A stretch of DNA of 64,000 nucleotides from positions 21,886,001 to 21,950,000 of the forward strand of contig OZ360252.1 in assembly GCA_977017645.1 (NCBI GenBank), given 5' to 3'. Origin of the DNA: Torpedo marmorata. Lineage: Eukaryota. Position numbers and translations under genes: made by a program. Below are positions 1 through 64,000 of the stretch, piece after piece (the stretch's first letter is position 1; each line of letters starts with the position of its first letter). The notes beneath the pieces were generated by a model, which saw only the letters and a program-made list of their open reading frames with translations, was not told the DNA's origin and made no database searches.

Positions 1-949
1 GTCTTTGGTGACATTCCGAATTACAGCTTTAAAATTCTGCTGTCATCCTCAGAGGACTTTGGCAGAAGTACCAGTCAGGAAAGGAATGAGATGCTAAGGA
101 GTATTTGTTGATGGCTTCATTGGTTGTGTGTGTTATACAGGCTGATTTCCTTTCTCCTTTCCCCGCTCTTTGCTAAACTGGGTTTGTGTTCATTAAGCAG
201 AGGATTGGTCATGCAAGGGTGTGAGAGACTTTGGTGAACTTTACCAAAGGTAACTATCAGCTGAGAAGCCCATTCACTATTGTCCATGGCCTTGTAAGAG
301 ACCACCGGCAAATTTGAGGAACAACCTTGTATTTCGTCTTGGCGCTCTCCAACTAGACAGCATCGACAATTTCCATTAACGTGCTGCCCTGCGTCTCTCT
401 CTTTCCTTGCCTCTCTTTCTCCTTTCCTCCAGATCCCCACCCCTTCCCTTCCTTCTCCTATCAGAGAGCTACCTTTGTTAGCCCTCTGTCTCCTCCCCAT
501 CACTTCTCAGCTTCTTTCTCTTCTTCCCTCCCACCTATGACCTCTTACCTGTTAGCCTGTGCTCCTCAATCCCCTCCCCCACCCCACCCCACTTTTTTTA
601 TTCGGGCGTCTACCTGTTTTTCCAGATTCCAGATGAAGGGCTTCGGCCCGAGACGTTGGTTATCCTTCACTTCCTATGGATGCTGCATGACCTTCTCCAG
701 CACGTTTGTGCTTTGCACTACATCAACTGCTTCTCAGACTGCTGTGGAGAACTGCTTGTGTATTAAAAGTTTAAAAAAAACAATGCTGTTTGACCTGCTG
801 AGTTTCTCCAGCATTATTTTTACTTCAAACAGAGTGTCTGCAGACTTGCGTGTTTTACTTCTTGCTTGTGTATTAAACTGGGATCCGAATGTTCGGAATA
901 CTTTTCCTAACCGGAGGCTGAGACTTTTCTTCCTTGGTTGGGACCTTTC

Positions 950-2295
950 TCCCTGGAGCATAGGAGACTGAGGACCTTGTATAGAGGTATACAAGATCAT
1001 GAGAGGCATAGATCAGGTAAATAGTCATAAATCTGTTTCCTCGGGTAGGGGAATCTAAAGCTTTAGGGCAGGGGTCTTCAAAGTGGTCGATATCGACCCC
1101 TGGGGGTCGATGGGACTATCCAAGGGGTCGATAAATGCCAGGGGGTCGATAAACGCCGGGTGGAGGGGGGTCGATTGAACTTTTGCGGTGGAAAGCAAGG
1201 GCGTGTCTACGGAAAATAGCGCCTAAGACAGGGGTGGCCAACCTCTCGCGAGAGCGAGCCTTGGTGGATGCCATGTTGCATTTGGCTTCGGCCTTTTAAT
1301 AAGTTGAGAGCGAACGGGAGGACGGACGGAGCGTAGAAGAAAGAGGTATGCGTTCTTTCTACTTTTGGTAGCGCCCCACCCCCGGCCAGCTCCGCCACCA
1401 TCACCCCCCCCCCACCCCCCCCCGCCCGAGGGATTCCATGCCTGGGGGTCCATGAGAGATCAAGGATTCCATGAAGGGGTCGATGGTCTTAAAAAGTTTT
1501 TGGGGCCCCTGCTTTAGGGCATAGATTTGAGGTGAGAGGGGAAAGATGTAAAAGGGACGAGAGGGGCAACATTTTCAGGGAGGGCGGTGGGTATATGGAA
1601 CAAGCTGCCGGAGGAAGTGGTAGAAGTCACTGTTCTATACGATCGATGTCGTCAAGCTGGAGAGGGTGCAGAGAGGATTTACGAGGATGTTGCCAGGACT
1701 CGGGGGCCTGAGCTACAGGGAGAGGTTGAACAAGCTGGGGCTTTATTCCTTGGAGCACAGGAGGATGAGGGGTGATCTCATAGAGGTGGACAACATCATG
1801 AGAGGAATAGATCGGGTGAACGCAGAGTCTTTTGCCCAGAGTAGGGGAATCGTTAACCGGGGACATAGGTTTAAGGTGGGGGTGAGAGATGTAACAGGAA
1901 CCTGAGGGGTAACATTTTTGCACAGAGGGCGGTGGGTGTGTGGAACGGGCTGCCGGAGGAGGTGGTTGAGGCAGGGACTATTGCAACGTTTAGGAAACAT
2001 TTGGATGGAAACATGGATAGGGTGGGTTTAGAGGGATATGGGCCAAACGCAGGCAGGTGGGACGAGTGTGCGTGGGACATTTTTGTTGGCATAGGCAAGT
2101 TGGGCCGAAGGTCCTGTTCCCTAGCTGTGTGACTCTCAAGAATCTAAGGTGGGGACGATTGTAATATTTAAGGAAACGTTTAGACAGGTACACGGAGAGG
2201 AAAGGTTTTGAGGGACATGTCCCAAATGCAGGCAAATGAGACGAGCTCAGGTAGACATTGGGCTGAAGGGCTGGTTTGCATGCTGTAAAATTCTA
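950..2295 (+). mobile_element. Cluster of 5'-truncated CR1 LINE 3' fragments
   Basis: ORF2 C-terminal peptides RGFTRMLPGL...RRMRGDLIEV, WNGLPEEVVEAGT; repeated gggccgaagg...ctgt 3' tails. Confidence 0.85.
1069..1511. mobile_element. Non-autonomous hAT-type DNA transposon inserted in CR1
   Basis: CAGGGG...CCCCTG termini; perfect 8-bp TSD ctttaggg (1061-1068, 1512-1519); ggggtcgat subterminal repeats. Confidence 0.9.
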
Positions 2296-2837
2296 TGACC
2301 ATTGTCTCTCTGCAAACCTCTCGTCCTATCTGGCTCTCTGTCCACAGATGCCCTCTTGCTGACAGTGCTGCCGCAAGAGGCCACTCAGTGGTCAAAGCCC
2401 ATGCTGGCTGCCAGCTGGATAATCTGTCAGCCCCAATCCCCCACCCCTCTGCTCCTTATCACCCTGGCACCCCCCGAATCAGATTCCCTCTCACTTCCCT
2501 TTGATTCTTTCGCTACTTACCAACATCAGGGAGGGTAGTTACTGGTAGACAGTTAATCTCATGGGTGGCACAGTTAGTGTAGCGGTTAGCGCAACACGAT
2601 CACATTCAGCATATTTTATTCTCCAGGAGTCGTAGAGATTTTTTTTGAATTTCTAAAACTCGCAAGATTACTTTCTCCTTGCAACCAAATTGAAGCTCAT
2701 CTTGTCTTCCATTCTTCAATTCTTCCCTTTTGAATAGTTATTCATCTATTTTGATCCCTTAATTCCATAACCTTGCCTCTTCTAATGGGAATTCAGATAT
2801 TAGTGAACGTTGGTGGAATGGACGAGTTTTTAAACAA

Positions 2838-3047
2838 TGGTGGCTCAGTTAGCGCAACACTATGACAGCACCAGTGACCCAGGTACGAATCCGACGAATG
2901 TTCTCCCCGTGTCTGCGTTGGCTTCCTCCGGGCGCTCCGGTTTCTCTCCCATCCTCCAAAATGTACGGGGTTGGTAGGTTAATGGGTGTATTTAGGTGGC
3001 GCGGGCCGGAAGGGCCTGTTACTGTGCTCTATGTCTAAATTTAAAAT
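2838..3047 (+). mobile_element. tRNA-derived V-SINE (HE1-like)
   Basis: degenerate A/B boxes, V-domain gttctccccgtgtctgcg...tccggttt, CR1-like tail gggccggaagggcctgtt...gtctaaattta. Confidence 0.8.
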
Positions 3048-3405
3048 TGACCAGCGCATCAGGAAGCTCATGGACAGCGGGAAAAAGTGCAGACAAACTC
3101 CGGGCAGACAGCACCAGAGCTCAGGGTCGAACGCTGACCGCTTGAGATTTCAATTTCCCCTGTCCATCCTCCTGTCCTCTACCTGCGTCCTCATTCTGAA
3201 TAACAAAAGTAATGAACCCGTTCAGCACATAAAATTCCATGTCTACAACATTCATTGCTCAAAAGAAAAGAGAAAATGAATTGACTTTAGCAAGGCCTTT
3301 GACAAGGTCCCGCACGGGAGGTTGGTCAGGGAGGGCGGTTGGTATTCAAGATGATGTATAAATTGGATCAGACGTTGGGTTTGTGGGAAAAGCTAGTGAT
3401 TGGTA

Positions 3406-3750
3406 CAGGTTGTACCTCTTTAATCCGGCGACATTGGGACCTGGCCATTGCCGGACCACAGAAAATGCCGGAAGACAGAAATGGACCCCTAAGGGAACGC
3501 TTATTAGCACTAGTACCATCTTCTGCACCTCTTGGTCTCTTGGATGACATCCTGAAGGGCTAAAATACAGCTGAATATAAGAAATTAACAGGAATGTATC
3601 ACCAAAACACTTGGCTGCAGTGTAAACAGATTTTGGCGCATTAGCGCTGCTAACAGCCCTGATCCACAAACTAACGGCGGCAGATTCAAAACGTGCCGGA
3701 CCTCGGGAGTTTCCGGACCACAGAGCGCCGGATTAGAGAGGTACAACCTG
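3406..3750. mobile_element. Tc1/mariner(pogo/Tigger)-type MITE inserted in a CR1 fragment
   Basis: TIRs caggttgtacctc(t)taatccggc / gccggattagagaggtacaacctg; TA on both sides; CR1 sequence resumes after it. Confidence 0.88.
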
Positions 3751-4644
3751 TAGTAGAGGATTGCCTCTCTGACTGGAGAGTCTGCATCTCACTGGATGTG
3801 CAGTTGGCCATTTCCTCAACATCCTTGTGCATTGTTTTCTGAGCTTTCCACCTTAGAGCCCCATTCACCCCACTGGGCCCGTGCTGACCACCAGCCACCC
3901 ATTTGGACAAATCCCTACGTTCCATGAGATTCTGTGGCTCTCCTGTGCACTCGGGGCCACTGATCCACCAACCCATGCGTCTTTGGGTTAGAGGCAACTG
4001 GAGGAAATGCACGTTGTCGCAGAGAGATCATGCGGGCTCCACACAATCAGCACTGGAGTTCAGATCAAACCTGGGTCTCTGGTGCTGCGAGGCGGAAGCC
4101 CCGCTCGCTGTGCCACAGTGCTGCCCACTGCGTCCAGTGTGACTGTGGTTCACAGAGTTCAACAGTGCAGAAACAGGCCCTTTGGCCCATCCATGCCGGC
4201 CAAGCTAGTCCCATTTGCCTGTGTTCAGCCCTTATCCCTCTCAACCTTTCCTACCAACACACCTGTCTAAATGCCTTTTAAATGTTGTAACTGTATCTGT
4301 CTTCACCACTTCCTCTGGCAGCCCTTCCAGACACCCACCACCACCTGTGTGAAGAAGTTGCCCCTCGTGGCCCTTTTAAATCTTTTCCCTCTCCCCTTAT
4401 TGAATGCCTTCCAGTTTTAAACATCCTTTCCCTCAGCGACCTTTTGCTGTTTTTTCTTTTTTTTTTTAGAGATATAGCACCGTAACAGGCCCTTCTGGCC
4501 CACGAGCCCATGCTGCCCAAATACACCCATGTGACCAATTAACCTACTAACCCCATATGTTTTGAAGATGGGAGGAAACCGGAGCACCCGGAGGAAACCC
4601 TTTTTCTAATCAATATTTCTGTGTCTCAGTTGTTCCGTCCGTCA

Positions 4645-4780
4645 ATGTGTGTTTGTACGTCTCTGTGTGTGTGTGTCTGTGTGTGTGTCTCTGTGTCTCT
4701 CTCTGTCTGTGTGTGTGTGTGTGTGTCTCTGTGTGTGTGTCTATGTGTCTCTGTCGTGTGTGTGTCTGTCTGCCTCTCTC
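4645..4780. repeat. Compound (TG)n/(TC)n microsatellite
   Basis: directly visible. Confidence 0.95.
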
Positions 4781-6459
4781 GGCCTCTCCCTATCTCCCAG
4801 CATTGAGAGGGTGCTATTACCCACAGCTGTGTACCTTAACCATCTGTTGAAAGTTGGGGGGTTTCCTTGACCCATCTGATGTCCTGGTGGCTCCAAGTTG
4901 GATTCTGTTCCCTAAGGAAGCCTAAACAAGGCTATAACAGCGCCAGCGACCCAGGTTCGAATCCGCCGCTGTCTGTAAGGAGTTTGTACGTTCTCCCCGT
5001 GACCTGCGTGGGTTTCCTCTCGGTGCTCCGGTTTCGTCCCCACCTCCAAAATGCATGGGGTTTATAAGTTAATTGGGTGGCACGGGTTTCATGGGCTGGA
5101 AGGGCCTTTGTATGGTATCGTCAAAATTAAAAAAAAAAAAAAAATCTTGTATCCACAGTCCTTTAGAATCAGGGGCCGTTCAGTTTAGCTCAGTCAGCCA
5201 ATGTATTGCCTTTGATTAGTGTCCAGTACACATTGAAACCAATGCAATGGCAGAGTCAGGTTTCCTGCTGTTACTTTGAAAGGACAGAGACAATGCTGGA
5301 AAAGCACAATCGGACACTGACTGGATTGGTCTGTGGGAGCTGACAAACTGCCCTCGATCCAGCAGCTTCTGCACATTCTAGATTTCAGCACATGCTGTTT
5401 AAACTTTGTCTCTATTGTTCCCCATTCTCTCTCTCGTGAAAATTCCAGCCCCCGTTTATGCGAGTTCACAGAACTTCCCTCCTCATCATCAAACAGGTTA
5501 GGACTTTGTTCCCTGGAGCGTCGGGGAACGAGGGGAGATTTGATAGAGGGATACCAAATTATGAGAGGAATAGATAAGAGTAAATGCAACCAACTGAGAT
5601 TGGGTGAGACAAGAACTAGAGGACAGAGGTTAGGAGTGAAAGGGGAAAAGTTTAAAGGGAACCTCTTCATGCAGAGAGTGGTGGAAGTGTGGACAGGTAC
5701 ATGGATGGGAGGGATATGGTCCGGGTGCAGGTCAGTGGGTCGAGGCAGAATGTACTGTGCTGTAATGTTCTCTGGTTCTATCATCATCATGGATCCATCC
5801 CCCAGAATGTACAATATAGAACATTACAGCACAGTGGAGGCCCTTCGGCCCACAATGTTGTACCGACCTATGTAAACCTGCTCCACAACAATCTAAACCT
5901 TCCCTCCCTCACACCCATAACCCTCTATTTTTCTTACATCCATGCGCCTGTCTAAGAGTCTTTTGAATGACCCATTTGTACCAGCCTCCACCACCACCCC
6001 TGGCAAGGCATTCAAGGCACCCGCCACTCTCTGAGTAAATAAAAAAACTTACCTCTGACATCTCCCCTAAACTTTCCTCTCTGTGCCTTTATCTTTGCTA
6101 TATAAAGTACAGTGTTATGACCTGCTGAGTTTCTCCAGCATTGTTTCTTTACTTCAATCACAGTGTCTGTAGATTTTTGTGTTTTACTTCTTAAAACAGG
6201 TGTCCTCTGGAATTTAAATATCTCTTGGTTCAGCCAGCAATTTCTTTCGCCTCTCACTATCCCAATCTCCCTGTCTTTATTAACTCCCTTTACAAATGCA
6301 GAACATAAGGGAGGAAAGTTTAGGGAGACATCAGGGGTACGTTTTTTTTACACAGAGAGTTGTTGGTGCCTGGAATGCATTGCCAGGGGTGGTGGTGGAG
6401 GCTGGAACAATGGGGGCATTTAAGAGAGAGGCACAGGATGAAATTTCAATTCTCCATCC

Positions 6460-6925
6460 CATTCCCTTGCCGACATGGTCTCATGCACTGCCAGACTGAG
6501 ACCACCCGTAAACTGGAGGAACAACACCTCATCTTCCGACTGGGCACCCTCCAACCGGATGGCATTAATAACGACTTCTCTGGCTTTCGTTAAACACCAC
6601 CACCCCCCCCCCCCCAACCCTTGCTTCCCCCGTCGTCTCTCCATTCCCTGTCTCCTTTCGCACAGACATGATAAATTCCACCTCGTCCCTTATCATATCC
6701 AGTTAATACCTTTTGTTGGTCTGGATTCCTCCCCCATTGTTTGAATTCTGAGACTTTCTGATATCTCCTGCTTCTGCCTTTTCTGATTTTTCCTTGAAGA
6801 AGGGCTCAGGCCCAAAACATCGGCAATATATCTTTGTCTCCTGTAGATGCTGAATAGACCAGCTGAGTTCCTCCAGCATTTCGATGTTTTTACTACAATC
6901 ACAGCGTCTGCAGCCTTATTGTGTT
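6460..6925 (+). mobile_element. Penelope-like element 3' fragment (GIY-YIG C-terminus plus terminal region with hammerhead-like motif)
   Basis: HGLMHCQTETTRKLEEQHLIFRLGTLQPDGINNDFS homologous to the copy at 54871-56807; ttgaagaagggctcaggcccaaaac. Confidence 0.85.
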
Positions 6926-8059
6926 TCTCTCACATGGATGAAAGAAAAATAGAGGGTTATGAGGTAGGGAAGGTTTAGTATATTTTTTTGGTAGGTATAG
7001 ATGGGTTAGCACAACATCGTAGGCCGAAGGGCCTGTACTGTGCTGTAACGTTCTATGTAATTGCAAGGTTTGGGGATGGATGTTTGAAACAGGAGGTGCT
7101 GAATCTCTGGAGTTCTCTACCCTGGAGGGTGGTGGAGGTTAGAATTTTGGGGATATTTAAAGAGAAGGCCGTAACATTTTTTTGGAAGACTGAGAGCCTT
7201 TTGGAGCTGGCAGAGGAGGAGTTGAGACGAGGGCAGATCAGTCATGGCTGGATGGGAGGAGGGAGGTGTGCCAAGTGGCCGACACAAACTCGTATTTTCT
7301 TATTGATTACCATTTTGTATTGAAAGGACTGCATTTCTGCAGCACCTGTCACAACCTCAGGGCCTCTCTCTTTCCCTATGTCTCCCCAGACTCTTCCCTC
7401 TTCATTCAGAGAGCCTATTGCTTCTCAGCTGCTCTTCTACCCTCCCACCTGCATTCGTCCACATAACCTCTTAGCTATGCTCCCCCCCCCCCCGCCCTTT
7501 CCTCCCTCCTCTAGGTAGGTGGAGATCAGCTTATCATCAGATTAGCCATGATCTCATTGAATGGCAGAGCAGGCTCGACCGGCCGGATGGTCTACTCCTG
7601 CTCCTAGTTCTTATGTTCTCTCCTCCCCCTACCTTTATATTCAGGTGCCTGCCTGCTTTTTGCTCATTCCTTCATGAAGGGCTCCGGCCCAAAGCGATGG
7701 TTACCCTTTACTTCTTGTAGATACTGTGTGACCTGCTGAGTTTCACCAGCACTTTGGTGTATTGTGTAACCCTGGGGATTCCCAGCGCATCTATTTCCAG
7801 CACAGTGCAGTAGGATACCGGTGCTTTCAATACTAACGGTAATGGGCCTAATTCTTGCCTTTTTCCCCCAATGGCCAAGAACTCGAGGGCTGAACCTGGG
7901 TCCCACCTTGGAGGTCATGGGCTTGAAGTTGCCGCCTGCCTCTGTCCAGAGTGGTGGGTCCAACTGGTCACAGAGCAGCGATGGAATGGCAGGGGTTGAA
8001 GCAAGGAGAAGGGACCTCATTGGGATGAGTTTCTTCAACCTGCAATACATTCAGTTTTC

Positions 8060-8312
8060 AAATTTAAAAAAATGTATTTACAGCACAGTAGAAGCCGGTT
8101 CCGGACATTTAAACCCCTGCTGCCCAATTGCAACCAAATTAGCCTACAACCCCCGTACGTTTTGAAGGGTGGGAGGAAAGCAGAGCACCCGGGGAAAACC
8201 CACGCAGACACGGGGAGAACGTACAAACTCCTTACAGACAGCGCGGGATTGGAATCCGTGTCACTGGCGTTGTCATAGTATTGTGTTATCCACTACGCTA
8301 ACCGTGCCGCCC
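8060..8312 (-). mobile_element. tRNA-derived V-SINE (HE1-like)
   Basis: reverse complement of gggcggcacggttagcgtag head, V-domain and CR1-type tail. Confidence 0.85.
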
Positions 8313-8747
8313 TTATTTGAGTAGATGCTGGCGATCCTTTGGGAAAACGTGCATGGATTTGTTATAATTTTGTCCTTCAAGCTAACAGTTTTGCCTTCAG
8401 CCTCTTCAGTAAAATAAATCAGGTTAGATGGTTGGTGTCACCCCTCGTCGACAGTGGGACCTTGTGCATGTGTCGGCTGCTCCACCTGCCTGCTTAACAG
8501 CGGTCATTGACAACGTTAACGATAATGAGTTTATTGTCATATACACTGTGCAACGCACATAGGCACCAAAATTCTCACTTGCTTTAGCTGAACAGGTACT
8601 TGTACAAAAAAAAACACTAGAAAAGTAAACTGAATTGAATTAACAAGGACACTAAATACCTGACTATTAGCGTAGCGGTTAGGTCAACGCTGTCGCAGTG
8701 TCAGCGACCCGGGTTCGAATCCACCGCTGTCTGTAAGGAGTTTGTAC

Positions 8748-9569
8748 TGTTACAAATTCAAACCAGCAACGACAGAAGACGCAATGCAAAAGGGGTAAAA
8801 TTGAAATGTATATTTATTAAAGACAATTAAACATATAATTTCTTAACAATAAACCCCACTGTAAACGTCTATAAACACTATTCTTATCTAAAGAGTGTGC
8901 GTGTGTAAAGCCCAGACCATTACAGTCTGTGCCCAACCCTCATGTAAAAATGGAAAACCTTCCCCAAAACCCCCAGGTCAGTCATAAAATAAGTCAGTCC
9001 CAAAAATACAGTCCACAAAAATCACTCTCTATGTTCAGAGATCAAATTCAGCTCTGTGTGCTGGCACGAAGGACTTCTTAATGAACGTTGGAGAGAGAGA
9101 CAATGACTGTTTAAGCTTACGAATGCTTGGCCTGCTTTTCTTCCCTGATAACTTTCCCTTTTGGTCGGTGCATGAGGATTGCGATTCCAAATTAGTATTG
9201 TTTGAGGCGTATACTTGGATCTCACAGCCTGTCTCGCTGATCTCACGCCTGTTCTCCACGAAAGTTGCTTTATCTCAGTCTTTTACTGATAAAGGAGGCC
9301 ATGTGCTCTTCTCCACAGCCTTTCTAGCTGGAAATGCACAAGCCTCTGGTTTTGCTGTGTTGCTCCAGCCTTTTGCAACTCCAGACTGAATGCTTTTCGC
9401 AAAGTTTTGAACCTGCTTTTGCAAAAATGCAACAAAGTATCTTTCCACAGCCTGTCTCTCTCTCTGAGCACAACCAGTCCTGGGCAAGTTAACTCTTTCA
9501 GTACCTGGTCCCAGTGTGTACTTCCTGCTGACCGTCCGCTGTCCAAATGGTCAGTCATGGACAATAACA
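8748..9569 (-). mobile_element. Solo LTR (probably Gypsy-type) inserted into a V-SINE
   Basis: TGTTA...TAACA inverted termini; 4-bp near-TSD gtac/gtat; SINE continues on both sides; second copy at 34614-35354; AATAAA on the minus strand near the left end. Confidence 0.8.
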
Positions 9570-9863
9570 GTATGTGGGCTTCCTCCGGGTTCTCTAATTT
9601 CCTTCCACCCTCCAAAAACGTCCGGGGGTTAGTAGGTTAATTGGCCACATGGGTGAATTTGGGCGGCATGGGCTCGTGGTTCGGAAGGGCCTGTTACCGT
9701 GCTGTATCTCCAAATTAAAATTAAACACTGAGGTAGATAACAAATATGCACAGTGATCATAGTGCAAAATAAAAAGCGACTTGCAGTGGTGCAGACAGTC
9801 CTTTTGTGGTGTCGGAGCAGTCCTTGATTAGTGTAGCAGGGGAGGTTCAAGAGCCTGATAGCT

Positions 9864-10543
9864 CTGGTTTATGTTTTAGATGTAATAGAGAGGAAGGTTC
9901 TTTTGTACATTCTACATGGCTTTGTCCAAAGATATATGATTTCTGGTTGAAAGTTTAAAAGTTTTTAGATAAAGTATTAAGAATTACACTCCCAATGGAT
10001 CCTATGATATTTCTATTTGGAGATATTAAAAGAATTAGTACCAAGATGAAATTAAATATGTATCAAATAGAATTTTTGCGAATTGCTTTAGCTGTTTCTA
10101 AGAAATGTATTGCTATTACATGGAAATCTGATGTAGATTTAGGGTTAGAAAGATGGCATGCAGAACTTCGTTCAGCTATACCACTTGAAAAAATTACTTA
10201 TAATTTACGTAACAAATATCATTTCTTTTTGAAAATATGGAGCCCATATATAAAAACGGTTGGTTTAAGGATTTGAAGATCTCTGGATATCAGATCTGAC
10301 TGGCGAACCTATTTTCCACAATAAAATTAGTTTATAGATGTGTTTTCTCTAGATTGACATTCTCCTTATTCTATCTTTTTCTTTTTTTCTTTTCCATTTT
10401 ACTAGATTAGTAGGGGTGGGAGGGTTAGGGAGGGGAGGGAGGGTGGGGGGGAGAAAATGTATCACATGTATTTTGATAATTTTGCATTTTATACAGTGTA
10501 TTGTGTGATTTAAAAATTTTAAATAAAATATTAAAAAAAAAAA
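9864..10543 (+). mobile_element. 5'-truncated L1, same subfamily as 21436-27289
   Basis: ORF2 C-terminus nearly identical to that of the 677-aa ORF; AATAAA and polyA; 15-bp TSD aagagcctgatagct (9849-9863, 10544-10558). Confidence 0.93.
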
Positions 10544-11229
10544 AAGAGCCTGATAGCTGTTGGAAAGAAAAAGTTGCTCCCGTGGTAGGAGAGTCAAGGA
10601 CAAGAGGGCACAACTTCAGGATTGAAGGGTGCCCATTTACAACAGAGATGCGGAGGAATTTCTTTAGCCAGAGAGTGGGGAACCTCTGGAATTTTCTACC
10701 ACGGGCGGCTGTGGAGGCCTGGTCATTGGGTGTATTTAAGGCAGAGATTAATAGGTATCTGAATAGTCAGGGTATCAAGGGTTATGGGGAGAAGGCAGGG
10801 GAGTGGGGCTGAGTGGGAGAATGGATCAGCTCATGATGGAATGGCGGAGCAGACTCGATGGGCTGAATGGCCTACTTCTGCTCCTATATCTAATGGTCTT
10901 ATTAAAAACTGTTCTTAAACCTGGCGGTGATGGTTTTCATGTTGCTAAATGAAAGCTGTACACTCCACTGGGAATGACGGTGCCCATCTGGAAACCAAAT
11001 TTTGGTGTGCTCAGTGTTTTTTTTGACCAGCAAGCTCAATATTGGCAAGCAAGACGGTCGGGTTGTTATGAAACAGCAATGATGCCTTTTTTTGGAAATG
11101 TACCTATAATCTGTGCACATGTGCGTGCATGAGTTTATGCATGTGTTTGCGTATATATGCGTAGGTCTGTGTGTATTTGTACACATGCGCGGGTCTGCTT
11201 GTGTATGTTTTTGTGTGTGCACCAGTTTA

Positions 11230-11940
11230 GAACATAAGAAATAGGAGCAGGAGTCGGCCATCCAGCCCGTCGAGCCTGCTCCACCATTCAATGAGATCAT
11301 GGCTGATCTGATGATAAGCTCATCTCCACCCACCTGCCTTTTCCCCATATCCCTTAATTCCCCTACTATGTAAAAATCTATCCAACTTTGTCTTAAATAT
11401 ATTTACTGAGGTCGCCTCCACTGCTTCAATGGGCAGCGAATTCCATAGATTCACCACTCTCTGGGAAAAGCAGTTCCTCCTCATCTCCGTCCTAAATCTA
11501 CTACCCCGAATCTTGAGGCGATGTCCCCTACCAATGGAAACAACTTGCCTACCTCTAACTTATCTATGCCTATCATAATTTTATACGTTTCTTTAAGATC
11601 CCTTATCATTCTTCTAAATTCCAGTGAGTACAGTTCCGGACAACTCAATCTCTCCTCAGGCTAACCCCTCATCTCTGGAATCAACCTGGTGAACCTCCTC
11701 TGCACCGCCTCCAAAGCCAGTACATCCTTCCTCAAATAAGGAGACCAGAACTGCACGCAGTACTCCAGATGCGGCCTCACCAGTACCTTGTACAGTTGCA
11801 GCATAACTTCCCTGCTCCTAAATTCAATCCCTCTTGCAATGAAGGCCAATATTCCATTTGCCTTCTTGATAGTCTGCTGCACCTGCAAACCAACCTTTTG
11901 CGATTCATGCACAAGGACTCCCAAGTCCTTCTGCACGGCA
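11230..11940 (-). mobile_element. CR1 LINE 3' fragment
   Basis: QKDLGVLVH...LVRPHLEYCVQFWSPYLRKD; 3' tail ...ttcttatgttct. Confidence 0.9.
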
Positions 11941-12300
11941 GGGATTTGTGTCATTCTGGGTGTTTGTGAGTGCGCATGCGTTTATCTGCATATCTGTGTG
12001 TGCGTGGGAGTATGCCTGGGTCATTTCAGGTCATGCAAGGTGCATGCAGGGTAGATAATCAAAACCTTTTTCCTATTCTCGGGGTATCAAAAACAGGAGT
12101 GCATAGGATTAAGGTGAAAGGAGGAGTTTTTAAAGTGAATCTGTGGGAATTTTGTTTACACTGAACTGGCTTTCAAACCTGTCAAAGGACTTCCATGCTT
12201 CTGAATGTTTCAGAGGTTTAAAACTGTTGAACGTGAATTTGTTTTTAAAAAAAATAATAGTGTTTGATATCTGTAACATGATGCTGGAGAGATGCAAATA

Positions 12301-12514
12301 CAGTAAAATCCCCATTATCCAGAATTCAAGCAAGTGGCAGCCTCAAGCAACCAGCAAAAAAAATCGAGGAAAATAAATAGGTAAAAAATACAGGTTTAAA
12401 ATTGGTGTGCCATTAGTTCGCCACTCACGCAACACGCAATCTCAAGCAACCAGAAAATTCAGTTATCTGACATCTACCAATTCCCATAGGTACCAGATAC
12501 CAAGGGTTTTACTG
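12301..12514. mobile_element. Tigger-like MITE
   Basis: ta|cagtaaaa ... ttttactg|ta; homologous to both ends of the split element 54564-58193. Confidence 0.8.
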
Positions 12515-12537
12515 TACTACGTTTGAGGCATTTAGAC

Positions 12538-12853
12538 CAGTGGTTTTCAAACTTTTCTTTCCACTCACATACCGCCTAAAGTAATCCCTATGCCATAGGT
12601 GCTCTGTGATTAGTAAGGGATTGTTACTGAAATATTTTGCTTGAGAAAAATTGTCATTGGCCCATTTCCTTTGGAGTTATGAAACTGTGCACATAACGAG
12701 TCAAATTAAGTACGATTAAAACAGTGGTTTTCAAACTTTTTCTTTCCACTCGCATACCACCTTCAGTAATCCCTTACTAATCACAGAGCACCTATGGCAT
12801 AGGGATTACTTAAGGTGGTATGTGAGTGGAAAGAAAAAGTTTGAAAACCACTG
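12538..12853. mobile_element. hAT (Charlie-like) composite palindromic MITE
   Basis: cagtggttttcaaact TIRs; perfect 8-bp TSD atttagac; further copies at 48984-49378 and 63019-63372. Confidence 0.92.
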
Positions 12854-13203
12854 ATTTAGACCAACACTTAAATGGACAAGGATATGGCTCTAATGAGGGC
12901 AAATGGGATTAGTGGAGATGAGCCTTAGGGCTTGTTTCAGTGCTGTACAACTCCATAATAATTCCATAACACTCTTACCCCAGCCCGTTCAGCCTCCACT
13001 AATGTCTGAAAGTGTCCAGCCCCGGAAACATCTCTGCAAACCCACTCTTGTGCCCTCAAGTTCAAGTTTATTATCATCCGATTGTACAACCACAACCCGA
13101 TGTAACAGCGTTCTCCAGTCTTCGGTGCAAATCATGCAGACACACACCAGACATAACACGTGCGGGGGAAAAAGGTTCCCTGTGCCTCTCATGAAATTTT
13201 ATA

Positions 13204-13357
13204 CTTCTATCAGTTCACACTTCTATCAGTTCACACTTCTATCAGTTCACCCTTCTATCAGTTCACCCTTCTATCAGTTCACCCTTCTATCAGTTCACCC
13301 TTCTATCAGTTCACCCTTCTATCAGTTCACCCTTCTATCAGTTCACCCTTCTATCAG
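13204..13357. repeat. 16-bp minisatellite (cttctatcagttcac[a/c]) x~10
   Basis: unit starts at 13204, 13220 ... 13348; embedded in an antisense CR1 fragment. Confidence 0.95.
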
Positions 13358-13791
13358 CTTCCCTCTGGGATAAGCAAGCCCAGCTGATCCGATCTCTCCC
13401 CCAACCTCATGAGGCACTGTTCTCGGAGGGCCACCCTGCTCTTGTATTCTCCGCCTGGGCTAATAGAGGCGGGTATCCCAATTTCCCTCCTTGCGTACTT
13501 GTCCCTCTATCTTCCAGGACCAGTAAAAGACCACTTGTAGATCCCTCTGCTCCTCTACGCTCATTAGTATCTCATCAATAATGATGCCCTGGTGACTGAC
13601 CTCCCCAAGTGTGTTCCCTCTCGCTTCTCCAGGCTGTCCTCCACTTGCTTCCTGCCTGCCCGACAAGCCCTCCTCCAGCCTCAACTCTCACCCACTCTCC
13701 TGTTGCTGGTGTCATCGGCCAGTATCTCATCAAGGCCTTGGACGGAAACTATGGAGAAAGCAGGGGTCAATGGTAACAAGGTCAAAGGCAT

Positions 13792-14023
13792 TAGCCTGAA
13801 TACGACTGGGATTGTCTGATCTCGGAAGCTAAGCAGGCACAGGACTGGTCAGTACTTGGAGGGGAGACTGCCTAGGAACACCAGGTGCTGTAGGTTTCTG
13901 TGAGGGGCGCTGGACAAAGTAGCGACCCTCTGTCTGCCTTACAGTAGACAAAAATTAAACAATTTCATGTATGTTACATTCTAAATGTAGTTTTACGTGA
14001 CAATAATGGAACCTTTACCTTTA
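13792..14023 (+). mobile_element. 5S rRNA-derived SINE (SINE3-like), copy 1
   Basis: gtctgatctcggaagctaagcagg...cagtacttggaggggagactgcctaggaacaccaggtgctgtaggttt matches 5S rRNA; followed by a ~125-bp non-5S tail ending gtgacaataatggaacctttaccttt. Confidence 0.88.
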
Positions 14024-14399
14024 GAACATAGAACAGTCCAGCACAGTACAGGCCCTTTGCCCCATGATGTTGTGCCGACCTATGTAACCCCCTACTCCAC
14101 AACAATCTTATCCTTCCCGACCCCTCACCCATAACCCTCTACAGTATTTTTCTGGCATCCATGTGCCCGTCTAAGAGTCTTTAAAATGTCCGTATTGTAC
14201 CAGCCTCCACCACCAACCCCTGGGAATGCATTCCAGGCACTCACTACTACTCTCTGTGTGGTGGGGGGTGGAATCCCTGACGTCTCCCTTAAACTTTCCT
14301 CCACTCACCTTCAACGGTTATGGGCAGTGAGCATGCATTTCTGACCGTTTCAGTGGCAGTGCCAAGAGTTTCCCTTCATTGAGTTGTGAAGGGTTGGAG

Positions 14400-14870
14400 A
14401 GAACCCTCACCACCCAGGCCATGCCCTCTTCTCACTGCTACCATCGGGAAGGAGGTACAGGAGCCTGAAGACGAACACCCAGCGGCACAAGGACAGCTTC
14501 CTCCCCTCTGCCATCAGATTTCTGAATGGACAACGAACCACAGACACTGCCTCATTTTTTCTTTTTGCATTACGTTTTTTTTTTTTCTCTTGTATTTACG
14601 CAATTGTATCTTTATATTTATTTCTGCACTTTTTTCTGCACCATACCTGCGGCCGTAAAACAACAAATTTCATGAGGGGAGTGAAACACGAAAGTCTGCA
14701 GACGCTGTGATTGTAGTAAAAACGCAGAAATGCTGGAGGAACTCAGCAGGTCTCGTAGCGTCCATAGGAGGTAAAGTTGTACATCTTTACCTCCTCTGGA
14801 CGCTGCGAGACCTGCTGAACAAATTTCATGACACATATTCATGACAATAAACCTGATTCTGATTCTACTT
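14400..14870 (+). mobile_element. Rex1/Babar LINE 3' fragment with a Penelope-end insertion (14676-14817)
   Basis: HHPGHAL..LLPSGRRYRSLK-type coding; tail aatttcatgac...gacaataaacctgattctgattct; insertion has 14-bp TSD aacaaatttcatga. Confidence 0.82.
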
Positions 14871-14897
14871 CTCATTGTTGTTGCTTTCTTCCTTCAG

Positions 14898-14976
14898 AGA
14901 CTTCATTGTGAGGGACTTCACAGTGTTCACCTACGGAGATAACGGACACCTCATCTCATCTCAGCCGGACGTTCAG
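14898..14976 (+). CDS. ADAM9: ADAM9-like coding exon, prodomain (DFIVRDFTVFTYGDNGHLISSQPDVQ)
   Basis: ccttcag acceptor and gtatgt donor; 79 bp, phase 2 to 0; peptide resembles ADAM9 DLLPEDFVVYTYNKEGTLITDHPNIQ. Confidence 0.9.
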
Positions 14977-15279
14977 GTATGTAATGAGATGGCAACGGTT
15001 AGTTTGCCCTATAAAGTGGATTACCTGCAGAACCTGCTTGCAGCTTTGAGATTTGCACCTGGGTACGATTCCAACTTGGGCCGCTTCTCTTAAAGACCTC
15101 TCCTTGCTCCGGTTGAGGGGGTTGGGTGTCGGCAAGCTGCATGAGTTGAGGGGAGCTGTCGACCTGTGAGCTAAGAAGGGTGGGGAAGGTCATTGTTCTG
15201 TACGGGTGAGTGGGCGGCTTTGTCTCCGCAGTGTACCAGCAGCGTGATGGTCAGCCTAGGTCCCCGCTTCGGCAGCGGA

Positions 15280-15845
15280 TCCTGAATCAGAGTTTATTGT
15301 CATGAACATGTCACGAAATTTGTTATTTTGCGGCAACATCACAGTGCAAACATTTCTATAAACCACATTTCAAAATAAAATTTAAAAAATAGTGCAAGAG
15401 AAAGAAAAAGACAAAGTAAGGCAGTGTCTGTGGTTCATTGTTCATTCAGGAATCTGATGGCAGCGGGGAAGAAGCTGTCCTTGTGCCGCTGAGTGCTCGT
15501 CTTTAGGCTCCTGTACCTTTTTCCTGATGGTAGCAGTGTGAAGAGGGCACGGCCTGGGTGGTGGGGGTCCTTGAGGATAGAGGCTGCTTTCTTAAGACAC
15601 TGCCTCTTGTAGATGTCCTCGATGGAGTGAAGTCTGGTGCCCGTGATGTCACAGGCCGAGTTTAACAACCCTCTGGAGTTTTTTTTCCTGTCCTTAACGT
15701 TGGCACCTCCGTACCAGACAGTGATGCAACCAGCCAGAATGCTCTCCACGGTACACCTGTACATGTTTTCGAGGGTCTTCGGTGACATACCGAATCTCCT
15801 CAAACTCCTCACAAAGTATAGCCACTGGCGAACCTTCTTCGTGAT
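15280..15845 (-). mobile_element. Rex1/Babar LINE 3' fragment
   Basis: ORF 15435-15812 is highly similar to the C-terminus of the 412-aa ORF. Confidence 0.9.
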
Positions 15846-16953
15846 CCTGTCCCAGAGACCACGAGATTTTGTGCTCCTGAGGTGGAGAGGGGGGAGGCCT
15901 GGAGAGCCAATGTTTGTAGATTTGGTAGGGGGTCATTGGGGGGGGGGGGGGAGGTAAGGGTTTACCCTATGGTTGGGGTGGCACAGTTAGTAGAGTTACT
16001 ACCCCACCACCTTGCTTCGATCTGACCGCGGGTGCTGTCTTTGTGGGGTTTGCACGTTCCCCTGTGACCACCTGGGTTTCCTCTGCGAGTTCCAGTTTCG
16101 TTCCTCATCCCACAATGTGTGGGGAAGCTTAATTACCCCCAGTATGTCGGCAAGTGGTAGAATCCGAACAGAAGTGATGGGAATGAGAGGAAAATAAAAA
16201 CAATGGGATTTGTGTCAATGTGTGGTCAGCGTGACGGCCCGATTTCCATACCTTGTCTCTCTCTATATTACACCTGGTGATACTGGAAAGGCACGAAACA
16301 GTTTTCGCCAGGGGGTTGATCTAAGATGGATATAAAAACTGAAGCAGCAGCCTTATCAAAAGGATTCGAAGTGGGGAAGGTGCGTCTTGGAAGGGAACTT
16401 GGAGTGTGTCAGCCTTTGTAAGGGGACAATTTGGTTAGCACTGTTGCTGCCATCTACTGATGATGGGATGTGGGTTTGGGTAAGGGGGGGGTTGAAATAG
16501 AGGGCAACACTATTACAGCGCCAGCCACCCGGATTTGAATCCGGTGCTGTCCGTGAGGAGTTTGCACGTTCTCCCTGTGTCTGCGTGGCTTTCCTCCGGG
16601 TGTTCCTCTTTCCTCCCACGTTCCAAAGACGTACGGGGTCAGAAGGTTAATTGGATGAATTTGGGCAGCACGGGCTCGTGGGCCGGAAGGGCCTGTTACC
16701 GTGCTGTAACTCTTTTTTTAAAAACAAACAAACTCAAAAATCCTCCTGTCCTGGTACCACCCTCATGAATCTTTTCTTCACTCTTTCCAGTTCAATGATA
16801 TCCTTCTAATAGCTGTAGTGCTGAGGTAAAAAGGAGCAGACCTGAGGGAGTGAATGGACACCCTCTGCTTTGACTTCATGTGATGCTGGGAGTTTGAGAA
16901 ATGGCGCCCGCTGATTTAGGTGTTTTTCCTGAGGTTTCTTTTTGCTCCTGCAG

Positions 16954-17030
16954 GACCACTGCCATTTCCAAGGATTTGTGGAAGGGGTGGAGAATTCCAT
17001 GGTTGCCGTTAGCACGTGTGACGGGCTCAG
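16954..17030 (+). CDS. ADAM9: ADAM9-like coding exon, prodomain (DHCHFQGFVEGVENSMVAVSTCDGLR)
   Basis: ctcctgcag acceptor, gtaacg donor; 77 bp, phase 0 to 2; ADAM prodomain HCxY/FxGxV...STCxGLRG motif; not in the ORF track. Confidence 0.93.
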
Positions 17031-17204
17031 GTAACGTGTGGCGATCTCAAGAGACGTGTACCGTGTGACGATCTCAGGTGACCTCCGCGTTGCTTCCCGT
17101 CTGTGAGGGTGACGACTGCCTTTGTGCAGGGGACTGTGTGAGGGGATCGGTGCCGAAGGGCCTGTTTCTGTGCTGTGACGTTCCATTGCTCTATGGTTCA
17201 TCAG

Positions 17205-17715
17205 TGAACAGTTTGGGGCTCCTCATTTAAGAAAGGATGTGCTGACGTTAGAGAGAGTTCAGAGGAGGTTCACAAGGATGATTCCGGGAATAAAAGGGTT
17301 ATCGTATGAGGAGCGTTTGACAGCTCCTGGCCTGTACCTGTTGGAATTTAGGAGAATGAGGGGAGATCTCATTGAAACATTTCGAATGTTGAAAGGCGTG
17401 GACAGAGTAGATGTAGAAAGGTCGTTTCCCCACGGTGGGAAAGTCTAGGACAAGGGGGCACAACTTCAGGATTGAAGGGCATCCGCTTAGAACAGAGATG
17501 CAGAGGAATTTCTTCAGCCAGAGGGTGAGAATTTGTGGAGGCCAGGTCATTGGGTGTATTTAAGACAGAGATTGATAGGTTCTTGATTAGCCAGGGCATC
17601 AAAAGGTTATGGAGAGAAGGCCGGATAGTGGAGCTGAGTGGGAAATTGGATCAGCTCATGATTAATTGGTGGGGTAGATTCGATGGGCTTACTTCTGCTC
17701 CAATGTCTAATGTTA
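17205..17715 (+). mobile_element. CR1 LINE 3' fragment
   Basis: LERVQRRFTRMIPG...RRMRGDLIETF. Confidence 0.88.
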
Positions 17716-17779
17716 TCTACTGCCATGATTTGCTGTCGATGATGAGAGTTTATTGTCATATGCACAAGTACAATGTATA

Positions 17780-19186
17780 GATCCTCTCATTGCGGCAGTC
17801 AACGGTTCCCACCTGCTTCAAAAGGGCATCAATCATCCCGGTACCCAAGAAGAGTAGTGTGAGCTGCCTCAACGACTACCGCCCAGTCGCACTAACTTCT
17901 ACTGTGATGAATTGCTTTGAGAGGCTGGTCATGGCCAGAATTAACACATACCTAAGCAAAGATCTGGACCCACTGCAATTCGCCTATCGCCAGAACCGCT
18001 CCACAGCAGATGCAATATCGCTGGCTCTCCACTCAGCTCTGGATCACCTCGAAAACAGCAATTCATACATACGGTTGCTCTTCATCGACTACAGCTCAGC
18101 CTTCAATACCATTATTCCCTCAGTGCTGGTCAAGAAGCTACAAACTCTAGGCCTCTGTACCCGCCTCTGCAACTGGATCCTTGACTTTCTCATCGGAAGA
18201 CCACAGACAGTACGAATTGGAAACAACGTCTCCTCCTCACTGATTATCAACACAGGCGCACCCCAAGGATGCGTGCTTAGACCACTGCTCTACTCGTTAT
18301 ACACTCATGACTGTGTGGCCAGGCACAATTCCAATGCCATATACAAGTTTGCCGATGACACCACAGTTGTCGGCAGAATCACAAACGGCAATGAGGAAGC
18401 GTACAGGAGGGAGATAGATCAGCTCGTTGAATGGTGTAATGACAACAACCTTGAGCTCAACGTCAGCAAAACCAAGGAGATGATTGTGGACTTCCGGAGG
18501 AAGTCAGGGGAACACGACCCAGTCCTCATCGAGGGCTCAGTCGTGGAGAGGGTCAAGAACTTCAAATTCCTGGGTGTCAACATCTCCGAGGATCTGTCCT
18601 GGAGCATCCACGTGGATGCAATCACAAAGAAGGCTCGTCAGCGGCTATATTTTGTGAGGTGTTTGCGGAGATTCGGTATGTCACCAAAGACTCTCGTAAA
18701 CTTCTACAGGTTTACCGTGGAGAGCATTCTGGTTGGTTGCATCACTGCCTGGTATGGTGGCGCCAACACCCAGGACAAGAGTAAACTCCAGAAGGTTGTT
18801 AACTCGGCCTGTGACATCACAGGCACCAAACTTCACTCCATTGAGGACATCTACATGAGGCGGTGTCTTAAAAAAGCAGCCTCTATCCTCAAGGACCCCC
18901 ACCACCCAGGCCATGCCCTCTTCACTCTGCTTCCATCGGGAAAAAGGTACAGGAGCCTAAAGACGTGCACTCAACGGCACAAGGACAGCTTCTTCCCCGC
19001 TGCCATCAGATTCCTGAATAATCAATGAACCAAAGACACTACCTTACTTTTCGTGCACTATTGTTTATAATTTTTTATAGTAATGTCGTTAGAATGGTTA
19101 ATATGAATGTTAATTGCACTATGATGCTGCCGCAAAACACCGAATTTCATGACTTGTTCATGACAATAAATTCTGATTCTGATTCT
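17780..19186 (+). mobile_element. 5'-truncated Rex1/Babar LINE with an uninterrupted 412-aa RT ORF (17790-19028)
   Basis: [44 protein letters not shown] motifs; 3' tail gacaataaa followed by (ttctga)n. Confidence 0.95.
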
Positions 19187-19449
19187 TGCTGCGGCTACAC
19201 AGGTACATAAGATACACTAACAAAAAATAAATTACCACACAAGAGAAAAAATATATGATAACTATAAAAGGATAGATAAATATTCCCAGTTGCAGTGAGT
19301 GCAAAAAAAATGTAAGGTTACTTTAGTGCAGACAGGTCTTTGGTGGCCCTGGAGTAATGTTATGGGGAGGTTCGAGAGCTTGATAGCTCTTGGGGTCGCT
19401 GTTATTGTGGTAAATTTAATTTTAAAAAAAAATATAACATTTTTAAAAA

Positions 19450-19695
19450 TAAATTTAAATTTAGACATACAGCACGGTAACAGGCCATTTCAGCCCACGA
19501 GTCCGTGCCACCCAGTTAACCTACACCCCCAGTACGTTTCGAACAGTGGGAGGAAACCGGAGCCCCCGGGGAAAATCCACGCAGACACGGGGAGAACGTA
19601 CAAACTCCTCACAGACAGCGCAGGATTCGAACCTCGGGCCCGATCGCTGGCGCTGTAAAGGCGTTGCGCTAACCGCTACGCCAACCGTGCCGCCC
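19450..19695 (-). mobile_element. tRNA-derived V-SINE (HE1-like), full length
   Basis: head with ggttcgaatcc B box, V-domain and gtctaaattta tail on the minus strand. Confidence 0.88.
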
Positions 19696-20482
19696 CTACG
19701 CATTTATGTGCCATAAATGCACACAATTGTTGGAGAAACTCAGCAGGTTCCACTGCCTCCAGAAGATGCAAAGATATATAACCAGCGTTTTGGGCCTGAG
19801 CCCTTCGTCAAGGGAAAGTGAAAAATGAAAATAAATGTTCTCAAAATTAAATATGCTGCACAACTTCACAAAAGCTTTTGGAACTTCTTGAGTGTCTTTG
19901 ATGGGAGCTGTTCAGAGATTTAAATAATGTTAAAAAGCAGCCAAAATAAAGACGTTGAAATAATTCGCCCATTACCCTGAGTGCCGTTTTCCAAAGGCTC
20001 GGAGACTACCCGAAGGAGTAGCTGCTCACATCGCAGGGCCTCCTGAGGCGAGGCGGATCTCACCGTCCTCACTCTCTGCCACCATGTTCGGAGGCCGGTC
20101 GAGTGCCGAGTGGGAGGTCCCGAGCGCCGGCTTCTGACCACCTGCTCCTCTCGCGCTTGGCCATTGAAATCCGGAAGGAGCTGAGCGCAGGAGGTTGCCC
20201 ATTGGTCAGCTCAGTTCCACCGCTGACTGTCGTGTGCTGAATCTGGAAGCGGAGCATATATCAGAACATCCACGTAAACATTGATAGAAATTAGTCTTTG
20301 TACATCCTTTAAAAAATATCGTCGGAAAAGTATGATAATAAGTTTATTGTCATATGCAGTGTGCATATACACCGAAATTCCTACAATTTGCAGCTGAACA
20401 GGTACTTTGCTTTTTTGAAAACAGTTCCATACAACTAAAAAATACAACTACATACTAAATAATTGAATTAAAAAGACAAATT

Positions 20483-21136
20483 CTGTAAATGCCATCGTAT
20501 TGGACGACTCTGTGTAGGACGACCCCTGAATTTCCACTTAAAATGTTGGTTTTGAGCGATACCCTTTGTATAAGATGACTTCCCCCCAAATCTGGCTCTT
20601 AAAGCTGACCAGTGGATGCTGTTAAAAGCAAATCGCAATATTTTAATATCAAATTACCCTGTAAATCAGGGGTGGCCAACCTTTTAATGTGGACATACAG
20701 CATGGTAACAGGCCATTTCAGCCCACTAATCCGTGCCGCCCAATTAACCTACACCACCGGTACGTACTCATGGGCCGAAATGGGCTGTTACCGTGCTGTA
20801 TGGCTAAATTAAAAATTTGGCCACCCCTTCTGAAAAGGTTTCAATTTTATAAGCATATTTTAAAATAAACCACCGTCGGCTCCTGTAACAGTGCGTTTTA
20901 AGCCTGTGCAGAGACGACGGCAGTCGGAGTGGGCGGATGGACACCGCGGAGGAGTGCTGAGACGTCGTTGATAACTAACAGGGCATGCGCAAGATTGCGT
21001 TGGAGCCGGCGGGAAGATGGCAGCGGTGTTGAGTCTTCTCTGTCAAGGTTCGAATTTTAGACCCGGCGTATAAGACGACCCGATTTTGAGGTGACATTTT
21101 TAAGTTTCGGATTGTCCTATACGCCGGCATATTCGG
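20483..21136. mobile_element. Degenerate TcMar (Tc2/pogo-like) MITE containing a hAT-TIR pair and a SINE fragment
   Basis: imperfect TIRs ctgtaaatgccatcgtattggac / gtcctatacgccggcatattcgg|ta; internal gtataagacgac repeats; caggggtggccaa...ttggccacccc at about 20668-20827. Confidence 0.6.
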
Positions 21137-21435
21137 TACATAAAAAGTATAGATATTCACAGTTATCCTAGTGCCAATAAAAGTGGCTTGACAATAGCAC
21201 AGACAGTTCTTTTGGGGTGTCAGAGCAGTCCTTGATTCGCGTAACAAGGAGAGGTTCAACAGCCTGATAACTGTTGGGAAGAAACTGTTCGGGTGTGGCT
21301 GTTTTGGCGATGGTCTTTAGATGTCCAACTTGCCAGGATCAATGTGACCTGAGAGGTGCTGGCCTTCAGGCTTCTGTACCCTCTGCCCGAAGGTAGCAGT
21401 GAGAAGTGGTTCTTAATGATGTTGGCTGCCTTCTT

Positions 21436-24400
21436 TTTTCAAAAAAAAATATTTTATTTAAAATTTTAAATCACAAAATACATAAAGTAAAATATGAAAT
21501 TATCAAAATACTTGTGATACATTTTCACCCCTCCTCCCTCCCTCCCCTCCCTAACCCTCCCATCCCTACTAATCTACTAAAATAAAAAGAAAAAGAAAAG
21601 AAAAAGATAGAATAAGGAGAATGTCAATCTTAAAAAAAAAAAACATCTATAACTAATTTTATTATGGAAGATAGGTTCGCCAGTCAGATCCGATGTCCAG
21701 AGATCATCAAATCCTCAAACCAACAACCTTCATATATGGGCTCCATATTTTCAAAAAGAAATGATATTTATTACGTAGATTATAAGTAATTTTTTCAAGT
21801 GGTATACATGAACGAAGTTCTGCATGCCATCTCTCTAACCCTAAATCTACATCAGATTTCCATGTAATAGCAATACATTTCTTAGAAACTGCTAAAGAAA
21901 TTCGCAAAAATTCTATTTGATACATATTTAATTTCATCTTAATACTAATTCTTTTAATATCTCCAAACAAAAATATCATTGGGTCCATTGGGAATGTAAT
22001 TTTTAATACTTTATCTAAAAACTTTTTAACTTTCAACCAAAAATCATAAACCTTTGGACAAAACCATGTAGAGTGTACAAAAGAACCTTCCTCTCTATTA
22101 CATCTAAAACATAAACCTGATAATGTCGCATGAAATTTCTTTAATTTTTTAGGCGTTAAATATAATTGATGAAAAAAATTATATTGAACTAATCTATATC
22201 TAACATTAATAATCTTCGTCATACTTAGTTTACATAATTCTTTCCAATGTTCTTCATCTATTGTTACATTCAAATCTGATTCCCATTTTAATCTTGATTT
22301 ATGAATTCCTACTTTAGGGATTTTCCTCTGAAACAGTCTATACATTTGAGAAATAAATTTATTTACACCTCCGTTAGTAACTAATAATTCTAGTTCACTC
22401 TGTCTTGGTAAAGTCAAACTATAGCCTAATTTCCCAACTAAAAATGCTCTAATTTGATAATAAGCAAAAAGTGTATTGTTCAATACATTAAACTTATCTT
22501 TCATTCTTTGAAAAGTAATAAATTTACCAGCTTCAAAACAATCATTTATTTTCTTAATTCCCTTTTGGATCCAAATTTTAAATAATTGATTATCAACAGT
22601 AAATGGAATAAGTTTATTTTGATATAAAGGCATTTTTCGAGAAATTAACCCTTTCCCTCCTATCTCACTATCCACTCTATTCCATATTTCTAACAAATGT
22701 CTAAAAATAGGAGAATTTTTCCCTCTTGTTAATAAAAATTTAGAATTCCATTTATAAATAACTTCTTTCAAATCTTCTCCTATATTATTTAATTCTATTC
22801 TAATCCAAGCAGAAGACTTGGCTAAATCAAACAATTCATTAACAAATTTTAATTGAGCTGCTTTATAATAATTTTGAAAATTAGGAAGTTGCAAACCACC
22901 CATTTCATATTTCCAAGTTAACTTCTCCATACCTACTCTAGCCAACTTTCCTTTCCACAAAAACTTCCTAATAATTAAATTTAAATCTTTAAAAAATTTC
23001 AAAGGGATTTCATAAGGAATTGATTGAAAAAGGTATTGAATTCTTGGAAAGACATTCATCTTAATACAATTTACCCTTCCTATTAAAATTATAGGTAAAT
23101 CCGTCCAACTTTCTAAATCTTTTTTAATTTTCATAAATAATGGTAAATAATTTAATTTATATAGATTAGTTAATTTTGTATCAATCTTTATTCCCAAATA
23201 GTTAATTCCTTCCTTTAACCATTTAAATTTTGTAATTTCTTTACATTTACTATAATCCCCTTGTGTTAATGCCATAATTTCACTTTTATCAGAATTAATC
23301 TTATAACCAGATATTTCCCCATATTCTCTCAATAAAACAGTCAATTGCATTAAAGAAGTAATCGGTTTTGTCATATAACTCAATACATCATCTGCAAATA
23401 AACTAATTTTATGCTCTTCTCTTCCAACTTTAATACCTACAATCTTAATATCTTGTCTAATTAATTCTGCCAAAGGTTCTATTGTTAAAATAAACAATCC
23501 TGGCGACAAAGGACATCCTTGTCTAGTTGATCTAGTCAAAGAAAATTTTGAAGAAATGTGTCCATTTGTCACCACTTTAGCAGATGGTTCTTTATATATA
23601 GTTTTAATCCAATTAATAAATGTAGTTCCAAAACCAAATTTCCCCAATACCTTAAATAAATAATTCCACTCTAATCTATCAAAAGCCTTTTCAGCATCTA
23701 ATGTTAATACTAATGCTAAATCCTCTTTCTTTTTTTCCACATTAATTAAACTAATTTATCTAGCTATATTATCCTTTGAATGTCTATTCTTAATAAAACC
23801 GGCTTGATCTACATGGATTAAATCTGGTAAATAATTAGCCACTCTATTTGCTAAAATTTTTGCCATTATCTTATAATCCACATTTAACAATGAAATTGGT
23901 CTATATGATTCTGTTTTCAACATATCTCTATCTTTTTTAGGTATAACTGTAATTATTGCATTCAAAAATGTTTCCGGTAACGAGTGAGTTTCCGTTATTT
24001 GTTTCAACACATCCATATATGGAGGTATCAATAAATCTTTAAACTCCTTATAAAATTCTGATGGGAAATCGTCTTCCCCTGGAGATTTACCACTCGTTAA
24101 AGAACTAAGAACATCGTTAACTTCCCTCAGAAAAAGACGAGTCTAAAAATTCTTTAATTTGAGTATTTAATCTAGGTATCTTAATTTTAGAATCATCTTC
24201 ATCCATCTGAGATTTATATAAATTCAAATAATAATCCTTAAAAGAATCATTTATTTCTCGAGGTTTATATGTTATTTTCTTAGAATTCTTTTTTATAGCA
24301 TTTATAGTTCTAGAAGTTTGATCTTTCTTTAGTTGCCACGCCAACACTTTATGTGCTCTTTCTCCCAATTCATAATATCTTTGCTTAGTTCTTTCAATAA

Positions 24401-27289
24401 ATTTTTCCATTTTATATGTTTGTAACAAATTATAATGCAATTTTTTCCCAACGAAATTTTTCCTCTTTTCTTCTGATCTCTTTTTTTGCAAGTCCTTCTC
24501 CAAAAATTCAATCTCCCTCTCCAAATTATCCACCTCCCGAACATAATCCTTCTTAATTTTTGCTGAATAAATTATTATTTGGCCTTAAATAAGCCTTTAA
24601 AGCTTCCCAAATAATAAATTTATTATCAATCGAATTAGAATTTATTTGTAAAAATTCTTGAATTTCTCTTATATAATCACAAAAATCCATTCTTTTTAAT
24701 AAAGAAGAATTAAATCTCCACCTATATATAGTTTTTTCTTTTTCTGGAATTATACAAGACATTAATAAAGGCGAATGATCAGAAATTATTCTTGCTTTAT
24801 AAGATGCTTGTGTTACCCTATCTTGGACTTGTGAAGACAATAAAAACATATCTATCCTAGAATATGAATCATGTCTAAAAGAATAAAAAGAATAATCTTT
24901 TTCTCTAGGGTTCAATATTCTCCAAATATCTATTAAATTTAAGTCTTTCATCAAACTAAGAACTCTTTTAGCAATTTTAGATTTAGCAACTGATCTCGAT
25001 GTTTTATCCATTATCGGATCTAAACAACAATTAAAATCCCCACCAATTAAAATGTTATCATTAGCTTCTGACAAATGCATAAAACAATCTTGAATAAATT
25101 GTTCATCATCCGCATTTGGTACATATATATTCATAAGTGTCCACAATTCTGAATATATCTGACAATGTATTAAAACATATCTACCTACCACATCTATAAC
25201 CACAGAATGTATTTTAAAAGGTAACTTTTTATTAACTAATATAGCCACTCCTCTTGCTTCAGAATTAAATGAAGAAGCAACCACTTGGCCAACCCATTCT
25301 CTCTTCAACTTCTGATGTTCTAAATCTGTCAAATGTGTCTCTTGTAAAAAAGCTATATCTACATTTAACTTTTTAATATGTGCTAAAGTTCTCTTCCTTT
25401 TAATCGGGTTATTTAGCCTATTTATATTGATAATTACTACATTTATTGTTTTACTATCCATCATTACTAAATCTTAATAAGTCTCTCTCCATCAAATCCA
25501 CCAGCACCCTCCTCCACATTCGTAATCTATTTGACATCTCCTTGAAAAGAAAAAGAAAAAAAAAGAAAAAAAAAGAAAAAAAAAGAAAATAGAAAAGAAA
25601 CAAAACCCCACTGTATACAATACTGGCAAAATTACCCCAGTATTACCCCCTTCCATTACTCGAGAAGTGGCCCTCGCCACTAAGGTGGTATGCGGCTAGG
25701 AAGGAGAAAACAAAAAGTCCACCCCCCCCCACCAACAGATTTTACACAACATTTATTATTGTCTTCATTTAGCTTCTTCAAGGTCCTTATGAACTTGTTC
25801 TTCATCAATCTCAATCTCGGCCTCCTCCTCTTTTCCTGAAGTACTTGGCAAAGAAACTTGCGATGGTGAAATATCTTGAACTTGGTGATGTTCCATCAGA
25901 TCTAGATCTTTCTTCAAATATGGAAGAAAATTTGCATGTTGGAGCGCTAGTTGACAATCCGTAAAAAAACAAGATTGATTTTCTGTAGATTGAACCTTCA
26001 AAACCGCAGGATATCTAAACGAAAACTTATATCCCTTATTCCAAAGAATCGCTTTTGCTGGGTTAAATTCCTTTCGTTTTTTAACTATAACTGAACTCAG
26101 ATCAGGATAAAAGAAAACTCTATTTCCCTGAACCATCAATGGACCATTCTGCGACTTAGCATTTTGAATAGCTAATTTCAATACCTTCTCTTTATCCGGA
26201 TATCGAAGACATTTAACTAAAACTGAATGTGGTCTTTGACCAGCATACGGTTTCCCCCTACCAACTCTATGCGCTCTCTCTAACTCCAGTCCATACTGAA
26301 ACTTATCAAGACCCAGAGCATCTGGAATCCATTTTTGAAAGAATTCAGTCATATCGTAGTCTTCAAAATTTTCAGGTAATCCCACAATTTTAATATTGTT
26401 CCTCCGGCTCTGGAGGAATATATCCATCTTTTGTAAAAGTTCATTTCTTTGCTGCTCCCAACCTGTGAATGAGTCTTCTACTTTATCAACTCTATCTTTA
26501 TAATCCACCATTTCTTCATAATGTTCTTTAACCTCTTTTTCAATTTCTTGAACTTTCACTTTTACTGTATTCACAGTATTTGTCTGTCTTCTCATATCTT
26601 GTTTAATATCTTTCATTTCTTCTTCAATTCCATTAAGTCTAAATTCCAAACGATGTTCCATCCTTGAGATAGCTTTAAGTATTTGTTGAGCTACCGATAT
26701 TTCAATCTCTTCTCCACTTGAATCCTCAGCCTCTCCCTCCATTTCTCCCATTTCTTCTTCCATCATTCCTTCTCTTTCTTCTTATCCTCTGAATCTGATG
26801 AAGTTTCAAGTCCCACAACATATTGTGATGATTGTGGGGCGTCTCCTTTGCTGTCAGCTTTGTCTGACATCTCCCGTTGTCTATCGCGCATGCGCACCGT
26901 TTCGCGTTAAGATTTGTAGTTTTGTAGTTTTTCTTTGAGCACCGGCGCCATCTTCCCCAGCTCCCTGGGATGGCAGCGTCGGCACTGCAGTCGATCTAGG
27001 TGCCCTCGTCCGAGTAGTTCTGGGAGGGAGAGAAACTTGAACTTGAGGCTCCATCAAGCAGGTAGGACGATCTTCTTCTTGAAATAAACTTTGTTGAAAC
27101 ATTGCTTTCCTTGCCTTTTGTTCTTTCGTTTTTCTTGAGGCCATTGTTAGACTTTTAATAAACACTCTTAACCTATTTTAAAACTAAATAAAGTATCTTA
27201 TAAATGGTTTTTGATTAAATCTGTGGGGAGAGGTGTATTTCAACGTCTCTGACCTACGCCATCAAACCACGCTCCCCCCCCCCCCCCCC
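21436..27289 (-). mobile_element. Full-length L1 retrotransposon (~5.85 kb) with frameshifted ORF1 (27165-25765) and ORF2 (25464-21707: APE endonuclease, RT, Cys-rich C-terminus)
   Basis: ORF1 SRRNNIKIVGLPE and ELERAHR; APE LQETH, GGDFN, SRID, SDH; RT LDAEKAFD, RQGCPLSP, FADD; 15-bp TSD gttggctgccttctt (21421-21435, 27290-27304). Confidence 0.96.
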
Positions 27290-27305
27290 GTTGGCTGCCT
27301 TCTTG

Positions 27306-30300
27306 ATTTGATTTTGATTTCAGATTTATTGTCAGAGTACATACATGACATCACATACAACCCGGAGATTTTTCCTGCGGGCGAGGCAGAATTATCACTC
27401 ATTGGTAGTGCAAAATAAAACTCTACACAATGCACACTTGTGAACAAATAAAGAAATGTAAACTGCAATTCAGAGAGGAAAAAAATCAATAAAGTGCAAA
27501 AGTAAGAGTCCTTAAATGAGTTCCTGATTGAGTTTGTCGTTGAGGAGTCTGATGGTGGAGGGGTAGCAGCTGTTCCTAAACCTGGTGGTGTGAGTCTTGT
27601 GGCACCTATACCTCTTTCCCGTTGAATATTTTATTAAATTTTTTTTAATCAATACATGCATAATATATACATAACAAGATGTCAATTCATTATTATTATA
27701 CTGCTTATACACGATGGGTAAATCCCAGCCCTCCTCCCCCCCCTCCCCCCAAACCAAAACCCCAGAAAAGAAGAAAGAAAAGAAAAGAAATAAAAGAAAA
27801 GTATGAAGAAAGATAAAGTGACCTGGATGGTAAAAAGTCGCCACCTACATCACGGTTTTTAATTAATTACTTTTTTTTCCTCATATATTCTCAGGGGGAA
27901 ATTAAAGAGGTACTTGGTATGAGAAAAGAAAAGACTATCAATTTATTCCTACAATTTGTAAATATGGACGCCAAATTTTCAAAAATATATCATATTTATT
28001 TCTTAAATTGTAAGTAATCTTCTCATGTGGGATACAACTACGCATTTCTGCATTCCACCGTTCCATACCTAAATGAGAATCTGATTTCCAAGTTACTGCT
28101 ATACATTTTTTTGCTACTGCTAATGCAATTTTTAAGAATTCTTTTTGATACATATTTAATTTTAATTTAGGTCTTGTCCCCTCAATATTACCTAATAAAA
28201 ACAACATTGGATCTTGTGGAAATTTAGTTCTCATAATCTGCTCTAAAAAGGTTTTAAAATCTGTCCAAAAGGATCTTACTTTAGGGCAAGACCAAGTTGA
28301 ATGTAGAAAAGTTCCTATTTCCTGATTACATCTAAAACATTGATCTGATAACTCTGATTTTAACCTTTTCAGTTTCTGTGGTGTAATATATAATTGATGT
28401 AACAAATTATATTGAACCAATCTATACCTGACATTTATTATATTTGTCATACTATCTCGACATAACTCCGACCAGTTTCGTTCATCAATATTTATATTCA
28501 AATCCATCTCCCATCTTTGTCTAGATCTATGAATTCCTTTTTTTAAAGTTCCTTTTTGTAATAAATTATACGTAACTGAAGTAAAAAATTTTTATATGTC
28601 TATTCCGAATCAAAATTTTAATGTCACTAGGTTTCGGCAATAACATTGTTGGGCCTAATTTGTCTCTTAAATATGCTTTTAACTGATAGTAACAAAAAAG
28701 TGTATTATTTTGTATCCATATTTATTTCTTAATTGTTCAAATGACATTAATTTATCCCCTTCATAACAATCTTCTCTATATTTAATTCCTTTACGAGACC
28801 ATATATTTAATAGTTGATTATCCATTGTGAAAGGAATAAGTCGATTTTGAATTAGAGATTCTTGATAACACAGATCCCCTCATTTCATCATCAATGTTTA
28901 TTTTTTTCCACTTATTAATCAAATGCTTCAACAGAGGGGTTTCTCTATCACCCGTTATTAATTTAGATTCCCATTTATATACAGAATCTTCTGGTATTTT
29001 TTCTCCTATCTTATCTAATTCTATTTTAATCCATGCCGACTTCTCTCCTTCTTCAAAAAAGATGCTATAAATCTCATTTGTGCTGCTTTATAATAATTCT
29101 TTAAATTTGGAAGTTGTAGACCTCCCAACTCATATTTCCATGTTAATTTTTCTAAAGAAACCCTCGACATCTTACCGTTCCAAAGAAATGTCCTTATAAA
29201 TTTATTTAATTCTTGAAAAAACTTTTGTGGTATTAATATCGGTAGTGTTTGAAACAAATATTGTACTCTAGTAAATATATTCATTTTAACACAATTAACT
29301 CTACCCAGCAAAGTTATTGGTAATGTCATCCATTTATTAAGATCTTCTCCATTTTTCTTCAATAAAGGTAAATAATTTAATTTGTATAAATTTTTAAAAT
29401 CATTATCTACTCGTATACCTAAGTACTTTATACCATTCGTTGGCCATTTAAGTTGAGTTTCTCTTTGACACTGAGTATAGTCTCCTGTAGTAAGAGGCAT
29501 AATTTCACTCTTGTCCCAGTTTATTTTATAACCCAATACTTTCCTGTATTCTTCAAGTCTTGAATATAATTTACGTAATGAACTTATTGGTTCTGTCAAA
29601 TAAATTAAAACATCATCAGCAAATAAATTAATTTTATATTCCTCTCGATTGACTTTAAATCCTTTAATCTCTGGATCTGACCGTACCAATTCTGCAAGTG
29701 GTTGTATTGCTTAAAATAAATAAGGCTGGTGATAATGAACATCCTTGTCTACTCAATCTTGTTAAAGGGAATGGTGCATAAACCTGTCCATTTGTTACCA
29801 CTCTGGCCCTAGGCTCATTGTACAAAGCTTTAATCCATTTTACAAATATCTGTCCCATCCCATATTTTTCCAACACCTTAAATAAAAAAAATCCCATTCT
29901 AATCTATCAAACGCTTTTTCGGCATCCAAAGCCACTATTATGCTTAAATCTCCCCTTTTCTGTGCTAAATGTATTATACTAAGTAATCTAGTTACATTAT
30001 TTGTGGATTGTCATTTTTGTACAAATCCTGTTTGATCCGTATTTATCAATTTTGGTAAATATTCCGTCAGCCTATTTGATAAAATTTTTGCTATTATCTT
30101 ATAATCTGCATTTAATAACGAAATAGGTCTATACAATGCTGTTTTTAAAGGGTCTCTGTCCTTTTTTGGTATTACTGTTAATATTGCTGTAGAAAATGAT
30201 TCCGGAAGAGTGTGCGTCTCCGCCACTTGTTGCACTACCTCCATAAATGGAGGAATCAACAGATCTTTAAATTTTTTATAAAATTCAGGCGGAAAACCAT

Positions 30301-32038
30301 CCTCTCCAGGAGATTTATTACTTTGTAATGAGCTCAACGCTTCATACACCTCTTTTGATGTAAACGGGGCATCCAGCCCTGTTTGTTCTTCCGGACTTAA
30401 CCTTGGCAAATTTATTTGTGATTAAAAAAACTTTCTATCGTATTATCATCTCTTTGTGACTCAGATTGATATAACTTAGAATAAAATTTTTTAAAAGCTA
30501 CATTAATTTCTTGAGGTTTATAAGTAATCACATTTGCATCTGTTTTTATTGCATTAATTATTCTTGAAGTTTGCTCTGCTTTCAATTGCCAAGCAATAAC
30601 TTTGAGCCCTTTCACCTAATTCATAGTATCTCTGTTTAGTTCGCTTTATTGTTTTTTCTGTTCTATATGTTTGCAATGTATTATATTGAAGTTTTTTACT
30701 AATAAGCCTCCTACATTTCTCCTCAGAGATCCGTTGTTGTAAATCCTTCTCTAAGTATGTTATCTCTTTCTCGTTGTTCTGACTCCTTCATATATTCCTT
30801 CTTAATTTTTGAAGTATAACTTATAATTTGTCCTCTTAAGTAAGCTTTCATCATGTCCCATAGAATACATTTATTGTTAACCGAATTAAAATTTGTTTCA
30901 AAGAAAAATTGAAATTGTTTTCTAATAAAATCAGAAAAATCTGGTCTTTTTAACAACATTGAGTTAAATCTCCATCTGTAAACTGATTCTTCTTTATCTG
31001 TCATTATAATTGTCATTAATAAGGGTGAATGGTCTGATAATATTCTATCTTTATAATCCACCTGTTTTATCTTGAAGATGTGCTCATATTAAAAATAAAT
31101 CTATCCTTGTCTATTTGAATAAAAAGAATAATCTCTTTCCCTTGGGTAAATTCTCTATACCTCTTTCCTGATGGGAGCAGTGAGAACAGAGTGTGTGCTG
31201 GGTGGTGTGGGTCTTTGATGATTGCTGCTGCTCTCCGACAGCAGCGTTCCCTGTAGATGTACTCAATAGTGGGGAGGGTTTTGCCTGTGATGTGCTGGGC
31301 TGTGTCCACTACCTTTTGGAGGGCTTTACGCTCAGGGGTATTGGTGTTCCCATACCAGATCGTGATGCAGCCGGTCAGCACACTTTCCACCACACATCTG
31401 TAGAAATTTGCCAGGGTTTCCGATTTCATACCAAACCTCTGCAAACTCCCGAGGAAGTAGAGGCGTTGACGTGCTTTCTTCATGATGCCATTAGTGTGTT
31501 GGGTCCAGGAAAGATCCTCCGAGATAGTGACTCCAAAAAACTTAAATTTGCTCACCCTCTCCACCTCTGATTCCCCCAATGATCACTGGATTGTACACCT
31601 CTGGTTTTCCCTTCCTGAAGTCAACAATCAGCTCCTTAGTTTTGGTGACATTGAGTGCAAGGTTGTTGTTGGTGCACCATTCAGCCAAGTATTCAATCTC
31701 CCTCCTGTATGCTGACTCATCGCCCCTTTTATACAACCCACTACTGTGGTATCGTCAGCGAATTTATAGGTGTTGTTGTCGTACCGAGCCACACATTCAT
31801 CGGTGTATGGCGAGTAGAGCAGAGGGCCAACAACGCATCCCTGTGGTTCTCCGGTACTGATGGAGATTGTGGTCTGGAGGCGAGGAAATCAAGGATCTAA
31901 TTACACAGTGGAGTGTTGAGTCCCAGGTCTTGGAGTTTGCTGATCAATTTTGAGGGGATGATGGTGTTAAATGCCGAACTCTAGTCGATAAAGAGCATCC
32001 TGATGCATGCATCTTTACTGTCCAGGTGTTCCAGTACT
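27306..32038 (-). mobile_element. Rex1/Babar LINE (5'-truncated) interrupted by an L1
   Basis: 3' tail at about 27306-27350; RT peptides in ORFs 31067-31579 and 31542-31736; [14 protein letters not shown]-type sequence near 31950-32010. Confidence 0.85.
27620..31154 (-). mobile_element. 5'-truncated L1 of a second subfamily, degraded ORF2
   Basis: SDHSP, SPGEDG, YRPISLLNAD, FADD and C-terminal peptides; 14-bp TSD ctatacctctttcc (27606-27619, 31155-31168). Confidence 0.93.
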
Positions 32039-32739
32039 TTGAGGCACATTAGATGCATTCAGCAGATGGGAGGCCAGAGCCTGTGATGGAACTGGCTTTG
32101 TTTGTTTCCTATCGGGCATTCGAATTGCCAAACCAGGCTGTAATGTAACCAGCCAGTATATTTCCACAGTGAACCTGTAGAAGTTTGATAGAGTATTCAA
32201 CAACATGCCAAGTCTTCTCAGGCGTGCCAGAAAGTAGAGGCTTTGGTGTGCCTTGTTTACGGTTTCAAATTCCCTGGGTGAAGTAATTCTTTTTCAGACT
32301 GGTTAGATCTAGAACTTTGTTACGGAGTGTATGATCACTAGCTTAGCCTCTCTCTGTCATCTTGAGTCCGGTATTTCTCTTTTGTAGTTATATGCGTCTA
32401 TTGGATTGTCGGTTGTGCAGAAAGATATTTTCCAAATGGAGCTTGTACAACTTCTTATTGCAAAGGTTATTTGATGTGGCAACGTGTAAATCTTGTTCTT
32501 GTAGCGGTTCCAGTGATGCTCACTGTGTTTAGTGCATTGCTATAGAGGTGTTACCTTGGCCATGCAGCCTTGCTGTGAAGCTGCAGGTCTTGCCTTGGGG
32601 CTGGAGTCTGCTCCCTCTCGTTGAACTGATTGAATGCAGCGTACGATGCCAGCAGGCACTCCGGTCTCGTGAGAAATCTGGTTTGGCCAGAAATGCATCA
32701 CAAAGCAAGATGCTGACAAAAACCTTCGGAGTCTGTGCA

Positions 32740-33228
32740 TTCCCCCTGCTGGCACTGGAGCGAGCGCTCAGCTGTGGCGATCCAGCGATCACGGCAGCGG
32801 ACCGGCGACGGGCTCGGAGGCTGAAGAACACTCAGGCGGCGGCGGGCTGCTGGTGACTGTGCTCAAGGGACTTGCACCAGGCTGTGGACTGCTGGAAACT
32901 GGCTGAAGGGGTACCAGGTATCGGAACCGAGATGCGAGAGGGCGCTGAGGGCTTCCTGATCGTGTCAGAGGTTTGGATCAGGATCTGGGTTTTGCCGATG
33001 GTTTGGACTGAAGGCTGTGTGGCTGCGGAGGCTGGAGGAGCGCTGGAGGCGAATCCACGGATACTCAGTGTCTCTGGCAGCGCCGCCTTTTGCTTCTCTT
33101 TCTCTGACTGTAAGGGGCACTGGGCAATTTGGCGAATCATTGTCTACCTTACTGTAGACTAAAGGAAATTTCATGTAATATTTTACATTTTCTGTTTTAT
33201 TACATGTCAATAAAGGAATCTTGAATCC
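32740..33228 (+). mobile_element. Unclassified non-coding retroposon with a Rex1-type 3' tail
   Basis: GC-rich body homologous to 37820-38080 and 39605-39900; ends aatttcatgt...gtcaataaaggaatcttgaatc; left boundary uncertain. Confidence 0.6.
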
Positions 33229-33451
33229 TGGCAAGTGAGAGGGAAATTGAAAGATCATCTCCAAGGCAGCCACACTGAAAAGGGCAGACTACCTTCTCAG
33301 GAACTCCCCATCTAGAGCAGTCAGAGAGATTTCACTCCATGCAATGGGGAGTTGAGCAGGAGAGATGTTTGTCTGTATTTGATGCAGATTCAAATAATGT
33401 ACCTTGAAAACTAGGCATTGCAACCAACATAGCTGTGTTATGTTTTTCCAG

Positions 33452-33662
33452 GGGTCTATTGCACACAGCCGATGCACATTACGTGATTGAACCCCTTGAG
33501 CACTCCAGTACCTTTCAGCACTTGGTGTATCGGATGGAGGATGTACTGGGAGACATTTTGACCTGTGGCGTGTCCAACTTGAGCAGCGTTGTGCCGCAGA
33601 GCGACCACGAAGGCACAGAGCAGTTCCCGCACGAAGGACACAGCATGATGAGCTTCCTCCGT
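33452..33662 (+). CDS. ADAM9: ADAM9-like coding exon, prodomain end with cysteine-switch-like TCGVS
   Basis: tttttccag acceptor, gtaagt donor; 211 bp, phase 2 to 0; GLLHTADAHYVIEPLEHSSTFQHLVYRMEDV...TCGVSN...MMSFLR. Confidence 0.93.
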
Positions 33663-33861
33663 GTAAGTCACAGTCCTCGCCGTCTCTAGACCTGTGCAGC
33701 GAACCATTGCTTGTGCCGGAGAGGGTAGCAGTGCGTTGTTTGTCGCCTGTGCTGTTGTGGTTGTACGATGACCGTAGGAGCGGAATTGGGCCGTTTGGAC
33801 CATCGAGTCTGCATTGTTTTTACAATATTTTATTGAACAATAATATATGTAATAATACTGA

Positions 33862-34105
33862 GGGCAGCACGGTTAGCGCAGCGCTGTTACAGCTCCAATG
33901 ATTGGGACAGGGGTTCAAATCCTGCGCTGTCTGTAAGGAGCTTGTATGTTCTTCCCGTGTCTGCGTGGGTTTTCCCCGGGTGCTCCAGTTTCCTCCCACC
34001 CTTCAAAACGTACGGGGGTTGTACGTCAATCGGGTGTAATTGGGCGGCACAGGCTTCTGGGCCGAAAGGGCCTGTTACTGTGCTGTATGTCTAAATTTTT
34101 TTTTA
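33862..34105 (+). mobile_element. tRNA-derived V-SINE (HE1-like), full length
   Basis: gggcagcacggttagcgcagcg head, ggttcaaatcc B box, V-domain, CR1-type tail. Confidence 0.88.
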
Positions 34106-34206
34106 AAAAAGGTTATTTTTGAAATTAACTTTCTCTCTACAGTGGCAGTCTGGTTTCCTGAGTGCTTACAACTTTTTTTATTTTATCCCTAATACTAAAT
34201 GATACT

Positions 34207-34613
34207 AATGGAGGTAGGGTGAGTATGTTCAAGGGATACCAATGGAATTGAGGGATGTTCGATTGGTATGTACAAGGTATACCAATGGAATCGAGGGATG
34301 TTCGATTGGTATGTTCAAGGCATACCAATGGAATTGAGGGATGTTCGATTGGTATGTACAAGGTATACCAATGGAATCGAGGGATGTTCGATTGGTATGT
34401 TCAAGGCATACCAATGGAATCGAGGGATGTTGGATTGGTATGTTCAAGGCATACCAATGGAATTGAGGGATGTTCGATTGGTATGTACAAGGTATACCAA
34501 TGGAATCGAGGGATGTTCGATTGGTATGTTCAAGGCATACCAATGGAATTGAGGGATGTTCGATTGGTATGTTCAAGGCGTACCAATGGAATCAATGGAG
34601 GTAGGGTGAGTAT
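34207..34613. repeat. 43-bp minisatellite (~8.5 units) bounded by 20-bp direct repeats
   Basis: accaatggaa recurs every 43 bp from 34238 to 34582; aatggaggtagggtgagtat at 34207-34226 and 34594-34613. Confidence 0.95.
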
Positions 34614-35354
34614 TGTTACAAATTAAAACCAGCAACGACAGAAGATGCAATACAAAAGGGGTAAAATTGAAATTTATATTTATTAAAGACAATTAAACAT
34701 ATAATTTCACAACAATTAACCCCACTATAAACGTCTATAAACACTATTCTTATCTAAAGTGTGTGTGTGTGTGTGTGTGTATAAAGCCCAGACCATTACA
34801 GTCTGTGCCCAACCCTAATGTAAAAATGGAAAACCTTCCCCAAAACCCCCAGGTCAGTCATAAAATAAGTCAGTCCCAAAAATACAGTCCACAAAAATTC
34901 ACTCTCTATGTTCAGGGTCCAAATTCAGCTCTGTGTGCTGGCAAGAAGGACTTCTTAATGAACGTTGGAGAGAGACAATGACTGTTTAAGCTTACGAATG
35001 CTTGGCCTGCTTTTCTTCTCTGATGACTTTCCATTTTGGAAGATTCACGAGGATTGCGACTCCAAATCTGTTTTGGATTGAGGCGTGTACTTGGATCTCA
35101 CAGTCTGTCTCGCTTCTCCAGCCTTTGCAACTCCAAACAACAACTGAACCTCAATGCTTTTTGCAGAGGTTTGCATCTGCTTTTGCAAAAGTGCAACAAA
35201 GTATCTCTCCACAGTCTGTCTCTCTCTCTGGTGTCTCTCTCTCTGTGAGTACAAGAAGTCCTGGGCAAGTTAACTCTCCCAGTGTGTACTCCAAAAGACT
35301 TCATCCTTCCTGCTGACCGTCTGCAGTCCAAATGGCCAGTCATGGTCCATAACA
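34614..35354 (-). mobile_element. Solo LTR, copy 2
   Basis: TGTTA...TAACA termini; near-TSD gtat/gtgt; colinear with 8748-9569 apart from an internal deletion. Confidence 0.8.
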
Positions 35355-35676
35355 GTGTGAAGACAATGGGGTCAAATGGCCCACTCCTGCTTTCATTCCT
35401 TTGGTTCTATCTCAACGTTTTCCACCTGGTTCAGTCACCACTTGGCCTCTGAATCTCTCCCACCCCATCAACGACCTCCCCTTTGCCCTCTCCAACGTTC
35501 TCTCCGCCTTCCAGTTTCCAGTGAAGAGTTCGACCCTGTTTCTCTCTCCACACACGCTGCCCGACCTGAGTGTTTCCAGCATCCTCTGTTGCATTTGAGG
35601 TGGGTGTTGTTACAGAAGTAGAAATAAATTGTGTGCAGATCAAAAACTAAATCTCCTGTTTTTTTTTTTTTTCCAG

Positions 35677-35742
35677 AGCAAGCGAGCCATCCTGCCTCAG
35701 ACTCGATATGTTGAGCTGTTTCTGGTCGTGGACAAAGATCTG
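35677..35742 (+). CDS. ADAM9: ADAM9-like coding exon, furin site and start of metalloprotease domain (SKRAILPQTRYVELFLVVDKDL)
   Basis: polyT-ccag acceptor, gtaagt donor; 66 bp; R|SKR forms RxKR across the junction; matches ADAM9 AVLPQTRYVELFIVVDK. Confidence 0.95.
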
Positions 35743-35833
35743 GTAAGTATGAAATGGGATTTCAACAGAGGAGGTAAGGGAAGGGTCTCTCGCCAGCTGC
35801 TCTCATTCACCACTGTGTTTCTCTCTTGTGCAG

Positions 35834-35902
35834 TACGGTGTAACCAAGAATGAGACTGCTGTGAGGGAGCAGATGGTTCAAATTGCCAATTACCTCGACG
35901 GA
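35834..35902 (+). CDS. ADAM9: ADAM9-like coding exon (YGVTKNETAVREQMVQIANYLDG)
   Basis: cttgtgcag acceptor, gtaagt donor; 69 bp, phase 0-0; resembles ADAM9 NQTAVREEMILLANYLDS; preceded by a 91-bp intron. Confidence 0.92.
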
Positions 35903-36454
35903 GTAAGTGCACTTTTGAACTGATAAAACATTTCCTCGCGTCCGCCAGCAAGTTTGTCCCCGCGAGAGGTTAATTTGAGCCCCTGTGGTCTGGGCAGGGT
36001 TGCCACCATCGTTCTGGAGCAGGGACCGGGAAATGGCCACGTCAGGGTGGAATGGAATTCCATAAAGAATTGTTTAATAGTGACGTTTTTGCCTTGCTGC
36101 GTTCTGAGAGAGTTGCCCAGACTTGGGAGAGAGTTTGAGGGTGATTTTATTCTGCTGCCGCACCGTTGCCTTCTCGACTGTTATCGTGAGCGTCGTCGCT
36201 CGAAAAAAAAACCCGTCTCCTGGTGAAAGTCTCGGGCTGCGATTGGACTTTAAGTGGGCTGGGGGAGTCTCTCCACTCCTTCTGGACCATCTCCTACTCC
36301 TCCCCAAGTCCATGGCTTCGGAGGTGGCTCGTTGGGTCTCCCGCGACTTTTGGGGATAGTTGGCTCAATTCCAGTAGCTCGAGAACAACAGTGAGGCTGT
36401 GCTACCCTGTGAGAGGTTCCATCTTTCGGATTCAAAGTCAAAATAACATCCATG

Positions 36455-36787
36455 CAGAAAATCCGGACTGCTCGGGGATTCGGTCGGTCCAGATTTTTGG
36501 ATTTTCTAGATTCTCGGGCAGTACTTTTAAAATTCAAATTTAAGGAGGAATAAAGAAGAGATGAACAGGTAAATTTTAATAGTTTATTCATTAGCAAATA
36601 CAGCATGTGAGATCTTAGTTACAATTTTTTCAAAGGTTGCACTATATATTTTTTCTGCTTGTGTATCATCTGTGGCGCTTACGCACGCACACAAAAGTCC
36701 ACTAAATTTAAAAAGTTTGAGAGTTTTCAAAGTCTGGATTCTCGGGTGGTCCGGAATTCTGGCATCCAGAGTTTTGGACTTCTACTG
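36455..36787. mobile_element. Tigger-like MITE with degenerate left end
   Basis: homologous to 38417-38653 (aaaatccggactgctcgggga...gactt(c/t)tactg|ta). Confidence 0.7.
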
Positions 36788-36984
36788 TATATAATATGTG
36801 TGTATATGCTTGTGTACATGTGTGTTTATGTAGAATACAAATCATTGATTCCAAGGAACATTTTCTGCCTTGGATTTGGTGCCTGTCCCATAGTTACACT
36901 GATACTTTGTCTGTTCAGGCAGAAGTAAACAGAGCCTCGTTAATTAAACTGTGCTTTTTCTCCCACCACCCCACCCTCTCGCAG

Positions 36985-37154
36985 ATGTACAGAGCCTTAA
37001 ACATCCGAATCGTGTTGGTTGGTTTGGAGATCTGGTCTGTCAGGAACCAGATCAATGTGGCCGGAGGGGCAGGCGAAGTGCTGGGACGGTTTGTGCAGTG
37101 GAGAGAGAAGGACTTGCTCCCACGGCGCAGACATGACACTGGCCAGTTAATTCT
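36985..37154 (+). CDS. ADAM9: ADAM9-like coding exon, metalloprotease domain (MYRALNIRIVLVGLEIWS...RRRHDTGQLIL)
   Basis: ctcgcag acceptor, gtgagt donor; 170 bp, phase 0 to 2; GGAGEVLGRFVQWREK closely matches ADAM9. Confidence 0.96.
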
Positions 37155-37369
37155 GTGAGTCTTCTGTATGTTCGTACCAAGTGCACAGGGAGTGTTGCAA
37201 TGAACTCCAAAAACGTAGACCTTAGCTGACGTGCATGCCTAATTGCCTTTGCACTTTACAAAGAGAATGGTGATGTCTTCCAAGACGATTGTCGATTGGG
37301 TTAGTGATGGCCTATAATCATTATTACAACATAGGAGTCACAGCAAGTGTGAGAGTTTATTGCCATTTA

Positions 37370-37672
37370 CAGGTAGTCCTCAACTTACGTCCGTGTTCCG
37401 TTCTGGCCGACCGGTCGTATCTCAAAATGGACGTACGTCGGAAATGCACTGTATCCGTTTTATCGTTCGTCAAATACAACATGGCGGCCACCAAGGCCAG
37501 CTCTCGCGAGAGGTTGGCCACCCCTGCCATAGGTGTTATTTTCCATAGATAGGCCCCTACTTTCAATGTAAAAGTGTAATTTTTATATTTTTTCTTTATT
37601 TTTTAAAAATAAAATTTGGTGGTATGTACGGATGGCCATAAGTCGCATAGGTTGTAAGTTGGGGACTACCTC
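37370..37672. mobile_element. Tigger-like MITE inserted in a Rex1 tail
   Basis: ta|caggtagtcctcaacttac ... gtaagttggggactacctc|ta. Confidence 0.85.
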
Positions 37673-38149
37673 TACACAAAAGTAATGTACAAATACACTG
37701 AAATTCTTACTACAGAATTAGAATTTATTTGTCATGAACATGGCATGAAATTTGTAGTTTAGCAGTAGCATTGCAGGTGCAAAATTGCTATAAATTACAT
37801 TAAAAAAATACATGAGTACAAGCCTTCAGCGCCTGAGGCCCTTCGGGAGACCTTCTTGCCCTCAGCACCCAGTTCCAATACCTGGTCCCCATGAGGTCAA
37901 CACAACTCTCTCGACTTTTGTATGCCGTAAAGTTGCCATGAGCATTGCCCGGCGCCCCTAACAATAGGAGAAAGAGAAGCCAATGAGATTCCCTTCAGAG
38001 TCGCTGAGTGTCCGTAGATTCGCCTCCAGCGCTCCCGCAGCCTCTGCAGCCGCATAGACCCCCGTTCTAATCCTATCAGCTGGAACGTTGGAGGGGGGGT
38101 GGAAACGTGGACTAGATGGAAAGCTTCAAGTTGCTCTGATATCTTTCAG

Positions 38150-38231
38150 GAAAAGGGGATTCGGAGGGACTGCAGGAATGGCCTTTGTGAACACGATCTG
38201 TTCGAGGAGCTACAGTGGAGGAATCAATGTG
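38150..38231 (+). CDS. ADAM9: ADAM9-like coding exon (KRGFGGTAGMAFVNTICSRSYSGGINV)
   Basis: ctttcag acceptor, gtatgg donor; 82 bp, phase 2 to 0; matches ADAM9 KKGFGGTAGMAFVGTVCSRSHAGGINV. Confidence 0.95.
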
Positions 38232-38416
38232 GTATGGAGCAACTTCTCACAACTCACACCCTCAAATAGAAAAAGATTGACTGCTCTTTGGCCTGCATCA
38301 GTATCACACTCATAAATGTCTTGTGCTCCTTTCTCAATGCTCTGAAGTACTTTAGAATCAGGGAAATACTTTGAAAAGTGGATGGTGTTGTCAAGGGTGA
38401 ATGGGAACTGCCAATA

Positions 38417-38653
38417 TAGTAAAAGTCCTAAAATCAGGACTGCTCGGGGATTGGGTAGGTCTGGATTTTTCTGATTCTCGGGCAGTATATCTGTGGCGCT
38501 TACGCAATGCACGCATGCATGCATGCAAAAGCCGAGAGTTTTCGAGAAGTCTGTAATTCTCGGGTGGTCTGGATTTCAGACGAGAGTTTTCGAGAAGTTC
38601 CGGATTCTCGGGTTATATGGATTTCTGGCGTCCGGATTTTCAGACTTTTACTG
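38417..38653. mobile_element. Tigger-like MITE
   Basis: ta|tagtaaaagtcctaaaatc ... gattttcagacttttactg|ta. Confidence 0.8.
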
Positions 38654-39272
38654 TATCCAACAGCTGGTCCGTCCCCAGTTACCTTGAGGAGATGGAGAGT
38701 CCTCGGTCAATTCATGTGCTCGTCCCCACACCCCCCCAACCCCAACCCTGCACTCTTGAGAACTCCAAACCCAGCAGATTGGCCTCACGATTCAGGACGC
38801 CTTGTGGCACAGCAGGTAGTGCTGCTGCCTAGCAAAGCTGGCGACCTGGGGTGAGGTCCTGGCCTCCGGAGCTGCCTGTGGAGTTTGCACCTTCTCCTTG
38901 CAACGACTGGGTAGGTTCTCCTCTCTCCCTCCTGCCACCCCCCCACCCCCCCCCCACAGCCCAGCGCTCCACTACCTCCCCCCACATCACAAGGTCCATG
39001 CAGACTGGCAGGTTAATGGGTCACTGAAGACCACCCTTCGTGCAGGTGGGAGGGAGGAGAATTTGGGTCCGCAAGAGAGCAGGTTGCGGGGAAATGGCTG
39101 GGATTGCACTGAAAACCAACCTCAGCTCGATGGGCTGAATGGCCTGAGTTATACAAAGCAGAAGCTGAGGTTGGAGGGGAAGGTTGCTCCTCTTGTCTTG
39201 GTTTACTGTTGAAGTCCACCAGCAGCCTGAGATGATGGAGTCACAAGAGGATCTAAGAGGCTAGTCCTTCAA

Positions 39273-39507
39273 TAGCCTGAATATGACTGGGATTGTCTGA
39301 TATTGGAAGCTAAGCAGGCACAGGACTGGTCAGTACTTGGAGGGGAGACCGCCTAGGAACACCAGGTGCTGTAGGTTTCTGTGAGGGGCGCTGGACAAAG
39401 TAGCGACTCTGTCTGCCTTACGGTAGACAAAAATTAAAGAATTTCATGTTTGTTACATTCTAAATGTAGTATTACGTGACAATAATGGAACCTATACCTT
39501 TACCTTT
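39273..39507 (+). mobile_element. 5S rRNA-derived SINE (SINE3-like), copy 2
   Basis: colinear with 13792-14023; same start tagcctgaata and same accttt-repeat end. Confidence 0.88.
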
Positions 39508-39963
39508 CTGCGGACTGAGGAACTGGTTTCTCTCCCTTTTCCCCTGTGATTCAATCCCAGGTCAGATCATGCCCTGAAGTCTGTTACCTGCTGAAGCTGG
39601 CACCCCCCCTATATTAAGAGGGAAAGAGAATCAAAAGAGAGTCCCTTCAGAAACACTTGTGTCCATGGGTTTGCCTCCAGCGCTCCCGTGGCCGCACAGA
39701 CTCCTGTTCGATTCATCGGCAACCCGAGCTCCAGATCCAAACCTCCCGACACGATCAGGGAACCTTCACCGCCCGAGGCCCTTTGGGATCCCATCTTGCC
39801 CTCAGTACCCTCTCGAATACCGGCTCTGATACCTGGTCCCCACGAGGTCAACTCAACTCCCGTATGCCGTAAAGTTGCCACGAGCATTGCCCGGCGCCCT
39901 CATTCCGCGGAGGGCGGTCAGTGGGAAGGCATTTCAGCATCTGCGTTCTGGTTTCTTTTGTAG

Positions 39964-40095
<132 letters not shown>

Positions 40096-40640
40096 TAAGT
40101 CTGCGGCGCACCTGTGCTACACCTGTGGCACCAGCTACCTGCTCTGAGTGTTGGTGACTTCAGAGTGTGCTTAACGTCAACAGTTGCATTACATTGGACT
40201 TGTGGGGGAAAAAAGTTTCATTTTTAATCAGTGATGTTTAATTTAATTTAATTTTTATAAAACTTAGACATACAGCACGGTAACAGGCCCGTGAGCCTGT
40301 GCCGCACAATTACACCCAATTGACCTACAGCCCCCAGTACGTTTTGAACGGACAATTCCCAGACAATTTTGATAACTGGGCAATTCCCAATCAAGTGTGT
40401 GACCACTTTGCCATGAGAGAGATATTGTTTTTATGGACAGTATTTGTGTAGCACTACCCTATTCTCGCCATATTTTCTCTGAGAAATTACGCTACTTTTA
40501 TTCGGAGAATTTGCTGCAGTTTCCAGTCCGTCCACGGAGTGAAACACAACAGTCTGCAGGCACTGCGATTGTAGTAAAACACAGAAATGCTGGAGGAACT
40601 CAGCCAGTCTTGCAGCGTCCATAGGAGGTAAAGATTAATT

Positions 40641-43600
40641 ATGGAGAAGGATAGGTCTGGGCCTCGAGTTGTGATTCTAAATTGGAGAAAGGCCAATTTT
40701 GAGGAAGTGACAAAGGATCTGGAATGCGTGGATTGGGATAAGTTGTTTTCGGGCAAGGATGTGCGAGGTAGGTGGAGGACCTTCAAAGGTGAAATTTTGA
40801 GAGTACAGAGTTTGTATGTTACTGTCAGGATTAAAGGCAAGGTTAGCAGGCATAGGGAAACTTGGTTTTCGAGGGATATTGGGGAGCTGGTTTGGAAGAA
40901 GAGAGAGGTGTACAGCAGGTATAGGCAACGTGGAGCAAATGAGGTACTTGAGGAGTACAGTACGTTTCCGATTATCCGAAACGCTTGGGACCGGACGTGT
41001 ATCGGTTAACTGCATTTTCCGGATATCTGATCTGCAGCCCAGTTTAAGTAGCAGAATAGTTGTATCGGCCGTCGCCGATCCCGACACCTCCCCACCACCG
41101 TCGCTGATCCTGCCCAGGCGCCCGAGGTCCCCGCTCGGATCCCCGACACCTCCCCACCGCCGTCGCAGAACCTGTCCAGGCGCCCGAGGTCCCCGCTCGG
41201 ATCCCCGACACCTCCCCACCGCCGTCGCGGAACCTGCCCGGGAAACTCCAGCCCTGGCCCCGGCCGCCGACTCACCGGAGCTTCCGACGCCACGGCCGCC
41301 GACCCAACGGAGCTCCCGATGACACGGCCGCCAACTCCAACCCTGGTCCCGGCTGCCGACCCAACGGAACTTCCGATGCCACGGCCGCAAACTCAAACCC
41401 GGAACCTGACCACCTACTCACCGGAGCTCCCGACGCTTTGTCCGCTGACTCCAGCGTTGAACCAGTCTGCCTACCTCCAGAAGATCCTGACGCTGATGCT
41501 GCGGACTCTCACCTGAGCCCCGGTCTCCCTCGGGCCGGAGCTTCCCGGGACCCCGAGGTCCCCGCTCCGATCCCAGCCCAATAGCATCAGCATAACGCTT
41601 GTACAGTATCAGCTGTTAAAACAACAACAAAGAACAAGGGAAGGTTTTTCAAGCATGAAATAAAGTTTAATTCTTACCTTGAGTACACGAGAGCTCCGTT
41701 GGATTCAAAATGGCGCTAACAGCACGTCAGAGTCCCACTTGAGCACGGCAGGTTAAAAAAATCCAACTTTTTTTCAACTTGTGACATCATGTCGCCGCCG
41801 AAAATTTTCGCGGATAACTTGGTAATTTCGGTAAAGTGGCTTTCGGATAATCGGAAACATACTGTATAAGAAATGCAAGAAAAACTCAAGAAAGAAATCA
41901 GGAAGGCAAAAAAAAGACATGAGGTTGCTTTGGCAGACAATGTGAAGGAAAATCTTAAGGGTTTCTACAGGTATATTAAGAGCAAAAGGATAGTAAGGGT
42001 CAAAAGTGGTCCCCTTGAAGATCAGAGTGGTCGGCCTTGTATGGAGCCAAAAGAGATGGGGGAGATCTTAAATGTTTTTTTTTCATCAATATTCACTCAG
42101 GAAACAGGAACAGAGTCGTGGGAAGTAAGGAAAACAAGCAGTGAGGTCATGGAACCTCTACAGATTAAAGAGGAGGAGGTTCTTGCTGTCTTAAAGCAAA
42201 AAAGGGTGGATAAATCCCCAGGGCCTGACAAGATATTCCCTCGGACCTTGAGGGAGGCTAATGTAGAAATTGCATGGGCTCTTGCAGAAATATTTAAAAT
42301 GTCCTAAGCCACGGATGTGGTGCTGGAGGATTGGAGGGTAGCTCACGTTGTTCCGTTGTTTAAAAAAGGCTCCAAAAGTAACCCTGGAAATTATAGGCTG
42401 GTAGCCTGATGTCAGTAGTAGGTAAATTTTTGGAAGGTGTTCTAAGAGATCGGATATACAATTATTTGGATAGCCAGAAACAAATTAAGGATAGTCAACA
42501 TGGCTTTGTGTGTGGTAGGTCGTGTTTAACCAATCTTAGAGTTTTAGGAGGAGGTTACCAGGAAAGTTGATGAAGGAAAGGCTGTGGATGTTATCTACAT
42601 TGACTTTAGTAAGGCCTTTGACAAGGTCCCACATGGGAGGTTTGTCAGGAAGGTTCAGACGCTAGGTATCCATGGTGAAGTAGTGAACTGGATTCGACAA
42701 TGGCTGGACGGGAGAAGCCAGAGAGTAGTGGTGGATGATTGCTTCTCAGACTGGAGGCCTGTAACTAGTGGTGTGCCTCAGGGATCGGTGCTGGGACCAT
42801 TGTTGTTTGTCATCTATATCAAGGATCTGGATGATAATGTGGTAAATTGGATCAGCAAGTTTGCAGATGACACTAAGCTTGGAGACGTTGTGGACAGATA
42901 AGAAGGTTTTCAAAGCTTGCAGAGGGATCTGGACCAGCTGGAAAAATGGGCTGAAAAATGGCAGATGGAATTTAATGCAGACAAGTGTGAGGTGTTGCAT
43001 TTTGGAAGGACAAACCAAGGTAGGACATACACGGTAAATGGTAGGGCACTGAGGAGTACGGTAGAACAGAGGGATCTGGGAATACAGATACATAATTCCC
43101 TGAAAGTGGCGTCACAGGTAGATAGAGTTGTAAAGAGAGCTTTTGGCATATTGGCTTCATAAATCAAAATATTGAGTACAGGAGCTGGGGTGTTATGGTA
43201 AAGTTGTATAAGACATTGGTGAGGCCAAATTTGGAGTATTGTGAGCAGTTCTGGTCGCCAAACTACAGGAAGGATATCAGTAAGATAGAGAGAGTGCAGA
43301 GAAGATTTACTGGGATGTTGCCCGGACTTCAGGAGTTAAAGGGAAAGGTTAAACAGGTTAGGACTTTATTCCCTGGAGCGTAGAAGAATGAGGGGAGATT
43401 TGATAGAGGTATTTAAAATTATGAGAGGGATAGACAGAGCAAATGTAGATAGGCTTTTTCCACTGAGGGTAGGTGAGATACAAACCAGAGGACATGGGTT
43501 AAGGGTGAAAGGGGAAAAGTTTAGGGGGAACATGAGGGGGAACTTCTTTACACAGAGTGGTAGGAGAGTGGAATGAGCTGCCAGCTGAGGTGGTGAATGC

Positions 43601-43772
43601 GGGCTCAATTTTAACATTTAAGAAGAATTTGGACAGGTACATTGATGGAAGAGGTATGGAGTGCTATGGACTGGGTGCAGGTCAGTGGGACTACGCAAAA
43701 ATAAAAATGGTTCGGCACAGAGTAGAAGGGCCGAAGGGGCCTGTTTCTGTGCTCTAATGTTCTATGGTTCTA
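40641..43772 (+). mobile_element. CR1 LINE, long 5'-truncated ORF2 relic interrupted by a MITE
   Basis: [46 protein letters not shown] motifs; tail tgttctatggttcta. Confidence 0.95.
40958..41864. mobile_element. 907-bp CpG-rich Tc1/mariner-type non-autonomous element with internal tandem repeats
   Basis: ta|cagtacgtttccgattatccgaaa ... tttcggataatcggaaacatactg|ta; CR1 frame EVLEEY resumes after it. Confidence 0.92.
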
Positions 43773-44659
43773 ACTGACGTTTCGGGCTGAGCCCTTCCTA
43801 CCTTGCAGAAGATGCTCAGGCCTGAAACGTCAGGCCCAAAACGTTGGTTATACAGCTTTACCTCCTATGGATGCTGCATGACTGTCTGAGTTCCTACAGC
43901 AATTCTGTGTTTTTACTCCAGTTCATCCATTTTTTAAGCGGATTGTTAGATTATAAGACATCAAAGCAGAATTAGCCCATGAACTCTGCCCCGCCATTCC
44001 ATCAGGGCTGATTTACTATCCTTTTCAACCCCATTCTCCTGCTTCTCCCCATGATTCCCTCTCTAGTCCAGAACCTATCTACCTGTGTTTTAAATATCCC
44101 CAATGACCTGGCCTACACAGCCGTCCATGGCAACAAATTCCAAAGATGCACCGCCCTCTGGGTAAAGAAATTCCTCCTCATCTCTGTTCTAAAGGGACGC
44201 TTTTGTATTCTGTCGCTGTGCCCTCTGGACCCAGACTCCCCCACCACAGGAAACATCCTCTCCACATCCACTCTATCCAGGCTTTTCAGTATTTCTTTTG
44301 CTTGTTTGAAGGCATCCTTAACACTAGATTCCAGCATCTTGCCAACCACCGACATCAGGCTAACCGGCCTATAATATATCCTGTCTTTTGCCTCCCTCTC
44401 TTGAAGAGTGGAGCGACGTTTGCAATTTTCCACTGTTCCGGGACCGTTGCCGGAGGTGGTGGTGGAGGCTGGTACAATAGGGACATTCAAAAGACTCTGA
44501 GACAGGTAGATGAAGCTAAGGAAAATAGAGGGTTATGGGTGTGAGGTAGGGAAGGATTAGATCATTGTGGAGTAGGTTTACGTAGGTCAGTGAAACATTG
44601 TGCGCTGGAGGGACCATACAGTGCTGTAGTTTTTAAATTTAAAATTTAAAATTAAAAAA

Positions 44660-46000
44660 AATATTAAAATTTAGACATGCAGCACGGTAACAGGCCCTTC
44701 TGGCCCACGAGCCCGTGCCGCCCGATTAACCTACAACCCCCGAACGTTTTGAAAGTTGGGAGGAAACCGGATCACCCAGAGGAAACCCACGCGGACAGAG
44801 GGAGAACATACAAGCTCCTTACAGTCAGCGCCGGATTCGAACCTTGGTCGCTGGCGCTGTGATAGTGTCGCGCTAACCGTGCCGCCAAACGTTCTATGTT
44901 CATTCCAGAATCTAGCGATTCCTGAAAGATCACGACCCACAGCCTCCACAATGTCTTCAGCTGCCTCTTTAAGAACCCTCGGGCTGACGTCCATCTGGTG
45001 CAGGTTGTCAGAGGAATTTTTGTTTTGCTGCCAGCACACTGACTGTGTTAAGAATCCCAAGTTCCAGCCCCACAGTCAACTCATTGCCTGATGCTTTATG
45101 ATCAAACTCTGTCACATCCTAAGTTGGATAAGGGCAGGAGCAGGTTTGGGCTCCAAGCTTCCAGATTCAATGATATTTTCGCCCCTATAATCAGACTCTC
45201 GAATGAACCTCCCATCAATTAAATTTTAAATTTAGACATACAGCACGGTAACAGGCCCTTTCGGCCCACGAACCCGTGCTGCCCAATTACACCCAATTGA
45301 CCTACAACCCCCGGTATGTTTTGAAAGGTGGGAGAAAACCGGAGCACTCGGAGGAAACTCACGCAGACACGGGGAGAACGTACAAACTCCTTACAGACAG
45401 CGCCGGATTCGAATCCCAGTCAGCCCGCCCCTATGCTAACCGTGCCGCCAAGATGATGCCTTGCACTTTTCTCTTCAACACGATCTGTCGCACTTTTGTT
45501 TTATGTAACGCTATACCGTTCTGTTTTTACTTGTGGATTTTAGAGGCTTATAGATGGATGAATATGGAGGTTAAATGAATGATATGCAGGTGGAAGAGAT
45601 TTAGTTTAATTTGATATGGTGTTCGGTACAGACATTTTGGGATGAAGGGTCTGTTCTTGTGTTGTACTATTGATCTATGCTCTGATTTCCAGCATCTGCC
45701 GTATTTTTCTTGGAGTTGAGTGGTATCAGCCAATCGTTTCCAGTCCGGCAGATAACAAGCAAGCTTTCGCTTTTAATTTTTAAATTTTAATTTGGACATA
45801 CAGCACGGGGTCAGGCCCTTCCGGCCCACGAGCCCGTGACGCCCAAATACCCAATTAACCTACAACCCCCTGTACGTTTTTGGAGGGTGGTAGGAAACCC
45901 ACGCATGTCACGGGGAGAACATACAGACAGCGGCAGATTAGAACGCGGGACGCTGGCGCTGTACTAGCATCGCGTCAACCACTACGCTAACCGTGCCACC
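44660..46000 (-). mobile_element. Three V-SINE copies (about 44660-44887, 45222-45449, 45780-45999)
   Basis: each runs from tttagacatacagcacgg-like tail to ctaaccgtgcc head on the + strand. Confidence 0.85.
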
Positions 46001-46019
46001 GTCTAAAAGGGACACTGAA

Positions 46020-47130
46020 TAATGTGGTAAATTGGATCAGCAAGTTTGCAGATGTCACTAAGATTGGAGGTGTTGTGGACAGCGAGGAAGGCTTTCAAAG
46101 CTTGCAGAGGGATCTGGACCAGCTGGAAAAATGGGCCAGAAAATGGCAGATGGAATTTAATGCAGACAAGTGTGAGGTGTTGCATTTTGGAAGGACAAAC
46201 CAAGAAAGGACATACATAATAAACAGTAGGGCACTGAGGAGTGCGGTAGAACAGAGGGATCTGGGAATACAGATACATAATTCCCTGAAAGTAGCGTCAC
46301 AGGAAGATCGGGTTGTAAAGAGAGCTTTTGGCATATTGGCCTTCATAAATCAAAGTATTGAGTACAGGAGTTGGGATGTTATGGTAAAGTTGTATAAGAC
46401 TTTAGTGAGGCCAAATTTGGAGTATTGTGTGCAGTTTTGGTCACATAACTGCAAGAAAGATATGAATAAGATTGAAAGAGTGCAGAGAAGATTTACTAGG
46501 ATCTTGCCTGGAAGAACTGGGAAAGATTAAACAGGTTAGGACTTTATTCCCTGGAGCGTAGAAGAATGAGGGGAGATTTGATGGAGGTATTTAAAATTAT
46601 GAGGGGTTTTGACACAGTAAATGCAAGTAGACTTTTAGGTGAGATACAAACCAGATGACATGGGTTAAGGGTGGAAGGGGAAGAGTTTAAGAGGAACATG
46701 AGGGGGAACTTCTTCACACAGAGAGTGGTGAGAGTGTGGAACGAGCTGCCAGCTAAGGTGGTGAATGTGCTGAAGAAAAATTTGGACAGGTACGTGGATG
46801 GGAGTGATATGGACTGGGTGCTGGTCAGTGGGACGAGGCAGTATAACAGTTCGGCACAGAATAGAAGGGCCGAAGGGCCTGTTTCTGTGCTGTAATGTTC
46901 CAGGGTTCAATGGATAGGCTGGAGTCTTTTTCCCTGAAGGGAAAGGTTTATATGAGGGGCATTGATAAGGTCAATATCACGGTCCTTTTCCCCAGATTAG
47001 GGGAGCTGATACTAAAGGGCGTAGATGTGAGGTGAGCGGGGAAAGATTTAAAAGGGGCCGGAAGGGTAACATCCTCACACAGAGGGTGGTGGGTGTGTGG
47101 ATCAAGCTGTCAGAGGAAGTCGTAGAAGTG
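46020..47130 (+). mobile_element. CR1 LINE 3' fragments
   Basis: ORF 46024-46530 (KFADVTKIGG...RPNLEYCVQFW) and 3' tails. Confidence 0.9.
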
Positions 47131-47249
47131 GGGAGAACGTACAAACTGCTTAGAGACAGCGCAGTGTTCGAACCTGGGTCGCCGGCGCCGTAACAGCATC
47201 GCGCTAACCGTGCCGCCCTTTAACGCGGAGATGCCCCCTCCTGTTCCAG

Positions 47250-47421
47250 GGGCTCCATGAACTTCAGCAGCTGCAGCGCCGATGACTTTGAAGCAATGAT
47301 CTTGAACAAGGGCGGCTCGTGCCTGCTAAATATACCCAGTCCGGAGGAGGAGTACAGCCCCCCGTTCTGTGGCAACAAGCTGGTGGACACTGGTGAAGAA
47401 TGTGACTGTGGATCGCCAGAG
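47250..47421 (+). CDS. ADAM9: ADAM9-like coding exon, end of metalloprotease / start of disintegrin (GSMNFSSCS...[18 protein letters not shown])
   Basis: ctgttccag acceptor, gtcagt donor; 172 bp, phase 2 to 0; CGN..GEECDCG signature. Confidence 0.96.
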
Positions 47422-47734
47422 GTCAGTTGTGTATCCCCCCCCTCCGCCCCTCCTCTGTCTCATTCTGAACCTCTCCTGGACAACCTTGCCCAGGTCGCAG
47501 CTGTTGTGAATCTGACCACCTTCCTTGCGCTGTCCTCAACGTGTTTGAGCGTTTGTCGTCCGATGTCCTGATGAGACTGCAACACAACCCCTTCGACAGG
47601 CCATGCAGAGTAGGTTTAGTTCACCGCTGTCCACCTGAGCAGGGGGTGGAGCGGCACCAGCCCCATGTTTACTCCGGTGTTCCCCAACAGCAGACCTGTG
47701 GCTGTGGACTGCAATGGCTTTGCCTTCCCCTGTC

Positions 47735-48240
47735 CTCTCCTTACAGGAAGGATGTAGAAGCTACGGAGAGGGTGCAGAGGAGATTTACCAGGATGTTGCC
47801 TGGATTGGAGAACGTGTCTTATGAGGCAAGGTTGGCAGAGCTGGGACTTTTCTCTTTGGAGCGAAGAAGGATGAGAGGTGACTTAATAGAGGTCTACAAG
47901 ATTATGAGAGGCATTGATAAGGTGGACAGCCAGCACCTTTTTCCCAGGGCGGGAGTAGCAAACACCAGAGGACGTCTGTACAAAGTGAAGGGAGGAAACT
48001 TAAGGGGAGACATCAGGGGTAAGTTTTTTTACACAGAGTTGTGGGTGCCTGGAACGCCTTGCCAGGGATGGTGGTGGAAGTTGGAACTATAGGGGTATTT
48101 AAGAGATTCTTCGACAGGCACATGGATGAAAGGAAAATAGAGCCTTATGAGATAGGGTGGGTTTAGCTTTTTTGTAGGTATATATAAGTTGGCACAACAT
48201 CGAAGGCCGAAGGGCCTGTACTGTGCTGTTAATGTTCTGT
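47735..48240 (+). mobile_element. CR1 LINE 3' fragment
   Basis: SPYRKDVEATERVQRRFTRMLPGL...RGDLIEVYKIM. Confidence 0.88.
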
Positions 48241-48983
48241 CCTCCGTCAGCCCTGCACCGTGAGTCGCTGGTGGGAATTGGGCACGTTCTCTATCGGTGC
48301 AGAAATCACCGATTGTGGTGTACGTCGATGTCCTCTATGTGAGGCGCTGCCTCAAGGAGGCAGCCCACATGATAAAGGACCCCCATCACCCTGGTCACAA
48401 CCTCTTCTCACTGCTGCCTTCGGGCAGAAGGTACAGAAGCCAGAAATCCTGTTTCTCTCCAACTGCTGTCAAGCTAATGAACCTCCCCTTGTTACACGAA
48501 TCGTAAAATACTCCGTTGCCGCAAGAGGGCCAGCTCCACGATTGCAACGCCACTATTTTTTTTTTCTTCACGATAGGAGAAAGAACATTCCGGCACCGTA
48601 AAGAACATTCCAGCACAGTAAAGAACATTCCAGCACAGTAAAAGCCCTTCATGTTGTGCGAACCTATTGAACAATCTAATCCTTCCCAACCTCACACCCA
48701 TAACCCTCTTTTTTTTCTTGCATCCATGTGCCTGTCTTAAGAGTCTGTTGAATGTCCCTATTGTACCAGCCTCCACCACCACCCCCGGCAATGCATTCTA
48801 GGCACTCAGCACTTTTTATTAAAAAAAAAAAAGCTTACCCCTGACGTCCCCACTAAACTTTCCTTCCTTCACCTTCGAAAGATGTCATCTGGTGTTTGCA
48901 ACTGTCGCCCCGGGAATAAGGTGCTGGCTGTCCACTTTATCTACAAGGCGATGAGGGGCTATACCTCTCATCGGCTTGTAGAT

Positions 48984-49378
48984 CAGTGGTTTTCAAACTT
49001 TTTCTTTCCACTCACATACCACCTTAAGTAATCCCTATGCCACAGGTGCTCTGTGATTGGTAAGGGATTACTTAAGGTGGTATGTGAGTGGGGGAAAAAA
49101 GGTCGAGAACCACTGCTCCAGACCCAATTGTTACTGAAATATTTTGCTTGAGAAAAATTGTCGTTGGCCCATTTCCTTTGGAGTTATGAAACCGTGCACA
49201 TAACGAGTCAATTAGGTCCGATTAAAACAGTGGTTTTCAAACTTTTTCTTTCCACCCACATACCACCTTAAGCAATCCCTTACTAATCACAGAGCACCTA
49301 TGCCATAGCTGCTCTGTGATTAGTAAGGGATTACTTAAGGGGGTATGTGAGTGGAAAGAAAAAGTTTGAAAACCACTG
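48984..49378. mobile_element. hAT composite palindromic MITE, copy 2
   Basis: cagtggttttcaaact TIRs; imperfect 8-bp TSD ttgtagat/ttgcaggt. Confidence 0.88.
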
Positions 49379-51636
49379 TTGCAGGTGAAGCTGACTGTGA
49401 ATATTTACTCTCTCTCAATCTTTTGTATTTATTATCTGTTTTTCAGTTTAATTTAATGCATGGTGATGTAGTCTTCTGAAGTGCCTGTTAGTAAGTAAGA
49501 ATTTTGGGAGGATGTGTACGTTGTGCAGTGCGTGTGACACTAATGTCCTTGCTCACTGTTGGGTCTTTGGGTACATGTGCACGCTTCCCACAAGCCCCAG
49601 GTGAAGCAGCAGACGCGTGCAATTGACCAGTGAGGACCTGCTGGCTGAGACGTAACATTAAAACCTGACCTGACCACTAGCTTATCTGGGCCCAATGAGT
49701 GTTAGTGGAAGATTTACTAGGATGTTGCCAGGACTTGAAGAACTGAGTTACAGGGAAAGGATAAGCAGGTTAGGACTTGATAAGGTGTACAAAAGTATGA
49801 GGGGTATAGATAGAGTAAGTGCAAGGCTTTTTCCACTGAGGTTGGGTGAGACCAGAACTAGAGGAAATGGGTTAAGGGTGAAAGGTGAAATTAAAGGGAA
49901 CATTAGGGGGAACTTCTTCACGCAGAGTGTGGTGAGAGTGTGGAACGATCTGGTGAATGCAGGCTCAATTTTGACATTTAAAAAAAATAAATTTGGATAC
50001 GTGGATGGAAGGGGTCTGGAGGGCTCAGGTCCAGGTCAGTGGGACTAGGCAGAATAATGGTTCAGCATGGACTAGAGGGGCCGAAGGTCCTGTTTCTGTC
50101 CTGTAATGTTCTATGTTTCTAATGCTGACCTGAAGGTACTTTCTGAAAAGCAGAAGTGGAGTCCCTGGCAACAGGAACACTGTCCTTGTGCAGTGATACT
50201 GAGCACAGCACTGTCACCAGAGCCTGCAGGACTCGGCCTGAACCCGGCGCAGGGAGCAGGCTGACGTCGGGGCTGGGCAGCGGCGAACAGATCTCGGGGG
50301 GTCTCGTACGACTGCTCGTGTGACCCAGTGACTCAGTCCCGAGGTGAGTAAGAACGTGGATGCCACAGTGGGTGAATTCTGTAGCAGTTGAACCAGCGGG
50401 GGGCAGCGTGCGGACCTGAGCCCGACAGATTGGTGTCCGATCGACAGGAAACAGGCCCTCGGCCTACTGAGTCTGTGCTAACCATCAAGCACCCATTCTT
50501 CGCCAATACTACTCTGTTCCCATTTTATTTCATTTTGATTTAATTCAGAGACGCAGCTCAGTTCTGGCCCAATAGCACCCATGTATGTGACCAATTAGCT
50601 TCCGAACCCTGCACGCCTTTGGAACATGGGAGGAAACCCACACGGTCACGGGGAAGAGCGTGCAAACTCCTTACAGACGGCGCTGGATTCGAACCCGCGT
50701 CGCTGGCAGTCTGATAGTGTTGTACTAACCGTGCCACCCTTCTGCTTCCCACATTCACTGCAACTCCTCCCAGGTTCCAATCACCAGCTCGGGGGATGAG
50801 GGGTGCCCTGATAGAGGTGCACAAGATAATGAGAGGCATTGATGGTGTGGACGGCCAGAGGTTTTTTCCCAGGGGCTGAAATGGCTAACACGAAGGGGCT
50901 TAGTTTTAAGGTGCTTGGGAGTAAGTACAGGGGGGGATGTAAGAGGTACGTTTTCACACAGAGAGGGGTGGGTGCATGGAATGCGCTGCCGGCAACGGTG
51001 GTAGAGGCAGGTACAATAGGATCTTTTAAGAGACCATTAGATAGGTACATGGAACTGAGAAAAATGGAGGGTCATGCAGAAGGGAAATTCTAGGCAGCTG
51101 TTCGAGTAGGTTATTAGGTCAGCACAGTACTGTGGGCCGAAGGGTCCGTACTGTGCTGTAGATTTCTGAGCTGTAACTCCGGATGAGAAGTTTATTTCAG
51201 CCAGGTAACTGACCAACCCACACGTACGCAGCACGTGTTTGTGGAAGATAAAGTTTCACGAGAAGTTTTGGAATTACGGGATGGAGGTACAGAGTGCTGG
51301 AGCAGCCGTGTCAGAGAGTGAACAGCGATAGAGCTGGCTGGTTGTGCAGAGGCAGGGAAGTGATCGCTCTCTGTGAGTTCTGGCCCAATAGCACCCATGT
51401 ATGTGACCAATTAGCTTCCGAACCCCGCACGCCTTTGGAACATGGGAGGAAACCCACACGGTCACGGGGAAGAGCGTGCAAACTCCTTACAGACGGCGCT
51501 GGATTCGAACCCGCGTCGCTGGCAGTCCGATAGTGTTGTACTAACCGTGCCACCCTTCTGCTTCCCACATTCACTGCAACTCCTCCCAGGTTCCAATCAC
51601 CAACTCGGAGGATGAGGGGTGCTCTGGAGCTGAATC

Positions 51637-53280
51637 CAGAAGGTCTGAAAGCACTTCGCTTCTTCCTGGACCAAAGACCCGACCAGTCACCCTCTACCAC
51701 CACCCTCCTCTGCCTGGCAGAACTTGTCCTCACTCTAAATAGCTTCTCCTTTAACACATCCCACTTCCTCCAAATCAAAGGAGTAGCCATGGGTACCCGC
51801 ATGGGTCCCAGCTACGCCTGCCTGTTTGTGGGCTTTGTGGAGCAATCCATGCTGCAAGCCAACACAGGCAAGACCCCTCATCTCTTCCTCCGGTATATCG
51901 ACGACTACATCGGGGCTGCCTCATGCACCCGCGATGAGCTTGTCAACTTCATCCACTTCGCATCCAACTTCCACCACGATCTCAAACTCACCTGGTCCAT
52001 CTCCGATAACACTCTCCCCTTCCTGGATCTCTGTCTCCATCTAGGGAGACAAGCTTTCCACCGACATATACTACAAAACCTCCAACTCCCACAACTACCT
52101 GCACTACACTTCCTCACACCCTGTCCCCTGCAAAGATTCCAATCCCTTCTCTCAATTTCTCCGTCTCCCCCGCATCTGTTCCCAAGATGAGGTCTTCCAG
52201 TCCAGTTCTACTGAAATGTCTGCCTTCTCCCACAAACGTGGCTTCCCCTCCACCACCATCAACTCAGCCCTCACCCGCATCTCCTCCATTTCCCGCTCAT
52301 CTGCCCTGGCCCCCTCTGCCCCCAGATGCAACAAACATAGAATCCCCCTCATCCTCACCTACCACCCCACCAGCCTTCGCATTCAGCACATTATCCGCCG
52401 GAATTTCCGGCACTTACTACAGGATCCCACCACCAGACACATTTTTCCTTCTCCTCCCCTCTCGGCCTTCCATAGGGACTGCTCCCTCCGTGATTCCCTC
52501 ATGCACTCATCCCTCCCCACCCATCGCACCCCCAGCACCTTCCCCTGTGCCCGCAGGACGTGCAACACTTGCGCCCACACCTCCTCCCTCACCACGGTCT
52601 GGGACCCCAAACAGGCCTTCCAAGTGAAGCTACACATCACTTGTACATCTAGAGAACTTATTTACTGCATCTGGTGCTCCCTTTGTGGCTTTCTCTACAT
52701 CGGAGAGACCGGTCGTAGATTGGGAGACTGCTTCGCTGAGCACCTCCTCTCCGTCCGCAACAACAGCGACCTCCCAGTAGCCAGCCATTTCAATTCCGAG
52801 TCACACTCCCACACTCACATGTATGTCCATGGCCTTATGTACTATCCCACCTAGACCAACCGCAAATTGGAGGAACAACACCTTATTTTCCGTCTGGGCA
52901 CTCTCCAGCCAGATGGCATTAACATTGACTTTTCTGCATTCCACTAAACCTGCTCACCTTTTCCTTCCCCTCACCTGTCCTTCCTGTTTTTTTCCACCCA
53001 CCCAGCCATCCCTCCTCCCCCTCTTTGCTGCTATCCCCTCCCTCCTTTCTCCACCTATCATCTCCTGCCTTTCCCACCCCCCTTTCCCCCCCCACCCCCC
53101 CAACTGTTGTTCGGACGCCTGCCGGCAATTTCTCATACTTTGATGAAGGGCTCAAGCCTGAAACGTCGGTTATGTATTTCTACCTTTGCTACATAAAAGA
53201 CACTGTTTGACCTGCTGAGCTTCTCCAGCATTTGTGTTTTTTACTTCAACCACGGTGTCTACAGATTTTCGTGATTTACT
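51637..53280 (+). mobile_element. Penelope-like element (Neptune-like), 5'-truncated and frameshifted; RT + GIY-YIG
   Basis: GVAMGTRMGPSYA, RYIDD; CARRTCNTC linker; LIYCIWCSLCG..YIGET; hammerhead-like motif at 53134-53174. Confidence 0.92.
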
Positions 53281-53496
53281 GCTGGTGTGGTGTGCCACAT
53301 GGTGGCCAGGGCAGGTATTGCAGATGTGTGCGGGATGAATTCTGATCGAATTGGGCTGCTCCAAACCAGCGCCCGACCCAACAGGGAAATTTCCAACAAG
53401 CCTTGCCATGCCACTGCCTGAGAGTGAGATGGGCAGGGGGAAGGGGGTGGAGATTTTCCTGCTCGGTTTGGACCAGTCGAAGGCCTTCAACAGGAC

Positions 53497-54450
53497 CTTT
53501 TTTTTTCAAAAAAATAAATTTTATTCGCAATAAATTATATACAATACAAGACAAATAACTGTTCAAAACTTTACATTTGTAGTTTCAATCCTCTTGAGTA
53601 AGTTATTTACAAAACCTGCTCAAAACTTTTACGTAGTGTCAGTCATCTCATATCGAGTAAGTTATTTAAATTACAGGAAAAATTGTTCAGAAACATTTTA
53701 CATCGTGTCACTCATCTCCTCAATGTTCATTTCATGTTTAACCTTGTTGCCTTAATACTCAGTCACCACCCCTGTGGCACCTTGTTGTTCCTCCCCGCCT
53801 CTCTGTTGGTTTAGGAGCTTCCCCTCAGTGTCAGCCCCTCAGAGCCCGGTAATGGGGGGGCTCTAAACTGTACTCCTTCCCCACAGTGCCCTTGCGTTGG
53901 CTGCACCAAGCCTCAGCACGTCCCTCAGCACGTAGTCCTGCAGCCTGGAATGTGCCAGGCGGCAGCATTCCCGGACCGACATCTCAGTGTGCAGAAAGAC
54001 CAACGGGTTTTGGGTTTTGGGCCGACCAAAGGGCGTCCTTCACCGAGTTGATGGCCTTCCAGCAGTTCTGGATGTCGGACTCTGAGTGTGTCCCTGGGAA
54101 CAGTCCGTAAATCAAGGAGTCCTCTGTCACGCTGCCGCTGGGGATGGACTGTGACAGAGCCCCCTGCATCCCTCTCCGCACCCTCCTTGCGAATCTGCAT
54201 TTGGCAAAGAGGTGGGCGACGGTCTCCACCCCACCGCAGCCGTCCCGAGGACAGCGTGCGTTGAGGGTGATGTCCCGGTTGTACAAGAAGGATCTCACTG
54301 GGAGGGCTCCTCTCACCGCCAGCCAGGCCATGCATGATGAATGTGCTGTCTTTGGAGAGGGAATCAGGGATTGTGTCCGACTGTTCGACACAGGCATCAG
54401 CAGTGCTGTCCAATTAACAGGAAGCGTCCTGTTTAGTTCTGGAGTCACTC
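53497..54450 (-). mobile_element. Tx1-clade LINE 3' fragment
   Basis: AWLAVRGALPVR...CPRDGCGGVETVAHLFAKC CCHC motif; AATAAA and polyA on the minus strand. Confidence 0.8.
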
Positions 54451-54870
54451 TCCCACTGCCAAGATGGAATATAAGGGGTTGTTCCTCCAGTTTACGGGTG
54501 GCCGCGGCTTGGCAGTGCATGAGTCCGTGGACAGAAATGTCAGTATGGTAATGGTGGCAATTATAGTAAAACCTCCCGGTGTCCGACACCTACAGTGATT
54601 GGTAGATGCCGGTTTGCAAATTTTCCGGTTGCTTAAGACTCACCCTTGCAATGCTAATAAACCAGCATTAAGAATATACAGTTTAAAAGATAAAAGACAG
54701 TGCAAAATGTAAAGTAATTTGAAAAAAATGTATTGTAATCCTTAATTATGTAAAGTTCACTTTAGAACCATAGAACATTACAACACAGAAACAGGCTCCT
54801 TCGGCCCTTCTAGTCTGTGCCGAACCATTTTTTTGCCTAGTCCCACTGACCTGCACCCAGTCCATAGCCC

Positions 54871-56807
54871 ACCACGGCCACCAACCTCATTCTCCCCCAC
54901 CCCCGCACAGCCCGTTTCTACCTTCTACCCAAGATACACAAACCCAACCATCCGGGCAGACCCATTGTTTCTGCCTGCTCCTGCCCCACCGAACTAGTTT
55001 CATCTTACCTTGACTCCATCTTTTCTCCCCTGGTCCAATCCCTCCCCACCTACATCCGCGACACCTCACATGCCCTCCATCTCCTCGATGACTTCAGATT
55101 CCCTGAACCGGACCGCATCATCTTCACCATGGATGTCCAATCCCTTTATACCTCTATCCCCCACACAGAAGGTCTGAAAGCACTTCGCTTCTTCCTGGAC
55201 CAAAGACCCGACCAGTCACCCTCTACCACCACCCTCCTCCGCCTGGCAGAACTTGTCCTCACTCTCAATAACTTCTCCTTCAACTCATCCCACTTCCTCC
55301 AAATCAAAGGAGTAGCCATGGGTACCCGCATGGGTCCCAGCTACGCCTGCCTGTTTGTGGGCTTTGTGGAGCAATCCATGCTGCAAGCCTACACAGGCAA
55401 GACCCCTCATCTCTTCCTCCGGTATATCGACGACTACATCGGGGCTGCCTCATGCACCCACAATGAGCTCGTCAACTTCATCCACTTCGCATCCAACTTC
55501 CACCCCGATCTCAAACTCACCTGGTCCATCTCCGATAACACTCTCCCCTTCCTGGATCTCTCTGTCTCCATCTCGGGAGACAAGCTTTCCACCGACATTT
55601 ACTACAAACCCTCCAACTCCCACAACTATCTGGACTACACTTCCTCACACCCTGTCCCCTGCAAGGACTCCATCCCCTTCTCTCAATTTCTCCGCCTCCG
55701 CCGCATCTGTTCCCAAGATGAGGTGTTCCACTCCAGATCTTCTGAAATGTCTGCCTTTTTCCACAAACGTGGCTTCCCCTCCACCACCATCAACTCAGCC
55801 CTCACCCGCATCTCCTCCATTTCCCGCTCATCTGCCCTGGCCCCCTCTGCCCCCAGACGCAACAAACATAGAATACCCCTCATCCTCAGCTACCACCCCA
55901 CCAGCCTCCGCATCCAACACATTATCCGCCGGAATTTCCGGCACGCTGCAGGATCCCACCACCAGACACATTTTTCCTTCTCCTCCCCTCTCGGCCTTCC
56001 GTAGGGACCGCTCCCTCCGCGATTCACTCGTGCACTTGTCCCTCCCCACCCATCGCACCCCCGGAACCTTCCCCTGTGCCCGCAGGAGGTGCAACACCTG
56101 CGCCAACACCTCCCCCCTCACCACGGTCCATGGCCCCAAACAGGCCTTCCAAGTGAAACTACACTTCACTTGTACATCCAGAGTACTTATTTACTGCATC
56201 CGGTGCTCCCTTTGTGGCTTTCTATACATTGGAGAGACCGGTCGTAGATTGGGAGACCGCTTTGCTGAGCACCTCCTCTCCGTCCGCAACAACAGCGACC
56301 TCCCAGTAGCCAACCATTTCAATTCTGGGTCACACTCCCACACTCACATATCTGTTCATGGCCTCATGTACTATCCCACCCAGACTACCCGCAAATTGGA
56401 GGAACAACATCTCATATTCCGTCTGGGCACTCTCCAGCCAGATGGCATTAACATTGACTTTTCTGCTTTCCACTAAACCTGCTTGTTGTTCCCTTCCCCT
56501 CCCCCCTCACCTGTCCTTCCTGTTTTTTTCCACCCACCCAGCCATCCCTCCTCCCCCTCTTTGCTGCTGTCCCCTCCCTCCTTTCTCCACCTATCATCTC
56601 CTGCCTTTGCCACCCCCCTTCCCCCCTCACTCCTTTGTTCGGACGCCTGCCGGCATTTTCTCATACTTTGATGAAGGGCTCAAGCCCGAAATGTCGGTTA
56701 TGTATTTCTACCTTTGCTACATAAAAGACACTGTTTGACCTGCTGAGTTCTCCAGCATTTGTGTTTTTTACTTCAACCACGGTGTCTACAGATTTTCGTG
56801 TTTACTT
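54871..56807 (+). mobile_element. Penelope-like element (Neptune-like), near-intact RT + GIY-YIG with a frameshift near 55945
   Basis: MDVQSLYTSIP, GVAMG, RYIDD, FLD; CARRRCNTC linker; LIYCIRC..YIGET..R..EH; 8-bp TSD catagccc (54863-54870, 56808-56815). Confidence 0.95.
56662..56702 (+). ncRNA. Minimal type-I hammerhead-ribozyme-like motif (C3U variant) in the Penelope terminal region
   Basis: catact-TTGATGA-a-gggc(tcaa)gccc-GAAA-tg-TC-ggttatg; Penelope-like elements are known to carry minimal hammerheads; activity untested. Confidence 0.6.
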
Positions 56808-58693
56808 CATAGCCCTCCATACCTCTCCCATCCATGTACCTGTCCAAATTCTTCTTAAATGTTAAAATTGAGCCTGCATTCACCATGTCAGCTGGCAGCT
56901 CGTTCCACACTCCCACCACTCTGTGTGAAGAGGTTCCCCAAAAATTGTTCCCCTTTCACTCTTAACCCATGTCCTCTGGTTTGTATCTCACCTACCCTCA
57001 GTGGAAAAAGCCTATCTACATTTACTCTGTCTATCCCCCTCATAATTTTAAATACCTCTATCAAATCTCCCCTCATTCTTCTACGCTCCAGGGAATAAAG
57101 TCCTAACCTGTTTAACCTTTCCCGGTAACTCAGTTCCTGAAGTCCGGGCAACATCCTAGTAAATCTTCTTCGCACTCTTTCTATCTTGTTGATATCTTTC
57201 CTGTAGTTAGGTGACCAAAACTGCACACAATACTCCAAATTTGGCCTCACCAATGTCTTATACAACTTTACCATAACGTCCCAACTCCTGTACTCAATAC
57301 TTTGATTTATAAAGGCCTTCATATCTGCCTGTGATGCTACTTTCAGGGAATTATGTATCTGTATTCCCAGATCCCTCTGTTCTACCACACTCCTCAGTCC
57401 CCTACCATTCACCGTGTACGTCCTTTCTTGGTTTGTCCTTCCAAAATGCAACACCTCACACTTGTCTGCATTAAATTCCATCTGCCATTTTTCAGCCCAT
57501 TTTTCCAGCTGGTCTTGATCCCTCTGCAAGCTCTGAAAACCTTCCTCGCAGTCCACAACACCTCCAATCTTAGTGTCATCTGCAAACTTGCTGATCCAAT
57601 TTACCACATTATCATCCAGATCATTGATATAGATTACAAACAACAATGGTATCTTTAATCAGATAATTCCCATAACTTACCAAATTTAAATTTAAATTCG
57701 AACCCCGGTCACTGGCGCTGTAACAGCGTTGCGCTAACCGCTACGCTAACCGTGCCGCCATCATAACTAACTCCCCCAAGTTTACAGATAAAGCCTTACT
57801 AATACACTTAATCATATTCTGTACTAATATGATAAAGACTCTTTCTCGGCAGAGATAGGGAGACACTTTGGGACAGTCACCCCAGCGGCGAGCGGCACCG
57901 GCCGGCTCTTCATCCTGGGCGCCGCCATTTTATTCAAATGCAACTTTATTGAAACTTTATTCAAACGGCTGCTGCACGACCGGGGAGCTCCGCTGGCTGA
58001 ATGTTTGCTCCTGTCTTTAAGGGGTTGTGTGCTGCTTCGGAGAACATTTACTTTACAATTTAAAACTTTTATTTAAAATTTTATTTATTCTTATTTATTT
58101 TAATTTTTAAAATTTACTTATTTCCTCTTTTTTTTTTAACCAGTTGCTTCGGGTTGTCATTTGCTTGAATTCTGGACAATGGGGATTTTACTGTATTTGG
58201 ATGAGACATCAATATTGACCTCTGATTTCTGTTAAATCCTCTGTCCTGATCTCTCTTTCCTTTCCCCTCTCTCTCCTTTCCTCCATTTCCCTCACCCCTT
58301 CCCTTCATTCTCTGATCAGAGAGCTACCCTACTTAGCTCTCTGCCCTCTCCCCAACATTTTTCAGCTTCTTTCTCTTCTACCCTCCCACCTGTATCTACT
58401 ATGACCTCTGACATATTAGCCTGTGCTCCCCCCCCCCCCCACCCCTTCCTCCCTCCTCTCCTCCCCCCACGTTTATATTCAGGAGTCTGCCTGTTTTCCT
58501 ACATATCCAACTCAGGCCCGAAGCGTTGGTTACCATTTTACTTCGTACGGATGCTGCGTGACCTGCTGAGTTTCTCCAACACTTTTGTGTACTACACTCG
58601 ACCCCAGCATCTGCAGACTTTCTTGTTTAAAGTCGGACAGCATCTGTGGGTAGAAATGGTCCATCAACGTAGAACCCTACATCAAATTGAGAG

Positions 58694-59543
58694 GTAAACA
58701 CGAAAATCTGTAGACACCGTAGTTAGAAGTAAAAAACACAAAAGCTGGAGAACTCAGCAGGTCAAACAGTGTCTTTTATGTAGCAAAGGTAGAAATACAT
58801 AACCGACGTTTCGGTCTTGAGCCCTTCATCAAAGTATGAGAAAATGCCGGCAGGCGTCCAAACAAAGGAGTGAGGGGGGAAGGGGGGTGGCAAAGGCAGG
58901 AGATGATAGGTGGAGAAAGGAGGGAGGGGACAGCAGCAAAGAGGGGGAGGAGGGATGGCTGGGTGGGTGGAAAAAAACAGGAAGGACAGGTGAGGGGGGA
59001 GGGGAAGGGAACAACAAGCAGGTTTAGTGGAAAGCAGAAAAGTCAATGTTAATGCCATCTGGCTGGAGAGTGCCGAGACGGAAAATGAGATGTTGTTCCT
59101 CCAATTTGCGGGTAGTCTGGGTGGGATAGTACATGAGGCCATGTACAGACATGTGAGTGTGGGAGTGTGACCCAGAATTGAAATGGTTGGCTACTGGGAG
59201 GTCGCTGTTGTTGCGGACGAAGAGGAGGTGCTCAGCAAAGCGGTCTCCCAATCTACGACCGGTCTCTCCAATGTATAGAAAGCCACAAAGGGAGCACCGG
59301 ATGCAGTAAATAAGTCCTCTAGATGTACAAGTGAAGTGTAGTTTCACTTGGAAGGCCTGTTTGGGGCCCTGGACCTTGGTGAGGGGGTAGGTGCGGGCGC
59401 AGGTGTTGCACCTCCTGCGGGCACAGGGCAAGGTGCCAGGGGTGCGATGGGTGGGGAGGGACGAGTGCACGAGTGAATCGCGGAGGGAGCGGTCCCTACG
59501 GAAGGCCGAGAGGGGAGGAGAAGGAAAAATGTGTCTGGTGGTG
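58694..59543 (-). mobile_element. Penelope-like element 3' fragment (GIY-YIG plus terminal region), inverted
   Basis: ORF 59024-59470 is nearly identical to the GIY-YIG end of 54871-56807. Confidence 0.93.
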
Positions 59544-59784
59544 ACAAGGTTTGGATTTTAGTTGGAGATTGGAGTGCGATATGTTTTGATAATAATTTTA
59601 GTAGATATTGCTCATCCCAGTTTCTCTTGTATTGAAGCCACATTTTAGTTTTCAATACAACTGGACCACTTGGCAGAGGTTTGTGTGACCAAGAAGCTGC
59701 CACTTTGTTTAGAGCTCAGAGTCACGTGGAGGTCCATTCAGTCAGGAACACAAGATGTTTCCCTGTGAAAGAACAGAGGGACAG

Positions 59785-60510
59785 AGTCCGAATTTATTGT
59801 CATGAACGTGTCACAAAATTCATTGTTTGGCGGCAGCATTACAGGTGCAAACATTGCTATAAATTACATTAAAAAAAATAATTAGCGCGGCACGGTTAGC
59901 GCAACGCCTTTACTGCGCCAGCGATCGGGACCAGGGTTCGAATCCCGTGCTGTCTGTAAAGAGTTTGCACGTTCTCCCCGTGTCTGAGTGGGTTTTCCCC
60001 GGGGGCTCGGGTTTCCTCCCACTGTTTGAAATGTGTAGGTTAATGGGGTGTAAATTGGGCGGCACGGCCTCATGGGCCGGAATGACCTGTTACCCTGCTG
60101 TATGTCTAAATTTTTTTTTAAAAAGAGAAAAAGTGAGGTAGTGTCTGTGGTTCATTGTCCATTCAGAAATCTGATGGCGGAGGGGAAGAAGCTGTTTTTG
60201 TACTGTTGGGTGTTTGTCTTCAGGCTCCTGTACTTTGATGAAGGGCTCAAGCCTGAAACGTTGGTTATGTATCTTTGTGTTGTGTTGTGTTTTTACTTCA
60301 ATCATTGCATTTGCAGATTTTCCTGTTTTACTCTTGTACCTCCTTCCTGGTGGTATCAGTGTGAAGAGGGCGTGGCCTGCGTGGTGGGGGTCCTTGATGA
60401 TAGAGGCTGTTTTCTTGAGACACCGCCTCTTGTAGATGTCCTCGATGGGGTGAAGACTGGTGCCCGTGATGGCGCTGGCCGAGTTCACAACTCTCTGTAG
60501 CCTTTTCCTG
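59785..60510 (-). mobile_element. Rex1/Babar 3' fragment carrying a V-SINE (about 59885-60120) and a Penelope-end insertion (60234-60330)
   Basis: [13 protein letters not shown]...KDPHHAGHALF; insertion bounded by ctcctgtac/ctcttgtac. Confidence 0.82.
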
Positions 60511-60583
60511 CCAAAGGGTGAATTATGTTCATGGAATTGGCACACTGAGGTTGATTGATTTTCCCCCTCTCCCACCCCCGCAG

Positions 60584-60676
60584 GAGTGTCGAAACGACCT
60601 GTGTTGTGAGGCGTCCACGTGTAAACTCAAGTACGGAGCAGAGTGTGCATCGGGAGTCTGTTGCAAAGAGTGCAAG
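60584..60676 (+). CDS. ADAM9: ADAM9-like disintegrin exon ([31 protein letters not shown])
   Basis: ccccgcag acceptor, gtaagt donor; 93 bp, phase 0-0; disintegrin Cys spacing. Confidence 0.95.
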
Positions 60677-60709
60677 GTAAGTGCTCAACAACGAACAATT
60701 GCCATTTAA

Positions 60710-60969
60710 AAAAAAAATTTAGACATACAGCACGGTAACAGGCCAATTCGGCCCTACGAGCCCGTGCCGCCCAATTACACCCCATTAACCTACACCCCAG
60801 GTACATTTTGAAGGGTGGAAGGAAACCTGAGTCCCCGGAGAAAACCCACGTAGACACGGGGAGAACGTACAAACTCCTTACAGACAGCGCGGGATTCGAA
60901 CCCCGGTCCGGTCCCGATCGTTGGCCCTGTAAAGGTGTTTCGCTAACCGCTACGCCAACCGTGCCGCCC
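60710..60969 (-). mobile_element. tRNA-derived V-SINE (HE1-like), full length
   Basis: complete head, B box, V-domain and tail on the minus strand. Confidence 0.88.
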
Positions 60970-61049
60970 TTATATGATAATTATAATAACAATAATAATG
61001 ATTGTACATAAACATATACAACCTGACGGAATAGTGCATCTCCGGACCA

Positions 61050-61220
61050 TTGTGCACACACACACCCACCCGTACACCCCACACACACCCACACCCTGTA
61101 CACCCCACACACACCCCACGCGCACTCCCACGCGCACTCCCACGCGCACTCCCACGCGCACTCCCACGCGCACACCCACGCGCACACGTACACAGTACAC
61201 CCAACACACAAACGACACAC
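61050..61220. repeat. (CA)-rich microsatellite with a 12-bp repeat cccacgcgcact
   Basis: directly visible. Confidence 0.9.
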
Positions 61221-62635
61221 ATAGCGATCCAAAATAAATGTATATAAAAATAATTTACGGTCATAAATAATAACAGACCGAGGTAGTGTTATGAATCAAT
61301 ATCCAAACAATGAGGAGTGAGTCAGTCCTTCTCTTGTCCACTTCGACACTTAGGGCTGACCCAGTTTTGGCCTCTGACCCACTCCACCCAGTAACCACCC
61401 TCCCCCCCAACAGTTTAAAACCTTGGGTTTCGCAAACGTGCTTTTCTGCAGGTTCCTGGGCGACAGAATTCCAGATTCCCAATCCTCTGGGATCAGAAAT
61501 TCCCTCCACCTCTGTCTGCGTTGGTTAACCCTCAAATCCTGAAACTCTGCCCCTTGGTAACAGACTCTCTTCCCCCGCCCCTGTCAATCTCCTCTCTCAC
61601 ACCTCAGAACCTCGTACATTCCAGAAACATCTATATTGATCACGTATTTTATCATGGGAGAGGCTGACGTTTAAAAGCCGACTCTGTTCTGACACGACAG
61701 CTGGGGCAGTGGGGCCAGGGAGACTTGGAGGGTGAAATTTGTACGGGATTCCTCTATCTCTGTGACACGAGCTTAAGTTGACCTGACCAAACAATTGGCA
61801 TTAAGACCATATCCCTCCATACCCCTCCCATCCATGTACCTGTCCAATCTTCTCTTAAATGTCGAAATCAAGCCCGCATTCACCACTTCAGCTGGCAGCT
61901 CGTCCCACCACTCTCTGTGAAGGAGTTCCCCCTAATGTTCCCTTTACACATTTCATCTTTCACCCTTAACCCATGTCCTCTGGTTCTTGTCTCACTCAAC
62001 CCCTAAGGGGAAAAGCCTGTTTGCATTTACTCGATCTACACTCCTCACAATTTTGTATACCTCTATCAAATCTCCCCTCATTTTCCGCTCCAGCGAATAA
62101 AGTCCTCACCTGTTTAACCTTCCCCTGTGACCCAGCTCCTCAAGACCTGGCAACATTCTTCTTTCTTTTTCAATCTTTTTTATAAGAAATCCAATACAAT
62201 GAAGAAAAGGGAACAAAATTGAAAATACAATATCACATATGTATATATATTAAAATAAAACTTCAAACAGTATAAACTCGATCCCCCCTCCACTGCAATA
62301 GGAGACAATGTAAAAACCATCAAAAGTATTATATTGTACTCCGGTTATTCAATTTAGGTAATGTGATTTTAGCTGCCAGCTGAAGTGGTGAATGCGGACT
62401 CAGTTTTCACATTTAAGAAAAATTTGGACAGGTACATGGATGGGATATGGACTGGGTGCAGGTCAGTGGGACTGGACAGAAAAATAGTTTGGTGCGGAAT
62501 AGAAATGCTGAAGGGTCTGTTTCTGAGCTGTAATGTTCTGTGGTTCTAAGAGCTTCTCGCAACTTAGCAACATAATTCTTGCTTTCTTTCCTCTTTCCCC
62601 TCTCCCACCCACACACTACCTCTGCCTCTCCACAG

Positions 62636-62831
62636 TATCTGGCCGCAGGGACTGTGTGTCGAGCCTCTGAAAACAAATGCGACCTCCCAGAGTACTGCAA
62701 CGGGACGAGCCACAACTGCCAGGTGGACGTGTTCGTGCAGAACGGGCATCCCTGCAACCACAACAACTCCTATTGCTATAACGGGGCCTGTCAGAGCTAC
62801 GACATTCAGTGCAAAGCCCTGTTTGGGCAGG
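62636..62831 (+). CDS. ADAM9: ADAM9-like disintegrin-loop / Cys-rich exon (YLAAGTVCRASENKCDLPEYCNG...QCKALFGQ)
   Basis: ctctccacag acceptor, gtaagt donor; 196 bp, phase 0 to 1; CDLPEYCNG and CYNG motifs. Confidence 0.95.
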
Positions 62832-63018
62832 GTAAGTATCGCACCCCTCGTCGCTGTTTTAACTTTAGCCTGAAGTGCAACAAGAGTGGTGCGGTTAGTG
62901 CCACGCTATTATAGCGCCAGCTACCCGGGTTGGAATACGCCACCGTCTGTAAGAAGCACAATGTACAAACATGCTGGAGAAACTCAGCAGGTCACGTAGA
63001 AATCCACAGGAAGTAAAG

Positions 63019-63372
63019 CAGTGGTTTTCAAACTTTTTCTTTCCACTCACTATCTTAAGTAATCCCAATGCCATAAGTGCTCTGTGATTAGTAAGGGATT
63101 ACTTAAGGCGGTATGTGACTGGGGAAAAAAAGGTTGAGAACCACTGCTCTCGACCCAATTGTTACTGAAATATTTTGCTTGAGAAAAATTGTCATTGGCC
63201 CATTTCCTTTGGAGTTATGAAACCGTGCACATAACGAGTCAATTAGGTACGATTAAAACAGTGGTTTTCAAACTTTTTCTTTCCACTCACATACCACCTT
63301 AGGTAATCCCTTACTAATCACAGAGCACTTAAGGTGGTATGTGAGTGGAAAGAAACAGTTTGAAAACCACTG
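63019..63372. mobile_element. hAT composite palindromic MITE, copy 3, inserted in a Penelope-end fragment
   Basis: cagtggttttcaaact TIRs; perfect 8-bp TSD aagtaaag. Confidence 0.92.
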
Positions 63373-64000
63373 AAGTAAAGAGTCACCGATATTTCAGGCT
63401 TGGGCCCTTCAAGGTACAGGACCTGTTTATTTTTTCTTATTTCTGACAAAGGGATAACATTACCTTCCCATGGATGCTGTGTGACCTTTCGGAGTTTCTC
63501 CAGCACGTTTGTATATTGCGCTCATCTTCAGCATCTGTAAACTTTCCTGTTTAACCCCACTGTCTGTAAGGAGATTGTACGTTTCCCCCGTGACCTGCGG
63601 ACCTTGAAGAAGGGCTCAGGCCGGCAAACGTCGGTAATATGTCTTTACCTCCTATGGACGCTGCGAGACCGGATGAGTTCCTCCAGCATTTCTGTGTTTT
63701 TACTGCAATCACAGCGTCTGCAGACTTTCGTGTTTCACTCGTACACGGGTTTTCCCTGGGTGCTTCAGTTTCCTCCCACCCTCCAAAAACGTTTGGGTTA
63801 ATTGGGTGTCATGGGGTGGGACAGGTTTCATGAGCCAGCAGGGCCTTCTACCATGCTGTATCGTTGGCGTTAAAATTAAGATTATTTCAACTGGCAAAGG
63901 AAATTATATTTAGCTCCATGATCGTTAGCTTTTTTTCATGTACTAGTTTGGAGATAATTCTTTTACCTCCTCACTAATCATTAAGATGCTGACAAGATCA

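Follow-up and report, generated by a model that had tools for sequence, protein, structure and literature searches.

Minimal hammerhead ribozymes (min-HHR) have been described in metazoan Penelope-like elements (PLEs) by Cervera and De la Peña in 2014 (PMC4209133). They are type I motifs that lack loop III and have a palindromic 15.2-16.2, an extra base between positions 9 and 10.1, and a G10.1-C11.1 pair. They reside in the end repeat (pLTR), mostly as single dispersed copies. All these traits are shared by the motif that we analyzed in a ray; cartilaginous fish appear in neither the table nor the alignment of that paper. The 3-8 consensus in its Fig. S3 is C-G, and families with U-A and U.G are also displayed there.

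The Poseidon element PAc of Anolis (Frangieh et al. 2024, PMC11167929) has tandem pLTRs and two sites of RT start, which delimit a tail of 30-40 nt, as does our element (34 nt). For PAc, it was reported that both DNA strands are extended, that RNA ends at the cut were not found, and that the hammerhead is dispensable for insertion in vitro. We liken our element to PAc in strand extension and in the missing ends at the cut. However, PAc is from a different clade, it is C3-G8, its protein-assisted cleavage was demonstrated, and its start codon is overlapped by the hammerhead; in our element, ~150 nt separate the cut from the ORF start.

Li et al. 2026 (bioRxiv 10.64898/2026.07.22.740005) presented non-LTR retrozymes as non-autonomous PLE derivatives, with one chondrichthyan among the hosts. 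These are short pLTR-derived units with a hammerhead, like the pieces found here, but arranged as tandem units with a full hammerhead each, whereas the pieces in our window are all single or head-to-head. A related family may be listed in the supplements of that preprint.

Parent element and motif copies

The motif is a minimal type-I hammerhead in the pLTR of a Neptune-type PLE. We analyzed a window of 64,000 nt (Table 1), and introns of an ADAM9-like gene hold every motif copy in it. A previous sequence-only reading had proposed a recurrent hammerhead-like motif and had assigned it to the minimal type-I hammerheads of Penelope-like elements, in which stem III is palindromic. The motif was confirmed, it or a decayed form of it being present at 11/11 of the sites listed there, and the assignment was supported, with ACGU as the palindromic stem III. 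Scanning the window with three mismatches allowed gave eight matches, compared with none in 29 first-order Markov resamples and one in the thirtieth. The copies at 53140, 56668, 58832(-), and 60235 have U at position 3 and keep all other core positions. The remaining six scored copies miss one to four core positions (43803 and 63604 being scored out of register owing to indels, and 63395(-) being left out of the core score), and C occupies position 3 in the copy at 630. Rfam models gave no hammerhead match in the window at E up to 10.

Table 1. Coordinates of the host gene, PLE copies, and hammerhead motifs within the window
Feature	Position	Strand	Remarks
ADAM9-like host gene	1..64000	+	window wholly inside gene; 11 coding exons mapped between 14899 and 62860
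Old-subfamily end region	621..748	+	C at position 3, core decayed
End piece downstream of ribozyme, without core	768..862	+	15-nt TSD at 753-767 and 863-877
End region, subfamily E	6788..6921	+	U3; G12 lost
End region	7661..7779	+	U3; four core positions missing
Inverted end pieces downstream of ribozyme, without core	14676..14817	-	14-nt TSD
End region	19713..19819	-	U3; two core positions missing
Head-to-head pair	43771..43920	.	short minus piece 43771-43799 and decayed plus copy with internal duplication
5'-truncated PLE copy	51637..53279	+	93% to young family
Minimal hammerhead	53134..53174	+	U3 at 53140; predicted cut after 53167; C11.1 decayed to U
5'-truncated Neptune-type PLE	54868..56806	+	RT, Cys linker, frameshifted GIY-YIG region, C-rich 3' UTR, hammerhead; end at +111
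Minimal hammerhead, youngest subfamily	56662..56702	+	U3 at 56668; predicted cut after 56695; C15.2 decayed to U
5'-truncated PLE copy	58693..59543	-	endonuclease part and end; 98% complementary to 55957-56774 over 818 nt
Minimal hammerhead	58798..58838	-	U3 at 58832; stem II with one mismatch
Short copy	60231..60330	+	start ~31 nt before cut; core intact, U3 at 60235; internal deletion downstream
Short piece of decayed core	63372..63420	-	
End region	63600..63738	+	start ~30 nt before cut; U3; 1-nt insertion in stem II/GAAA

The RT domain was found by Pfam, the element matches P0121 over its whole length, and its relatives gave GIY-YIG Pfam matches. This organization, RT followed by GIY-YIG with a Cys-rich linker, is in line with the Neptune EN+ PLEs of Craig et al. 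2021 (PMC8557442), and so are the partial tandems, inverted 5'-truncated copies, and 30-40-nt tail (optional in that clade), all of which we observed. The clade assignment is drawn from the linker motif, whose cysteines (CX2-5CXXC) are invariant in alignment A1 and point to Neptune. The hammerhead follows the ORF at a distance of ~190 nt on the coding strand, and where copies are in tandem it immediately precedes the next ORF: 10/30 loci found by the 5' body had a head-to-tail pLTR with the full motif, with the ORF start at ~+152. Three window copies retain remnants of RT and/or GIY-YIG; they contain the stem I suggested before (CATACT/GGTTATG), and their ends lie 110-111 nt beyond the predicted cut, in agreement with a core placed ~110 nt from the 3' end.

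Hammerhead core

The core UGANGA / GAAA / UH, in type I order, presented the majority base in 9/9 subfamilies, G12 being tied through CpG decay in the consensus of subfamily E. A genome pattern search retrieved 94,693 exact cores, 92,698 with U3 and 1,995 with C3, and none with the reversed control. When 864 kb were chosen without the motif, position 3 was U in 75 copies, C in nine, and another base in six (n = 90). The 3-8 pair is a U.G wobble in young subfamilies and C-G in old ones. In the older subfamily H, which was selected by its 3' side, 22/25 copies with a core have C3; hence, the U3 state, on this comparison of copies, is derived within the lineage. Thus, a lineage with U rather than C at position 3, as the sequence-only reading had it, does exist, and U3 is fixed in its dominant branch.

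Both core traits proposed there were already in print. The U3.G8 core is seen in one family (Saccoglossus family 1) in Fig. S3 of PMC4209133, where the Acropora Neptune motif also has a stem II nearly identical to ours. The extra A after A9 belongs to the consensus published in that paper and is present in 17/17 metagenome relatives. What differs from PMC4209133 is that U3.G8 is the majority form here, with ~93,000 exact copies, and that C3 subfamilies within the same genome can be placed before it. Our literature search, with subscription journals mostly outside its reach, found no dedicated paper on the U3.G8 core or on cartilaginous-fish PLE hammerheads.

Two features of canonical hammerheads were lacking: the Watson-Crick 3-8 pair, replaced by U3.G8 in nearly all exact cores, and a stable stem III in the monomer, as ACGU has no loop and the predicted monomers fold otherwise. 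The core base change in the most abundant family likely weakens self-cutting.

Across Neptune relatives, stem pairing held in 96.5% of 230 cells with two-sided changes at 7/10 pairs, providing the stem I/II covariation that had been proposed as a check. The covariation filter demanded stems II and III and left stem I free; stem I alone was paired in 94% of 69 cells, compared with 29-38% in slid controls, and 3/3 of its pairs showed two-sided changes. Among six U3 subfamily consensuses, the core was invariant at 14/15 positions versus 12/33 downstream, a comparison that is partly circular, as copies were gathered by core pattern (up to four mismatches) and the subfamilies are related. Finally, the Penelope family was present in contigs of 4/4 sequencing runs from four studies, and position 3 was absent among the 40 differences listed; this is only a hint that U3 may also occur in related species.

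Insertion ends and self-cutting

Relative to the predicted cut, 59 of 87 3' ends fell at +108-111 and 15 at +74-78. The ends at +77 and +111 match the two RT start sites and the tail described in PMC11167929. At the other side, 5' ends piled up 31-32 bases before the predicted cut, 6- to 10-fold (1,094 at -31 and 722 at -32; 130, 91, and ~103 at control positions). This pile-up likely marks the transcription start, judging from end positions, although it could instead come from TAC microhomology or fold-back: 14/30 loci starting at -31 had inverted junctions, and ~40 of 100 listed pile-up matches were a palindromic junction.

Copies starting at the predicted cut showed no clear excess (118 among 84,380), with ~177 after stricter-filter correction against 91-130 at control positions. 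Near-full-length loci starting at -1 were too few to count (1/30). By eye, many of the listed cut-start matches resemble one-base insertions. Subfamily H, with C3, also lacked a cut-site footprint (3/1,047); therefore, the missing footprint cannot separate U3 from C3.

We consider it probable that the motif is the hammerhead that a very abundant Neptune-type PLE carries in its end repeat and that the dispersed copies are inert by-products of copying. U3 would have originated by a one-base insertion pushing the old C3 into stem I, and the fold would still be under selection in source elements. Cutting would be weak at most and would require a dimer or the protein of the element. Uncut RNA would be the template for reverse transcription, which would begin at the internal sites +77 or +111 and, on reaching the RNA 5' end (likely start site ~32 nt before the cut), would leave stubs of 108-143 nt that hold the core and are TSD-flanked or head-to-head. 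The U3 form may even be dead rather than weak, because in a full pairwise scan of one hammerhead only a C-G swap rescued the 3-8 pair, every other single change at this pair giving low activity (PMC9901934).

It is rather unlikely, yet worth weighing, that the U3.G8 hammerhead has lost cutting altogether and that its sequence is kept as an overlap with the element's start site or a protein-binding site. The missing excess at the cut fits this explanation, as do the mutational damage seen when the Watson-Crick 3-8 pair is lost (PMC9901934) and the unaffected in vitro insertion of hammerhead mutants of the Anolis PLE (PMC11167929). The predicted inactive folds are also more stable than the active ones, both for the monomer (-12.4 vs. 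-8.3 kcal/mol) and the dimer (-32.2 vs. -14.9 kcal/mol). Moreover, the 5' strand of stem I fits an initiator consensus in 6/6 U3 subfamilies, but such an initiator-like 7-mer carries little information. Against a non-cutting motif, the U3 subfamilies vary only where a ribozyme permits (N7, N17, and loop II) and retain stem I pairing.

Short TSD-flanked copies

Of three TSDs noted previously, two were exact (the 15-nt one in Table 1 and a 14-nt one at 14662-14675/14818-14831), and the one around 60234-60330 is 9 nt with one mismatch. The pieces 768-862 and 14676-14817 contain only sequence downstream of the ribozyme, so 2/3 of these TSD pieces lack the core. The idea that the lineage seeds ribozyme-bearing mini-elements stood in part: short copies that hold the core between TSDs are frequent, but a self-propagating family was not supported.

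Such a family, a ribozyme-bearing SINE or retrozyme mobilized by the PLE, is improbable, even if several observations would suit it. In unselected or flanking DNA, 38/59 young-family copies start 58 nt or less before the cut, or later. TSDs of at least 7 nt flank 8/16 direct copies starting at -31 (3/240 in the control), and the whole motif is contained in one array elsewhere in the genome (nine copies, 95-nt unit). However, short and long copies are equally diverged (1.4 and 1.3%), and no private variants were found in 30 short versus 20 long copies. Ends also vary: the 30 loci starting at -31 end at +77 (14), +111 (14), or elsewhere (two). Tandem units with a complete hammerhead each, as in non-LTR retrozymes, were absent from the window. 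The short copies probably represent the parent element in incomplete form, rather than a separate family or a control switch of the host gene.

Copies within ADAM9

Most of the previously listed sites are indeed sense to ADAM9, but this does not extend to the whole gene, where end pieces were 30 sense and 35 antisense (17 and 18 with the core); therefore, there is no sense bias. Cleavage of ADAM9 pre-mRNA by intronic sense copies, altering its expression, is highly improbable: the 53140, 56668, and 60235 copies, with the core otherwise complete, lie in one intron and could pair their stems III in principle, but each shows CpG decay, they are 3.5 kb apart, orientations are balanced, and the 56668 copy would be buried in a duplex with its complementary partner 2 kb downstream (Table 1). 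The intronic copies likely do not cut the pre-mRNA to a meaningful extent, and no effect on ADAM9 is indicated.

Biological meaning

Why Penelope-like elements keep hammerheads is presented as an open question in PMC8557442 and PMC11167929. The motif class is already in print. We tentatively propose, as a possibility we would not yet favor, that a one-base insertion weakened or abolished the 3-8 pair and that the largest burst followed, with the hammerhead fold kept and the RNA starting inside stem I. If true, the fold would function as a start-site element, as a binding element for protein, or as a switch for cap removal that is deliberately slow; with its C3 and U3 subfamilies, one genome would then offer a natural series for testing the role of PLE hammerheads. 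Within one lineage, this genome holds copies of graded age from C3-G8 to U3.G8, and the weakened form is the most successful; thus, the need for cleavage could be tested with few constructs.

Results

The motif, a minimal type-I hammerhead of Penelope-like elements (PLEs), recurs as the sequence-only reading had proposed: it or a decayed form was present at 11 of the 11 sites named there. Allowing up to three mismatches, we found eight matches in the window, and 30 resampled windows gave none in 29 and one in the other. Short pieces of the element end were said to carry the ribozyme between target-site duplications (TSDs); the three TSDs are present, but two of these pieces lack the ribozyme (see the table).

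A U instead of C at core position 3 (U3) also predominated across the genome, with 92,698 exact U3 cores vs. 1,995 C3 cores and no matches for the reversed pattern. In 864 kb chosen independently of the motif, U was found in 75 and C in nine of 90 copies. We grouped 253 copies by their 3' side into subfamilies (38 copies left ungrouped); C counts in this grouping are inflated, as C3 was the criterion by which 30 of the loci were selected. In the age series, the mostly C3 subfamilies were G (0.26), H (0.14), and F (0.09), and the U3 subfamilies D (0.11), C (0.09), E (0.06), B (0.04), and A (0.02). Subfamily H, chosen by its 3' side alone (30 copies), presented C3 in 22 of 25 core-bearing copies.

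For the parent element, three 5'-truncated window copies retained parts of the RT, the endonuclease, or both, together with a Cys-rich linker, the layout of the Neptune clade. A search with the 5' portion of the element body gave 30 loci, of which 10 (two of them apparent duplicates) displayed the whole hammerhead region head-to-tail in front of that body, and therefore the motif lies in the end repeat (pLTR). Counted from the predicted cut (window 56695, taken as 0), the ORF begins at about +152. Its N-terminal part holds a variable array of 57-nt repeats, and at one locus (L311) the frame was open through the 700 codons read. Of 87 element 3' ends, 59 fell at +108-111 and 15 at +74-78, matching the pair of internal sites where RT starts and the 30-40-nt tail that an Anolis element showed in vitro (PMC11167929).

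Features located in the window and at two further loci of the same genome
Feature	Position	Strand	Description
U3 cores	53140; 56668; 60235		Every other core position kept
U3 core	58832	minus	Every other core position kept
TSD-flanked pieces	768-862; 14676-14817		Solely sequence downstream of the ribozyme
Further end pieces	6090-6187; 40539-40635; 58511-58631; 62958-63019; 63463-63555		Same PLE families, no full core; absent from the sequence-only list
Predicted pairing	56650-56660 with 56688-56697		Just upstream of stem I; GAAA and cut site
ORF repeat remnant	41252-41452		57-nt repeats
5S rRNA-like	13781-13896; 39268-39377		Probably SINE heads
Tandem array	34124-34656		43-nt units
Tandem array	13172-13389		16-nt units
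L1/Tx1-like LINE	21707-26781	minus	Nearly complete; ORF1, endonuclease, RT pieces (judged from translations)
Array	L420:175-1025 (G000:C2 near 310,247,200)		95-nt unit, nine in tandem, 99% alike; whole U3 motif in each, C11.1 decayed
Satellite	L419 (G000:C1 about 705,800-729,000)		27-nt units, 170 or more within 5 kb; derived from the sequence surrounding and immediately following the predicted cut

Discussion

Judged by its sequence, the motif is a true minimal hammerhead of the PLE type, a kind already known. Such hammerheads, with dimers of low activity, are described in PMC4209133, where an extra base between 9 and 10.1 is a consensus feature. Of 79 metagenome relatives, 66 had at least 200 nt downstream and 17 of those had an intact motif, all 17 with C3 and the extra A. 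Thus, the extra A is no trait of this lineage, contrary to what had been suggested. Fig. S3 of PMC4209133 includes U3 with G8 in a PLE-linked Saccoglossus family and U3-A8 in Schistosoma families. The L420 array is retrozyme-like, and dimers could form there.

U3 appears to have arisen by a one-base insertion that shifted the old C3 into stem I, since group F contains both a C3 form and a U3 form one base longer.

The covariation demanded of the stems was found in 23 sequences (eight copies from the genome, each representing one subfamily, and 15 metagenome motifs left once two duplicates were removed), with pairing in 96.5% of 230 cells. Stem I, whose pairing was no requirement of the filter, was 94% paired, with two-sided changes at three of three pairs (slid controls, 29-38%). 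The six U3 consensuses were invariant at 14 of 15 core positions vs. 12 of 33 downstream, the sole variable one being a CpG-decay tie; there is some circularity in this comparison, and the subfamilies share ancestry.

Two points count against activity. In a full hammerhead mutational scan (PMC9901934), the 3-8 pair was rescued by a C-G swap only, and in the predictions, inactive folds come out more stable than those resembling a hammerhead. The Anolis motif required the element's protein for cleavage, and insertion did not need cleavage (PMC11167929). In young subfamilies, read-through RNA would have its ribozyme blocked by the predicted pairing listed in the table; RNA that begins at -32 would not.

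The exon tested shared 85-86% identity with the ADAM9-like proteins of two batoids, which places the host among the cartilaginous fishes, closest to rays. The whole window lies within this plus-strand gene, which begins about 71 kb upstream and extends 29 kb past the window's end, and therefore every motif copy is intronic. The copies had been read as mostly sense to ADAM9, which is true of the window; in a profile search of the whole gene, end pieces were 30 sense and 35 antisense (with core, 17 and 18), and the excess in the window is chance.

When a copy was counted only if none of the three bases preceding it matched the element, 722 started at -32 and 1,094 at -31, compared with 130 at -12, 91 at +8, and 618 over the six positions -46 to -41; 118 of 84,380 (about 177 after correction) started at the predicted cut. 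About 40 of 100 listed -31 matches were palindromic junctions counted on both strands, and without them the excess was still about sixfold. Thirty loci starting at -31 comprised 14 inverted junctions and 16 direct copies, with TSDs of at least 7 nt in eight of the latter (control, 3 of 240), and far ends near +77 in 14 and near +111 in 14. In three head-to-head stubs (L366/L367, L373/L374, and L377/L378), both arms begin close to -31; one arm runs to about +112 and the other to about +76.

The initiator consensus is YYANWYY, and bases -34 to -28 fit it in all six U3 subfamilies, but a fit to so short a motif is weak evidence for a transcription start there. Instead of a start site, microhomology or RT pausing may explain the pile-up at -31/-32. 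Copies starting at -31 were 1.4% divergent and long copies 1.3%, and no private variants were found in the former compared with the latter. Two features are of local interest: the dominant core, U3.G8, is derived, and 5' ends pile up immediately ahead of it.
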